A stretch of DNA of 64,000 nucleotides, taken from Podarcis erhardii. Taxonomy: Eukaryota. The DNA lies in NCBI GenBank assembly GCA_964252035.1, contig OZ176207.1; one strand, written 5' to 3'. Below, piece by piece: positions 1 to 64,000 of the stretch. The notes below the pieces were generated by a model. The model searched no databases. It worked only from the letters and a program-made list of their open reading frames with translations, and had not been told where the DNA came from. The position numbers and the translations under genes were made by a program. How positions within the stretch are numbered: position 1 is the first letter of the stretch; the number at the start of each line of letters is the position of its first letter.

Positions 1-1049
1 AATCAGCACGACTACTAAAACTGCTATACTGAATTTGCTGAATGCTTTCCCCCAGAAGACAGAAAATCAAGCATCCGATACACTATGCAATGCCATAAAA
101 GTTTCTTTCAAAATTGGTCTTCATCTTTCACTACAGAATATGCACTGGCAACAAACTTTTTGACACATTAGGAGCAATCCAGCATTAATGTATATGAAGC
201 AGCAGATACAGGGGTGTGCAGCCGTATGCCCTTGCCAGATTGCCTTTCCATGGGAAAGCATTCCCAGCCAAAGAGGTGAGAGGGCATCTAACATTGTTAT
301 GACTCAATAGTCATTTGTAACCTATGTTACTACAACATGGAAGCATGACTGGAGATGTTATAGGTAGAAATACTAGTCACATGCCACACTCAGCTACATA
401 CATACTGTTGACCACAACTGTTCCAACTGGTCATAATTTCTAATCATAAATTGCAAATGCTCTTAGCTGTTTTGACTGTTATGCAAAGGGGGAAAGAGAT
501 TTTGGGTTCATGATGCAGACATATTTTGGTCAGCATATAGGGCAATACAGGGACTCCTGTTTTTCCCTATTGCTCATTGCCTGTGTTTTGTCTTTCTAGT
601 ATATGGTTTTTGGAGGTGGGGAATTGATGCATTTTATATATTTATTTAAAATAATTATATAGTACCAGTCCCGCACTCAAAGAGTATCTAGGTTGTGTAT
701 AATATTGATTTAAGACCATATAAGCACCAGTTCAATGCAATAATATGCATAATAAAGTACAGTATATAATACTTTTGTCAGCAACTTAGTGGAGTTGAAC
801 ACCAATGGCCAGCAAATACTTGGTCACATAGATACATCTTTAAGTTGATGAAAACACTGCACCGTACATTACTATTGAATTCAAAAGTGCAGACTGTTCC
901 ACCACAGAGAATGCCATCCTTATGATTTCCAGAACATGTATTGATGCAGGTAAGGAGACCACCAGGAATGCCTCCACTGAAGATCTTGGTGAATAGATGA
1001 ATTGATATGAGAACAATCATTATCTTGAACAATCTTGTGCTAATTTGTT

Positions 1050-1277
1050 TTAGAAAGGATGAGGTAACATGTTGGAGAATTTAGGAGTGCTTCATTAATC
1101 TTTTTCTGACATGTTGGGACAGTCTCCTTTGGGAAGTTGTGGACTCTCCTTCCTTGAAGTTTTTTTTTAGCAGAGGTTGGATGGCCATCTGCCATGGATG
1201 CTCTAGCTGAGATTCCTGCATTGCAGGGGGTTGGACCAGATGACCCTTGGGTCCCTTGCAACTCTATGATTCCATGA
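1050..1277 (+). mobile_element. CR1 LINE 3' end fragment (duplicate at about 15210..15435)
   Basis: GGAAGTTGTGGACTCTCC...GATTCCTGCATTGCAGGGGGTTGGACCAGATGACC...CAACTCTATGATTCCATGA, a typical reptile CR1 3' end. Start is approximate. Confidence 0.75.
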
Positions 1278-2329
1278 GAGACAGACTACTTGCTCCACTC
1301 ATTGATCAAACAAAGGCTGTGCATGAGCTCTATTCATTCTGTAACCAGGAATAACCAGTCACAGGACCTGAGGAGTGTTTTACAACTGACAGCTTCCATC
1401 AATGCTTCACCATAACATACATTGTGCTTTTCCAATCAGACCCAACTGTGTATGAGTTTTAATTTGTTTTAAACTATTCTGTTGTGATTTAACCTTTCTG
1501 TGTGCTTTAAATTATGGCTGTCATTTTTAAATATTATTTTTATTCATTTTTAATAATATAACCATTTAACAATGTAGAACATTTATATACTCTCAATCTG
1601 AAAAATACAAAAACACAGATCTCCACTGTTTGTTTAAAACTTCCTTGTCTCAAACCACAAAATAGGCATTTTGTTCTGCCTTCAACCCTTTAATGTTCAA
1701 TTTCCCTTCCCTTCTTCTTGAAGCCAAAAAGCAGCTCACACACTGAATGTAAATTATCACCAGCTGATGGACAAATCTCCCTCAGTTATAAATTATAACT
1801 GTCCCAAAAATAATTAAGAAAGGGAGGCTTTTGCAGATCCCATACCCATCACAGCTCTTTCATGGCTTTGGGGCAAGATGTAAATTCCTCAGCTCTCAAG
1901 TCACTTAACCCCCATCCGAGTTCCTAGGAGCTGACTGCTTCTTAGTCTCTTGAACACAGAAAACAGCTTTTTCAAAGCACCAGAGATTAATCCCTTGTTC
2001 ACTCTTTTTTCCAAAATGAATATGGGAACCAAGACTTATGTCTGGCTATCATCAATCACCATGTAATTATCTCTGTTGGCTGACCGCCAACAAAAGATAT
2101 TCAATCCACTATTTCCTTCCCCACAACACATAAAAAACTCTCCACAAACTTCCTAATATTTAGTTTAATAATAATGAGAAGTTTGCCAATAAATAGAAAA
2201 TTTTCAAACTTCTTGAAGAATATACAATGTAATATATTTTTATGTCTGTTTTTCTGGGGGGTTTTTTAAGACATAACATTAAAATAGCTACATATTCAAT
2301 TTTAATCATACTACGAAGGTAGGAAAAAA

Positions 2330-2373
2330 GGAAGGAAGGAAGGAAGGAAGGAAGGAAGGAAGGAAGGAAGGAA
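2330..2373. repeat. (GGAA)n microsatellite
   Basis: About 11 direct GGAA units; paralogous positions at 16454, 21930 and 47081. Confidence 0.95.
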
Positions 2374-2708
2374 GAATAAGCACCGTCTCCACTCAAACAT
2401 GCTATGTCGTCCTGTGGTCCGAGATTGTCACCCTAAGTCAGAATGCAAATGTGCATCTGGATAATTCTGACTGAGGCTCCCCCCAACTTGCAATTTTGCC
2501 CTTCAACAACTGCTAGAAGGCCCATTTCATTAGCTTGCTCTGCAGCAGTAGCAGCTCAGTATACTCCCTACCTACTTCCCTGGTGACATGGCCTGAATTG
2601 TCTGGGTGCCAGTTTGATAACACCCACTGTTTACAATTAAACTCTCAAACAAGTGATAACACACCTAATTCCCTTAAAAAAGAAAAAAAAGAATGCAATA
2701 TAACTCAC

Positions 2709-5138
2709 CGTGCTGTCATTTTCCTTTTCAGAAATTAAATTACCTCCACTGACCATCAAAGAAATGTCAGAGTTGCCATTGCAAAGGAGGTTCTCTGCTA
2801 TTTGGACTGTGGGCTGCAGGAATGTCAGCTCATTCCTCCTGGATTCAGAGGACAAACAGACCTGATAGGAATAAGGCAAAGTTCCGTCTTCATAATTGGG
2901 TGGGAATATGGCACCAGCCTTTGAGTGGGGGTCAGGAATAAAGCACTGAAGGAAAGTGGGGTTCCTTGACCTTCGAAGCTTCATCAGAATGGTCAGAATC
3001 ACCGTCACCAGGAATAGAAAGGAAACCAAGGTCAAGGCCAATACCAAATAAAACTGTAGATCAGACTGATACTCTGAGTCATTTGGTTGGGAGTTCATTT
3101 CCGGAAGAGCCTCCTGGAAGTTCTCAGCAAACACCAGGCTCAACGTTGTGGTGGCTGAGAGAGGAGGATGCCCATTGTCCTTCACCAGGATGACCAGCCT
3201 CTGCTTCACAGCATCTCTCTCAAGTAATGCTCGGACTGTTTCAACCTCTCCGGTGTGGGAGCCAATGCTGAAGAGTGAGGGCTCTGTGGCCTGCAGGAGA
3301 TGGAAGGAGAGCCAGGCATTGTGTCCTGAATCAGAGTCCACGGCCACCACCTTCGTCACCAGATAACCCGACTCAGCTGACCGAGGCACCATCTCAAAGA
3401 AAGGTGAGCCCTCTGTTGATTGTGAGGGGTACAGGATCTGCGGAGCGTTATCATTTCGATCCAAAACACATACTGTCACTGTGGCACTGCTATTGAGTGG
3501 TGGAGAACCTCCATCTTGGGCCTTCACTTGAATCTGAAACTCCCTGAATTGCTCATAGTCAAAGGAGCGTTGGGCATAGATGATCCCAGTCTCAGAGTTA
3601 ATGGAGACATAGGAGAAGAGAGGCAGGTCCTTGATGTTGCTGTTAAGGATGGAGTAAGTGATTCTGGCATTGCGATCCAGATCTGCGTCAGAGGCCTTGA
3701 CGTGGAAAATTGAAGCTCCAGATGGGTTGTTCTCTGGAATGTAGGCAGTGTAGGAAGATTTTTCAAAGTCTGGTGGGTTATCATTGATATCTGAGATCTG
3801 TATAGATATGGTTTTGTGTGTGGAGAGTGGAGGGGTGCCTTTGTCTGTGGCTGTGATTGTAATATTATACTCAGGAGTCCTTTCTCTGTCAAGGGCACCA
3901 TCTAAGAGGAGCTTGAAGTAATTATCCAAAGATGAGACTATAAGGAAAGGTACAAGTTCCTTCAGGTGACAAGTGACTTCTCCATTATCACCAGAATCCC
4001 TGTCCTGAACTTTAATGAGAGCAATCACAGCTCCAGATGTGACATCTTCCGGAACTGGGCTGGACACGGATGTAAGGATCACATCTGGAGCATTGTCATT
4101 CTCATCAAGAACCTCAATCTCCACATTGCAATGTGCCGCCAATCCTCCTCCATCACTTGCCTGAATTATCATCACATAATATTGACTTTCTTCAAAATCA
4201 ACACTTTCTATGAGTGTAACTGTTCCATCTCTGGGATCCAGATGAAATTTCTGCTCGGCTGTTTCTGGGATGTCACTGAAAGTGTAAGTGATCTCAGCAT
4301 ATGACCCTTCATCACTGTCAGATGCTTTGACTTGAAGCACAGAGGTTCCTTTGGGTGCACTCTCCTTCAGGCTCACTTTATAGATTGCCTGGGTGAACAC
4401 AGGGGCATTGTCATTAGCATCAAGAACTGTTACCAATATTTTGGCTGTTCCGGTTTTTGGAGGTTCTCCGCCATCCATGGCTGTAAGGACCATGTGGTGT
4501 GTGTGTTCCTTTTCCCTGTCCAGTTGTTTCAGCAATATTAACTCTGCATATTTGCCACCATCATTGCTGTTTTGAATTTCTAGTTTGAAATATGGAGTTG
4601 AGCTTAATTGATAATTCTGGAGGGAGTTTATTCCAATATCATCATCTTCAGCATTTCCAAGAGCAAATCGAGTTCCTGGCAGAGTAGATTCACTAAATTT
4701 AAGCTCAATATTTTCATTCCGGAAATGTGGGGCATTATCATTGATGTCCTGGATAAAAATATTTACTTGGAAAATATTCAAAGGATTGTGTGCCACAACT
4801 TCTAATTTGAGGACACAAGTGGATGATTTACCACAAATCTCTTCCCGGTCTATCCTCTCATTCACATACAGGTTGCCATTTTGTTCATTCAAATCAAAGA
4901 ATTGCTTTTCTGAAGAAATACCAAGCTTGCGCTTTGACAGCTCTCTGACATCCAACCCCAGATCTTTAACAAGGTTCCCCACAAAGGAGCCCTGCTCTGC
5001 TTCCTCTGGAACTGAATACTGAACCTTCTCAGACACTACCTGGCAGCAGAACACAGAGCAGAATATGAACAGAAACAGTACTTGCCTCCTGGTGATCTTC
5101 CTTGTTCTCTCTGCCTGCTTTACTTCCATCACATCCAT
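2709..5138 (-). CDS. PCDHGB: Protocadherin gamma-B-like variable exon (B1), 810 codons to splice donor
   Basis: ORF 2637..5138: signal peptide RQVLFL, EC1 YSVPEE, Cys-X5-Cys, six cadherin repeats (DxNDNAP, LDRE), TM, gamma-B type tail [13 protein letters not shown]; donor ACG|GTGAGT after 2709 (phase 0). Symbol is subfamily-level only. Confidence 0.95.
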
Positions 5139-5371
5139 TGCATTTCCTGATTTCTTCCTTCTTTCAGTATAGTCTGCAAGGCTCCCAGTACACTAATGTG
5201 AGATAATAGAAATGTTCTTCTTTTCAGCTGATCCTTGGGAAACTGAGAGCTTTCCTTTCTTGAGCAGCTTTTAAAAGAAAAGCTTTTCCTTTCTGCTTCG
5301 CTGATGTGTTAAGAGAGAGAGAGACTGCTCCAAGAGTCTCGGAAATGCTGAGCCATGGCTGCTTCCACGTT

Positions 5372-5410
5372 GTCCAACAGTGACACACTGAGTCCACATG
5401 GGGAACTGTA
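5372..5410 (-). promoter_or_regulatory. Pcdh conserved sequence element (CSE)/CTCF-type site of B1, CACT variant
   Basis: Minus strand TACAG-TTCCCCATGTGG-ACTCAGTGTGTCACTGTTGGAC, about 234 bp upstream of the ATG; matches the position and form of the Pcdh CSE. Confidence 0.75.
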
Positions 5411-6780
5411 TTTGCCATTTCAATAATGGTACATAGTATATAATTTCTAATGTAGAGAACTGCTTTTAATTTACCCTTTACCATTGTTTTCAAGTTGTAA
5501 TCCTCAATGGATTACTGATCAGACCTTATAGTTATTCACTCCATAAGAGCTCTTTTCAGTATGCAGGTCAATGAGACCAGAGTTCCAGATTTCTTTCTTC
5601 CATGCTTAATGTGCATTAAAAAAATCTAAATAATATTAGGAAATTATCACAAGTGAATTTTTAAAACGTATTCCTGTCAGAGGTTCAGCTTGTGATAATT
5701 TTAGGTTGACCCACACAGTGATGTGTTTTCAGCCAGTGCATATAAACAAAATATATTTGTGAATAGGAAAATAGTGATGGGCCTTATACTAGTTCATATT
5801 TATTTTCCATTTAGCCCTGTATTGTTTCAACAGGCAGAGCCTTTCTCTGCTACTGATTAGAGAGGTGCTCAAAGGCAACTTCCAGTGTAATATTTTAAAA
5901 TATAGTTTTATTTCCTTAAATCATGTGCTACTTTGCAATGCCTTGGGCTTGAAAAAGAAATCATTACTGCATTTGTTTTGCAAGATATTTTTATATGATG
6001 CTCAATGTGATCATCCCGTAATCTCCTTTCAAGAAGAGATGATATGTTTTTGCTACAATTTGAGGGCAGTAGTTGTGGGTGAGGAATATTTATTATCTAC
6101 ATCTTCTAAATTGGAAAGGTATCCATAGGTAGACAAATGGTAATATCCAGTTGGTTCAATTCAAAAGCCATTCGTACTTTCTTTTTGTAGCTTTCCTTGA
6201 AATCCCCAACCTGAACAACTCAAGAGTTTTTTTTGAGAACATAAAAAGTATGTATTAGGAAAGTGCAGACCAGTCAGTTTCAGTTCCCTCTGTTTCTCAG
6301 TTTTCTAATCTTAAATTCAGTTCTTGACATCTCTTCAGCAATTTGTGGTTTAAAAAGAGGTAACCTGGTGAAAATTAGGCAGAATACTATTTCCCAGGGA
6401 AAGCTCACAAGCTGGATTTTACTTGAGCTGTCAGCATACAACTATTCTCTATAGTTGGTGGATGGACTATTGTGGGATATTTGCTCAAGGTGGGATGGAA
6501 AGTCTCCTCACAGCCAGACTCCTGCCAGGCAGAGCCTGGCCACATCAATTATACCATTGTGTATTCACTTCTGTCCTCATGGAACACCTGTCATCCCATG
6601 ATGACTGCTGTTCTACCATACATAGTTCTCTTCAAACAATCAGCAACACAGAGTGGGAGACGGTGCTGATTTCTCCCCTACATCATACACAAGAAGGGAC
6701 ATGTGAGACAAGTATTTTATGTATGATGCCTTCTTTAAGGAAATGTCCCCCTTTTTCAGAAGGCAAGAATTATGCAAATA

Positions 6781-7112
6781 CAGTGGTGCCTCGCAAAACG
6801 AAAAGAATCCGTTCCGCGAGTCTCTTCGTCTAGCAGTTTTTTTGTCTTGCGAAGCAAGCCCATTGACGGCTTAGTGGATTAGCGCTATTAGCGGCTTTTA
6901 GCGGCTTATCAGTTTAGCGGATAAGCAGATAAACGGCTTAGTGGCTTAGAAAAGGGGGGGAGGGGAAAAACCCGCAGGAACTCGCAAGACATTTTCGTCT
7001 TGCGAAGCAAGCTCATAGGAAATTTGTTTTGCGAAGCACCTCCAAAACGGAAAACCCTTTTGTCTAGCGGGTTTTCCGTCTTGCGAGGCATCCGTCTTCC
7101 GGGGCACCACTG
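6781..7112. mobile_element. Tc1/mariner (Tigger-like) MITE, family 1
   Basis: TIR CAGTGGTGCC...GGCACCACTG, flanking TA on both sides, internal palindromic arms and TTAGCGG-like subrepeats. Confidence 0.85.
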
Positions 7113-9178
7113 TAAGCCCATGGCATGCATAGTCCTCACAATGGAGGATCTGCATCACACTTTTTCTTACATTCATGTTGGAGAGGATGGGACAAAATCT
7201 TTTCATTGCAACTTTAATCAACAGCATAGACGATGTGCCCTTAAGATGAATGTTGGCTAAATTCATTGCCCTCTGAAACAATTAACTTGCTGCTGCTCTC
7301 TGCTGCCAACACTATATATATATATAAAATAGGAAAGGTAAAGATCTACCATTGAATATGTTTCCTGTTCTGTATGGAGAGAGCCAACAAGGTTTCCCTA
7401 AGGACCTGGACTAAAACAAGTTGCACTATTTATAAAACAAATTATGTTTCATAACTATTAAAAGTACAATATATTACATTATCTGCAATGTGCCTTGTAT
7501 CCATAGCACAAAAATCTCTACGTGTGCATTATTCTTTTAAATATTTTCTTTTTGTAACAGAAAAAACACTAAAAGCCCAAAACTAACAGATGTGCATTTT
7601 ATTAATGTGATCAAGAGGATTTACCACTTGCATTTACAATAATGAAAAGTAACTACTGTTAGCACTATTTTTGTCTGGTGTTCCAATAATCCCTAAATAA
7701 TTCCCACTTTCTCTTAAACGTCAAACAATTTTGTGGGAATCCAAGCATCCTCCCAGCATACTTTTCATTGTGCAATTCACACATTAGTAGAACTTCAGGA
7801 TAGTCCTTCTATGACATTGTCAGAAATGGTCACGCAAACAACTTCCCCAAATTTCAGCACGTTACCATTCATTGTTTTCCTTACAGGAACAAAAAACAAA
7901 AACCCCACATGCCTCATAAAATGTCCCCCAAATACATCAATTCTTGCCACTGTAGTGTGTTTACAACACCAACCATGAAAGCATATTTTAAATAGAAAAA
8001 TATAAGCGACATGTCACCAAAGAGCACTGGAATCAAAACAGCTTACAGTCATGTGACAGAGGAGTAAAGAAACTTGCAATCACATTTCCAGTGATGCACC
8101 CATTGTAGCAGTGTGGAACTCCCTAGAAGAACACACCTTCGGCTGAAGCTGTTTTCATTCAAATTACGGGGAGAAGGCAACACACGACACCTTCTCTGGG
8201 GTTCAAAATTCTACCCGTACCTTACACTGGAAATCCTATTTAAGTAGAAAATACCCCCCCCCCAAGCCATTTGTGTGTTGCTGCTGTAGTTAAATAGCGG
8301 GTGAAGGTTGCAAATTACAGCGAGCATTATGCAACCAATCTTACAATACAATTGCTTGTAAATTTCTTCCCAGAGTCTCCTTACCATTGAATCTCCTCAT
8401 TTTATCATGCTAAAATATACCAACAGCCAAAATAACTCAGCCAATAAAAGGGTTAAGTAAATTCATTGTTACTTTTTTAAAAAGGTATTGTAGCAATGAG
8501 AATCTCAGTATCAGCTTATTGGTGGGCAGTTGGGTATGTAGTGGAAAGAGGTTACTGGATGAAAGATGGGAATGAACACTTACTTGTCATAGGATACTTG
8601 GCCCTAGTTTTCATGGAGGCAGCATAACTAAGCTTACCAGTAGCAAGGCAGGTGAGGGCTCACATTTATATACTTATTTATTGATACAGGTTTTTTAAAG
8701 AGTCTTAAAAATATGAAATAAAAGCCAAATACAACATACTAAGTTAAAACAATTAAGAATGCATTAAATCAATCTCACAGGAACTCACATGCTGAAGCCT
8801 TGTTCAAAGCGGGAGGAGATGAATACACCTCCACATGAAAATAGGTTGAGCCTAGCCTTCTCCTATACATCTCCCATGCATGATAGTTTTCAATTTGTAG
8901 GGAACTATAGATGTGCAAAAGGTTTTGTGAGCCTCCACCAGCAGTCCAAAATAAGAGACAAAGACTGATCATCTGATGCATCAAGATAAAGATTTGTTGA
9001 AAGAAGATACTTCACAGAAGGATCACATATAAAGTAATAACTAAAAGAAGGCGGGCTGAAAGGAAAAGAAAGAAGACTGACATAGTTCTGAATATAATGA
9101 GAAAGCAGAGGCAGATGGGAAATATATTCTGATATTAACAAAACAAAAAAGCATGTTAATCTAAAATTGTTTGCTCAC

Positions 9179-11581
9179 CTGGACTACGATTAAGCCTTCA
9201 TTGTTCAAGTTTAAATCTTCACCAGGTAGGATTGGATCCTTTGCCTCACAAGCTTCTTTATTGCTCAGAGTATTGGAATAATTTGCCTTTCTAGAGTCTG
9301 TAGTGAGAGAAACCTCCTGGCAGTAGGAGTGCAGAAATGCTCGGACTCCGTCAATCCCCACAAACTGTGAGATAGGAGCACCACTGAAATTCACACTCCC
9401 CGTCTCAAGCAGCTGAGAATTTCTCCATCTGTGCAACCTGACAGCCAGTAACACGAGGAGGAAGATGAAGAACAAGCAGGAGACAAAAGCCACTGCAAGG
9501 ACCAGGTAGAAGGTGAGGTCAGACGGAGGCTCTACAGGAGCTGAGATGCTGCTCAGGTCTGAGAGGATTGCAGGGATGGTGTCAGCCAGCACCACAGTCA
9601 GAGTGGCTGAAGCAGAGAGAGGTGGCTGCCCATTGTCCTTGACTAAAACCACCAGGCTTTGCTTGAGGGCATCTTTCTCCAGAAAGAAGCGGGCTGTCCT
9701 GATCTCTCCCGTGTGGAGCCCCAGAGTGAAGAGCCCTGGCTCGGTGGCCTTGATCAGCTGGTAGGAGAGCCAGGCATTCTGGCCAGAGTCCGCATCCACG
9801 GCCACCACCTTAGTGACCAGGTAGCCTGGCTCAGAGGAGCGAGGGGCCAGCTCTATCCCTGTGGAACCATCAGTGGGAGGGGAGGGGTACAGGATTTGGG
9901 GAGCACTGTCATTCTGGTCCAGGATGAAGAGAGTGACTGAGACGTTAGAGCTGAGTGGTGGAGAACCTCCATCTTGAGCCTTTACACGGAACCGAATGTC
10001 TCGAAACTCTTCATAATCAAAGGAGGTCAGAGCATATATAACCCCTGTCTCAGAGTTAATGGACAGGTAAGAGGAGAGGCGGGAGTCACTTCTTTGGTCA
10101 TCAGTGATGGAATATGTTATTCTGGCATTTTCTTCCCAGTCAAGATCATTTGCTCTTAAAGAAGAGACCATGGCTCCTCTTTGGTTATTCTCAACAAAAT
10201 AGAAAGTATAGTCTGTTTTTTCAAAGAGGGGTGGGTTGTCATTTGTGTCTAAAACATGAAGTGTGATAACTGTGACTGTAGAAAGAGGGGGGACTCCATG
10301 GTCAGTAACAGTGACAGTAATATTGAAGACTGACACCTGTTCCCTGTCAAGGGCACCAACAGTCACCAAACTGTAAAAGTTATCCATGGACTTCTTTAGC
10401 TGGAAAGGGAGGTTGCTAGGGATTGAACATGTGATTTCCCCATTGATTCCTGAATCTCGGTCTTGGACATTTAAAATGGCAATTACCGTTTGGGATGGTG
10501 AACTTTCAAGTATGGTGTTGGTGGCAAAGGTAACTGATAATTGAGGTGCATTGTCATTCAAATCCATAACAGATATCACAATTTTTGATTTGTCACTCAG
10601 GCCTCCTCCATCTTTGGCTTGTATCTCAAATGCATATAAAGATGATTCCTCATAATCAAGATTCCCAATAAGGATGATTTCACCTGTTGTGGAATTTAAT
10701 AGAAATATTTGGGAGTCGCGCTTTGTAATTTCTTGGAAAGAGTATTTAATGTCTCCATTGATTCCTTCATCCATATCAGTCGCTCTCACTGTCAAAAGTG
10801 TGGACCACTTGGGAATATTCTCATTGACACTCACTTCATAGAGAGGTTGGCTGAAAAATGGTGCATTGTCATTTGCATCAAGGACAGCGATGTGGATTTG
10901 TAATGTGCCAGATTTGATAGGATCACCTCCATCAGTAGCTGTGAGAAGCAAATCGTAAGATGATTGTTCCTCTCTGTCCAGTGACTTTTCCAACACAAGT
11001 TCAACAAGTCTGGCACCATTTTCTTTTGTTTGCACATGCAAAGCAAAATTGCTACTGCCTGTGAGTTGATAGGTCTGCACTGAATTTGTCCCCCAATCTG
11101 GATCTTGAGCTTTGGGTAGAGGGATCTGGAATCCAGGTATAGATGCCTCACTGATTTTCAGCTCCTGTTCCCATAGAGGGAAGTGGGGAGCATTATCATT
11201 TATATCCGTAATTTCCACTTCAATTCCATAAAGCTTCAATTTGCTTTCAACAAGAACCTGAAACTTCAACATACATTTCTCTGCCTCTCTGCAGATTTCC
11301 TCTCTATCTATTCTCTCAGATATCTGCAAATGGCCATTGTTGGCATTCAAAGAAAAGTACTGAATCATACCTACAGGAGACACAATGCGGAGTCCATGGT
11401 TTGGGAGCTGCTTGCCATCCATTCCCAGGTCCTTTGCAATATTCCCCACGGAAGAGCCTTTGTGCATCTCTTCTGGAATGGAGTAGTGGATCTGACCAGA
11501 AACTGCCTTCCAATAAAACATCATGAAAAGGCACTGGAAAATTCCCTTTCTGCAATTCCACAGCCTCTGAATTCCTTCCAT
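9179..11581 (-). CDS. PCDHGA: Protocadherin gamma-A-like variable exon (A2), 801 codons
   Basis: ORF 9161..11581: QIHYSIPEE, six EC repeats, TM, gamma-A tail [23 protein letters not shown]; donor CAG|GTGAGC after 9179. Confidence 0.95.
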
Positions 11582-11767
11582 TCTTGCAGCAGGTTAAAGA
11601 CCCTTAGATTTTTGTTCAAATGATACTGTATCCAACTCTTTTCTAAGGAAAATTCACTTCCATTTCTTCTTTACACTGACAAGCAGCTTGTTCCTTCAGA
11701 TATTTTGTGTTTGTGTTTAACGGAAAGGCAACTTCAACTGGGCAGGATTTCACATTTCTTCTCCATT

Positions 11768-11808
11768 CTGGTCAACAGTGACACCCAGAGGATCAAGCCC
11801 AAACTGCA
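11768..11808 (-). promoter_or_regulatory. CSE/CTCF-type site of A2, CACT variant
   Basis: TGCAG-TTTGGGCTTGAT-CCTCTGGGTGTCACTGTTGACCAG, about 187 bp upstream of the ATG. Confidence 0.8.
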
Positions 11809-12181
11809 AAAACTTCAGATATAGCTAGGATAACTATTCTTTTCCCTTAGAATTTACGCACTAAGGATAAATAAGAGTGACGACTTTTGTTGCTGTAATC
11901 AAATTGAAAGGGAGCAGGAAAGACAAGTGTGTTTAGGGTTCCTGCCCTGCCCCATTACTGGAATTTCTGGAATAAATGTTATGGATCTTTCTCAGCAATG
12001 TTTTCTGCTCACTTTTCTCTAGATTTTTTCTTGATGTAGAAACAACACTAGTAAACCACCAGTACATCCTTGTGACCTCTGACACTTCACTCCTCTCAGC
12101 TCCTATTTGTTCATTCACATCTCTACGCTGTTCACCTTCAAACTGAATATTTATTTTTTGGTACATGTTACATAAGCCCTA

Positions 12182-12506
12182 CTGCAAGAAAATCAAACGT
12201 ATCCAATCTTCAGGAAATCAGCCCTGAGTGCTCACTAGAAGGACAGATCCTGAAGCTGAGACTCCAATACTTTGGCCACCTCATGAGAAGAGAAGACTCC
12301 CTGGAAAAGACCCTGATGTTGGGAAAGATTGAGGGCACAAGGAGAAGGGGACGACAGAGGACGAGATGGTTGGACAGTGTTCTCGAAGCGACCAGCATGA
12401 GTCTGACCAAACTGCAGGAGGCAGTGGAAGACAGGTGTGCTTGGTGTGCTCTGGTCCATGGGGTCACGAAGAGTCAGACACGACTAAACGGCTAAACAAC
12501 AACAAC
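12182..12506 (+). mobile_element. BovB (RTE) LINE, 5'-truncated 3' end
   Basis: Encodes the BovB ORF C-terminus (RREDSLEKTLMLGKIEGTRRRGRQRTRWLD), (CAA)n tail, 12-bp TSD with one mismatch ACATAAGCCCTA/ACGTAAGCCCTA (12170, 12507). Confidence 0.9.
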
Positions 12507-15500
12507 ACGTAAGCCCTATTTGGGCATACACTGTCCAGACATGAGCAAACACCTGAGGAGAAATATGGAGTGCTTCTTAGTTCTTTCCTGTCCAGCATTT
12601 CATCTGTACACAATCCAGATCCCTCCATGAATTTGAGGACCAAGGTCTGAGGTGGGGAGCTTACTCTACTTGTAGGGGCCCCACACATGATATGGAACTT
12701 TGCACCATCATATTTTCTTTGCTTACACTTGAGGAGATTGTTCAAATAATGCTGTACTGGGTAGGAGATGCACATCATGAATGCTCCAGTTCAAATCAAA
12801 CTCCAACCATGAGTTCATTAGTTGTCCTTGGGCAAGACTCCCTTCCTCCTCTCTCTGGTTGAATTCACGCAGCAGTTTCATCCGTTTCCCTGATGTTTCC
12901 CTAACTATTAATTTCTGCATTATATTTGAGTTTTCACATGGCATGAAATCCACTTCATTTCCATGTTATTTAATTGCAGGAAAAAATCCATTTGCTGCTT
13001 CGTTAAACCGGAAAATAGCAGGAGTAAAGTGATGAAATTTGGGGCTGTATACATGGGGGAATGAATACATGCACAGCTGTTGGTGGAATATTGGCAATGT
13101 TATCCAATGATGTTCATTGTTGCGTCACACCATGCACACTGGTGTGAATGAAATTTAGTGGAACATGATATATTGCTCATATATTGATATGCTGATATAT
13201 TGGTCAAAAATATAAACATAACACAACTGGTACTGCAGTGTGAAAGGATCATTGGAAAACAGATTAGAGGCACTAGCGTTCTAGTCAGGAAAACTAATGC
13301 AATACTTTCCACATCTAAATGCAAATGTATCCTCTCTCCATCTCATCCACAATATGAGGAAAATAATGCTGATCTATCTTTCTGGGTTATTAAAGGGTTA
13401 CAAGGGAATGTATATCAACTATTTTCTACACTAAAGTGCTCTATAAACACCAAGTTAGACTGTACAGTGCAAAGAAGGCCATGTCCTCCTTAATTTATTG
13501 CTCACATTGTGCCTAGAAGAAAATAAAGCCAAGACCAATGCTATTAAAGCCAATTATTATTACTACACCATACCACATTACAGAGATAAAAAGAAGCAGG
13601 AAGAAATTGGCGACACATGCAATGGGGTGGAGCTGTGGAGCCACCCTCCAACACTAGTGTTGTTGCTGGGACTTACCTGGTCAGGGCTGGGCTGACACAA
13701 CTGTGTGGTTGGGGCTGTGCAGGTGCACCAGCAGCAGTGCTAAATGTTCCCACAGTTAAAAGCACATGACTCCAGCCTCACTCTGCCCCATCCAGGTAGG
13801 CAACATTGTATGGGGGTGGGGGGTGAATTCACCAGCTGCCCACCACCATGCATGTCACTACTGCAGGTGGGTTACTTTCAATGGCAGCTTATGAGCTCAT
13901 GTGTGACAATCAGTTGTCAAGCTCAGAACAAGCATTATTAAAAACTAGCATGTGATGACCTGTTAAACCTCCAATCATCTTTCTTGGAGATCTTGATCTT
14001 CTTCTGCTTCTTGTTCTACAAAATCAGCAGGACTAATAAAACTGCTATACTGAATTTGCTGAATGCTTTCCCCCAGAAGACAGAAAATCAAGCATCCGAT
14101 CCACTAAGCAATGCCATAAAGGTTTCTTTCAAAATTAGTCTTCATCCTTCACTACAAAATATGCACTGGCAACAAAATTTTTGACACATTAGGAGCAATC
14201 CAGCATTAATGTATATGAAGCAGCAGATACAGGGCTGTGCAGCCATATGCCCTGGCCAGATTGCCTTTCCATGGGAAAGCATTCCCAGCCAAAGAGGTGA
14301 GAGAGGGCATCTAACATTGTTATGACTCAATAGTCATTTGTAACCTATGTTACTACAACATGGAAGCATGACTGGAGATGGTATAGGTAGAAATACTAGT
14401 CACATGCACACTCAGCTACATATATACTGTTGACCACAACTGTTCCAACTGGTCATAATTTCTAATCATACATTGCAAATGCTCTTAGCTGTTTTGACTG
14501 TTATGCAAAGGGGGAAAGAGATTTTGGGTTCATGATGCAGACATATTTGGGTCAGCATATAGGTCAATACAGGGACCCCTGTTTTTCCCTATTGCTCATT
14601 GCCTGTGTTTTGTCTTTCTAGTATATGGTTTTTGGAGGTGGGGAATTGATGCATTTTATATATTTATTTAAAATAATTATATAGTACCAGTCCCACACTC
14701 AAAGAGTATCTAGGTTGTGTATAATATTGATTTAAGACCATATAAGCACCAGTTCAATGCAATAATATGCATAATAAAGTACAGTATATAATACTGTTGT
14801 CAGCAACTTAGTGGAGTTGAACACCGATGGCCAGCAAATACTTGTTCACATAGATACATCTTTAAGTTGATGAAAACACTGCACCTCAATAATCTCAATA
14901 ATCTCAATAATCATTTGTCACGTATGTTACTACAGCATGGAAGCATGACTGGAGATGGTATAGGTGGAAATACTAGCCACATGCACACTCACCTACATAC
15001 ATACTGTTGACCACAACTGTTCCAACTAGTCATAATTTCTAATCATACATTGCAAATGTTCTTAGCTGTTCTGACTGTTAAGGAAAGGAGGAATACTGTA
15101 CTGATGCAGGTAATGAGACAACCAGGAATGCCTCCACTGAAGATCTTGGTGAACAGTTGAATTGATATGAGAACAATCATAATCTTGAACAATCTTTGCT
15201 AAGTTGTTTTAGAAAGGATGAGGTAAAATATTGGACAATTTAGGAGTGCTTCATTAATCTTTTTGTGACATATTGGCATAGTCTCCTTTGGGAAGTTGTG
15301 GACTCTCCTTCATTGGAGGTTTTTTTAGCAGAGGTTGGATGGCCATCTGCCATGGATGCTCTAGCTGAGATTCCTGCATTGCAGGGGGTTGGAGCAGATG
15401 ACCCTTGGGTCCCTTGCAACTCTATGACTCCATGAGAGAAAGTCTAATTGCACCACTCATTGATCAGACAAAGGCTGTGCACGAGCTCTTTTCATTCTGC

Positions 15501-16805
15501 AACCAGCATGCAGTCACAGGACCTGAGGGGTGCTTGTATTATTGACAGCTTTCACCAATACTTCACCATATCATACATTGTGCTTTTCCAATCAGACCCA
15601 ACTTTGTATGAGCTTTAATTTGTTTTAATCTATTCTGTTGTGATTTTAACTTTCTGTGTGCTTTAAATTATGGTTACCATTTAAAAAATATTATTTTATT
15701 CATTTTTAACAATATAAAAGTTTAATAATGTAGAACATTTCTATACTCTCAATCTGAAAAATACAAAAACACAGATCTCCATTGTTCGTTTAAAACTTCC
15801 TTGTCTCAAACCACAAAACAGGCTTTAATGTTCAATTTCCCTTCCCTTCTTCTTGAAGCCAAAAAGCAGCTCACACACTGAAAGTAATTTATCACCAGCT
15901 GATGGACAAATCTCCCTCAGTTATAAATTATAACAGTTCCAAACACAGTTAAGAAAGGGAGGCTTTTGCAGATCCCATACCCATCACAGCTCTTTCATGG
16001 CTTTGGGGCAAGATGTAAAGTCCTCAGCTCTCAAGTCACTTAACCCCCATCCGAGTTCCTAGAAGCTGACTGCTTCTTGGTCTCTTGACAACGGAAACAG
16101 CTTTTTCAAAGCACCAGAGATTAATCCCTTGTTCACTCTTTTTTCCAAAATGAATATGGGAGCCAAGACTTATGTCTGGCTATCATCAATCACCATGTAA
16201 TTATCTCTGTTGGCCGACCGCCAACAAAAGATATTCAATCCACTATTTCCTTCCCCACAACACATAAAAAGCTCCCCACAAACTTCCTAATATTTAGTTT
16301 AATAATAAGGAGAAGTTTCCCAATAAATTGAAATTTTTCAAACTTCTTGAAGAATATGCAATGTAATATATTTTTATGTCTGTTTTTCTGGGTTTTTTTA
16401 AGAGATAACATTAAAATAGCTACATATTCAATTTTAATCATACTACGAAGGTAGGAAAGAAGGAAGGAAGGAAGAATAAGCACCGTCTCCACTCAAACAT
16501 GCTACGACATCCTGTGGTCCGAGATTGTCACCCTAAGTCAGAATCCAAAAGTGCATCTGGATAATTCTGACTGAGGCTCCCCCCAACTTGCAATTTTGCC
16601 CTTCAACAACTGCTAAAAGGCCCATTCCATTAGCATGATCTGTAGCAGTAGCAGCTCAGTATACTCCCTACCTACTTCCCTGGTGACATGGCCTGAATTG
16701 TCTGGGTGCCAGTTTGATAACATCCACTGTTTACAATTAAACTCTCAAACAAGTGATAACACACCTAATTCCCTTAAAAAAGAAAAAAAAAGCAATATAA
16801 CTCAC

Positions 16806-19235
16806 CGTGCTGTCATTTTCCTTTTCAGAAATTAAATTGCCTCCACTGACCATCAAAGAAATGTCAGAGTTGCCATTGCAAAGGAGGTTCTCTGCTATTT
16901 GGACTGTGGGCTGCAGGAATGTCAGCTCATTCCTCCTGGATTCAGAGGACAGACAGACCTGGTAGGAATAAGGCAAAGTTCCGTCCTCATAATTGGGTGG
17001 GAATATGGCACCAGCCTTTGAGTGGGGGTCAGGAATAAAGCACTGAAGGAAAGTGGGGTTCCTTGACCTTCGAAGCTTCATCAGAATGGTCAGAATCACC
17101 GTCACCAGGAATAGAAAGGAAACCAAGGTCAAGGCCAATACCAAATAAAACTGTAGATCAGACTGATATTCTGAGTCATTTGGTTGGGAGTTAATTTCTG
17201 GAAGAGCCTCCTGGAAGTTCTCAGCAAACACCAGGCTCAACGTTGTGGTGGCTGAGAGAGGAGGATGCCCATTGTCCTTCACCAGGATGACCAGCCTCTG
17301 CTTCACAGCATCTCTTTCAAGTAATGCTCGGACTGTTTGCACCTCTCCTGTGTGGGAGCCAATGCTGAAGAGTGAGGGCTCTGTGGCCTGCAGGAGATGG
17401 AAGGAGAGCCAGGCATTGTGTCCCGAATCAGAGTCCACGGCCACCACCTTCGTCACCAGATAACCCGACTCAGCTGACCGAGGCACCATCTCAAAGAAAG
17501 GTGAGCCCTCTGTTGATTGTGAGGGGTACAGGATCTGCGGAGCGTTATCATTTCGATCCAAAACACATACTGTCACTGTGGCACTGCTATTGAGTGGTGG
17601 AGAACCTCCATCTTGGGCCTTCACTTGAATCTGAAACTCCCTGAATTGCTCATAGTCAAAGGAGCGTTGGGCATAGATGATCCCAGTCTCAGAGTTAATG
17701 GAGACATAGGAGGAGAGAGGCAGGTCCTTGATGTTGCTGTTAAGGATGGAGTAAGTGATTCTGGCATTGCGATCCAGATCTGGGTCAGAGGCCTTGATGT
17801 GGAAAATGGAAGCTCCAGATGGGTTGTTCTCTGGAATGTAGGCAGTGTAGGAAGATTTTTCAAAGGCTGGTGGGTTATCATTGATATCTGAGATCTGTAT
17901 GGATATGGATTTTTGTGTGGACAGTGGAGGTGTTCCTTTGTCTGTTGCTGTGATTGTAATATTATACTCGGGAGTCATTTCTCCGTCAAGGGCACCATCT
18001 ATGAGGAGCTTGAAATAATTATCCGAAGATGAGACTATCAGGAAAGGTACAAGTTCCTTCAGGTGACAGGTGACTTCTCCATTATCACCAGAATCCCTGT
18101 CCTGAACTTTAATGAGAGCAATCACAGCTCCAGATGTGACATCTTCCGGAACTGGGCTGGACACGGATGTAAGGATCACATCTGGAGCATTGTCATTCTC
18201 ATCAAGAACCTCAATTTCTACTTTGCAATGTGCTGCCAATCCTCCTCCATCACTTGCCTGAATTATCATCACATAATATTGACTTTCTTCAAAATCAACA
18301 CTTTCTATGAGTGCAATTGTTCCATCTCTGGGATCCAGATGAAACTTCTGCTTGGCTGTTTTTGGGATGTCACTGAAAGTATAAGTGATCTCAGCATATG
18401 ACCCTTCATCACTGTCAGATGCTTTGACTTGAAGCACAGAGGTTCCTTTGGGTGCACTCTCCTTCAGGCTCACTTTATAGATTGTCTGGCTGAAAGCAGG
18501 GACATTGTCATTAATATCAATAACTGCAACCAATATTTTGGCTGTTCCGGTTTTTGGAGGTTCTCCACCATCCATGGCTGTAAGGACCATGTTATGCATT
18601 TGTTCCTTTTCCCTGTCCAGTTGTTTCTGCAATATTAATTCTGCATATTTGCCACCATCATTGCCAGCTTGAATTTCTAATTTGAAATATGGAGTTGAGC
18701 TCAATTGATAGTTCTGGAGGGAGTTTATTCCGATATCATCATCTTCAGCATTTCCAAGAGCAAATCGAGTTCCCAGCAGAGTAGACTCACTCAATTTAAG
18801 CTCAATATTTTCATTCTGGAAATGTGGGGCATTATCATTGATGTCCTGGATAAAAATATTTACGTGGAAAATATTCAAAGGATTGTGTGCCACAACTTCT
18901 AATTTGAGGACACAAGTGGATGATTTACCACAAATCTCTTCCCGGTCTATCCTCTCATTCACATACAGGTTGCCATTTTGTTCATTCAGATCAAAGAATT
19001 GCTTTTCTGAAGAAATACCAAGCTTGCGCTTTGACAGCTCTCTGAGATCCAACCCCAGATCTTTAGCAAGGTCCCCCACAAAGGAGCCCTGCTCTGCTTC
19101 CTCTGGAACTGAATACTGAACCTTCTCAGACACTACCTGGCAGCAGAACACAGACCAGAATATGAACAGAAACAGTACTTGCCTCTTGGTGATCTTCCTT
19201 GTTCTCTCTGCCTGCTTTAATTCCATCACATCCAT
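16806..19235 (-). CDS. PCDHGB: Protocadherin gamma-B-like variable exon (B3), 810 codons
   Basis: ORF 16737..19235, close paralog of B1; donor ACG|GTGAGT after 16806. Confidence 0.95.
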
Positions 19236-19463
19236 TGTTGTTTCTGATTTCCTCCACCTTTCACTTCAATTTTCAAGACTCCCAGTACACTTAAGTGAGA
19301 TAGTACTAATGTTGTTCTTTTTAGCTGATCCCTGGAAACAGAGATTTCCTTTCTCAAGCAGCTTTTAAAATAAAAGCTTTTCCTTTCTGCTCAGCTGAAG
19401 TGTTAAGAGAGAGAAACTGCTCCAAGAGTCTCAGAAATGCTGAGCCATGGCTGCTCCCACGTT

Positions 19464-19502
19464 GTCCAACAGTGACACTCTGAGTCCACATGGGGAACTG
19501 CT
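19464..19502 (-). promoter_or_regulatory. CSE/CTCF-type site of B3, CACT variant
   Basis: AGCAG-TTCCCCATGTGG-ACTCAGAGTGTCACTGTTGGAC, about 229 bp upstream of the ATG. Confidence 0.75.
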
Positions 19503-20189
19503 TTTACTTTTTCTATAATTCTACATAGATTTTTTCTCTAAACAAATTTCTTCTCCATCACTTGTGTGCATCCTCTTCACTTCCCAGTGCCTCACCATTC
19601 AGCATCATTGCTTTATTTTCTTTCTTTAAAAAGAAATAAAAAACCCCAAGAAAACCATAGGAATAGTAGAGAGGGGATGCCTGTTGGTGAGGCGGGCTCA
19701 TCAGATATAGAAGGTTTGTTTTCAGAGCCGTCTAAAGAAATTGTGGTCTTCTAGATCATTTAAGGAGTGTAATTCCTTGTCAGGGTACACATGGTTTGTC
19801 AATGTCTCCTTTATTGGATCAGGAGGCAGTGGGGTCTACATTTGACATGCTCCCTGGCAGGAAGTGCCAGTTCTGTGCATGTTCAGGAACATCATTTCTG
19901 GTTTGAGGTTAGATAGGACTCTCCTAACGCTGCCCATTGACAGTTACTACCAGTACCCCACACAAAGGTGATTTTTTTTTACTTGAAAAGCGGAAGAAAT
20001 GGCAGGGAGGTTTAGCTAATGGTACTGATGAACCCCATTTTACACTTGAAATTAATTCAAAGAAAACTGGGTCCTCACTAAACTAAAGTGATTAAAAAAG
20101 ATGGTAGAGCTTATATTTAAAATCTTCTCATAGGACCTGGACTAAAGCTAGCTGCACTCTTTATAAAAGAGATATCATGTAATACATTA

Positions 20190-20449
20190 CAGTGGTACCT
20201 CCGGATGCGAACGGGATCTGTTTCAGAGCCCCGTTTGCATCCTGAATAGAATGTAAGACGCGACGGCACGTCTGCGTGTGCGTGGGTCGCGTTTTTTCAC
20301 TTCTGCACATGCGCGTGACATCTTTTTGAGTTTCTGCGCATGTTCGAGTGGCAAAACCTGGAAGTAACACGTTCCATTACTTCCGGGTTGCCACGGAGCG
20401 CAACCCGAAAGCGCTCAACCAGAAGCACATTCAACCTGAGGCATGACTG
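20190..20449. mobile_element. Tc1/mariner (Tigger-like) MITE
   Basis: Starts CAGTGGTACCTC, ends GAGGCATGACTG, TA TSD; empty sites in paralogous spacers near 25745 and 44870. Confidence 0.8.
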
Positions 20450-21929
20450 TACTATGTTATTTGCTATCTGTCTTTCATCCAGTTCAAACATAGCATTTAT
20501 ATCTCTATACTTTTGCATAATTCCATTTAAAAAGTTTCTGTAAAAGAATAAAATACTGAAAGACCAAACTAACCAATGTGCATTTGATTAATGTGATCAA
20601 AATATTTTACCACTTGTATTTACAATAATGTAATGCAACTATTTCAAGCACCATTTTTTCTCCAAGTGTTCAAAATATTACCGGTAAATCATTTCCAGTT
20701 TCTCTTTAACCGTCATACAATTTTGTGTGAATCAAAGAATTCTCACCCCATCAGCTCCAATGCAGTTTTGATTCTGCAATGAACGTACTTCCAGGACATT
20801 GTCACAAATGGTCACCCCAACAATATCTCCAAAGTTCAGCCTCTACCAGCTACAGCTGTTTCAATAACTTGGCACAAACCTTATAATGTTGCTTGGGGAC
20901 ATCTCTCTAACCAAGGACAGTTTTCTTGTGAGTTTCTTAATAGGGTCAGAAGCACATCCCACAAATAAGTGTTTTCCAGCTTGGGATGTTTGGACATTGT
21001 CAAGCACTCTTCTTCTGACACCACAGACACATATATTTTCTGGGATTCAAAATTCTACCTCTACCAAACAGTGGAAATCTCATTGGGGTAGAAACAGCCC
21101 ACCCCCCCACCCCTTCCAAAGAATTAGTGTGTTGCTGAAGGTTCCAAGTTGTAAGGAAAATAATGCAATCAATCTTACATAATATTGCTTGCATTTTTAA
21201 TTTGCTTTAATTTGTATTAATCTATTCTGTTGTGATTTTAACTTTCTGTGTGTTTTGAATTATGGTTGTCATTTTAAAAATATTATTTTTATTCATTTTT
21301 AATAATATAAAAGTTTAACAATGTAGAACATTTATATACTCTCAATCTAAAAAATACAAAAATACAGATTTCCATTGTTAAAACTGGACAAATCTCCCTC
21401 AGTTATAAATTATAACTGTCCCCAAAAAAATTAAGAAAGGGAGACCTTTGCAGATCCCATACCCGTCACGGCTCTTACATGGCTTTAAGGCAAGATGTAA
21501 AGTCCTCAGCTCTCAAGTTGCTTAACCCCCATCGGAGTTCCTAGGAGCTGACTGCTTCTTGGTCTCTTGACAACAGAAAACAGCTTATTCAAAGCACCAG
21601 GGATTAATCTCTTATTCACTCTTTCCCCCAAAATGAATATGGGAGCCAAGATTTATGTCTGGCTATCATCAATCACCATGTAATTATCTCTGCTGGCAGA
21701 CTGTCAACAAAAGATGTTCAATCTGCTATTTCTTCCCCATAACACATAAAAAACTCTCCACAAACTTCCTAATATTTAGTTTGATATTAAGGAATTTTTT
21801 GCCAATAACTAACAATTTTGCAAACTTCTTGAAGCATATACTATGTAGGATGTTTTTGTGTTTGTTCTTGCATATACTGTATCTTTTTAAAGAGAGAACA
21901 TTAAAACATATTCAAATTTAGTCATGCTG

Positions 21930-21931
21930 GA

Positions 21932-21979
<48 letters not shown>

Positions 21980-21981
21980 AA
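21930..21981. repeat. (GAAA)n microsatellite (paralog at 47081..47130)
   Basis: Direct GAAA units downstream of the B4 and B8 donors. Confidence 0.95.
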
Positions 21982-22313
21982 ACAATTTAGCACTGTCTCC
22001 AGTCAAATGTGCTATGCTGTGGTCCTAGATCATCACCCTAAGTCAGCATGAAGATAGGCATCTAGATAATTCAGACTGAGGCTTCCACAATTTGCAGTTT
22101 TCTCCCTCAACAACTGCTGAAAAATCCATCCCATTAGGTTGCTCTGTAGCAGTAGCAGCTCAGTATACTCCCTACCTACTTCCCTGGTGACATGGCCTGA
22201 ATTGTCTGGGGTGCCAGTTTGATAACACCCACTGTTTACAATTAAACTCTCAAACAAGTGATAACACACCTAATTCCCTTAAAAAAGAAAAAAAAGAATG
22301 CAATATAACTCAC

Positions 22314-24743
22314 CGTGCTGTCATTTTCCTTTTCAGAAATTAAATTGCCTCCACTGACCATCAAAGAAATGTCAGAGTTGCCATTGCAAAGGAGGTTCTC
22401 TGCTATTTGGACTGTGGGCTGCAGGAATGTCAGCTCATTCCTCCTGGATTCAGAGGACAGACAGACCTGGTAGGAATAAGGCAAAGTTCCGTCCTCATAA
22501 TTGGGTGGGAATATGGCGCCAGCCTTTGAGTGGGGGTCAGGAATAAAGCACTGAAGGAAAGTGGGCTTTCTTGACCTTCGAAGCTTCATCAGAATGGTCA
22601 GAATCACCGTCACCAGGAACAGAAAGGAAACCAAGGTCAAGGCCAATACCAAATAAAACTGTAGATCAGACTGATACTCTGAGTCATTTGGTTGGGAGTT
22701 CATTTCTGGAAGAGCCTCCTGGAAGTTCTCAGCAAACACCAGGCTCAAAGTTGTGGTGGCTGAGAGAGGAGGATGCCCATTGTCCTTCACCAGGATGACC
22801 AGCCTCTGCTTCACAGCATCTCTCTCAAGTAATGCTCGGACTGTTTGCACCTCTCCTGTGTGGGAGCCAATGCTGAAGAGTGAGGGCTCTGTGGCCTGCA
22901 GGAGATGGAAGGAGAGCCAGGCATTGTGTCCCGAATCAGAGTCCACGGCCACCACCTTCGTCACCAGATAACCCAACTCAGCTGACCGAGGCACCATCTC
23001 AAAGAAAGGTGAGCCCTCTGTTGATTGTGAGGGGTACAGGATCTGCGGAGCGTTATCATTTCGATCCAAAACACATACTGTCACTGTGGCACTGCTATTG
23101 AGTGGTGGAGAACCTCCATCTTGGGCCTTCACTTGAATCTGAAACTCCCTGAATTGCTCATAGTCAAAGGAGCGTTGGGCATAGATGATCCCAGTCTCAG
23201 AGTTAATGGAGACATAGGAGGAGAGAGGCAGGTCCTTGATGTTGCTGTTAAGGATGGAGTAAATGATTCTGGCATTGCGATCCAGATCTGGGTCTGAGGC
23301 CTTGATGTGGAAAATTGAAGCTCCAGATGGGTTGTTCTCTGGAATGTAGGCAGTGTAGGAAGATTTTTCAAAGGCTGGTGGGTTATCATTGATATCTGAG
23401 ATCTGTATTGATATGGATTTGTGTGTGGAGAGTGGAGGGGTGCCTTTGTCTGTTGCTGTGATTGTAATATTATACTCGGGAGTCCTTTCTCTGTCAAGAG
23501 CACCATCTATGAGGAGCTTGAAGTAATTACTTGAAGATGATACTATCAGGAAAGGTACAAGTTCCTTCAGGTGACAGGTGACTTCTCCATTATCCCCAGA
23601 ATCCCTGTCCTGAACTTTAATGAGAGCAATCACAGCTCCAGATGTGACATCTTCTGGAACTGGGCTGGACACGGATGTAAGGATCACATCTGGAGCATTG
23701 TCATTCTCATCAAGAACCTCAATTTCCACATTGCAATGTGCCACCAATCCTCCTCCATCACTTGCCTGAATTATCATCACATATTTTTGTCTGTCCTCAA
23801 AATCAACACTTTCTATGAGTGTGATTGTTCCATCTCTGGGATCCAGATGAAACTTCTGCTTGGCTGTTTTTGGGATGTCACTGAAAGTGTAAGTGATCTC
23901 AGCATTTGACCCTTCATCGCTGTCAGATGCTTTGACTTGAAGCACAGAGGTTCCTTTGGGTGCACTCTCCTTCAGGCTCACTTTATAGATTGTTTGGGTG
24001 AAAACAGGGGCATTGTCATTAGTATCAATAACTGCAACCAATATTTTGGCTGTTCCGGTTTTTGGAGGTTCTCCACCATCCATGGCTGTAAGGACCATGT
24101 TATGCATCTGTTCCTTTTCCCTGTCCAATTGTTTCTGCAATATTAATTCTGCATATTTGCCACCATCATTGCCAGCTTGAATTTCTAGTTTGAAATATGG
24201 AGTTGAGCTCAATTGATAGTTCTGGAGGGAGTTTATTCCGATATCATCATCTTCAGCATTTCCAAGAGCAAATCGAGTTCCCGGCAGAGTAGACTCACTC
24301 AATTTAAGCTCAATATTTTCATTCTGGAAATGTGGAGCATTGTCATTAATGTCCTGAATTAAAATATTTACGTGGAAAATATTCAAAGGATTGTGTGCCA
24401 CAACTTCTAATTCGAGGACACAAGTGGATGATTCCCCACAAATCTCTTCCCGGTCTATCCTCTCATTCACATACAGGTTGCCATTTTGTTCATTCAGATC
24501 AAAGAATTGCTTTTCTGAAGAAATACCAAGCTTGCGCTTTGACAGCTCTCTGAGATCCAACCCCAGATCCTTAGCAAGGTTCCCCACAAAGGAGCCCTGC
24601 TCTGCTTCCTCTGGAACTGAATATTGAACTTGCTCAGACCCCACCTGGCAGAAGAACACAGACCAGAATATGAACAGAAACAGTACTTGCCTCCTGATGA
24701 TCTTCCTTGTTTTCTCTACCTGCTTTATTTCCATAACATCCAT
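22314..24743 (-). CDS. PCDHGB: Protocadherin gamma-B-like variable exon (B4), 810 codons
   Basis: ORF 22242..24743; donor ACG|GTGAGT after 22314. Confidence 0.95.
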
Positions 24744-24974
24744 TGTTGTTTCTGATTTCCTCCTTCTTTTACTTCAGTTTTTAAGACTCCCAGTACACTT
24801 ATTTGAGATAATAGAAATATTGTTCTTTTGAGATGATCTTTGGGAAACTGAGAGCTTTCCTTTCTCGAGCGGCTTTTAAAATAAAAGCTTTTCCTTTCTA
24901 CTCAGCTGAAGTGTTAAGAGAGAGAAACTGCTCCAAGAGTCTCAGAAATGCTGAGCCATGGCTGCTTCCACGTT

Positions 24975-25013
24975 GTCCAACAGTGACACTCTGAGTCCAC
25001 ACGGGGAACTGTT
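24975..25013 (-). promoter_or_regulatory. CSE/CTCF-type site of B4, CACT variant
   Basis: AACAG-TTCCCCGTGTGG-ACTCAGAGTGTCACTGTTGGAC, about 232 bp upstream of the ATG. Confidence 0.75.
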
Positions 25014-27540
25014 TTTGCTATTTCTGTAATTCTACATGGAATTTTATCTCTAAAGTAGGGAATTGCTTGTAATACAAGTTCACCTTTAAATGCAATCAGA
25101 AACAAATTTCTTCTCCACTTGTGTGCACCCTCTTCGCTTCCCAGTGCCTCACCGTTCAGCATCATTAATAGTTTCTTTCTTTAAAAATGGAAAAAAAACA
25201 AAAAAAGAAAAACCATAGGAATAGTAGAGAGTGGATGCCTGTTTGTGAGGAGGGCTCATCAGATATATAAAGTTTGTTTTCAGAGGCTTCTAAAGAAATT
25301 GTGGTCTTCTAGATCATTTAAGGAGTGTAATTCCTTGTCAGGGTACACATGGTTTGTCAATGTCTCCTTTATTGGATCAGGAGGCAGTGGGGTCTACATT
25401 TGACATGCTCCCTGGCAGGAAGTTCCAGTTCTGTGCATGTTCATTTCTGGTTTGAGGTTAGATAGGACTCTCCTACCTCTGCCGACTGACAGTTACCACC
25501 AGCACCCCACACTTTTTCAAGGGTGATTTTATTTTTACTTGATAAAGGGAAGAAATGGCAGGGAGGTTTAGCTAATGGTACTGGTGAAACCCATTTTATG
25601 CTTGAAATTAATTCAAAGAAAACTGGGTCGTCGCTGAATTAAAGTGATTAAAAAAGATGGGAGAGCTTATATTTAAAATCTTCTCATAGGACCTGGACTA
25701 AAGCTAGCTGCACTCTTTATAAAAGAGACAACATGTTATACATTATTATGTTATTTGCTATCTGTCTTTCACCCAGTTTAAACATAGCATTAATACCTCT
25801 ATACTTTTGCATAATTCCATTTAAAAAGTTTCTGTAAAGGAATAAAATACTGAAAGACCAAACTAACCAAAGTGCATATGATCAATGTGATCAAAATATT
25901 TTACCACTTTTATTTACAATAATGTAAAGAACTATTTCTAGCACCATTTCCCCCACAATGTTCCCAAGTAATAAATCATTTCCAGTTTCTCTCAAACAAT
26001 TTTGTGTGAATCAAAGCATCCCCACCTCCGCTCCAGTGTAGTTTTCATTCTGCAACGAGTGGACTTCCAGGACGTTGTCACAAATGGTCACCCCTACAAT
26101 ATCTCCAAAGTTCAGCCCCTACCAGCTACAGCTGTGTCAATAACTTGGCACAAACCATATAATGTTGCTTGGGGACATCTCTCTAACCAAGGACAGTTTT
26201 TTTGTGAGTTTCTTAATAGGGTCAGAAACACATCCCACAAATAAGTGTTGTCCAGCTTGGGATGTTTGGACATTGTTAAGCACTCTTCTTCTGACACCAC
26301 AGACACATATATTTTCTGGGATTCAAAATTCTACCCTCAGCTTATATTGCAAATCTCATTGGGGTAGAAACCCCCCCCCCCAAAAAGTTAGTGTGTTGCT
26401 GTTGTTTTCTGACATAGGGTGAAGGTTCCAAGCTATAAGGAGCTTAATGCAACCAATCTTACATACAATTGCTTGCATTTTTTCTTTTTTATTCCCAGAG
26501 TCCCCTCCCCAATTAAGTCTCTTTATCTTATCATTCTAAAATATACAAACATCAATAATATCTCAGTCAATAAAGAGTTAAGTAAAACCATAACTGCTTT
26601 TGGAAAATGACATAACAAGCCTTTTGGCAATGGGAATATCAATATCAGCTTTCTGGAGGGAGTGTAGTGGAAAGGGGTTACTTACTATCAGAGAAGTCCC
26701 TATGAAGTACCATGGACATGCAAACAAGTCCACCACAGTTACTTGCTGACTAGATGTTTGACTATTCTATCTGTCCATGCAGACCACAGTAGGTATTTGT
26801 AGCGTACAAGCTGCTTGAAAGAAAAGAAAAATGAATCAGTTTGTTTCCAGGTTAAGAGCTTGTCTGCCTGAATGACTGGTGTGGACACTGACTTGTCATA
26901 GGCCGCTAGTTTCTAGTGCTCACCGAGGCAGTAAGCCTATGTCTTGCCAGTACCGAGATAGGTGGCAGCTCACATTTATATACTCATTTATTCATATACC
27001 AGCTGTCTATCCATCCATCCCAACGTTTGGAAATGTCATGCAGAAATGAGATAAAAACAAAATACAACAGTCAAAGTTAAAACAATTAAGAATGCACCAA
27101 ATCCATCCGTAAATTAAACAAGAACCCACATACTGAAGTCTTGATCAATACTGGTCAGGAAATACACTTCACATAAAAACTAGGTGAGAGGAATAAAATT
27201 AGGCTAATAACTGGCTCCCAGACATGATTGTTTGCAACATGTAGGGAACTATGTTTTCTTATAGAGGAACATTCTGTTTTATGAGCCCCCACCAGCAGTC
27301 CGAAGTAACACAAATGAGGCAAAGATTGGTCACCTGATGCATCAAGATAAAGATTTGATGAAAGAAGTTCCTCCACAGAAGGATCACATATGCAGTGATG
27401 ACTAAAAAGGGGAGCTGAATGGAATAAAAAGAAGACTGGCATAGTTCTGAATATAATGAGAAACCAGAGGTAAATGGGAAATATATTCTGATATTAATAA
27501 AACAAAACAAAATCATGTTAATCTAAAATTGTTTGCTCAC

Positions 27541-29943
27541 CTGGACTACGATTAAGCCTTCATTGTTCAAGTTTAAATCTTCACCAGGTAGGATCGGATC
27601 CTTTGCCTCACAAGCTTCTTTATTGTTCAGAGTATTGGAATAATTTGCCTTTCTAGAGTCTGCAGTGAGAGAAACCTCCTGGCAGTAGGAGTGCAGAAAT
27701 GCTCGGACTCCGTCAATCCCCACAAACTGTGAGATAGGAGCGCCACTGAAATTCACACTCCCCGACTCAAGCAGTTGAGAATTTCTCCACCTGTGCAACT
27801 TGATGGCCAGTAACACAAGGAGGAAAGTGAAGAACAAGCAGGAGACAAAAGCCACTGCAAGGACCAGGTAGAAAGTGAGGTCAGACGGAGGCTCTACAGG
27901 AGCTGAGATGCTGCTCAGGTCTGAGAGGACTGCAGGGATGGCGTCAGCCAGCACCACAGTCAGAGTGGCTGAAGCAGAGAGAGGTGGCTGCCCATTGTCC
28001 TTCACTAAAACCACCAGACTTTGCTTGAGGGCATCTTTCTCCAGAAAGAAGCGGGCTGTCCTGATCTCTCCCGTGTGGAGCCCCAGAGTGAAGAGCCCTG
28101 GCTCAGTGGCCTTGATCAGCTGGTAGGAGAGCCAGGCATTCTGGCCAGAGTCTGCATCCACGGCCACCACCTTAGTGACCAGGTAGCCTGGCTCAGAGGA
28201 GCGAGGGGCCAGCTCTATCCCCGTGGAGCCGTCAGTGGGAGGGGAGGGGTAAAGGATTTGGGGTGCATTGTCATTCTGGTCCAGGATGAGGAGAGTCACT
28301 GAGACGTTGGAGCTGAGTGGTGGAGAACCTCCGTCCTGAGCCCTTACATGGAACTTAATCTCCCGAAACTCTTCATAATCAAAGGAGGTCAGAGCATATA
28401 TAACCCCCGTCTCAGAGTTAATGGACAGATAGGAGGAGAGGCGGGAGTCACTTCCTTGGTCATCAGTGATGGAATATGTTATTCTGGCATTTTCTTCCCA
28501 GTCTGGATCACTTGCTTTCAGGGAAAAGACTGAGGCTCCTCTTGGATTATTTTCTAGGAGGTAAGAGGTGTAGGCTGACTGTACAAAGAGTGGGGGATTG
28601 TCATTTGTGTCTAACAGCTGCAGTGAAATAATTGCAGAGGTTGATAATGTTGGAGTCCCATTATCAGTTGCTGTAATAGCGATGTCATAGGTTGCCACTT
28701 GTTCCCTATCAAGGGCTCTGTCTGTCACTAAAGTGTAAAAATTGTCCATTGTTTTTTTAAGTTGGAAAGGAAGACTGTTGGAAATTGAGCATATAACCTC
28801 CCCATTGACTCCTGAATCTCTGTCTTGGACATTTAAAATGGCAATGACAGTTCCAGTTGGTGTGTTCTCAGACACAGCGTTGAGTACAAAGGTTATTGCT
28901 ATTTCAGGTGCATTGTCATTTAAGTCTTTTACAAAGATAACAACCTTTGATCTGTTACTTAGGCCACCACCATCAATGGCTTGCACCTCAAATTCATATA
29001 AGGATGATATTTCAAAGTCAAGGCTTCCTGCAAGGGTAATGTCTCCCGTTGTTGAATTCAGTAGAAACATTTTAGAAATCTTCTCTGTGTTTTTTCCAAA
29101 GGAGTATTTTACCTCTCCATTGATTCCTTCATCTATATCAGTGGCTCGCACTGTGCAAACTATAAACTCTTTAGGAATATTTTCCTTTATGGTTGCTTCA
29201 AAGATCTGTTGTGTGAAAACCGGTGCATTGTCATTTGCATCTAGAACAATCACATGAATTTGAGCAGTACCAGATCTCACTGGATCACCCCCATCAGTAG
29301 CTGTGAGGATTAGATCATAATCTGGTTGCTCTTCCCTGTCCAGAAGTTTCTCCAGCACCAGCTCAGCATGTCTTGCCCCATTTTCTCCTGTCTGCACATG
29401 CAGAGAAAAATGGCTACTGCCTGCAAGTTGATAATCTTGTATAGAATTTATCCCTAGATCTGGATCCTGAGCTATGGGTAAAAGAAACCTGTCTCTGAGT
29501 GTTGATGTCTCACTGATTTTCATTTTCCATTCCTTTGGTAGAAACCAGGGTGCATTGTCATTTATATCTGTAATTTCCACTTCAATACCATAAAGTTTTA
29601 ATTTACTTTCAATAAAAACCTGCAACTTCAATATGCATTTGTCTGCCTCTCCACAGATTTCCTCTCTATCTATTCTCTCAGAAATCTGTAAATGGCCATT
29701 GTTGACATTCAAAGCAAAATACTGAACCATACCTACACTGGAAACAATGCGGAGTCCATGGTCTGAAAGCTGCTTCTCATCCATTCCCAGGTCCTTTGCA
29801 ACATTCCCCACAAAAGAGCCTTTCTGCATCTCCTCAGGAATGGAATAGCGGATCTGCCCAGAAATTAGCTTCCAGATGGTCACCATGACAAGGCATTGAA
29901 GGATTCCTTTTCTGCAACTCCCGAGTCTCTGGGTTTCTTCCAT
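27541..29943 (-). CDS. PCDHGA: Protocadherin gamma-A-like variable exon (A5), 801 codons
   Basis: ORF 27523..29943: [18 protein letters not shown], six ECs, gamma-A tail; donor CAG|GTGAGC after 27541. Confidence 0.95.
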
Positions 29944-30175
29944 GATTTTGTACCAGGATAAAAAATGCTGGTTCTGTTCAAAAGCTCTAATGATTGGTTT
30001 CTGGTGTTCCCTTTGTTCTGCTCCTAGTTCCAGTTCAAAATAGCGAAATTGTTTCTAAGCAAAACTTCCTTCAGTTTTGCTTTCTGTACTGTCATGTTCA
30101 GCCTTGCCTCAGTTATTGTGTGCTGCACTGTAATAGCTAAGGTTGTGAGGCTAGATCTTTTACTTTTTTCCCTTA

Positions 30176-30216
30176 TTGGTGAACAGCGACACCATGAGGC
30201 TCAATACAAAACTGCA
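30176..30216 (-). promoter_or_regulatory. CSE/CTCF-type site of A5, canonical CGCT box
   Basis: TGCAG-TTTTGTATTGAG-CCTCATGGTGTCGCTGTTCACCAA, about 233 bp upstream of the ATG. Confidence 0.85.
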
Positions 30217-30453
30217 GAAGCCTTATTTTGGAATCCTAAATATACATTTTCTTCCATACAGTAACTCCTTCTATTCTTTATGGTATTATCAGGAAATTTC
30301 AGTTGACTGGTCTTTTTGTTCAACTCATTAATAGATATATAACTCATATAAGCCAGTTTTGTCCTTAAAAAAAAAAATCACAATAGGTACTTTTTCTCAG
30401 GTGTTCTCATGTTTACTCCCAGTCTTAGTTGAATATTGAATATTATAAGCATA

Positions 30454-30694
30454 CAGTGGTACCTCTAGTTACAAACTTAATTTGTTCCGGAGGTCCATTC
30501 TTAACCTGAAACTGTTCTTAACTAGAGGTGTGCTTTCGCTAATGGGGCCTCTTGCTGCTGCTGCGCCGCCAGCAAATGATTTCCGTTCTCATCCTGGGGC
30601 AAAGTTCTCAACTTGAGGTAACTCTTCCAGGTTAGTGGAGTTTGTAACCTGAAGCGTTTGCAACCTGAGGCGTTTGTAACTAAAGGTACCACTG
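30454..30694. mobile_element. Tc1/mariner (Tigger-like) MITE, family 2
   Basis: TIR CAGTGGTACC...GGTACCACTG, TA TSDs; an inverted copy of the same family is at 45647..45886. Confidence 0.85.
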
Positions 30695-32109
30695 TATAAC
30701 CAAGGATCTGGCAGGTGATTATACTACGATATGTGCAATTCAGTCCTGCTCATCTATGTATGCTGATCTATCATGTGCAGTTTTCTAATCATTCTTCCTC
30801 CCGCTCCCATTTCCTTCTCAGAGTTAATTCTTTATTTGACCTTCACATGCAGTTACATTTGTGTGATTTCCCCCCCAACCCTGTCCAAGTGGTTCTGTCT
30901 TTCACAGGCAGCTCTTAGATGCAGGGGATTGCATAATGGAAAGTCAGCTTCCACAGGGCTGTGCTTGAAAAATAATCATGCATCCTCTTTCCTCTCCATC
31001 TTTCCCTCCTTCAGTAATCCCATGTGCCCAGTTTCTCTTTCTTCAGTTCTCATCTGATAGTTCCTCAGGCTCTTACGCTGACTAACTTTGAGATGAGAAG
31101 TTTCCATTACATCCAGTAAGTAGAACTGCAGAGCGTTTTCACTGAAAGCCAATAATCAGAACAAGATTAATGGAAGTAAAGTGTCCAAGAACTAAGACTT
31201 GCACCCTGCCCATCATGAGGATAGCTATTCATTCTAGTACCATAATAATCTGAAACGGGCGTTTTGAAACAAGAGATGTATTGAGGGTATCAAGAAGGCA
31301 CTTTTGTTGTCACACCATTACATTCTAAGGTAGCAGATTTGAATCTTTTAAGTCTCCATTGAAGTGGGGAAACAATTTCGATAATCTATCCCAGATACTT
31401 CCAGTTTGCTGTTGTATTCCATTATTCTCTTATGACTTTATCACTGACAGCTCTTCTTTTGGAGGCTTGGTTGTTCTCTGAAGTCAACTCAATTTGACTT
31501 TGGCCATCAACTCAGTCACTTCTTTGATTTATAGCTAACCAACAATATTCTCAAATGAACATATCTCACATCATGGCCACTGGGAGGTGTGACTACAATT
31601 ATCTGAAATCCCACCCGTGATTCCATAGGCACCCATATCTAGAAATGTGGTAACTTTACTGTGTAGTTGGAGGCTACAGGTATTCAGATGGCCTCTCATG
31701 AGGTATGCTTTTAAGTAGGCGCCATGTAGAAGGTAAGATAATAAACACCAGTGTCTCTTCTACTTCCTGCTGAAGTAGGGACCTGAAACATCAGAAACAG
31801 AAGCCTAGCTGGATGCCGTTTGAGTTGTGGTGAAAGCTGGCGAAGCACAAGAAAACCGAGTGACTCAGAAGTCTTCTAAATAGCATGCCTCTTGCTTGGG
31901 AGCTGCTTTCCTCCAGTCTCCATGCAGCTGGGGCGTAATGAGTGAGCTGATCACGCAGGTCCTACCCACATAAACTGAACACACTCCTCTTGCATAAACT
32001 CAACCTACATGGCTTCTCACTTAGATCCCAACTGCATAGGGTCTACTCATAGAAAGCAGCTCCCTCATGCCTAATAATAGCTAATAATACTTGGATCATG
32101 ACTGGATGC

Positions 32110-32710
32110 AGAAAGGGGACATTTTTAACAAAACAACTTTCAATAGAGATAAATTTAAATCTCTGCGTTAGGTAGGAAGAATCAGGTGCACAAATCTAGG
32201 ATGGGTGATACCTGGCTTGACAGTTGTACATGTGAAAAGGAACTAGGGCTTTAGTAGACCACAAGGTAAATATGAGCCAGCAGTGCGACACAACAGCTAA
32301 AAAGGCTAATGCAGTTCTAGTTCACATCAACATAAATACTGTGTCCAGTTTGTGAGAAGTAATGGTATATTTATATCCTGCTTTGGTCAGACAACCTCAC
32401 CCAGAGTACTGTGCCCATTTCCATGCACCACAGTTTAAGAAAAATATTGGCAAACTGGAAGGTGTCCAAAAAGGGGAAACAAAAAAAAATTCAAATTGCA
32501 AGAAAAAGTATTTAGACAATAGTCTAAATAGGAAGAACGTTTTGCAGACATGAGCTGCTTGAAAGTGGATCAGACTGCATCCATTAAGTTGTGTACTCTT
32601 CTTCATTAGAAGTTCTAAACAGAGATTATCAGCAATGGTGAATTTCTTGCATTGGCAGATGGTTGGAATAGATGATTATTGAGGTCGCTTTCAACTCTAT
32701 AATTCTAATA
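32110..32710 (+). mobile_element. Degenerate CR1 LINE fragment (RT C-terminus and 3' UTR)
   Basis: GTAGACCACAAG...ATGAGCCAGCAGTG...AAAAAGGCTAATGC...GAGTACTGTG, ending TCAACTCTATAATTCT. Boundaries approximate. Confidence 0.7.
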
Positions 32711-34524
32711 TGTGAAGTGAGAACACATGTGTCTCCACTATGATAAAATGCAAGAATTTCACCTGCTAGAATCATCCATCATTCCATGATCCTTGCGCCT
32801 AGCCCTGCTTTCCATATTATACAGGAAGGAATAAATGTCACTCACACCTCAGTTTCCTTTTGTTTTGAACATGTGATGCTCCCCTCAAACCATCCTAGAA
32901 TTTGGAGTGATAGTATTGCAGCAGCAGTAAATAAATTGTCTTCTTTTTCTATCATTTGCCCCCAAATATGTAAAGAAGAATTTGGCAGAGTTCTTTTGGA
33001 AGAATAAATCTGGACTCTGTACGCTAAGGTAATTTACCTCAGACTTTGCAGATAAAATAATAGTCATTTCAACAATCCTGCCATGGAGTCAGTGTGGATT
33101 TTTAAAAAAATGTCTATATTTGGGATATAGTCAAGAATATTCAGCTTCAAGGCAGGATTAATGCCTATTGGAATAAAAAGGCCTGCAGCAGGCAGTGAAA
33201 TGCCATCAGGAAGGAGGCCCAGAGGACTTTCCAGGGCAGGGAGTTCCACATCCCTTCCATGAATACCTGCCTAATATATCTTAGATAGTGGTCCCCTGTG
33301 GCAGGGAGGCACATGGCAGCATGTCTACCAGAAGTATTGTACGGTAGTTACCCCATCTAGGTAAAAATATAAATTCAGGTGGTCAGGGAACCAGTACAGC
33401 TTCACGTCATTTTATAAGGCCTCAGTCCCAAGGCCTGCTCATTTTGCCTCAGCAAGGAAGCGGGGAGGTGGTTCTGCCAGGCTGAGGGCCTGCTCTTCAC
33501 CTTTAGCTGCTGCCACCTCAGAAACCTGACAGTTTGCCTGTTTTGCAATTACACCAGGCGCCATCGGTCTTTCTGGACCAGTGGGCACATTTTTAATTCT
33601 GAGAGAGTGCTGTGGGTGCAAGTCACAAAATGGCTGCCATGGGTGCGTGGCATAATACAAAATGGCTGCTGTGGGGAGCACGGTATACCACAAAATTAGA
33701 GTGAGCACGGTCATGGTGAAACTTTTCCCATAATTGTATTTCCATACTAGGAAAGGCTCAACCTCTTGAATTTTTGTCTGCCATACATCTGTTAAAGGCA
33801 CAAGAACCCTGTTTTCCCCCAATGCCAACCCTAAACCAAAGCCTCGTCTGCCATCCTGCATCCATTAAGCACGTCTGAGTAGGTATGTATACCATTATAC
33901 TGTAAGTTAACTATACAGTGAATTCTTAATGATTGGCAGGTCTTTAGCTCTTTCACAGCATAAGATATGTCTAAGCCTCTTTGCAAAGTGTTCACATTTG
34001 CCTTTGGGTGAGTTTTTAACATCCATCCATATTTACTGTGTAGTAATATCTAGAGAAAATAACTTCTCTAGGGATTACTTTACCTCAGAGAAACCCACCA
34101 CAGGAATGACGCATCCCAGTTTCTAGGAACAAAAATCAGGACTCTGCGCTCCAGCATTGCATATATACTGGATTTTTTATTTTTATTTTTTTTAGCAAGG
34201 TATAATATGAGGCCTAGTAAGGGATTGAAGGTGCTTGCTTAATTGTGAGTGCAGTAGAAAAAGTACCGGTATTCAGAAAAGATAAAATTTTCCTCAGAAG
34301 AAGGGGGGAGGAGCGCTGCCAGCACTTCTAAAACATGAAGCTGCCACAGATAAACACAGGAGATCAAAAAGAGTGAATATGCATTTTCTGGAAGAGGCTC
34401 AACAGCAGAGATTAAGGTTTATCTGTCAGAAGATAATTAATTACCTTATTTAGTGACAGGAAAGTTCTGGTATATTTTCTCCAGGAACAGTTTTGTATGT
34501 AGCAAAAAGCCAAGCAGTGCTTGG

Positions 34525-34705
34525 CAAGGCCGGCCCAGTACATTTTGGCACCTGAGACAGACCCCAGAATGGCACCCCCTCCCCACCAAGGAAGGTGGGG
34601 TGAGTGAAGATCTACGTCAGGAACTGACATCAGGATCTGCTGCCCTGGTGGACTCTGCCGCCTAAGGTGGTCACCACACCTTCCCTCGTGGGTGAGCCGG
34701 CCCTG
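34525..34705. mobile_element. hAT-type MITE
   Basis: TIR CA(A/G)GGCCGGC, 8-bp TSD GTGCTTGG/GCGCTTGG (one mismatch). Confidence 0.7.
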
Positions 34706-35151
34706 GCGCTTGGCCTTTCCAAGCCATTACAAGAAACAGCTCTGTCTCTGCCAAGTCTTATGTGAGAGTCTCTCCGATCCACACACCTCCCTGTCTTTGA
34801 TCTTATCCTTTTAGAGGTTTGGAAAGTGGTAGAGGTCCATCATATGGAAGATTCGCTTTAATCATTGCATATGGGAGTGTTTTCTTCTGCCAGTTTACAT
34901 CTTTGATTTTTCTTCTGCCCTACCCATCCCGGCAGAGAACATGAGAATCCACATGACATTTACTAATGGAAAAGACAGAAGATTCAGCCTAAAACTAATT
35001 GCACAAATGCGCTAAATAATCTATCTTAATTAATATTCAGTTAGTATGTTATTTTCATTTTTCTCGATTCAGCAGATACTGGAATATCAGTCAAACAAGT
35101 GTATAAGTATAACTCATGATTATTCTTACTATGCACACGTTATTACAAAAT

Positions 35152-35315
35152 CAGTGGCGTAGCGTGGGGGGTGCAGGGGAGCCGCACCGGGCACAACATC
35201 TGGGGGTTAGGGTTAGGGGGTGCAAATCCACGGGTTAGGGGGTGCAAATCCACGGGTTAGGGGGTGCAAATTACTTGCCTTGCCCCGGGTGCTGACAACC
35301 CACACTACGCCACTG
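35152..35315. mobile_element. hAT-type MITE with internal 22-bp TTAGGG-containing tandem repeats
   Basis: TIR CAGTGGCGTAG/CTACGCCACTG, perfect 8-bp TSD TACAAAAT (35144, 35316); internal GGGTTAGGGGGTGCAAATCCAC about x3. Confidence 0.88.
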
Positions 35316-35764
35316 TACAAAATATCCTACAACTATATGGTACATTTCGGCCAAAGAAAAGCATTTCTGGGACCCAGTGATTTCTGAAGAAGGAACTTAA
35401 GCATGTGCTTATCTCTCCTATGGATGGTGCCCATAATATTGATGTTCATTTAAAAAGCTGCATAGCATCAATTATATTTTTACATACCATAATATATACT
35501 TGGCAATGAGGATCAGAGAGTCATTTTACTACTGGGCAATATAACAGTAAAGATAAGAAATGTAATTGAGTAAAATAATTTGTCTGTGTTATAACATGAA
35601 ACACAAATACTGAAAAAACAACTGTGGTGTTACTAATAAATATCAAACAAAGTGCTAGCTATAATAATAGCCTCCAGTATAGTATTGCAGATCAGCAGAT
35701 AGATGTAAAATTCACCAAGATGAGTAAGTTCATATAAAAACAAAAGATAACCTGATTAACTCAC

Positions 35765-38188
35765 CTGGGCTATGACTGGATCACCATCATTAAAATTTAA
35801 ATCTTCACCAGATATGATAGGATTCTTTACCTCACAAGTCTGTTGATTGCTCAGAGTATTGGAATAATTTGCCTTGGAAATACTAAATTGGCTTTTCTTA
35901 GAGCCTGAAGTCAGAGAAACATCATGGCAGTAGGAGTGCAGAAATGCTCGGACTCCGTCAATCCCCACAAACTGTGAGATAGGAGCGCCACTGAAATTCA
36001 CACTCCCCGACTCAAGCAGTTGAGAATTTCTCCACCTGTGCAACTTGATGGCCAGTAACACAAGGAGGAAAGTGAAGAACAAGCAGGAGACAAAAGCCAC
36101 TGCAAGGACCAGGTAGAAGGTGAGGTCAGACGGAGGCTCTACAGGAGCTGAGATGCTGCTCAGGTCTGAGAGGATTGCAGGGATGGTGTCAGCCAGCACC
36201 ACAGTCAGAGTGACTGAAGCAGAGAGAGGTGGCTGCCCATTGTCCTTGACTAAAACCACCAGGCTTTGCTTGAGGGCATCTTTCTCCAGGAAGAAGCGGG
36301 CCGTCCTGATCTCTCCCGTGTGGAGCCCCAGAGTGAAGAGCCCTGGCTCGGTGGCCTTGATCAGCTGGTAGGAGAGCCAGGCATTCTGGCCAGAGTCCGC
36401 ATCCACGGCCACCACCTTAGTGACCAGGTAGCCTGGCTCAGAGGAGCGAGGGGCCAGCTCTATCCCCGTAGAGCCGTCAGTGGGAGGGGAGGGGTAAAGG
36501 ATTTGGGGAGCATTGTCATTCTGATCGAGGATGAAGAGAGTCACTGAGACGTTGGAGCTGAGTGGTGGAGAACCTCCATCCTGAGCCTTTACATGGAACC
36601 GAATGTCTCGAAACGCTTCATAATCAAAGGAGGTCAGAGCATATATAACCCCCGTCTCAGAGTTAATGGAGAGGTAGGAGGAGAGGCGGGAGTCACTTCT
36701 TTGGTCATCAGTGATGGAATATGTTATTCTGGCATTTTCTTCCCAGTCAAGATCATTTGCTCTTAAGGAAGAGACCATGGCTCCTCTTTGGTTATTCTCA
36801 ACAAAATAGAAAGTATAGTCTGTTTTTTCAAAGAGGGGTGGGTTGTCATTTGTGTCTAAAACATGAAGTGTGATAACTGTGACTGTAGAAAGAGGGGGGA
36901 CTCCATGGTCAGTAACAGTGACAGTAATATTGAAGACTGACACCTGTTCCCTGTCAAGGGCACCAACAGTCACCAAACTGTAAAAGTTATCCATGGACTT
37001 CTTTAGCTGAAAAGGGAGGTTGCTAGGGATTGAACATGTGATTTCCCCATTGATTCCTGAATCTCGGTCTTGGACATTTAAAATGGCAATTACCGATTGG
37101 GATGGTGAACTTTCAAGTATGGTGTTGGTGGCAAAGTTAACTGATAATTGAGGTGCATTGTCATTCAGATCTGTAACAGATATCACAACTTTTGATCTGT
37201 CACTCAGGCCTCCTCCATCTTTGGCTTGTATCTCAAATGCATATAAAGATGATTCCTCATAATCAAGATTCCCAATAAGGATGATTTCACCTGTTGTGGA
37301 ATTTAAGACAAACATTTGGGAGTCTCTCTTTGTGATTTTTTGGAAAAAGTATTTAATGTCTCCGTTTATTCCTTCATCCATATCCGTCGCTCTCACTGTC
37401 AAAAGTATGGACCACTTTTGAATATTCTCATTGATACTCACTTCATAGAGAGGTTGGCTGAAAACTGGTGCATTGTCATTTGCATCAAGGACAGCGATGT
37501 GGATTTGTAATGTGCCAGATCTGATGGGATCACCTCCATCAGTAGCTATGAGGAGCAGATCGTAAGCTGATTGTTCCTCTCTGTCCAGTGACTTTTCCAA
37601 CACAAGTTCAGCAAGTCTGACACCATTTTCTTCTGTTTGCACATGCAAAGCAAAATGGCTGCTGCCTGTGAGTTGGTAGCTCTGCACAGAATTTATCCCC
37701 CAATCTGGATCTTGAGCTTCAGGAAGAGGAACCTGGAATCCAGGTGTAGATGCCTCACTGATTTCCAGCTCCTGTTCCCATAGAGGGAAGTGGGGAGCAT
37801 TATCATTTATATCTGTAATTTCCACTTCAATTCCATAAAGCTTCAATTTGCTTTCAACAAGAACCTGAAACTTCAACATACATTTCTCTGCCTCTCTGCA
37901 GATTTCCTCTCTATCTATTCTCTCAGATATCTGCAAATGGCCATTGTTGGCATTCAAAGAAAAGTACTGAATCATACCTACAGGGTAAACAATGCGCAGT
38001 CCATGGTTTGGGAGCTGCTTGCCATCCATTCCCAGGTCCTTTGCAATGTTCCCCACAGAAGAGCCTTTGTGCATCTCTTCTGGAATGGAGTAGTGGATCT
38101 GCCCAGAAACTGCCTTCCAAGAAAACATCATGAAAAGGCACTGGAAGATTCCCTTTCTGCAATTCCACAGCCTCTGAGTTCCTTCCAT
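35765..38188 (-). CDS. PCDHGA: Protocadherin gamma-A-like variable exon (A6), 808 codons
   Basis: ORF 35756..38188; donor CAG|GTGAGT after 35765. Confidence 0.95.
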
Positions 38189-38374
38189 CCTTGCAGCAGG
38201 TTAAAGACCCTTAGATTCTGGTTCAAAAGATGCTGTATCCAACTCTTCTCTAAGGAAAATGCACTTCCATTTCTTCTTTGCACTGAAAAGCAGCTTGCTC
38301 CTTCAGATATTTTGTGCTTGTGTTTAACAGAAAGGCAACTTCGATTGGGCAGGATTTCTCATTTCTCCTCCGTT

Positions 38375-38415
38375 CTGGTGAACAGTGACACCCAGAGGAT
38401 CAAGCCCAAAGTGCA
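38375..38415 (-). promoter_or_regulatory. CSE/CTCF-type site of A6, CACT variant
   Basis: TGCAC-TTTGGGCTTGAT-CCTCTGGGTGTCACTGTTCACCAG, about 187 bp upstream of the ATG. Confidence 0.8.
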
Positions 38416-40226
38416 AAAACCTCACTTTTGAAAATTAAATAAACACCATTTCACTGTACTCGTTTATTAAAATATTATAAATATTATAAATGAAGACATA
38501 GCTAGGATAACTATGTATATTATTCTATATTCTTTATTATTTTTTTATTTCGAATTTAACCGCTAAGGATAAAAAAGAGTGACAAACTGAAAAGGAGGAG
38601 GAAAGACAAGTGTGTTTAGGGTTCCTGCCCTACCCCATTACTGGAAATTCTGGAATGAATTGAATTCTGAAATATTGAACTTTCTCAGCAATGTTGTTTG
38701 CTGGATATTCAAAAGATTCATTTTGGATGCAGAAAAAAGAATAGTAAGCCTCTGGTACTTCCTATTTTCTTTGTTTCGGTGTAATGTTTATAGTTGTAAA
38801 GTGAGGAAACTGATATGCTGACACTCAGTTCTTTCCTGCTGTTTTCCTGGGGAAACAGAGGCATCCAGAAAGGCTGACAGAGTTGTGGCATTAGTGAATG
38901 ACATTCATTGTTGTGTGATACCAAATACGCTGGTGTGCACGAAATTTAGCACAACTTGCAGGTATATCAGTCAAAAACCACATTTCCTTAGCACAGCAGG
39001 TACCACAGTGAAAAGAACAGGACAGAAATGCTGGCATTAAAATCAGGAAAAATAATGATTGCAATATTCCTCACAAATCTGAATGCTGCCTCTCTCCCTC
39101 TCCCATATCATAACACTGATCTACTTTTCTGGGTTATTGTAAGAGTTACACAGCACTATATGTGAAGCACCTTGAACACTCTATAGTGCTGTATAAACAC
39201 CAGAGCAAAGAAGTAAAATGGCCACATTCTCTGTAATTTATTGCCACTGCTTATCTGGAAAGGGCTGGGCTTCAGTCACGGCAAGGTTATGGCCATGCAG
39301 GTGCACCAGCCAGATTGGTTGCTGACAGAAGCATACAGACCGAGCCACACTGCTGCCTCATCCACAGCTCCAGCTTAAGACAAACATCACTACTGTGAAT
39401 GGAAAACATTCAATGGTAGCTTAGAAGCACACATGTGAAAATTGGATGCAAACTCAAAAGAGAGCTTTATTAAAAACTAGCATGTGAGGGCTTGTTAAAC
39501 AGTAGGTGGTTTTCAGTCATCTTCTTTGGAGAGCTTGATGTTGTGCTTCTTGTTCTACACGATTAAACTGCTAAAACTGAATTTGGCCATTAGCAGGAGG
39601 GACAAGACACTGAATTATCCACTAGATAATGCCAACAAATGTTCTTTTAACATTAGTCTTCATCTTTCCTAATGGAATATACACTGGTGGTGAACATGAC
39701 CCAGTTTTAAAGTACAGCAATAACTGGATGTATGTCCTGGCCAGATTGACTCTCCATAAGAAAACATTCCATGCCAATGAGTTAAAAGGGCATCTACCAT
39801 TGGTAGCTGTGACTCAAGAGTCATTTGTCACCTATATTTCAACAGTATGGAAGCATGACTGGAGATGGTATAAGTAGAAATACTAACCACACACTCCACA
39901 TCCACACATCCTTACATACAAAGTGTTCACTACAACTTTTACAACTTGTCATAATCTCTAACAATATAATGCAAATGCCAATGAAAGGAATGCCAATACT
40001 TTGGGATTGCATCCACACTGGACATCAGTAGTATATAAGAGAATACAGGACCTGGCCAGGGCGGGGGCAGGGGATAGTTTGGGGTTCATGATACAGTCAT
40101 GTTTGGTTTAGGGTATTTGTCAATCCAGGGACCATTTCCAGTATATACATATCTTGGAAGTGTGGGGATATGTGCATTTTATTTATTTATTTATTTAAAA
40201 GAATTATATAGGCCCCCCATCACTAC

Positions 40227-40229
<3 letters not shown>

Positions 40230-40277
<48 letters not shown>
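40230..40277. repeat. (GA)n microsatellite
   Basis: About 24 direct AG units. Confidence 0.95.
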
Positions 40278-40281
<4 letters not shown>

Positions 40282-40714
40282 ACAACATCTCTAGAAATCA
40301 TGCCAAGAGAAACTCCCTTTTGATGCCACTCTTCTACACAGGTTGTACATGAGAATTTTTCATTCTACAAACAACATGCAGTCACAGGACCTAAGAAATG
40401 CTTGTACAACTGATAGCTTCCACCAGTGCTCCACCACTTAATATGTTGTGCTTTTCTCATCAGATCAAAGTCCCAAGCTGTGTCTGTGACAGGAACACAA
40501 TATCCAAATGCTATGTAAGATTATTTGTATATATGAGAACCAAATCAAGTTATTCTAAAACGTTTATTGATTAATTAATTCTTTACTCTCATTAAATAAT
40601 CCAACCCATAAAAAGCACCACACACAATTCCTAAAATTCAGTTGAAAAACTTTAGCAATTACTAAGAAATTAACCAACTTATATAAAGAATATCCTATGA
40701 AATACTTTTTGGTA

Positions 40715-41050
40715 CAGTGGTGCCTCGCAAGACGAAATTATTCCGTTCCGTGAGTCTCTTCGTTTAGCGGTTTTTTCGTCTTGCGAAGCAAGCCCATTGA
40801 CAGCTTAGCGAATTAGCGCTATTAGCGGCTTTTAGCGGCTTATCAGCTTAGCGGATCAGCTGATAAGCGGCTTAGCTGCTTAGAAAAGGGGGGGGGAGGA
40901 AAAAAACCCCACAGGAACTTGCAAGACATTTTCGTCTTACGAAGCAAGCCCATAGGGAAATTTGTTTTGTGAAGCGCCTCCAAAACGGAAAACCCTTTCG
41001 TCTAGCGGGTTTTCCGTCTTGCGAGGCGTTCGTCTTGTGGGGCACCACTG
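40715..41050. mobile_element. Tc1/mariner MITE, family 1 (second copy)
   Basis: CAGTGGTGCCTCGCAAGACG...GGCACCACTG with TA TSDs; highly similar to 6781..7112. Confidence 0.85.
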
Positions 41051-41451
41051 TATTTCTTCTTGTAAATTTCTTAAAGGACAGAATGTAAAAATAACTACAT
41101 ATTCAATTGCATTTGTACTGCAAAGATAAGAAAAGAAAAACAATTAGCATTCTCTCCACTCAGCCATGCTGTACCACTCTGTGATCTTAGCACGACACTG
41201 AGTTACCATGCACCTAGACAATTCTGACAGAGCCTCCACCATACTGCTATGCTGCCCCTCAATAGCTGCTGGAAAGTCCAATAAGCTTGCTCTACAGCAG
41301 TAACAGCTCAGTACAACTCCCTACCTACTTCCCTGATGACGTGGTCTGAATTCTCTGGGATGCAAGTTTGATAACATCCACTATTTACAATTAAACTCTC
41401 AAACAAGTGGTAACACAAAATTCCCTATAAGGAACATGAAATATAACTCAC

Positions 41452-43881
41452 CGTGCTGTCATTTTCCTTTTCAGAAATTAAATTGCCTCCACTGACCATC
41501 AAAGAAATGTCAGAGTTGCCATTGCAAAGGATGTTCTCTGCTATTTGGACTGTGGGCTGCAGGAATGTCAGCTCATTCCTCCTAGATTCAGAGGACAGAC
41601 AGACCTGGTAGGAATAAGGCAAAGTTCCGTCCTCATAATTGGGTGGGAATATGGCACCAGCCTTTGAATGGGGGTCAGGAATAAAGCACTGAAGGAAAGT
41701 GGGGTTCCTTGACCTTCGAAGCTTCGTCAGAATGGTCAGTATCACCGTAACCAGGAACAGAAAGGACACCAAGGTCAAGGCCAATACCAAATAAAACTGT
41801 AGATCAGACTGATACTCTGAGTCATTTGGTTGGGAGTTCATTTCCGGAAGAGCCTCCTGGAAGTTCTCAGCAAACACCAGGCTCAAAGTTGTGGTGGCTG
41901 AGAGAGGAGGATGCCCATTGTCCTTCACCAGGATGACCAGCCTCTGCTTCACTGCATCTCTCTCAAGTAATGCTCGGACTGTTTGCACCTCTCCTGTGTG
42001 GGAGCCAATGCTGAAGAGTGAGGGCTCTGTGGCCTGCAGGAGATGGAAGGAGAGCCAGGCATTGTGTCCCGAATCAGAGTCCACAGCCACCACCTTCGTC
42101 ACCAGATAACCCGACTCAGCTGACCGAGGCACCATCTCAAAGAAAGGTGAGCCCTCTGTTGATTGTGAGGGGTACAGGATCTGCGGAGCGTTATCATTTC
42201 GATCCAAAACACATACTGTCACTGTGGCACTGCTATTGAGTGGTGGAGAACCTCCATCTTGGGCCTTCACTTGAATCTGAAACTCCCTGAATTGCTCATA
42301 GTCAAAGGAGCGTTGGGCATAGATGATCCCAGTCTCAGAGTTAATGGAGACATAGGAGGAGAGAGGCAGATCCTTGATGTTGCTGTTAAGGATGGAGTAA
42401 GTGATTCTGGCATTGCGATCCAGATCTGGGTCAGAGGCCTTGATGTGGAAAATTGAAGCTCCAGATGGGTTGTTCTCTGGAACGTAGGCAGTGTAGGAAG
42501 ATGTTTCAAAGGCTGGCGGGTTATCATTGATATCTGAGATCTGTATGGATATGGTTTTGTATGTGGAGAATGGAGGGGTGCCTTTGTCTGTGGCTGTGAT
42601 TGTAATATTATACTCGGGAGTCCTTTCTCTGTCAAGGGCACCATCTATGAGGAGCTTGAAATAATTATCCGAAGATGAGACTATCAAGAAAGGTACAAGT
42701 TCCTTCAGGTGACAGGTGACTTCTCCGTTATCCCCAGAATCCCTGTCCTGAACTTTAATGAGAGCAATCACAGCTCCAGATGTGACATCTTCCGGAACTG
42801 GGCTGGACACGGATGTAAGGATCACATCTGGAGCATTGTCATTCTCATCAAGAACCTCAATCTCCACATTGCAATGTGCCGCCAAGCCTTCTCCATCACT
42901 TGCCTTAATTATCATCAGATATTTTTGTCTGTCCTCAAAATCAACACTTTCTATGAGTGTAATTGTTCCATCTCTGGGATCCAGGTGAAACTTCTGCTTG
43001 GCTGTTTTTGGGATGTCACTGAAAGTGTAAGTGATCTCAGCATTGGACCCTTCATCACTGTCAGATGCTTTGACTTGAAGCACAGGGGTTCCTTTGGGTG
43101 CACTCTCCTTCAGGCTCACCTTATAGATTGTCTGGGTGAAAACAGGGGCATTGTCATTAGCATCAATAACTGTTACCAATATTTTGACTGTTCCGGTTTT
43201 TGGAGGTTCTCCACCATCCATGGCTGTAAGGACCATGTGGTGCATCTGTTCCTTTTCCCTGTCTAGTTGTTTCTGCAATATTAATTCTGCATATTTGCCA
43301 CCATCATTGCCAGCTTGAATTTCTAGTTTGAAATATGGAGTTGAGCTCAACTGATAATTCTGGAGGGAGTTTATTCCGATATCATCATCTTCAGCATTTC
43401 CAAGAGCAAATCGTGTTCCCAACAGAGTAGACTCACTCACTTTAAGCTCAATATTTTCATTCTGGAAATGTGGGGCATTGTCATTAATGTCCTGGATAAA
43501 AATATTTACGTGGAAAATATTCAAAGGATTGTGTGCCACAACTTCCAATTTGAGGACACAAGTAGATGATTCCCCACAAATCTCTTCCCGGTCTATCCTC
43601 TCATTCACATACAGGTTGCCATTTTGTTCATTCAAATCAAAGAATTGCTTTTCTGAAGAAATACCAAGCTTGCGCTTTGACAGCTCTCTGACATCCAACC
43701 CCAGATCTTTAGCAAGGTTCCCCACAAAGGAGCCCTGCTCTGCTTCCTCTGGAACTGAATACTGAACCTTCTCAGACCCCACCTGGCAGAAGAACACAGA
43801 CCAGAATATGAACAGAAACAGTACTTGCCTCCTGATGATCTTCCTTGTTCTCTCTGCCTGCCTTATTTCCACCACATCCAT
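41452..43881 (-). CDS. PCDHGB: Protocadherin gamma-B-like variable exon (B7), 810 codons
   Basis: ORF 41425..43881; donor ACG|GTGAGT after 41452. Confidence 0.95.
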
Positions 43882-44112
43882 TGTTGTTTCTGATTTCCTC
43901 CTTCTTTCACTTCACTTTTCAAGACTCCCAGTACATTTAAGTGAGATAGTACCAATACTGTTCTTTTGAGCTGATTCTTGGGAAACTGAGAGCTTTCCTT
44001 TCTTGAGCAGCTTTTAAAATAAAAGCTTTTCCTTTCTGCTCAGCTGAAGTCTTAAGAGAGTATGATTGCTCCAAGAGTCTCAGAAATGCTGAGCCATGGC
44101 TGCTCCCACGTT

Positions 44113-44151
44113 GTCCAACAGTGACACTCTGAGTCCACACGGGGAACTGCT
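44113..44151 (-). promoter_or_regulatory. CSE/CTCF-type site of B7, CACT variant
   Basis: AGCAG-TTCCCCGTGTGG-ACTCAGAGTGTCACTGTTGGAC, about 232 bp upstream of the ATG. Confidence 0.75.
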
Positions 44152-45646
44152 TTTACTATTTCTAGAATTCTACATGGAATTTTGTCTCTTAAGTAAGTAA
44201 TTGTTTGTAATACAAGTTCACCTTTAAATGCAATCTGAAACAAATTTCTTCTCCATCACTTGTGCTTCCCAGTCCGTCACCATTCAGCATCATTGCTTTA
44301 TTTTATTCCTTTAAAAAGAAGTGGGAAAAAGACCAAGAAAACCCATAGGAATAGTAGAGATGGGATGCCTGTTGGTGAGGAGGGCTCATCAGATACAGAT
44401 AGTTTGTTTCCAGAGGCTTCTAAAGAAATTGTGGTCTTCCAGAGTGTAATTCCTCGTCAGGGTACACATGGTTTGTCAATGTCTCTTTTACTGGATCAGG
44501 AGGCAGAGGGAAATACACTTGGCATGCTCTCTGGCAGGAAATTCCAGTTCTGTGCATACTCAGGAACATCATCTCTGGTTCAAGGTTAGATAGGACTCTC
44601 CTACCTCTGCCCACTGACAGTTACCACCAGCACCCCACACTTTTTCAAGGGTGATTTTATTTTTACTTGATAAAGGGAAGAAATGGCAGGGAGGTTTAGC
44701 TAATGGTACTGGTGAAACCCATTTTATGCTTAAAATTCATTCAAAGAAAACTGGGTCCTCGCTGAATTAAAGTGATTAAAAAAGATGGGAGAGCTTATAT
44801 TTAAAATCTTCTCATAGGACCTGGACTAAAGCTAGCTGCACTCTTTATAAAAGAGACAACATGTTATACATTATTATGTTATTTGCTATCTGTCTTTCAT
44901 CCAGTTTAAACATAGCATTAATATCTCTATACTTTTGCATAATTCCATTTAAAAAGTTTCTGTAAAGGAATAAAATACTGAAAGACCAAACTAACCAATG
45001 TACATTTCATTAATGTGATCAAAATATTTTACCACATGTATTTACAATAATGTAATGCAACTATTTCAAGCACCATTTTTTCCCAAGTATTCCCAATATT
45101 AAATCATTTCCAGTTTCTCTTTAACCGTCATACAATTTTGTGTGAATCAAAGCATTCCCACCCCACCCGCTCCAATGCAGTTTTGATTCTGCAATGAACG
45201 TACTTCCAGGACATTTTCACAAATGGTCACCCCTACAATATCTTCAAAGTTCAGCCCTTACCAGCTACAGCTGTGTCAATAACTTGGCACAAACCATATA
45301 ATGTTGCTTGGGAACATCTCTCTAACCAAGGACAGTTTTCTTGTGAGTTTCTTAATAGGGTCAGAAGCACATCCCACAAATAAGTGTTTTCTGGCTTGGG
45401 ATGTTTGGACATTGTCAAGCACTCTTCTTCTGACACCACAGACACATATATTTTCTGGGATTCAAAATTCTACCCACACCTTATTTTGAAAATCACATTG
45501 GGGTAGAAACACCCCCCCAAAAAAGTTAGTGTGTTGCTGTTTTTTTCTGACATAGGGTGAAGGTTCCAAGTTATAAGGAGTATAATGCAATCAATCTTAC
45601 ATTCGATTGCTTGCATTTTTAATTTGCTTTAACTTGTATTAATCTA

Positions 45647-45886
45647 CAGTGGTACCTTGGGTTACATACGCTTCAGGTTACATACGTTTCAGGTTACAGA
45701 CTGCTAACCCAGAAATAGTACCTCGGGTTAAGAACTTTGCTTCAGGATGAGAATAAAAATTGTGCTCTGGCGGCATGGCAGCAGCGGGAAGCACCATTAG
45801 CTAAAGTAGTGCTTCAGGTTAAGAACAGTTTCAGGTTAAGAACGGACCTCCAGAATTAATTAAGTACTTAACCCGAGGTACCACTG
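45647..45886. mobile_element. Tc1/mariner MITE, family 2 (inverted copy)
   Basis: TIRs, TA TSD; empty site AATCTATTCTG near 21220. Confidence 0.85.
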
Positions 45887-46024
45887 TATTCTGTTGTGAT
45901 TTTAACTTTCTGTGTGCTTTAAATTATGGTTGTCATTTTTAAAATATTATTTTTATCCATTTTTAATAATATAAAAGTTTAACAATGTAGAACATTTATA
46001 TACTCTCAATCTAAAAAATACAAA

Positions 46025-46184
46025 ACAAAAAATTCCTTCCAGTAGCACCTTAAAGACCAACTAAGTTAGTTCTAGGTATGAGCTTACGTGAACTAACTTA
46101 GAACTAACTTAGTTGGTCTTTAAGGTGCTACTGGAAGGAATTTTTTGTTTTGACTATGGCAGACCAACACGGCTACCTATCTGT
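46025..46184. mobile_element. Penelope-like retroelement terminal-repeat fragment with inversion (perfect hairpin)
   Basis: 54-bp perfect inverted repeat 46021-46074/46099-46152; 16-bp TSD ATCTAAAAAATACAAA (46009, 46185); empty site near 21345. Family assignment is from recalled similarity to reptile Penelope terminal repeats. Confidence 0.65.
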
Positions 46185-46269
46185 ATCTAAAAAATACAAA
46201 TATACAGATTTCCATTGTTAAAACTGGACAAATCTCCATCAGTTATAAATTATAACTGTCCCAAAAATA

Positions 46270-46568
46270 CAGTGGTGCCCCACAAGACGAATGCCTTGCA
46301 AGACGAAAAACTCGCTAGACGAAAGGGTTTTCCATTTTTCGAGGTGCTTCACAAGACGAATTTCCCTATGGGCTTGCTTTGCAAGACGAAAACGTCTTGC
46401 GAGTCTTGCGAGTTTTTTCCCCTTTTTCCCCCTTTTTCTAAGCCGCTAATAGCCGCTAATAGCCGCTAATACCGCTAATCCGCTAAAGGCCGTGCTTCGC
46501 AAGATGAAAAAACCGCTAGACGAAGAGACTCGCGGAACGAATTATTTTCGTCTTGTGAGGCACCACTG
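46270..46568. mobile_element. Tc1/mariner MITE, family 1 (third copy, inverted)
   Basis: TIRs, TA TSD; empty site CCCAAAAATAATTAAG at about 1803. Confidence 0.88.
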
Positions 46569-47087
46569 TAATTAAGAAAGGGAGACTTTTGCAGATCCCA
46601 TACCCATCTCGGCTTTTACATGGCTTTAGGGCAAGATGTAAATTCCTCAGCTCTCAAGTCACTTAACCCCCATCGGAGTTCCTAGGAGCTGACTGCTTCT
46701 TGGTCTCTTGACAACAGAAAACAGCCTTTTCAAAGCACCAGGGATTAATCTCTCATTCACTCTTTTCCCAAAAATGAATATGGGAGCCAAGAGACTTATG
46801 TCTGGCTATCATCAATCACCATGTAATTATCCCTGCTGGCAGACTGTCAACAAAATATGTTCAATCCTCTATTTCCTTCCCCATAACACATAAAAAACTC
46901 TCCACAAACTTCCTAATATTTAGTTTGATAATAAGGAGAATTTTGCCAATAACTAAAAAATTTGCAAACTTCTTAAAGCATATACTATGTAGGATGTTTT
47001 TGTGTTTGTTCTTGCATATACTGTATCTTCTTAAAGAGAGAACATTAAAATAGCTACATATTCAAATTTAGTCATGCTGCAAAGAAA

Positions 47088-47128
<41 letters not shown>

Positions 47129-47452
47129 AAACAATTTAGCACTGTCTCCACTCAAACATACTATACTATGGTCCCAGATCATCACCCTAAGTCAGCATGA
47201 AGATAGGCATCTGGATAATTCAGACTGAGGCTTCCATAATTTGCAGTTTTCTCCCTCAACAACAGCTGAAAAATCCATCCCATTAGGTTGCTCTGCAGCA
47301 GTAGCAGCTCAGTATTACTCTCTACCTACCTTCCTGATAACATGGCATGAATTGTCTGGAGTGCCAGTTTGATAACATCCACTGTTTACAAATAAACTCT
47401 CAAACAAGTGATAACACCAAATTCCCTATAAGGAACATAAAATATAACTCAC

Positions 47453-49882
47453 CATGCTGTCATCTTCCTTTTCAGAAATTAAATTACCTCCACTGACCAT
47501 CAAAGAAATGTCAGAGTTGCCATTGCAAAGTATGTTCTCTGCTATTTGGACAGTGGGCTGCAGGAATGTCAGCTCATTCCTCCTGGATTCAGAGGACAAA
47601 CAGACCTGGTAGGAATAAGGCAAAGTTCCGTCCTCATAATTGGGTGGGAATATGGCACCAGCCTTTGAATGGGGGTCAGGAATAAAGCACTGAAGGAAAG
47701 TGGGGTTCCTTGACCTTCGAAGCTTCATCAGAATGGTCAGTATCACCGTAACCAGGAACAGAAAGGACACCAAGGTCAAGGCCAATACCAAATAAAACTG
47801 TAGATCAGACTGATACTCTGAGTCATTTGGTTGGGAGTTCATTTCCGGAAGAGCCTCCTGGAAGTTCTCAGCAAACACCAGGCTCAAAGTTGTGGTGGCT
47901 GAGAGAGGAGGATGCCCATTGTCCTTCACCAGGATGACCAGCCTCTGCTTCACTGCATCTCTCTCAAGTAATGCTCGGACTGTTTGCACCTCTCCTGTGT
48001 GGGAGCCAATGCTGAAGAGTGAGGGCTCTGTGGCCTGCAGGAGATGGAAGGAGAGCCAGGCATTGTGTCCTGAATCAGAGTCCACGGCCACCACCTTCGT
48101 CACCAGATAACCCGACTCAGCTGACCGAGGCACCATCTCAAAGAAAGGTGAGCCCTCTGTTGATTGTGAGGGGTACAGGATCTGCGGAACGTTATCATTT
48201 TGATCCAAAACACATACCGTCACTGTGGCACTGCTATTGAGTGGTGGAGAACCTCCATCTTGGGCCTTCACTTGAATCTGAAACTCCCTGAATTGCTCAT
48301 AGTCAAAGGAGCGTTGGGCATAGATGATCCCAGTCTCAGAGTTAATGGAGACATAGGAGGAGAGAGGCAGATCCTTGATGTTGCTGTTAAGGATGGAGTA
48401 AATGATTCTGGCATTGCGATCCAGATCTGGGTCAGAGGCCTTGACGTGGAAAATTGAAGCTCCAGATGGGTTGTTCTCTGGAACGTAGGCAGTGTAGGAA
48501 GATTTTTCAAAGGCTGGTGGGTTATCATTGATATCTGAGATCTGTATGGATATGGATTTGTGTGTGGAGAGTGGAGGGGTGCCTTTGTCTGTTGCTGTGA
48601 TTGTAATATTATACTCGGGAGTCCTTTCTCTGTCAAGGGCACCATCTATGAGGAGCTTGAAATAATTATCCGAAGATGAGACTATCAGGAAAGGTACAAG
48701 TTCCTTCAGGTGACAGGTGACTTCTCCGTTATCCCCAGAATCCCTGTCCTGAACTTTAATGAGAGCAATCACAGCTCCAGATGTGACATCTTCCGGAATT
48801 AGGCTGGACACGGATGTAAGGATCACATCTGGAGCATTGTCATTCTCATCAAGAACCTCAATCTCCACATTGCAATGTGCTGCCAATCCTCCTCCATCAC
48901 TTGCCTGAATTATCATCACATATTTTTGTCTATCCTCAAAATCAACACTTTCTATAAGTGTAATTGTTCCGTCTCTGGGATCCAGATGAAACTTCTGCTC
49001 AGCTGTTTTTGGGATGTCACTGAAAGTGTAAGTGATCTCAGCATTGGACCCTTCGTCACTGTCAGATGCTTTGACTTGAAGCACAGAGGTTCCTTTGGGT
49101 GCACTCTCCTTCAGGCTCACTTTATAGATTGTCTGGGTGAAAACAGGGGCATTGTCATTAATATCAACAACTGTTACCAATATTTTGGCTGTTCCGGTTT
49201 TTGGAGGTTCTCCACCATCCATGGCTGTAAGGACCATGTGGTGCATGTGTTCTTTTTCCCTGTCCAGTTGTTTCTGCAATATTAATTCTGCATATTTTCC
49301 GCCATCATTGCTGTTTTGAATTTCTAGTTTGAAATATGGAGTTGAGCTCAACTGATAATTCTGGAGGGAGTTTATTCCGATATCATCATCTTCAGCATTT
49401 CCAAGAGCAAATCGAGTTCCCGGCAGAGTAGATTCACTAAATTTAAGCTCAATATTTTCATTCCGGAAATGTGGAGCATTGTCATTAGTATCCTGAATAA
49501 AAATATTTACGTGGAAAATATTCAAAGGATTGTGTGCTACAACTTCTAGTTTTACGACACAAGTAGATGATTCCCCACAAATCTCTTCCCGGTCTATCCT
49601 CTCATTCACATACAGGTTGCCATTTTGTTCATTCAGATCAAAGAATTGCTTTTCTGAAGAAATACCAAGCTTGCGCTTTGACAGCTCTCTGACATCCAAC
49701 CCCAGATCCTTAGCAAGGTTCCCCACAAAGGAGCCCTGCTCTGCTTCCTCTGGAACTGAATACTGAACCTTCTCAGACCCCACCTGGCAGCAGAACACAG
49801 ACCAGAATATGAACAGAAACAGTACTTGCCTCCTGATGATCTTCCTTGTTCTCTCTGCCTGCTTTACTTCCATCACATCCAT
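47453..49882 (-). CDS. PCDHGB: Protocadherin gamma-B-like variable exon (B8), 810 codons
   Basis: ORF 47426..49882; donor ATG|GTGAGT after 47453. Confidence 0.95.
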
Positions 49883-50109
49883 TGCATTTCCTGATTTCTT
49901 CTTGCTTTCAGTACAGTTTTCAAGACTCCCAGTACACTTATTTGAGATAATAGAAATATTCTTCTTTTGAGCTGATCCTTGGGAAACTGAGAGCTTTCCT
50001 TTCTTGAGCAGCTTTTAAAATAAAAGCTTTTCCTTTCTGCTCAGCTGAAGTGTTGAGAGAGAGTGTTCTAAGAGTCTCGGAAATGCTGAGCCATGGCTGC
50101 TCCCACGTT

Positions 50110-50148
50110 GTCCAACAGTGACACTCTGAGTTCACATGGGGAACTGTA
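50110..50148 (-). promoter_or_regulatory. CSE/CTCF-type site of B8, CACT variant
   Basis: TACAG-TTCCCCATGTGA-ACTCAGAGTGTCACTGTTGGAC, about 228 bp upstream of the ATG. Confidence 0.75.
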
Positions 50149-50452
50149 TTTGCTTATTTTCATGTTTATAATTCTATATTGCTATTTCCCCCTGATATCT
50201 ATGGAGAATTGTGAATGACTAAAAATTATTTCACTGGTTGTCCAAATGTACTTTAGTATCACTTGATCAGAAGTCACATAAGCTTAATTCAGATTTGTTC
50301 TTCATTGCATACAAAGTGTTATTTTAATTTGTTTTATTGCTTTTCCTGGTAGATGATAATGACACTTTAGGGTGTTTTTGATGGAGCATAAACACAAGCA
50401 GTTGCCAGCAGAGGAAAACCATGCAATAATTCAGAAAGCCTACATCCCTGCC

Positions 50453-50665
50453 TAGGGCTGCCATATGTTCGGATTTCCCTGGACGTTACTAGGATTTCAA
50501 AGGCAGAATTGACATCTTGGGGGAATTTCCAAGAGTTGGCGCTTTGTCCTCGTTCTTATTCAAGTCAATCGCAAAATCATGGTTTTAGGGGTGTTTTTGT
50601 CTAGAAAAAGCTCAGCAAGTTTCAGGTTTTCCTAAAAACAATTGTGGGCTGCCCTGGCAACCCTA
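50453..50665. mobile_element. hAT-type MITE
   Basis: TIR TAGGG(C/T)TGCCA, perfect 8-bp TSD TCCCTGCC (50445, 50666). Confidence 0.85.
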
Positions 50666-50824
50666 TCCCTGCCAGAATTCTGGTGATTTGGCCTTTATTT
50701 AATTATGAACTTGTTTAGCAAATTTAAATTTTGTATTTTGTTCTGTCTTTAAGATTTTGGTGCATTGTGTGCTTTATTTCTGTTCTATTGGCCATAATAA
50801 AATGCTGAAAAAGAAATTTAAATT

Positions 50825-51199
50825 TAAAGTGGAGGAAGATTGGAAGAAGTTTAAAGTATATCTTAAGAACTGTTGTAAAATAGAGGAGTGATAAAATGTC
50901 AAGGGGAAGGAAGATGCAGAATTGCAGTTAAAACAGTTTGATGATTTAAGGTGAAATTGAGAATGACAATGAGTTTAAATTTAAAATTTAATTGGCAAAA
51001 AGGGTTGCTGAAAAACTGTAAAATAAGGATGCAAAAAGGGTGAGGTATGGGGAAGTCCGAGAAACGAGGCGTATGAAAATGAGGTTAAGAAATGATATTT
51101 TTTTCTTTTTTGGGTGTGTTTGTATTTGTTGATGTTTGTGTGTTGTTGTTGTTTAGTGTTAAAAATTGGAAAATTAATAAAAAATTATATATATATAAA
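50825..51199 (+). mobile_element. L1-type LINE, 5'-truncated 3' end
   Basis: ORF2-like terminus KVEEDWKKFKVYLK, GT-rich 3' UTR, AATAAA and A-rich tail, 17-bp TSD AAAAAGAAATTTAAATT (50808, 51200). Confidence 0.75.
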
Positions 51200-52223
51200 A
51201 AAAAGAAATTTAAATTCACTTTAGCACAGGATAACTCTTTCATTCTTTAGGCATGCATATTCATTTGACATTTTTCTCATATGTTTGTAATCTTCCCTGT
51301 GGCATCTGGCTGGCCACTGCTGCACTAGAGGAAGTTTTGGGTGATACATCTTTCCTTACGATTCTGTGTGATGATTCCTAATTCCTTAGGTGGGGAATTA
51401 TTCAATATTCTCCCTTTGACTTTTTTGGATGCTTTTCAATGGCATTTCCCAAGAAGACGCATATGATCCTTTTGAATAATTGGTTTTTCATTTCTGTTTT
51501 CATAGTATTGGTACTTAATTCTATTCAACCTTTGCTAGTAAGATTTTATTACAGTTTTTACATTGCAATCCTATACCAACTTACCTGAGTATAAACTCAA
51601 TGACACTTATATCTGAAGATAAAAGATTTGTTAGATGTATTGCGTTTTTGGATTGCTTTGGCATATGTGGAAGTTTATTGTAATTAATCAGGAATGTTTA
51701 TGACATGAAGAAAAAGCTTCTACACAAGTGCACTCAAAGTGTGCACTACTCTGCCAGAATTTCAGTTTGTCAGACTGTAAACTGAAATGTAATAATTAAT
51801 CGTAGTAGTAGTGGTAGTAACAGTAGTAGTTTTGAACTGAGAACTTTCTTTTCTGCCATTATTGTATCAGTGCAGAGCCATTCAGCGGAGAGGATTTGAG
51901 TGATTTGAGGGGGTCTAAGATATATCCAGAATTGCTTATATCCACTCTTGACTTGAATGCAATCATAGATTCGGAATGATTTTCTATCATTCTATCGGTC
52001 TTATTGTTGATATTAATTTGATAGGTTAAATTCTTATTACCTGAAAATGTGGAGTTATCAGTGAATAGTAACACCATTGTCCAGAATAGAAAGATTAGCC
52101 AAATGCACAGACTAAAACACAATGCATACACATAGCAAAATGAATCTATATTTGACTAATCTAGCAAGGATTATTTGACCAGTCCAGCAAGGTAGATTAG
52201 AGGATGGATGCCTCCTTCTGGCA

Positions 52224-52343
52224 CAGGCATCCCCAAACTCGGCCCTCCAGATGTTTTGGGACTACAACTCCCATCATCCCTAGCTAGCAGGACCAGTGGT
52301 CAGGGATGATGGGAATTGTAGTCCCAAAAACATTTGGAGGGCC
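52224..52343. mobile_element. Palindromic MITE (hAT-like), right terminus truncated
   Basis: Near-perfect hairpin GGCCCTCCAGATGTTTTGGGACTACAACTCCCATCATCCCT / AGGGATGATGGGAATTGTAGTCCCAAAAACATTTGGAGGGCC. Confidence 0.7.
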
Positions 52344-52599
52344 TGTTCTAGCACATGGCTCCTGGTATGGGATTGGGAACTGTAATGCAGGTAGGATAGG
52401 GCAGCTATTTCAGCATGCAATTCCCATCAGCACTCAAAGTGCATATAACAACACCCCCTTTCCTTCCAGGCTTAGAGGTACTTTATGCTACTGTGAGCAA
52501 TTATTACTTGCACCTAACTAGGCACAAGTTACACCTGTTTAAGAATAGTGGTTGGCAAAGAGAACCAGAAGATCATGTTACCACAGGAAAGACTCTCCT

Positions 52600-53325
52600 C
52601 CCTGGAAGAGAGGGGAGTGGTTGTGGACGGGAGCCCGAGCTCTGCCTCCCCACTCACCTGGCTGGCGCCAGCCCCCCCTTCCAGAGGCACCCAACCAGGT
52701 GCCTCCGGGGGGGGGGCGTGGACAGCATCCTAAATGCTGAGGCGCCAGCCCTTTCTCGGTCTCATTTGCCTTCGACCCGTCGCGAGTCACCCACCCTCCA
52801 CTCCCTTTGAGCTCAGGGTCTTATTTTCCTGGCCTTGCTATGGACCTTAGGTTGGTCGCCCTGGTTGTCCGGGGGGCCTGGTAGGAATTTTTCCATTTGG
52901 CATTAGGCTTTTTGGTTTCTTTCGCCTACCTCGTAGCAATCGTCACAACTTTCGTGGTATTGGTGGGTAGGTTAGGCATTGGAAAATGTGTTGTGGAAAC
53001 AAAGAGCTAGGTGTGGCCATCGCCTATGCCTTCAATATTTTGGGTATTCCATTAAAGGAATTAAAGTCCGATGCCTGCTTGGCGGGAGGCCATGGCACGA
53101 CCCTCGGTGACATCAGGGGAGAGCCTATAGTTGGATGAGCATCAACAGGCTCCACCTACTGGTGAATAAACCCACTCTGTTTTAGACATCCAATACCTAA
53201 GCCAATACCTTTTCACTGCTGTAATCAATAAAGTTGTGGCCTTTCCTTGCCCATTAACCTTATACCATGTGTCCTTGCATATTCATTTCACGTGACAGGG
53301 GTCGGGTCCTCGAACCACAAAATGT
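52600..53325 (+). mobile_element. Unclassified GC-richer retroelement terminus (LTR- or DIRS/Ngaro-like)
   Basis: CpG-containing block unlike its flanks, with AATAAA signals and a CAATAAAGTTGTGGCC end motif; no ORF or TSD identified. Confidence 0.35.
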
Positions 53326-54175
53326 ATTTATTTGTTCAAAATAGGTTCAGCTCAGCTTTTAGTCCAGGGACTTCCATAGCAGATCACAACTTGAATGAAA
53401 ACAATTAATCAACCAACAGGGAGGTGGAAGAAATAATTGACAGTGCAATTGAACACAGAGGTACTCACAGCCTGTCAGTTAATGAGGGGGGCAGTCAGAC
53501 TTCCCAGGGGGGAGGCATTCCACAACAGAACAGAACAGAACAGGGGGCCAGAGGTAATCTGCCAGTGGCCGTATGCAGATGCTGGGCAAGACAAAAGCCA
53601 GTGGTGGACAGGGCTGAAGCCAAATGTGGGCACAGTTGGGGGGAGGGGCCAAGACAAAAAAATAGGCCACCCCTTTCCCCCCTTTTTCTGCTACCTTCTT
53701 TCCCCCTCTTTTTCCCTCCTTGCCCACTGTGCCTTCTGGCTTGTGTCTCAGGCAATCAGACCTTCAGTTGCCATGTTTCAAACAGATGACGCTGACAAAT
53801 TATGGATATTCTGGGAAATTCTAGACATATGGCAACCCGACAGAACACAGAGCAAGGCCTATGATGAGAAATAAATACAGTGGGCAGGCTGGTTCGTGTA
53901 GGTAGTTTGTTCAAATACCCTGCACAGAGCCAAACCACAATAAATTTCAAATATAAAATCCTTACTGTCATGTAAGCCGCAGTGGTTTAAGAAAACACAG
54001 ATTGAAACCAATAAAGATTTCCCCACTAGTAAAATAAGATACTAGCTATAAGTGAAATAAAATAATTACCAACGTGTCTCGTTGCTTTGAAAAGGGTCAA
54101 GAAAAGAGATAAATGGGAAATTTGTCCGTCAAGATTTGTAACTACATTTACAATTAAAAGAAAAAGTTAGCACAC

Positions 54176-54545
54176 CTGGTCTCTGATTTCATTTCCATTG
54201 TTCCAATCTAAATCCACATTAGCAAAAATAGGATCCTTTACCTCCTAGGCCTGATCATTGGTCACAGTATGGAAATAATTTGCCTTGGAAGTGTTAAACC
54301 TGTTTTTCCTAAAGGCAGTGGTAAGAGAAAGATCATCACAATAAGAGTAAAGAAATGTTTGGATTCCATCAATAGCCACAAACTGTGCGACAGGAGCACC
54401 ACTGAAATTCACACTCCTTGACTCAAACAGTTGCAGTTTTCTCCATCCGTGCAACCTGATGGCCAGTAAAAGCAAGGAGGAAAATGAAGAACAAGCAGGA
54501 AACAAAAGCCACTGCAGTCACCAGGTAGATGAGATAGGACTGATT
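54176..54545 (-). pseudogene. 5'-truncated gamma-A-like variable-exon relic (TM plus cytoplasmic part only)
   Basis: Reads [18 protein letters not shown], +1 frameshift near 54470, LLAIRLHGWRK...APVAQFVAIDGIQTFLYSYC...KANYFHTVTNDQA, stop TAG at 54245-54247, EVKDPIF...RDQ, then a degenerate donor CAG|GTGTGC after 54176. No EC domains or promoter upstream. Confidence 0.85.
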
Positions 54546-54982
54546 CCCCACCCCACCCTGTCTCTGCTAGTGGTGTTTCTCTTTGGCAGGATCAGGAAGA
54601 TATAGGCAGTTTGGGGGACTGCACTGACAGAAGTGGAAGGTGCATGGAGCCCAGTGGTTGTCCACCTCTGTCCTACAGCCATGGAGAGAGAGCCCTTCTA
54701 CCAAATGTTCTGGTAAACCTACCTGTTCTAGAGACTTTGTTAATCATTATTAAACAATGGCACTAGCAGCCTTCAGGAATGCATCCTTAGCTTTAACTAA
54801 ACATGCAAAGGAGGGGCCTCGGGAAGAGATGTGCAATCTACACCATGCTGTAGTTCTTCTTAGTCTCCCATTCCTGGATGGTGATTGCCTGAGCCAGGAA
54901 ACCTTTTGTACTCGGGAAAGTTTCCTATGCATTTTAGAATACTGGGAGATCAAATGGAAAGTACTGAAATCTATGTGCTCAC

Positions 54983-57409
54983 CTGAGGGATTGCTGCCTC
55001 CTCCGTAACCGTGTTAGAATCACCTATGAGTAACACAGGGCCTGGCTTATCAGGAGCCTGCTGTGGTGTCAGAGTATTGGTACAGCTTCCGATTGGGAAA
55101 AAAATCTGGCTTTTCCGAGAGCCTGAAGTCAGTGAAACCTCATGGCAATAAGACTGAAGAAATGCCCGGACTCCGTCAATCCCCACAAACTGTGAAACTG
55201 GTGCACCACTGAAATTCAAACTTGCATTATCACACAGCTGAGAATTTTTCCACCTGCGAAGTTTGAGTGCCAGTAACACAAGGAGGAAGGCAAGGAACAA
55301 GCAGGAGACAAAAGCCACTGCAGTCACCAAGTAGAAGGTGAGATCTGACTGTGGGTCTTCAGATATTGGGACACTGCTCAGATCAGTCAGCATGTCAGGG
55401 ATGGTGTCAGCCAAGACCACAGTGACAGTGACTGACGCCGACATTGGAGGCTGCCCATTGTCCTTGACTAAAACCACCAGGCTTTGCTTGAGGGCATCTT
55501 TCTCCAGAAAGAAGCGGGCCGTCCTGATCTCTCCCGTGTGGAGCCCCAGAGTGAAGAGCCCTGGCTCAGTGGCCTTGATCAGCTGGTAGGAGAGCCAGGC
55601 ATTCTGGCCAGAGTCTGCATCCACGGCCACCACCTTAGTGACCAGGTAGCCTGGCTCAGAGGAGCGAGGGGCCAGCTCTATCCCTGTGGAGCCGTCAGTG
55701 GGAGGGGAGGGGTACAGGATTTGGGGAGCATTGTCATTCTGGTCCAGGATGAAGAGAGTCACTGAGACGTTGGAGCTGAGTGGTGGAGAACCTCCATCCT
55801 GAGCCTTGACTAGGAACCTCATCTCTCTGATCTCTTCATAGTCAAAAGAACTCAGAGCATAGATGACCCCTGTCTCAGAGTTAATGGAGAGGTAGGAGGA
55901 GAGAGGGGAGCCAGTCACTTGACTTTCTATGATGGAATATGTTATTCTGGAGTTCTCTTCCCAGTCTGGATCATTTGCATTTAGAGAAAAGATGGATGCT
56001 CCTCTCTGATTATTTTCCATGAAAAATGACTTGTAATCTGATCTTGCAAAGTGAGGTGGGTTATCATTTGTGTCTAAAATGTGCAGAGCTATGATGGTGG
56101 CTGTAGAAAGAGAAGGCATTCCATGATCAGTTACTGTGATGGTGATGTTGTAGTTTGCCACTTGTTCTCTGTCAAGGGGGCCATCTGTCACCAAACTATA
56201 AAAGTTGTCTATGGATTGTTTTAGCTGAAACGGGAGGTTTCTGGGAATTGTGCATGTGACCTCACTATTGATTCCAGAATCTTGATCTTCTACATTTATA
56301 ATAGCAATAACTGTTCCGGTTGATGAGTTCTCATGAATGGAGTTGGTCAGAAAGGTCACAATTAATTCTGGCGCATTGTCATTCAGATCTGTGACCATGA
56401 TCACAACCTTTGACCTGTCACTTAGACCACCCCCATCCATGGCTTGCACCTCAAATTCATAGAAGGATGATGTCTCAAAGTCCAAGTTTCCCATGAGGGT
56501 TATTATGCCAGTTGTTGAATTTAAAAGAAACATTTGTGAATCCTTTTTTGTGGTTTTTTTGAAGGAGTATTTCACCTCTCCGTTGATTCCTTCATCCAGA
56601 TCAGTGGCTTTGACTGCACAGACTATGGACCCTTTGGGAATGTTCTCCTCAATGCTGATTTCATAGACTGGTTGGCTAAAAATTGGTGCGTTGTCATTTA
56701 CATCTAAAACAATGACTTGAATTTGAGCAGTGCCAGTCCTGACAGGATCACCCCCATCCATAGCCATAAGAATTAGATCATAAACTGACTGTTCCTCTCT
56801 GTCCAAAGATTTTTCCAGCACCAGCTCAGCATGCTTGGGACCATTTTCTCCTGTTTGAACATCCAGAGAAAAATGCACGCTGCCTGTGAGTTCGTAATTC
56901 TGAACAGAATTTATCCCCAGATCTGGATCAGTAGCCTCAGGCAGTGGAAACCGAGACCCTTTTATAGATATTTCATTAATTTTCACCTCCAGTTGTCCTG
57001 GAGGAAAGTGGGGAGCATTATCGTTTATATCAGTAACTTCCACTTCAACTCCATAAAGTTTTCTTTTACTCTCAACAATAACCTGAAAATTTAATTTGCA
57101 CTTCTCTGCCCATGCACAAATTTCTTCTCTGTCAATTCTCTCAGTGGTTTGTAAATGACCACTGTTGTAGTTCAAAGCAAAATACTGAATCATACCTGTT
57201 CTGGTAAGAATCCGGAGCTCACGGTTTGAAAGATTATTTCCATCCATTCCTAGATCCTTTGCAATATTTCCCACAAAAGAGCCTTTCTGCATCTCCTCTG
57301 GAATGGAATAATGAAGTTGTGCAGAAACTGTCTTCAAAATGAACATCAATATGAGGCATTGCAACAAGATTGTCTCTTTACAGCTCCATTGCTTCTGGTT
57401 TTCTCCCAT
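54983..57409 (-). CDS. PCDHGA: Protocadherin gamma-A-like variable exon (A9), 809 codons
   Basis: ORF 54971..57409: QLHYSIPEE, six ECs, tail [23 protein letters not shown]; donor CAG|GTGAGC after 54983. Confidence 0.95.
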
Positions 57410-57600
57410 TTTCTTGCAACAGGATAAATGCCACTTATTCTGGCTCAGACGTTTTTGAGTATGAAATAAATGCTGTTGTTTTTTATTTAAAGTTGCTCCT
57501 ATTACACTCCCTGCAATGTCTGTGCAAGTATGGTCATGCAGATATTTTCTGTTTATACATTAGAGAATTTATGGAACTCCCAGTGTGTTCTGTAGCCAAA

Positions 57601-57641
57601 TTGGTGAACAGCGACACCCAGAGGCTCAACTGAAAACTATA
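57601..57641 (-). promoter_or_regulatory. CSE/CTCF-type site of A9, canonical CGCT box
   Basis: TATAG-TTTTCAGTTGAG-CCTCTGGGTGTCGCTGTTCACCAA, about 192 bp upstream of the ATG; the core aligns with the CTCF consensus CCACCAGGGGGCGC. Confidence 0.85.
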
Positions 57642-58569
57642 GCTCATTTTAACATAATCTTACTTTCATATTTGCCTAGACAATCTGAGTCAGGGATGTG
57701 ATGGACTGAAAGTTCCATATCCTGTTTAATAGACCCAAGTGATAATGGCGAGGCAATCTCATTATCTTCATCTGGAGTACTTTAAAAAGTTGGTGCTTTT
57801 TTCCTGTGCTTGTAATGTGCATTAATATATGGGGTGTTAATTGCATTAGGAGGATTGCATTCATGATCTATTAATATAGTCATGTAAGTAGGGTTTATTG
57901 CATGTTTTATAAAGCACCCCTGGCTTATCTGCAGTTAGGGTAGCAAGGTGCTCACTCAGAGAGGCTGCTTTAAATGTTTCAACAGTGCATGTGCTTATTC
58001 ATAAGATAACTGCACTGTGTAGAGGGCCGTGGCCTCAGGCACCCAGCAGCCCCGTTCTATGCTCTGGTGAGTGAATTTTAAAGTGGAAAGGATGGCGGGT
58101 GAGACAATTGGGGCCGGGGTGTAGCTTTTTTGGGGTGATGAGGGCTTGCTGCTGCTGTTGTTGCTGTTGGTTTTTTGTATCTTTATTTTAGATCTTGTGA
58201 TTTATGTAGAAACTGATCAGTTTGGTTGTGTTTCATGTTTTATTATGAGTTCCATGTTTTATTTATTGTTTACGACTACTTTTGTTATGTTGTAGTTATG
58301 TATTTTTTATGTCGTAAGCCACCTTGAGCATGGTCTGAACTGTGGAAAGGAGGCATACAAATAAAATAATGTATGTGTGTGTTGGTAGAGGAAGACAACA
58401 GAAGGCACAGCAGTTTCAGTCTCCCTCAGTATCTCAAGAGCATTTAGGAGGTTTGAGCACTTCATGGTAAATTATTTAAATATATTGGATGCAAAGCCCT
58501 GGACAACTCAGGACCTTGTTTTCTGAAAGAACTCCTGTCCCTATATACACCTGGTGGATCACTGAGATC

Positions 58570-59075
58570 TATTCAAAAAAGAATAAGCAAAATTATCAAG
58601 GAGTACAAGCAACCCCTTCTATGAAGAAAATTTGCAGCTCTTGGGAATTTTTAGTTTAGAGAATAGGTGGGTAAGAGGTGACATGACAGAAGTGTATACA
58701 ATTATGCAAAACACTAGAACGCAGGGACATCCAGTGAAGCTGAACGTTGGGAGATTCAGAACAGATAAAAGGAACAAGCAGTGCATAGTTAGATGAAGGA
58801 ACACAAGCCCACAGGAGGCAGTGATGACCACTCAGATGGCTTTAAAAGGGGATTAGACAAATTCATGGAGGAAAGGGCTATTGAAGGCTATTGCCCATAA
58901 TGGTTATGCTCTGCCTCCAAAGCTAGAGGCAGTAATGCTTTTGAATACCAGCTCAGGTCCTATTTGTAGGTTTCCCACAGGTGTCTGGTTGACCACTCAG
59001 CCAGGACGCTGAACTGCATGGGCTGTTGGCCTCATCCAGCAGGTTCTTCTTATGAAATCATATTATGTTCTTATA
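58570..59075 (+). mobile_element. Degenerate CR1 LINE 3' fragment
   Basis: TTTAGTTTAGAGAA...GGTGACATGACAGAAGTGTATA...GGACATCCAGTGAAGCTGA...(TCTTATG)-like tail. Boundaries approximate. Confidence 0.7.
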
Positions 59076-60434
59076 AAGTCACAATGTTTTGCTGCTGATT
59101 CAGGGCTTGGAAAGGGTGTCATGGACCACAATGGAACATATACTGGGTCAAGAGTCTATGTGTTGGTTATTTTTTCACTTAACAAGTCCTAGATTACTTA
59201 CCTAATCTTTTCTTATTCTCTAACCATAGGATCTGGAAAGAATGGTTCTCAAAATTTGCCCCTCTGATATCACTTATGATGCTTTTAATCTACCATCCAT
59301 TATTTTTTTAATGAAGATAGAATAACAATATATGGACAACGGGAACAGGTGTGGCTTTTTTGGCTCAAAGATTTTTATACAGGTCAGCAACCCCTTACAC
59401 AACACCTGAGTGTCAGCAGAAAACTGACACTACAAATGATCCAAATACATGCGTCACATACTTTGACTCCCACACTATGTCCACTTATAATCCATTCGGT
59501 AAAATACTTCTTTCACAAATCTACAGAGTGTTAAACTCTCGAATGCTGCTACCATTCATAACTCTAAAGGCATGATGGGGAGGAAATCAGGAAATCAGAC
59601 GATACTTTATGGGAAGAAGTGATGAGCAACTATCAGCTCTTCAAGGCAGGAGGAGGAAGCAAAGACTGAACTCAGTCTTGACACTCATTCCTACCTGAAT
59701 GGCACATTCCAATACTTGAGATTTGCTTGAAATTGAGAAGGGCGATTTCTAAAAGGAGAGATTGTCATTCTACACCCACTTTCACCTTTTCTCAGGTGGC
59801 CATCCTTGGCTTGGAGCCACATAGCAATTCATGTCTTTCTGCTCACGTCACTTCACAGCACCCACCCACCCAATGGTGTTCTGAGGAAGGGCTGGTTGTG
59901 TTGTCACATCCTGCAAGTGCAGCACCACATGGTGCAGTTAAGTAGGTGGAGAGAGAACTTTTAATCTTGTTGGGAACCCTCATCATCAAGAGCAGGAGCA
60001 GCTCATTGTGTATATGGGCTTTAATAAAGGGAAGGTTAGCTTTGGCTTTTTTTTTTTTTTTCATTCCTGCCATTTGTTCATTCAAAAATTTCCAAGCTGA
60101 TTTTCTTCCCCTAGCTCCCCATGAATGAGAATGCAACCAGGGAGGCTTGTTTTTAGCAAACAGCAGGAAGAGAAAGAGGCAGTAGTCCTATGCACTTCCA
60201 GTTACAACCTCCGAGTCTGCTTTTTGAGTTAAGAGAAAAAGCTCACCTGAAGATTGTTGTTGTGTATTATCTCCTGTACAATAACTAAGCTGACTCTTAC
60301 TGAAGTCTTGTTTCCCCAAAATACTATAGTGTTTTCTCAAATATGATATTTTGCAGCCAAGATTATGGTGTCCTTTGGTATTAGTTGATATTACATACTT
60401 TCTAGTATTTTGGTGGGTTTCTCTATACCAATAT

Positions 60435-60499
60435 TCATAGAACCATAGAGTTGGAAGGGACCACAGCCCTGAGATTAAGAGTCTCATGCTCTACTGACC
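60435..60499 (-). mobile_element. tRNA-Lys(CTT)-derived SINE remnant with CR1-type tail
   Basis: Minus strand GGTCAGTAGAGCATGAGACTCTTAATCTCAGGGCTGTG joined to GTCCCTTCCAACTCTATGGTTCTATGA. Confidence 0.65.
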
Positions 60500-61009
60500 A
60501 AGATATATTGACAATCATTGTCACTGAAAATGTTGTGTTTTACAGCATTTCCCCAATTAGTTTAGCCAGTTAGTCAAGGCTAGAAGTTGTGATGTATGTA
60601 TAATATTTTAGTATTCTTGATATTGCTTGCTCACCTTTGGCCTGAATCTCTTCCATTGTATTACTGTTAATTCCTGCTTCTCCTCCCCAAAATTAATTAA
60701 ATTTGTATATTATTTAAGTATTGAATTAGAACTGTTAGGGGAGAAGGGAAAGAGAACCCTGGTTACACATTCCTTTAATAATGCAACTTTACCAAATCAA
60801 CAATGGAGTTAATTAGGACCAGGTTTCTTAATTCTTCCTAATTTTGTGTGTGTGTAAGGGTTGGTAACTGTCTTTAATAACTCACTGAAATTAGAAGAAA
60901 TATTTTAAAATAAATATAATTAATTCTCCTTTGTTTCCAGGGCATAGGATTTAGTTATCATTTCATTTTCTTTACTAGATGTGTAGTCTGACCCATAACT
61001 TTCCAACCC

Positions 61010-61325
61010 CCATCGTTTAGCCCGAACACTGAGGTCCAGCGCCGAGGGCCTTCTGGCAGTTCCCTCACTGCAAGAAATGAGGTTACAGGGAACCAGGCAG
61101 AGGGCCTTCTTGGTAGTGGCCCCTGCCCTGTGGAACACCCTCCCATCAGATGTCAAGGCAATAAGTGACTATGTTATTTTTAAAAGACATCTGAAGGCAG
61201 CCCTGTTTAGGGAAGTTTTTAATGTTTAATGCTGTATTGTGTTTTTAATATTCAGTTGGGAGCCACCCAGAGTGGCTGGGGAAACCCAGCCAGATGGGTG
61301 GGGTATAAATAAATTATTATTATTT
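61010..61325 (+). mobile_element. L2-type LINE 3' end
   Basis: GGCCTTC...GTGGCCCC...CTGTGGAACACCCTCCC...CCCAGAGTGGCTGGGG...GGGTATAAATAAATTATTATTATT, a squamate L2-like terminus. Confidence 0.7.
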
Positions 61326-62050
61326 CTATATATTTTTTCACTATACCTTTATTTGCTTGAAGGATAGTATTAGTTTAGCCAATGAGATAACAATGCCATT
61401 AGTCTATAATAGTATTTATGCTCCATATTCCCAAATCTACTACCAAATGTCCCAGGATTTAGCCTTCATGTTAGGCACAGAATATTGATACGATTAAAGA
61501 TAAATGTGCCCCTGCCTCCCTTGCTCTCTTAGATATAGGAGGATGGCTAGGGCAGCTCAGAAGGGCCCTTGCACAAACGCACACTCATGCAATGGTAGAA
61601 GGCTGGCGGGACAGCTTAAAACCCACTGCCGCTACACAGCAGACGGACTGAAGAAAAGGAAGTACGAATTAGTCCTGTAGTCAAGTCCTAACCTTGACCA
61701 ATCATGGCTAAGAGCAGCTAGGAGCTGGCTGGAATCATAGATCTTTAAAAAGTGTAGACACACTGGGCAGTTACCATTTTGACTTGAAATGTTAGTTTGG
61801 GGCTTCTCAGAAATATGTAAAGGCATGAAGTGGGGGGGGTGAGTGCCAGCCCACAATGGCGCCCACCTGAGAGGTGCCAGAACTTCACTACAGCGCACTC
61901 CAGCTGAAAAAAAGCACTGGATATCATTAACAATTAATGAAAGTAAAAACTACACATTTTATGTTCCCTGTTACAACAATTTTTGGATACAGAGCTATTG
62001 CTGATTTGTTTTACTAATGTTATTTCATTTATATATGTGTGTTCTTTCTC

Positions 62051-62108
62051 ATAGATAGATGATAGATAGAGATAGATAGATAGATAGATAGATAGATATA
62101 GATAGATA
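62051..62108. repeat. (GATA)n microsatellite, imperfect
   Basis: Direct GATA/TAGA units. Confidence 0.9.
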
Positions 62109-62562
62109 ATACAAACTTCTTCAAATAAAAAACAAAAACAAGATAAATATAGCATTTACGTTGACCAGCACCATGGTGCAAAGAACTGAAGCCTGAATGT
62201 ATTTGATGAAAAGGGGAGCATCAATTTATAATCCCACATAAAATTGTTGACAAAAAGGGAGCATTGCATCTACAGGCATTCAGAAGGTCAACAACGGAAC
62301 GTTTTCAAAAGGCAAAGTTCATTGTGCACATGGTAGAAACGCACTACAGAATATGCAAGATGACTTCACCTGCCATCAGCACTACAAGACATACCACCAA
62401 GACATAGAGTAAGAAAGACAACCTATCTGTTCTAGAGATCGTTATACATTGTTAAACAATGGCAGTAGCAGCATTCAGAAAATCTTTATATTCAGGAAAG
62501 TTTCCTATGCATTTTAGAATACTGGGAGATCAAATGGGAAAGCTTAACATTTATGTGCTCAC

Positions 62563-64000
62563 CTGATGGATTGCTGCCTCCTCCGTAACTGCGTTAGAAT
62601 CACCTATGAGTAACACAGGGCCTGGTTTATCAGAAGCCTGCTGTGGTGTCAGAGTATTGGTACAACTTCCAATTGGAAAAAGTATCTGGCTTTTCCGAGA
62701 GCCTGAAGTCAGTGAAACCTCATGGCAATAAGACTGAAGAAATGCCCGGACTCCGTCAATCCCAACAAACTGTGAAACTGGTGCACCACTGAAATTCAAA
62801 CTTGCATTATCACACAGCTGAGAATTTTTCCACCTGCGAAGTTTGAGTGCCAGTAACACAAGGAGGAAGGCGAGGAACAAGCAGGAGACAAAAGCCACTG
62901 CAGTCACCAAGTAGAAGGTGAGATCTGACTGTGGGTCTTCAGATATTGGGACACTGCTCAGATCAGTCAGCATGTCAGGGATGGTGTCAGCCAAGACCAC
63001 AGTGACAGTGACTGACGCCGACATTGGAGGCTGCCCATTGTCCTTGACTAAAACCACCAGGCTTTGTTTGAGGGCATCTTTCTCCAGGAAGAAGCGGGCC
63101 GTCCTGATCTCTCCCGTGTGGAGCCCCAGAGTGAAGAGCCCTGGCTCGGTGGCCTTGATCAGCTGGTAGGAGAGCCAGGCATTCTGGCCAGAGTCCGCAT
63201 CCACGGCCACCACCTTAGTGACCAGGTAGCCTGGCTCAGAGGAGCGAGGGGCCAGCTCTATCCCTGTGGAGCCGTCAGTGGGAGGGGAGGGGTACAGGAT
63301 TTGGGGAGCATTGTCATTCTGGTCCAGGATGAAGAGAGTCACTGAGACGTTGGAGCTGAGTGGTGGAGAACCTCCATCCTGGGCCTTGACCAGGAACTTC
63401 ATCTCTCTGATCTCTTCATAGTCAAAAGAACTCAGAGCATAGATGACCCCTGTCTCTGAGTTAATGGAGAGGTAGGAGGTAATAAGGAATTTGTCCATGT
63501 TCCCTTCAATTATGGAATAACTTATTCTGGCATTTTCCTCCCAGTCTGGATCATTTGCTTTTAAGGAAAATACTTGAGCTCCTCTTGGATTGTTCTCTGT
63601 AAAATAAGCCAAGTAAGATGGTTCTGCAAAAACAGGAGGGTTGTCATTTGTGTCTTGGATTTGAAGTAGGATAAAAGTTGATACAGAAAGTGGTGGAATT
63701 CCATGGTCAGTAGCTGTGATTGTGATGTTATAGTCCGCTGTGCTCTCTCTGTCAAGGTTACTGTGTGTCACCAAACTATAAAAGTTATCAAAAGACTGTT
63801 TTAATTGGAAAGGGAGCTTACTGGGAATTGAACATGTGACCTCCCCATTGACCCCTGAATCTTCATCTTGTACGTTTAGAAGGGCAATAACTGTTCCTAT
63901 TGGTGAATTCTCAGAAATGGTATTGATGAAAAAGGTTATTGATAGTTCAGGTGCATTGTCATTAACATCCGTAACAATTATCACAACTTTTGACCAGTCA
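62563..64000 (-). CDS. PCDHGA: Protocadherin gamma-A-like variable exon (A10), 5' part beyond window (end of EC3 through cytoplasmic)
   Basis: Open frame from window edge through EC4-EC6, TM and tail; donor CAG|GTGAGC after 62563. The ORF-track Met at 63984 is internal. Confidence 0.92.

Follow-up and report, generated by a model that had tools for sequence, protein, structure and literature searches.

The window, the whole 64,000-nt stretch of DNA that was analysed, contained ten protocadherin variable-exon ORFs, all on the minus strand, and is probably part of a lacertid lizard protocadherin-gamma cluster in which five intact gamma-B-like exons each have their own promoter block. The exons B1, B3, B4, B7 and B8 were named by ORF rank along the window (1, 3, 4, 7 and 8) and not by orthology. 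Their ORFs span 2637-5138, 16737-19235, 22242-24743, 41425-43881 and 47426-49882, respectively, with ~95% protein identity to one another and intact reading frames in five of five.

2709..5138, minus strand: B1, type aa, gamma-B-like variable exon
16806..19235, minus strand: B3, type ba, gamma-B-like variable exon, second copy of the slot-2 doublet
22314..24743, minus strand: B4, type bb, gamma-B-like variable exon, first copy of the slot-2 doublet
41452..43881, minus strand: B7, type bb, gamma-B-like variable exon, second copy of the slot-1 doublet
47453..49882, minus strand: B8, type ab, gamma-B-like variable exon, first copy of the slot-1 doublet
50108..50124, minus strand: promoter block GTGTCACTGTTGGACAA, ~230 nt upstream of the ATG, with more copies at 44111, 24973, 19462 and 5370

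The B8 exon was 2430 nt long from the ATG to the donor ACG/GTGAGT and encoded Cadherin_2, five Cadherin and Cadherin_C_2 domains, with 6E6B (gamma-B4) as its best PDB match (E 9e-234). The gamma-B assignment, made earlier from the sequence alone, holds at the subfamily level, gamma-B4 being the closest solved relative and the lizard exons carrying E41 and the K338 equivalent, residues specific to gamma-B. The GTGTCACTGTTGGACAA block showed no variation in the five window copies and three Podarcis orthologues, and it resembles the conserved sequence element known from protocadherin promoters.

Marker combinations in EC2 and EC3

The sequence-only reading had claimed all four EC2 x EC3 combinations, and the marker table matched exactly. 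The EC2 a markers (FRNE, KFSE, IQNSND, KEH) were found in B1 and B8 and the b markers (FQNE, KL/VSE, IQAGND, KEQ) in B3, B4 and B7, while the EC3 a markers (GSY, FEESQYY) were found in B1 and B3 and the b markers (GSN, FEDRQKY) in B4, B7 and B8; B1 is thus aa, B3 ba, B4 and B7 bb, and B8 ab. The multi-nucleotide blocks quoted for these markers were all in the window: ATTGCTGTTTTG at 4563 and 49307, ATTGCCAGCTTG at 18660, 24168 and 43306, CATAATATTGACTTTC at 4175 and 18272, and CATATTTTTGTCTGTC as an exact copy at just one of three b copies (23780), the other two differing at nt 951 and encoding the same peptide.

4568..4571, minus strand: EC2 beta4-beta5 loop patch, mature residues 154/155, NS in B1 and AG in the b type
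4179..4191, minus strand: EC3 patch after the DFE calcium motif, mature residues 281, 282 and 284, ES.Y in B1 and DR.K in the b type
4254..4256, minus strand: residue 259 codon (E or K) in the EC3 Phe-X10-Phe loop, B1 exon

Four adjacent bases differed between types in the 154/155 patch (in the other exons at 49312-49315, 43311-43314, 24173-24176 and 18665-18668), and five bases within 13 nt in the 281-284 patch (18276-18288, 23784-23796, 42922-42934 and 48923-48935). All four pairings of NS or AG with DR.K or ES.Y were found in intact genes, and these two patches, which probably contact each other, could place no constraint on one another.

The EC2 and EC3 versions are not domain-wide haplotypes. 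B8 and B1 both carry an a-type EC2 and still had a dS of 0.152 there, indicating that the common part consists of short patches (nt 419-450, 568-571 and 636). The E/K site at nt 883 (residue 259), though in EC3, tracked the EC2 grouping (pattern abbba) and not the EC3 grouping. Its partner, residue 104 (R or Q; codon at 4719-4721 in the B1 exon), was associated with it at r2 = 1 across 20 lacertid proteins (R104/E259, Q104/K259). The earlier description of the versions as modules is right in that EC2 reassorts relative to EC3, but the EC2 markers themselves came apart in 20 lacertid sequences (R104 with AG, Q104 with NS), and the units are therefore patches smaller than a domain.

Tests of a single tree

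Among the five exons, the PHI permutation test, which like the AU test counts bases within one multi-base patch as independent sites, gave p values of 0.0006-0.012; the Hudson-Kaplan Rm was 27, and 36 of the 63 informative sites were homoplastic on the best tree. In 500 simulations on that tree with a gamma shape of 0.02, homoplastic sites averaged 14.5 with a maximum of 26, and at a shape of 0.5 the mean was 8.9. The PHI result and the excess of homoplastic sites bear out the earlier argument that recurrent point mutation is unlikely.

The whole exon and the other domains preferred the backbone tree ((B8,B7),B4,(B3,B1)), which follows the physical order of the exons, with the qualifications that EC1 did not reject it and that three trees tied for EC4. 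EC2 preferred ((B8,B1),B7,(B4,B3)) and rejected the backbone tree (delta lnL 22.7, AU 0.0011), and EC3 rejected the EC2 tree (delta lnL 16.6, AU 0.027); by these reciprocal tests, no single tree fits both EC2 and EC3. The B3/B1 dS rose from 0.016 in EC1 to 0.188 in EC2, and the B4/B3 dS in EC2 was 0.045 compared to 0.12-0.19 for other pairs. By domain, dS was 0.11-0.15 in EC1-4, 0.025 in EC5 and 0.047 in EC6; dN peaked in EC2 (0.0385) and EC3 (0.0347), compared to 0.005-0.022 in other domains, and no ectodomain reached a dN/dS of 1 (0.26 in EC2 and EC3). The support for grouping B8 with B1 in EC2 came nearly all from nonsynonymous patch sites, and it may stem from ancestral states that were retained, or from selection, instead of recent transfer. 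When the five exons were scanned in the manner of GENECONV for long identical fragments, none was significant (best 96 nt, global p 0.085), so most exchanges are old or short, and it is uncertain which copy donated to which.

Exchange tracts, copy number and patch states in lacertids

18495..18817, minus strand: EC2-sized exchange tract in B3 (exon nt 419-741), ending in the DxNDNAPxF linkers on either side of EC2
48881..49464, minus strand: EC2-EC3 block of B8 (exon nt 419-1002), from permutation (p 0.002) and sliding comparison
43252..43554, minus strand: B3-like segment in B7 (exon nt 328-630), permutation p 0.016
43882..47452, minus strand: spacer between the slot-1 copies B7 and B8

Permutation p values for the tracts were 0.002-0.024 overall. 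The EC2 tract of B3 matched B4 at 23 of 24 discriminating sites (31:44 in the remainder of the exon), with a best-segment likelihood ratio of 13.2 and a permutation p of 0.002. Outside EC2, B3 was B1-like on both sides and is therefore a mosaic of B1-like and B4-like segments, with B4 the likely source type. The EC2-EC3 block of B8 was like the Podarcis slot-1 orthologue (27:5), whereas the remainder of B8 was like its neighbour B7 (16:42). The B7 segment sided with B3 over its neighbour B8 (19:5) and ran on from a slot-2-type promoter flank. The tract in B3, bounded almost exactly by EC2, sustains the claim that paralog recombination, by gene conversion and/or unequal crossover, reassorts EC2 relative to EC3.

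Nearest relatives by flanks differed between the upstream and downstream sides of the exons; the upstream flank of B7 was of the slot-2 type and its downstream flank of the slot-1 type. No counterpart of B7 was found at slot 1 in Podarcis raffonei or P. lilfordi by synteny with loci L001, L002 and L004, and the B7 exon (41452-43881) looks lineage-specific. B4 had a positional orthologue in the P. raffonei exon at 17225-19681 of locus L003. The spacer was absent from the compared Podarcis slot-1 loci; its part adjoining B8 was homologous to the flank downstream of B4, and its part adjoining B7 to the flanks upstream of B4 and B3. Slots 1 and 2 held 2+2 exons in the window, 1+2 in P. lilfordi and 1+1 in P. 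raffonei, and where a Podarcis slot held a single exon, its 5' flank was that of the first window copy and its 3' flank that of the second. These differences from Podarcis in copy number, together with the hybrid flanks, show that unequal exchange operates in the array.

The marker states were also present in Podarcis and Zootoca, in more combinations, indicating that the patches are old and of less than domain size. P. raffonei proteins had exact aa and ba marker sets, one of them (P0008) sharing the state of B1 at every marker, and a nearly exact ab set was present in P. lilfordi and P. muralis; all of these come from separate assemblies. Window paralogs differed from Podarcis proteins at 22-27 positions and from one another at 30-46. 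The description of the copies as young paralogs thus suits B7, but not the marker states or the aa, ba and ab sets found in those Podarcis species.

The trans interface and alternative explanations

About half of the marker patches were at published EC2:EC3 contact positions. The sequence-only reading had placed the variation at the trans interface, which stands for residues 154/155 and 259 and probably for 282/284 and 104, but not for 112, 176 and 244, which are not at published EC2:EC3 contacts or couplings; residue 112 pairs within its domain with 122 and is probably in the core, and 244 is a calcium-motif Asn. In molecular dynamics, gamma-B3 N155 contacts T286 in trans (bioRxiv 10.1101/493106), and the published couplings include 154-286, 155-286, 155-288, 155-302 and 152-259 (PMC5001838 supplement); the Phe-X10-Phe loop is described as a gamma specificity element (PMC5001838). 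Residues 282 and 284 extend the alternation of 286/288/290, which couple to EC2, and would accordingly sit in the interface. Several patches, we infer, lie opposite one another in the antiparallel EC2:EC3 contact, and their reassortment would plausibly shift homophilic binding preference. Chimeras of isoforms >85% identical lose binding to the parent, according to the summary in bioRxiv 10.1101/493106. In mouse beta6/beta8, a full switch takes five interface residues and single changes retain parental binding (PMC8901172), so lizard combinations one patch apart may still cross-bind.

Without recombination, the four combinations would have had to arise on one gene tree by mutation that was recurrent or convergent at a few positions under selection, an origin that is close to refuted. 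The mostly nonsynonymous sites uniting B8 and B1 in EC2 would suit it, and fitting a single tree drove the gamma shape down to 0.02, the lower bound, so that a few hypermutable sites would be required; however, even simulations at that shape fell short of the observed homoplasy, the patches are multi-base blocks identical between copies, incompatibility clusters along the sequence (PHI), and switches of nearest relative were seen at synonymous sites and in non-coding flanks too. Chimeric assembly of near-identical tandem copies, which could have made false combinations or false doublets, is very improbable. The copies are ~95% identical and 5-6 kb apart, and public short-read contigs here were 60-630 bases long, none bridging the EC2 and EC3 markers, so phase rests on the assembly and on comparable combinations assembled in other species. 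Against chimeric assembly, aa and ba recurred exactly, and ab nearly so, in the separate Podarcis assemblies, mosaic segments ran into unique flanks matching orthologous Podarcis flanks, the doublet copies were 4-5% apart with different flanks and are not duplicated haplotypes, and five of five reading frames were intact.

The mosaic may also be real but a neutral by-product of tandem-array recombination, in which the patches leave homophilic specificity unchanged and the five isoforms are largely redundant or told apart by other residues. This is a serious possibility, at somewhat less than even odds. The low dN/dS in every ectodomain, the four patch pairings in intact genes, combinations such as aa and ab only one patch apart, the parental binding of single beta6/beta8 interface mutants and the non-interface positions of markers 112, 176 and 244 are consistent with it. 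However, dN was greatest in EC2 and EC3, the homogenisation that wiped out EC5-EC6 differences stops at EC2-EC3 in B8, patch states persist in Podarcis, Zootoca and the window species, the R104/E259 and Q104/K259 pairing is perfect while intervening markers shuffle, and several patches fall on published trans contacts.

We favour, with a probability of about 0.8, the reading that the five exons are mosaics made by interparalog recombination whose reassorted patches would shift binding preference. On this reading, sequence passes among the gamma-B-like exons by non-allelic homologous recombination, in which unequal crossover alters copy number and leaves hybrids with a 5' part from one copy and a 3' part from another, and gene-conversion tracts of roughly 0.3-0.6 kb replace stretches inside the exons. 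EC5, EC6 and the transmembrane part, which form the 3' half of the exon, are held nearly uniform while EC1-EC4 remain diverged, and within EC2-EC3 a few old two-state patches are dealt into different combinations, the four EC2 x EC3 types being one outcome. The ba type (B3) is an aa-like backbone with the EC2 tract of its bb neighbour, and the ab type (B8) has kept the orthologue's EC2-EC3 while its remainder was homogenised with its bb neighbour.

The lizard exons were compared with the mammalian gamma-B trans dimers 6E6B (gamma-B4), 5T9T (gamma-B2), 5SZO (gamma-B7) and 5K8R (gamma-B3) (Goodman et al., 2016, PMC5106212; Nicoludis et al., 2016, PMC5001838). Both have six cadherin repeats, a Phe-X10-Phe loop in EC3 and the pair formed by E41 and the K338 equivalent, and lizard EC1-4 aligned gap-free, end to end, with gamma-B2 and gamma-B3. 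Variable lizard residues lie in the beta4-beta5 loop of EC2 and, within EC3, in the Phe-X10-Phe loop and beta6 strand, which are treated as interface elements in PMC5106212/PMC5001838. The lizard exons lack one-to-one orthology with mammalian gamma-B1-B8 and have Q at the R340-equivalent position. The published specificity pairs 111/294 and 125/253 were invariant across the five lizard copies, so any discrimination among these must use other positions. In engineered swaps between parents 85-92% identical, EC2/EC3 segments or a few interface residues alter the partner bound (Rubinstein et al., 2015, as summarised in bioRxiv 10.1101/493106 and PMC5106212; Goodman et al., 2022, PMC8901172). The engineered proteins were built in the laboratory and their binding was measured, whereas the lizard swaps are natural, have parents ~95% identical and are known from sequence alone.

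Interparalog conversion in protocadherin clusters is already well known: gene conversion and unequal crossover have been described in the arrays of anole (Jiang et al., 2009, PMC2764143) and Xenopus (Etlioglu et al., 2016, PMC4978886), and by Noonan et al. (2004, Genome Res 14:354) as cited in those two papers. Tracts like the EC2-bounded one in B3 may already be described in Noonan 2004 or Wu 2005. As in other vertebrate arrays, the window has tandem variable exons with one promoter each and synonymous divergence that is low in EC5-EC6 and higher in EC1-EC4 (here 0.025 to 0.148, six-fold), and, as in anole, the gamma-b group has been duplicated lineage-specifically in the lizard (PMC2764143). 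Unlike the anole array, for which little conversion was reported (PMC2764143), the window shows an EC2-bounded tract and patch-level reassortment inside EC2-EC3, with copy number changing between congeneric or near-congeneric species.

Variable exons of the window and their assignment

Ten protocadherin variable-exon ORFs were found in tandem in the 64-kb window, all on the minus strand. The gamma-B-like exons are named below by the start of the ORF. The first two letters of the alphabet give the marker types of the second and third extracellular cadherin domains (EC2, then EC3).

Protocadherin variable exons of the window
2637-5138, minus strand: gamma-B-like ORF, coding exon 2709-5138, type aa
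16737-19235, minus strand: gamma-B-like ORF, coding exon 16806-19235, type ba
22242-24743, minus strand: gamma-B-like ORF, coding exon 22314-24743, type bb
41425-43881, minus strand: gamma-B-like ORF, coding exon 41452-43881, type bb
47426-49882, minus strand: gamma-B-like ORF, coding exon 47453-49882, type ab
Starts 9161, 27523 and 35756, minus strand: three gamma-A-like exons
Starts 54971 and 62551 (the latter partial), minus strand: two exons of a third type

Each gamma-B-like coding exon was 2430 nt long, terminated at the splice donor ACG/GTGAGT and encoded a Cadherin_2 domain, five Cadherin domains and Cadherin_C_2 (Pfam). The single large frame, the domain set, the donor and the tandem order are those of clustered protocadherin variable exons. 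The window does not reach the gamma constant exons; in RefSeq, the Podarcis and Zootoca relatives are modelled as isoforms of 941-946 aa with Cadherin_tail. Right after the donor, three copies carried a T-rich run of variable length (2637-2708, 16737-16805 and 22242-22313), through which the frames continue for 22-23 codons. The intron start of 47426 and 41425 was unlike this T-rich start, which splits the five exons two versus three, the same split as in most of the exon 3' half.

When a gamma-B-like exon was searched against the PDB, gamma-B4 (mouse, 6E6B; 9e-234) and gamma-B2 (8e-179) ranked above gamma-A9 (2e-168) and alpha7 (9e-149). By sequence, the five exons are nearest to gamma-B and not to gamma-A, alpha or beta. 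E41 and the K338 and R340 equivalents have been used as the gamma-B criterion for EC1:EC4 (PMC5106212); all five exons had E41 and the K338 equivalent, both of which the A-like exons lacked, but the R340 equivalent was Q in all five, unlike that criterion. The nearest database proteins were from Podarcis raffonei, P. lilfordi, P. muralis and Zootoca vivipara (94-97% identity, none identical), which makes the source a lacertid lizard, and the lacertid relatives carry the database names gamma-B4-, -B5- or -B6-like.

A strict search for the A-type promoter element in the promoters of the gamma-B-like exons gave no match; alignment then revealed a diverged, conserved block, GTGTCACTGTTGGACAA, about 230 nt 5' of the exons, which did not vary among the five copies or in three orthologues from Podarcis. 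It resembles GGTGTCGCTGTTCACCAAT, the element 5' of exons 27523 and 54971, with the core CACT in place of CGCT, and is a candidate promoter element. The versions at 27523 and 54971 looked canonical, and exons 9161 and 35756 had CACT versions with 3-4 mismatches.

Gamma-B-like promoter block, 17 nt each
5370, 19462, 24973, 44111 and 50108, 5' of the five gamma-B-like exons

Marker combinations and conflicting domain trees

Residues are given in mature numbering (ORF residue minus 36), which equals that of gamma-B2 and gamma-B3 across EC1-4.

Markers of the two domain versions
EC2: R/Q104, F/L/V112, NS/AG154-155, H/Q176
EC3: N/Y244 and DR.K/ES.Y at 281-284
Tyr codons of the GSY/GSN marker: 4299-4301 and 18396-18398

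The sequence-only reading had described two versions each of EC2 and EC3, combined in all four ways among the paralogs and marked by multi-nucleotide blocks. All four combinations were present in the five exons, and every peptide-marker statement was correct once the labels B1, B3, B4, B7 and B8 were taken as ORF ranks. The DNA blocks were as quoted, except that one 16-mer was exact in only one of three b copies; the two others deviated at nt 951 with the peptide unchanged. The observation is statistically sound by the marker table, PHI, AU tests and homoplasy simulations. Exons 2709-5138 and 16806-19235 have Tyr where the calcium motif DxDxGxN of EC3 has its conserved Asn (GSY versus GSN), and the same Tyr was seen in several Podarcis proteins.

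Among the five exons, 63 of the 183 variable sites were informative, and 51% of informative pairs were incompatible. Neighbouring sites were less incompatible than shuffled ones (PHI, p 0.0006-0.012), and at a minimum 27 recombination events were required. The best single tree left 36 of the informative sites homoplastic. Homoplasy simulated on it (500 simulations each) averaged 8.9 sites, with at most 21, at gamma shape 0.5, and 14.5 sites, with at most 26, at gamma shape 0.02, the extreme rate heterogeneity required by the single-tree fit. The homoplasy thus exceeds the reach of recurrent mutation.

The domains backed significantly different trees (AU by domain, PHI and segment tests). The whole exon, EC3, EC5-6 and the transmembrane/cytoplasmic part favoured a backbone tree, ((47426,41425),22242,(16737,2637)), whose topology is the physical exon order, while EC2 gave ((47426,2637),41425,(22242,16737)). 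EC2 rejected the backbone tree (delta lnL 22.7, AU 0.0011), and EC3 rejected the EC2 tree (delta lnL 16.6, AU 0.027); EC1 did not reject the backbone tree (delta lnL 1.3), and EC4 was without clear preference (delta lnL 1.1). Because no single tree fits both EC2 and EC3 in these reciprocal tests, the recombination reading stands. Synonymous distances agreed with the tree switch between domains: dS of 16737/2637 was 0.016 in EC1 versus 0.188 in EC2, where 22242/16737 had 0.045 and other pairs 0.12-0.19.

Exchange tracts, copy number and age

A tract scan of exon 16806-19235, with 22242 and 2637 as references, found two 2637-like stretches, one at nt 9-408 and one starting at nt 750. Between them, nt 419-741 (window 18495-18817) were 22242-like at 23 of 24 discriminating sites (permutation p 0.002). 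This tract approximates EC2 (nt 412-738), with both ends inside DxNDNAPxF linkers, so that the ba exon combines an aa-like backbone with the EC2 of the adjacent bb copy. A second mosaic was exon 47453-49882 (p 0.002): nt 419-1002 resembled the Podarcis positional orthologue (27:5), and the remainder resembled the neighbour 41425 (16:42). Its 5' switch, between nt 373 and 419, lies at the same linker as an end of the 18495-18817 tract. The events are few, and the position of tract ends at linkers may be a coincidence.

The flanks switched nearest relative as well, giving the same picture as the exon segments. Upstream, 41425 had the type of flank seen at 22242 and 16737; downstream, 41425 matched the Podarcis orthologues of its position, 47426 matched 22242, and 16737 was closest to 2637. 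Defined tracts are therefore present, in agreement with synonymous and flanking sequence. A donor search for the multi-base patches covered the window's exons of the A-like and Z types. The A-like exons were rejected as the template: they share "EES" at the protein level, but with other Ser codons.

Orthologous DNA from P. raffonei and P. lilfordi was used to compare copy number at two places, slot 1 (47426 first, 41425 second) and slot 2 (22242 first, 16737 second). The window had two exons in each (41452-49882 and 16806-24743), P. lilfordi one and two, and P. raffonei one and one, with a single exon in place of 47426 and 41425 and another in place of 22242 and 16737. In each single Podarcis exon, the 5' flank was that of the first window copy and the 3' flank was that of the second. 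Hybrid flanks with copy-number change are the signature of unequal crossover and show unequal exchange between tandem copies since the lineages split. The proposal that gene conversion or unequal crossover recombined these exons is thus borne out by specific tracts and by copy-number changes.

The slot-1 spacer (43882-47452) consisted of slot-2-type sequence, namely 22242 downstream and 22242/16737 upstream sequence, as though the interior of a slot-2 doublet had been copied into a lone slot-1 exon. In P. lilfordi, the second slot-2 copy was 94.2% identical to window 41209-46024 over 4.8 kb. Among the A-like exons, the P. raffonei exon at the position of 9161 (24209-26852 of the orthologous segment L003) matched both window 8168-12181 (94.0%) and 35760-38424 (94.5%), the regions of exons 9161-11581 and 35756-38188.

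Several observations speak against an assembly artefact: the same or nearly the same combinations occurred in three other assemblies, the mosaic segments run into unique flanks that match orthologous Podarcis flanks, and all reading frames are intact. Public reads over the stretch (20 runs, 8 studies) gave contigs of 60-630 bases, none of which joined EC2 and EC3 markers, and the one raw-read run contributed only 12 reads. Recent long conversions were ruled out as the main signal because a GENECONV-style pairwise search yielded no significant long stretch of identity (the best was 96 nt, global p 0.085). The lack of such stretches fits old or short exchanges between the exons.

Age was assessed in 20 lacertid proteins of the gamma-B-like type from four described species and the window genome. 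The residue states recurred in many more combinations, including R104 with AG, Q104 with NS and Y244 with DR.K, which shows the "versions" to be collections of small patches and not haplotypes that span a domain. Since states are shared and the aa and ba marker sets had exact matches in P. raffonei, the patches are older than the species splits, and so are at least some of the combinations. The two a-type EC2 copies of the window (47426 and 2637) had an EC2 dS of 0.152. Window paralogs differed from Podarcis proteins at 22-27 residues and from one another at 30-46; the branching of the family tree of these proteins was not resolved. Measured against the criterion of Goodman 2016 (variation by isoform, conservation in orthologues), the aa and ba sets were conserved between the window and P. 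raffonei; putative slot-1 orthologues differed at 176 and 244, and slot-2 orthologues at 154/155. The dS profile (EC1-4 0.11-0.15, EC5 0.025, EC6 0.047) is the classical one of protocadherin clusters, with diverged EC1-4 and uniform EC5-6 (PMC2764143; PMC4978886). The earlier description of modules shuffled among young paralogs accordingly needs narrowing: one tract is the size of EC2 and the other units are patches below domain size, and most of the variation is old, with states found in relatives, only 41425 looking young.

Facing EC2 and EC3 surfaces and recognition

Clustered protocadherins give neurons an individual surface identity, and in the dimer EC1 pairs with EC4, not EC3. Interface positions were mapped from published text, molecular-dynamics contacts and coupling lists, and are predicted positions. 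Residues 154/155 lie in the EC2 beta4-beta5 loop, and in a gamma-B3 simulation N155 touches T286 of the partner EC3 (bioRxiv 10.1101/493106). The part of the coupling list of PMC5001838 used here includes the pairs 154-286, 155-286, 155-288 and 155-302. Residues 282 and 284 extend the alternation of 286/288/290 on one strand and probably face the same way. Residue 259 lies in the EC3 Phe-X10-Phe loop, a loop singled out as diversified in gamma isoforms (Nicoludis et al., PMC5001838); in the coupling list residue 259 is coupled to 152, and the start of the EC2 A strand is coupled to this loop (105-253, 108-254).

Residue 112 is listed there as pairing with 122 within the domain, not at the interface; two parts of the list hold no EC2-EC3 coupling for residue 176; and residue 244 is the Asn of the calcium motif, not an interface position. 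The markers had all been placed at the trans interface, and this is plausible for roughly half of them (154/155, 282/284 and 104) but not for 112, 176 and 244. The published gamma-B specificity pairs 111/294 and 125/253 were invariant in the five copies. Two private charge changes adjoin published contact positions: G295E (42889-42891, exon 41452-43881) is next to the equivalent of gamma-B7 294, and K256E (4263-4265, exon 2709-5138) is within the Phe-X10-Phe loop.

One further EC3 residue, E/K259, followed the EC2 grouping and had been overlooked in the earlier marker sets. R104 occurred with E259 and Q104 with K259 in 20 of 20 lacertid sequences, with the markers between them reassorted, and in 16737 the two sites fall in different mosaic segments.

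Codons of the candidate charge pair
4719-4721, minus strand: residue 104 in exon 2709-5138
4254-4256, minus strand: residue 259 in exon 2709-5138
Equivalent codons are present in the other four exons

Residues 104 and 259 may form a trans charge pair held together by selection; the pair 104-259 itself is absent from two parts of the PMC5001838 coupling list. Alternatively, the pairing may reflect history, because the EC1 site E/K68 (ORF residue 104 of each gamma-B-like exon) covaries with patch 281-284 of EC3 (r2 0.81, 20 sequences) though EC1 does not face EC3.

Binding to the parent is lost in chimeras made from isoforms that share more than 85% identity (bioRxiv 10.1101/493106). Five interface residues distinguish beta6 from beta8 (92% identity over EC1-4); a single change among them leaves binding parental, and two or three changes give an intermediate result (PMC8901172). 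By analogy, aa and bb, about seven candidate interface positions apart, may well differ in binding, and pairs one patch apart, such as aa and ab, may cross-bind. With beta6/beta8 as the yardstick, new recognition codes from reassortment, as the sequence-only reading had proposed, are plausible. The reassortment may instead be neutral for binding; a dN/dS of 0.26 in EC2 and EC3 fits this, whereas dN was highest in these two domains.

We consider a broader reading possible but unlikely, with a probability of about 0.2, namely that the lacertid gamma-B-like array is a natural combinatorial library. On this reading, conversion tracts with a tendency to stop in the conserved inter-domain linkers would redistribute a small number of old two-state patches, located where EC2 and EC3 face each other, between the tandem exons, and selection would keep only self-compatible patch sets, the coupling of R104/E259 versus Q104/K259 being the signature of this filter. 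If so, the two residues would be a trans contact and a charge-swap specificity switch.

The usual account of new isoform specificity is duplication and subsequent point mutation; in it, gene conversion homogenises the copies and spares EC2-EC3. Conversion between paralogs and unequal crossover are established in protocadherin clusters (PMC2764143; PMC4978886), and the mechanism itself is thus already known. The five isoforms, with about seven candidate interface positions, are a natural chimera set for asking what makes a new homophilic code. At this locus, recombination inside EC2-EC3 of intact, very similar exons can be traced to tracts, and patch states persist across lacertids. Compared with PMC2764143 and PMC4978886 (Noonan 2004 and Wu 2005 being outside this comparison), the new element is exchange within EC2-EC3, the very part of the exon that those accounts describe as spared.

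What the first reader, a model, noticed from the sequence alone, without database searches (positions are those of the whole stretch)
9179..11820. A2 appears to be a chimeric exon: A6-type 5' half and promoter, A5-type 3' end and intron flank
Seen: A2 matches A6 from the promoter through EC5 ([29 protein letters not shown]) but matches A5 in the tail ([15 protein letters not shown]...EGLIVVQ) and downstream intron. The flanks agree: 8560-9178 resembles 26880-27540, and 11582-12080 resembles 38190-38760. The switch falls in the homogenised EC6-TM tract (about 9330-9990). Inference: unequal crossover between A5 and A6 precursors fused them, removing the ~8 kb between (or the reciprocal insertion created A5 and A6). 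This would pair an existing recognition domain with a different cytoplasmic tail.
Basis: partly seen in the sequence, partly recalled or inferred. Interest (0 to 1): 0.7.

Follow-up and report, generated by a model that had tools for sequence, protein, structure and literature searches.

The report
Ancient hybrid protocadherin exon in lizards
One of ten tandem nerve-cell recognition (protocadherin-gamma) exons in this lizard window really is a hybrid of two neighbouring exon types, but it is old, shared by other lacertid lizards and kept by selection, and it was made by the ordinary ectopic recombination that shapes such gene arrays.

Summary
The window holds ten minus-strand protocadherin gamma-A/gamma-B variable exons. 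A2 (9179-11581) follows A6 from 12070 down to 9513: 96% identity and dS 0.09, against dS 0.99 to A5. It follows A5 from 9317 down to about 8925, with a shared 21-nt deletion. The best split lies between 9512 and 9317 (Fisher 5e-86).

It is not an assembly artefact and not recent. The same hybrid, with orthologous flanks, is present in Podarcis raffonei, Zootoca vivipara and Lacerta agilis, with omega 0.2-0.27.

The amphisbaenian outgroup carries the A6-type tail on the alpha-type ectodomain, so A6 keeps the ancestral combination and A2 is derived.

Distal flanks show that A4(3')-A3-A2-A1 is an old paralogue of A8(3')-A7-A6...A5-A4 lacking 8245 bp. That is what a crossover in the homogenised EC6-TM tract would give. 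In L. agilis the parental A6/A5 pair is itself fused in the same interval.

High identity to A6 and A5 is bounded, while the distal flanks are only 57-74% identical. Later gene conversion in halves therefore also acted, and conversion alone is not excluded.

This is a new member of a known kind and of modest interest. An earlier scan note on nearby gamma-B exons of this genome also reported conversion mosaics.

The parts
9179..11581 (-). A2: protocadherin gamma-A-type variable exon. It has 801 codons, is intact, and encodes signal peptide, six cadherin repeats, TM and variable cytoplasmic segment.
   Evidence: ORF. Pfam Cadherin_2 plus 5x Cadherin plus Cadherin_C_2. Best hits are lacertid 'protocadherin gamma-A6-like' proteins.
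9177..9178 (-). Splice donor GT of A2 (CAG|GTGAGC), identical to that of A5.
11768..11790 (-). Conserved promoter element of A2 (GTGTCACTGTT core). It is of the type found once upstream of each of the nine complete exons. A2's copy differs from A6's at one base.
   Evidence: Its identity with the Pcdh CSE/CGCT box is from my own knowledge.
9513..12070 (-). A6-like tract of A2: about 490 bp of promoter, then EC1 to EC6.
   Evidence: 500:49 and 17:8 diagnostic sites. 96.0% coding and 86-91% promoter identity to A6. dS 0.092.
9318..9512 (-). Switch interval, from TM to the conserved GIDGVRAFL segment (codons about 690-755). A5 and A6 are 99.5% identical here, so the junction cannot be placed more finely. 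It contains 10 consecutive A2-private sites (9380-9465).
8925..9317 (-). A5-like tract of A2: the last 46 codons (short tail with a 21-nt deletion at about 9290) plus about 250 bp of intron.
   Evidence: 13:140 diagnostic sites. 97.8% tail and 88.5% proximal-intron identity to A5. Shared deletion.
8192..8924 (-). Distal 3' flank of A2, an old paralogue of A5's 3' flank (26312-27279).
   Evidence: 72% BLAST identity. 57-74% in sliding windows. No match to A6's 3' flank.
12071..13043 (-). A2-locus-specific segment of about 970 bp, absent from the A6 locus. It marks the 5' limit of high A2-A6 identity. Most of it is also present in the P. raffonei, Zootoca and L. agilis orthologous loci.
13044..14482 (-). 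Distal 5' flank of A2, an old paralogue of A6's distal upstream flank (38838-39978). It continues into A3, which matches A7.
   Evidence: 61-71% identity.
35765..38763 (-). A6 exon plus promoter: the 5' parent type (alpha ectodomain with the long 'type I' tail, the ancestral combination).
26854..29943 (-). A5 exon plus 3' flank: the 3' parent type (beta ectodomain with the short 'type II' tail).
27875..36119 (-). The 8245-bp stretch (A6 3' end, spacer, A5 promoter and 5' part) that has no counterpart at the A2 locus.
   Evidence: Coordinate mapping. No relic of it near A2.

Best explanation
A2 is a functional hybrid variable exon of the protocadherin-gamma cluster.

Origin: in the stem of the lacertid radiation, or earlier, a block of the type B-alpha-beta-B (like A7-A6-A5-A4) existed in two tandem copies. 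In one copy, ectopic homologous recombination between the alpha exon and the beta exon joined alpha's promoter and EC1-EC5/6 to beta's cytoplasmic tail and intron. The exchange took place inside the EC6-TM tract that all gamma-A exons share almost identically. About 8.2 kb between the two exons was deleted. This is a Lepore-type unequal crossover.

Afterwards each half kept exchanging sequence by short gene conversion with the parent it resembles. On the 5' side this stopped at a 970-bp heterology at 12071. That is why the identity is high only near the exon.

The hybrid was kept under purifying selection and was itself tandemly duplicated in several lacertids.

Consequence: it is transcribed from its own A6-type promoter and spliced to the constant exons like any other variable exon. 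It presents an A6-like trans-recognition ectodomain (EC1-EC4), the shared EC6 cis interface, and an A5-like membrane-distal variable cytoplasmic segment.

Shown: the mosaic, its age, the flank collinearity, the polarity, and the selection. Inferred: crossover rather than conversion as the founding event, the order of duplication and deletion, and expression.
For: 1. Mosaic: best split 9512|9317, Fisher 5e-86. dS is 0.09 vs 0.99 in the 5' part and 0.03 vs 0.32 in the tail. A 21-nt deletion is shared with A5.

2. Collinearity on both sides, well beyond the exon:
- The A2-A3 spacer matches the whole A6-A7 spacer: 13044-13501 with 38838-39244, 13672-13794 with 39250-39364, 13855-14482 with 39387-39978, 16413-20189 with 41088-44873.
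- The A3-A4 spacer matches the A7-A8 spacer: 20450-21224 with 44872-45646.
- The A1-A2 spacer matches the A4-A5 spacer: 8546-9178 with 26854-27540, 8192-8556 with 26312-26682, 7394-7867 with 25681-26124.
- A2's 5' flank does not match A5's, and A2's 3' flank does not match A6's.

3. Not an artefact, and old: orthologous hybrid loci exist in P. raffonei (flanks 92-94%), Zootoca (85-90%, two tandem copies) and L. agilis (85-91%). Orthologue dS is 0.07-0.12 and omega 0.20-0.27.

4. Polarity: in the EC1-4 tree the lacertid alpha clade (SH-aLRT 99) has Rhineura P0023 as sister (95). The P0023 tail is 84% identical to A6's tail and 58% to A5's. Zootoca P0123 also has alpha plus the long tail. A5's 5' half is as far from alpha as A9 is (dS about 1).

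5. The mechanism is seen directly. L. agilis P0127 sits at the A6/A5 position. Its upstream flank is orthologous to A6's (85-90%). Its tail and 3' flank are orthologous to A5's (91-95%) and run on into the A4, A3, A2 and A1 orthologues. The split falls in the same interval (Fisher 7e-193).

6. A second 3'-end replacement in the window (A9 plus the relic at 54130-54545) shows the tract is a recurrent exchange point.
Against: - A single crossover predicts uniform divergence outward from the junction. Instead, A2-A6 identity is 86-96% only between 12070 and 9513 and 61-71% further upstream. A2-A5 identity falls from 98% to about 60-74% within 400 bp of the exon. The present similarity therefore reflects bounded exchanges, and these alone could in principle have built the mosaic.
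- The apparent age of both young tracts (noncoding identity 86-91%) is about that of the Zootoca split, while the distal flanks are about 2.5-3.5 times more diverged.
- The EC1-4 tree within the alpha clade does not sort cleanly by tail type. Window A6 groups with short-tailed Podarcis proteins (SH-aLRT 95), which shows ongoing exchange.
- An A5 (beta) orthologue was found only in P. muralis, as a partial model. The link between the beta ectodomain and the short tail therefore rests on weak outgroup similarity (Tiliqua, 73-75% vs 65%).
- The L. agilis fusion could be an assembly collapse. No read data were available.
Confidence: 0.6

Rival explanations
1. Gene conversion only. The A2 locus originally held an ordinary whole exon, either alpha-type or beta-type, inherited with its block. 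One half was later overwritten by a non-crossover conversion tract from A6 (about 2.6 kb: promoter to TM) or from A5 (tail plus about 250 bp of intron). No deletion ever occurred.
For: - The high-identity tracts are bounded on the outer sides, at 12070 and about 8925.
- Region-restricted conversion of EC5-EC6 and the 3' end is documented for protocadherin clusters, including Anolis gamma-a (PMC2764143; PMC4978886).
- A 195-bp A5=A6 patch (99.5% identity) shows recent conversion in this very window.
- An earlier scan note (s1-263200) reports conversion mosaics in neighbouring gamma-B exons.
Against: - The distal flanks on the two sides are paralogous to different parents at the old divergence level. 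A resident whole exon should have both flanks of one parent.
- Saving this model requires the old duplication junction to lie in the 970-bp unique segment, only 75 bp (in A6 coordinates) from where the conversion tract ends. That would be a coincidence.
- An unambiguous deletion-type fusion at the same interval exists in L. agilis.
Confidence: 0.3
2. Reciprocal polarity. An A2-like alpha-short exon is the ancestral state, and A5 and A6 were created from it by duplication or insertion of about 8 kb.
For: - L. agilis has a single alpha-short exon at the A6/A5 position.
- Alpha-short exons are the commonest alpha form in annotated lacertid proteomes.
Against: - A5's 5' half differs from alpha by dS of about 1, as much as A9 does, and groups with non-lacertid exons.
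- The A5-A6 spacer shows no homology to A2's flanks beyond the promoter motif.
- Rhineura and Zootoca carry alpha with the long tail.
- Zootoca has the order alpha-long, an 806-aa exon, B, B, alpha-short, as in the window.
Confidence: 0.05
3. Assembly chimera. A2 is a mis-join of A6-like and A5-like reads within the near-identical EC6-TM tract.
For: The junction lies in about 800 bp that are 94-99% identical among the three exons.
Against: - The same hybrid with orthologous flanks occurs in three independent assemblies of other genera.
- A2 has its own private substitutions and its own flanks.
- The window contains no N runs.
Confidence: 0.02

Closest known systems
Region-restricted gene conversion in clustered protocadherin variable exons (Noonan et al. 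2004, cited in PMC2764143 and PMC4978886; Jiang et al. 2009 for Anolis gamma-a)
   Same: - The EC5-EC6/TM part is homogenised among paralogues while EC1-EC4 stay distinct. Here dS is about 1.0 in EC1-4 and 0.10-0.33 in EC5/6-TM.
- Anolis gamma-a1-10 likewise shows low dS in ECD5 and ECD6.
   Different: - Here the homogenised tract separates two parts with different parents, and the flanks are discordant as well. A structural hybrid is implied, not only homogenisation.
- Neither paper's text holds 'unequal' or 'chimeric'. The Noonan 2004 paper itself was not held.
Lepore-type hybrid genes made by unequal crossover between tandem paralogues (delta-beta globin Lepore, red/green opsin hybrids, CYP21A1P/CYP21A2 chimeras). 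These are from my own knowledge and were not looked up.
   Same: - 5' part and promoter come from the upstream paralogue, and the 3' part and flank from the downstream one.
- The junction lies in a stretch of high identity.
- The intervening DNA is lost.
   Different: - Both parents persist in the same array, so a prior or subsequent block duplication is needed.
- The event is ancient and fixed, not a disease allele.
- Later conversion has blurred the flank signal.
Lacerta agilis P0127 (XP_033010126.1), the exon at the A6/A5 position
   Same: - Same two parents and the same switch interval.
- Same product: alpha ectodomain with the short tail, read-through ORF of 806 aa.
   Different: It is an in-situ fusion. 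Its flanks are orthologous (85-92%) to A6's upstream and A5's downstream flanks. It is an independent event at the parental locus, whereas A2 sits in the paralogous downstream block and has its own L. agilis orthologue (P0121).
Gamma-protocadherin variable cytoplasmic domain (VCD) function (O'Leary et al. 2011, PMC3216661)
   Same: The swapped part belongs to the roughly 90 cytoplasmic residues encoded by the variable exon. In mouse gamma-A3 a 26-aa segment of these controls endolysosomal trafficking.
   Different: - Judged by position (inference), that conserved segment lies mostly in the part that A2, A5 and A6 share (GIDGVRAFL...). The swap changes the residues just after it, including the 7-aa deletion.
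- No functional data exist for lizard tails.

Membership tests
Clustered protocadherin gamma-A variable exon | One large exon encoding a signal peptide, six cadherin repeats, TM and a short variable cytoplasmic segment | tested here: met
   The 801-codon ORF hits Pfam Cadherin_2 (1.3e-32), Cadherin with 5 stretches (7.9e-74) and Cadherin_C_2 (3.7e-24).
Clustered protocadherin gamma-A variable exon | Ends at a 5' splice site that joins it to shared constant exons | tested here: inconclusive
   The donor CAG|GTGAGC is present. Lacertid relatives P0001 and P0128 carry the same exon type followed by the gamma constant region (QAQPNTDWRF...). The direct orthologues are annotated only as read-through 806-aa models.
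Clustered protocadherin gamma-A variable exon | Own promoter with the conserved sequence element about 200 bp upstream of the ATG | tested here: met
   GTGTC[AG]CTG[GT]T occurs exactly once upstream of each of the 9 complete exons. A2's copy is at 11768-11790. CTCF binding was not testable.
Clustered protocadherin gamma-A variable exon | Member of a same-strand tandem array, with closest relatives named gamma-A | tested here: met
   Ten minus-strand exons. The top hits are 'protocadherin gamma-A6-like' from lacertids, 95% identity.
Hybrid gene from unequal crossover (NAHR deletion product) | Two segments of the gene have different closest paralogues, with a single switch | tested here: met
   Best split 9512|9317, table [[518,57],[13,140]], Fisher 5e-86. 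Segment trees agree.
Hybrid gene from unequal crossover (NAHR deletion product) | Each flank is collinear with the flank of the corresponding parent, and the DNA between the parents is absent | tested here: met
   Searches show the collinearity. 8245 bp are absent. There are no exon relics near A2.
Hybrid gene from unequal crossover (NAHR deletion product) | Uniform divergence from each parent outward from the junction | tested here: not met
   Identity is 86-98% near the exon but 57-74% in the distal flanks, while orthologous flanks are 85-94%. Later conversion has to be invoked.
Gene conversion tract (non-crossover) | High-identity tract bounded on both sides by older divergence, with the donor retained | tested here: inconclusive
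   The outer boundaries exist (12070 and about 8925) and the donors are retained. The inner boundary of each tract is the other tract. The old-layer flanks already point to two different parents.

The most novel reading that the evidence does not exclude
The near-identical EC6-TM tract of gamma-A exons works as a recombination hinge. It repeatedly reassorts recognition ectodomains (with their promoters) and variable cytoplasmic tails as modules. At least three independent events are visible here:
- A2, in the lacertid stem.
- The in-situ A6/A5 fusion in Lacerta agilis.
- A9, which took an A10-type 3' end and left its original 3' end behind as a relic.

Selection keeps some of the products for tens of millions of years. 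Homogenisation of EC6-TM would then be not only a by-product of shared cis-interface constraints but also the substrate for modular isoform shuffling.
Probability: 0.3. Interest if true: 0.5.

Novelty: new member of a known kind. Interest (0 to 1): 0.3.

Why it matters
The case gives a clean, dated example of how protocadherin isoform repertoires change by more than duplication and point mutation. An existing recognition ectodomain and promoter were re-paired with another exon's cytoplasmic tail. The product was then fixed, conserved (omega about 0.2) and amplified.

With the L. agilis in-situ fusion and the A9 relic, it marks the EC6-TM tract as a recurrent breakpoint.

For annotation, it warns that orthology of lacertid gamma-A exons cannot be read from whole-exon trees. 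It also warns that copy number at this locus differs between lacertid genera.

It does not change the accepted picture of cluster evolution by unequal crossing-over and gene conversion.

Tried and rejected
- **DNA of the A6 orthologue (Zootoca P0123) and of P. raffonei P0001.** This failed because the gene ranges exceed 100 kb. Only gene-order lists were returned.
- **A5 (beta-type) orthologues.** Two searches, one scored on residues 1-480 of the whole exon and one with those 480 residues cut out as the query, found none in Zootoca, L. agilis, P. raffonei or P. lilfordi. The only hit was the partial P. muralis P0005. The 806-aa Zootoca exon at the A5 position therefore could not be typed.
- **Noonan et al. 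2004.** The paper is not held.
- **The 970-bp A2-specific segment.** It has no other copy in the window and no tandem repeats. Its nature (transposon insertion or deletion in A6) is open.
- **tblastn for exon relics.** None were found near A2 or in the A5-A6 spacer. The only relic is the one downstream of A9.
- **A donor for the 10 A2-private sites at 9380-9465.** None was found among A5, A6, A9 or the orthologues. The patch is better read as a recent A5=A6 conversion plus A2-lineage changes.
- **Within-alpha EC1-4 tree.** Branches are too short (0.005-0.015) to assign orthology by tail type.
- **Not done.** No structure or complex prediction was run, because nothing in the claim depends on one. 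None of the fetched loci is human.
Full report
**What is in the window.** There are no N runs. All ten long ORFs lie on the minus strand. They are variable exons of a clustered protocadherin-gamma-like array. A2 carries Cadherin_2, five Cadherin repeats and Cadherin_C_2, and its best database hits are lacertid 'protocadherin gamma-A6-like' proteins.

Two exon subtypes alternate:
- Gamma-A-like: A2 9179-11581, A5 27541-29943, A6 35765-38188, A9 54983-57409, and A10 from 62563 (cut by the window end).
- Gamma-B-like: A1, A3, A4, A7, A8.

Each gamma-A exon ends at CAG|GT. Each of the nine complete exons has one copy of a conserved promoter element, GTGTC[AG]CTG[GT]T, about 190-240 bp upstream of its ATG. 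The species is a lacertid lizard. It is closest to Podarcis but identical to none of the annotated species.

**The observation.** It is confirmed in every particular.

Sliding-window identity:
- 11730 to 10095: A2-A6 0.92-1.00, A2-A5 0.66-0.89.
- 10094 to 9295: all three exons 0.93-0.99.
- 9394 to 9073: A2-A5 0.93-0.98, A2-A6 0.51-0.81.

Diagnostic three-way sites, A6-type versus A5-type:
- 12070-10143: 500 vs 49.
- 10142-9513: 17 vs 8.
- 9512-9318: 1 vs 0.
- 9317-8925: 13 vs 140.

The best single split is 9512|9317 (Fisher 5e-86). Synonymous divergence agrees. In the 5' 1.44 kb, A2-A6 is 0.092 and A2-A5 is 0.989, as far as A9. In the tail, A2-A5 is 0.033 and A2-A6 is 0.316. A2 and A5 share a 21-nt deletion at about 9290.

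The switch interval runs from the TM to the conserved GIDGVRAFL segment. It cannot be narrowed, because A5 and A6 are 99.5% identical there. That identity is itself a sign of recent A5/A6 conversion, and it explains the ten consecutive A2-private sites at 9380-9465.

**Not an artefact, and old.** Orthologous loci were fetched around single-exon gene models.

- In Podarcis raffonei (L001) the exon of P0124 and both its spacers match window 14881-1768 collinearly at 92-94%.
- In Zootoca vivipara (L002) the same locus matches at 85-94%. It is followed by a B exon and a second copy of the hybrid 12.3 kb downstream.
- In Lacerta agilis (L003 and L004, merged) P0121 is the A2 orthologue, with distal flanks at 85-91%.

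In all three the exon has the same alpha 5' part and short tail. Orthologue dS is 0.071 to Podarcis and 0.120 to Zootoca, with omega 0.20-0.27. The hybrid therefore predates the split of these genera and has been under purifying selection since.

**Polarity.** In an EC1-EC4 protein tree the lacertid alpha exons form one clade (SH-aLRT 99). This clade holds A2, A6 and eleven proteins of five species. Its sister is Rhineura floridana P0023 (SH-aLRT 95). A5 groups with its P. muralis orthologue P0005, far away among non-lacertid exons.

The P0023 tail is 84% identical to A6's long tail and 58% identical to the short tail. Zootoca P0123 also combines alpha with the long tail, 89%. So alpha plus long tail (A6) is the ancestral pairing, and alpha plus short tail (A2) is derived.

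That the short tail belongs natively to the beta lineage is only weakly supported. Tiliqua relatives of A5 are 73-75% identical to the short tail and 65% to the long one.

**Structure of the array.** Self-comparison shows that A2's flanks are paralogous to different parents well beyond the exon.

- The A2-A3 spacer contains, in order, essentially the whole A6-A7 spacer: 11583-12070 matches 38190-38763, 13044-13501 matches 38838-39244, 13672-13794 matches 39250-39364, and 13855-14482 matches 39387-39978.
- A3 matches A7, and the A3-A4 spacer matches the A7-A8 spacer.
- The A1-A2 spacer contains, in order, the A4-A5 spacer: 8546-9178 matches 26854-27540, 8192-8556 matches 26312-26682, 7394-7867 matches 25681-26124, and 5144-5470 matches 24749-25073.
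- A2's 5' flank does not match A5's, nor its 3' flank A6's, beyond the promoter motif.

Thus A4(3')-A3-A2-A1 is a tandem paralogue of A8(3')-A7-A6...A5-A4 that lacks 8245 bp, from A6 36119 to A5 27874. No relic of the missing part lies near A2. This is the arrangement expected if an alpha exon and a beta exon of a duplicated block recombined unequally inside the tract they share.

**A natural replicate.** In L. agilis the exon at the A6/A5 position, P0127, is itself such a fusion.

- Its upstream flank and promoter are 85-90% identical to A6's, and only 47% to A2's distal flank.
- Its 5' coding part is 96.0% identical to A6.
- Its tail is 95.0% identical to A5.
- Its proximal intron is 92.5% and its distal intron 90.9% identical to A5's.
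- The alignment then runs on for 9 kb through the A4 and A3 orthologues to the A2 and A1 orthologues.
- The split falls in the same interval (Fisher 7e-193).

Here the divergence is uniform and at orthologue level on both sides, which is the signature of a true deletion-type crossover. Zootoca has the window's order: alpha-long, then an 806-aa exon, then two B exons (one annotated, two seen in L002), alpha-short, B, alpha-short. The unfused state is therefore ancestral and the L. agilis fusion is independent. An assembly collapse in L. agilis cannot be excluded without reads.

**Why one crossover is not the whole story.** In the window the high identity is bounded.

- A2-A6 identity is 86-91% in the 490 bp upstream of the ATG. 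Beyond a 970-bp segment that only the A2 locus has (12071-13043), it is 61-71%. That segment is present in the orthologues too.
- A2-A5 identity falls from 98% to about 81% by 8925 and is 57-74% further out.
- Orthologous flanks to Zootoca are 85-90%. The block duplication is therefore roughly 2.5-3.5 times older than the last exchange between A2 and its two 'parents', and that exchange dates to about the lacertid radiation.

The most coherent reading has two layers. The first is an old structural hybrid. The second is later conversion of each half by the parent it resembles, stopped on the 5' side by the 970-bp heterology. The same boundary separates P0121 and P0127 in L. agilis: 51% identity beyond -490 and 89% within it.

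A conversion-only origin remains possible. It requires the old duplication junction to lie by chance next to the end of the conversion tract. The within-alpha tree, in which window A6 groups with short-tailed Podarcis proteins, also shows that exchange continued.

**Function (inferred).** A2 should be chosen by its own A6-type promoter and spliced to the gamma constant exons. Relatives P0001 and P0128 are annotated that way. The constant exons lie outside the window, and I built and searched no spliced model.

It would present:
- EC1-EC4, which differ from A6 at 31 nonsynonymous sites (dN 0.028).
- The EC6 region shared by all gamma-A exons. A2-A9 identity is 95-97% at 9994-9695.
- A membrane-distal variable cytoplasmic segment of A5 type, which differs from A6's in 21 of about 46 codons plus a 7-residue deletion.

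In mouse gamma-A3 a 26-residue part of this variable cytoplasmic domain controls endolysosomal trafficking (PMC3216661). By position that segment lies mostly in the shared part. Any functional effect of the swap is therefore unproven.

**Comparison with what is known.** Homogenisation of EC5-EC6 and the 3' end by gene conversion is a textbook feature of these clusters. It was reported for Anolis gamma-a exons (PMC2764143; PMC4978886). Cluster evolution by tandem duplication is equally established (PMC4151104, listed).

Three full-text searches turned up no paper whose title or abstract describes a hybrid variable exon in lacertids. In the two papers I read, the words 'unequal' and 'chimeric' do not occur. 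The case is a new member of a known kind. It is a Lepore-type hybrid within a protocadherin array that became fixed, conserved and amplified. An earlier scan note on gamma-B exons 77 kb away in this genome (s1-263200) reached a similar 'conversion mosaic' conclusion on other DNA.

**Side observation bearing on the mechanism.** About 440 bp downstream of A9's donor lies a decayed 3' fragment of a gamma-A exon (about 54130-54545). It runs from the TM to the tail and has one frameshift, one in-frame stop and a GT donor.

Its tail is most like that of Rhineura P0026 (63%, against 26% to A9's present tail). P0026 is the sister of A9 in the EC1-4 tree. A9's present 3' part is A10-like: 88.6% identity from 56420 to 54895, with mid dS 0.106 against 1.1 in the 5' part. 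A9 therefore seems to have received a foreign 3' end and to have kept its original one as a relic. This would be a second exchange at the same hinge.

Noticed in passing
window 54130-54545 (minus strand): A decayed 3' fragment of a gamma-A exon lies about 440 bp downstream of A9. It runs from the TM to a long-type tail and has 1 frameshift, 1 in-frame TAG and a GT donor. Its tail is closest to that of Rhineura P0026, the EC1-4 sister of A9. It may therefore be A9's original 3' end, displaced when A9 acquired an A10-type 3' end.
   Followed up: partly
L004 10001-12421 with flanks (Lacerta agilis CM020422.1:4861367-4883787): P0127 is an in-situ fusion of the A6 and A5 orthologues. Its upstream flank is A6-type and its tail and 3' flank are A5-type. 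About 8.2 kb is missing, and the switch lies in the same TM-proximal interval as in A2.
   Followed up: yes
window 1-5436 vs 14022-19528: A1 plus its 3' flank is 93-97% identical to A3 plus its 3' flank (97% over 1-863). This looks like a recent duplication with a period of about 14 kb. A further alpha-short exon may lie just left of the window, as in Zootoca (P0125-B-P0128) and P. raffonei (P0124-B-B-P0001).
   Followed up: partly
window 27679-27874 vs 35924-36119 (A2 9318-9512): A5 and A6 are 99.5% identical over 195 bp, and A2 has ten consecutive private sites there (9380-9465). This points to a recent short A5/A6 conversion patch in this lineage.
   Followed up: partly
window 5376, 11774, 19468, 24979, 30182, 38381, 44117, 50114, 57607: The conserved promoter element occurs exactly once per complete exon. 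Its central CpG (GTGTCGCTG) survives only at A5 and A9. The other seven read GTGTCACTG.
   Followed up: partly
window 12182-12506: This stretch of about 326 bp in A2's upstream flank is absent from the orthologous loci of P. raffonei, Zootoca and L. agilis. All three alignments break at 12181/12507. It is a lineage-specific insertion of unknown nature.
   Followed up: no
window 9695-9994 and the equivalent parts of A5, A6, A9, A10: The EC6 coding stretch is 95-98% identical among all five gamma-A exons, although their EC1-EC4 parts differ by dS of about 1. It is not shared with the gamma-B exons, which are 67-70% identical.
   Followed up: partly
gene-order lists of P. raffonei and Zootoca: Exon number and order in this block differ between lacertid genera. 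No alpha-long isoform is annotated in P. raffonei. P. raffonei has a 1634-aa fused model upstream of the A2 orthologue. Zootoca has an untyped 806-aa exon at the A5 position.
   Followed up: no
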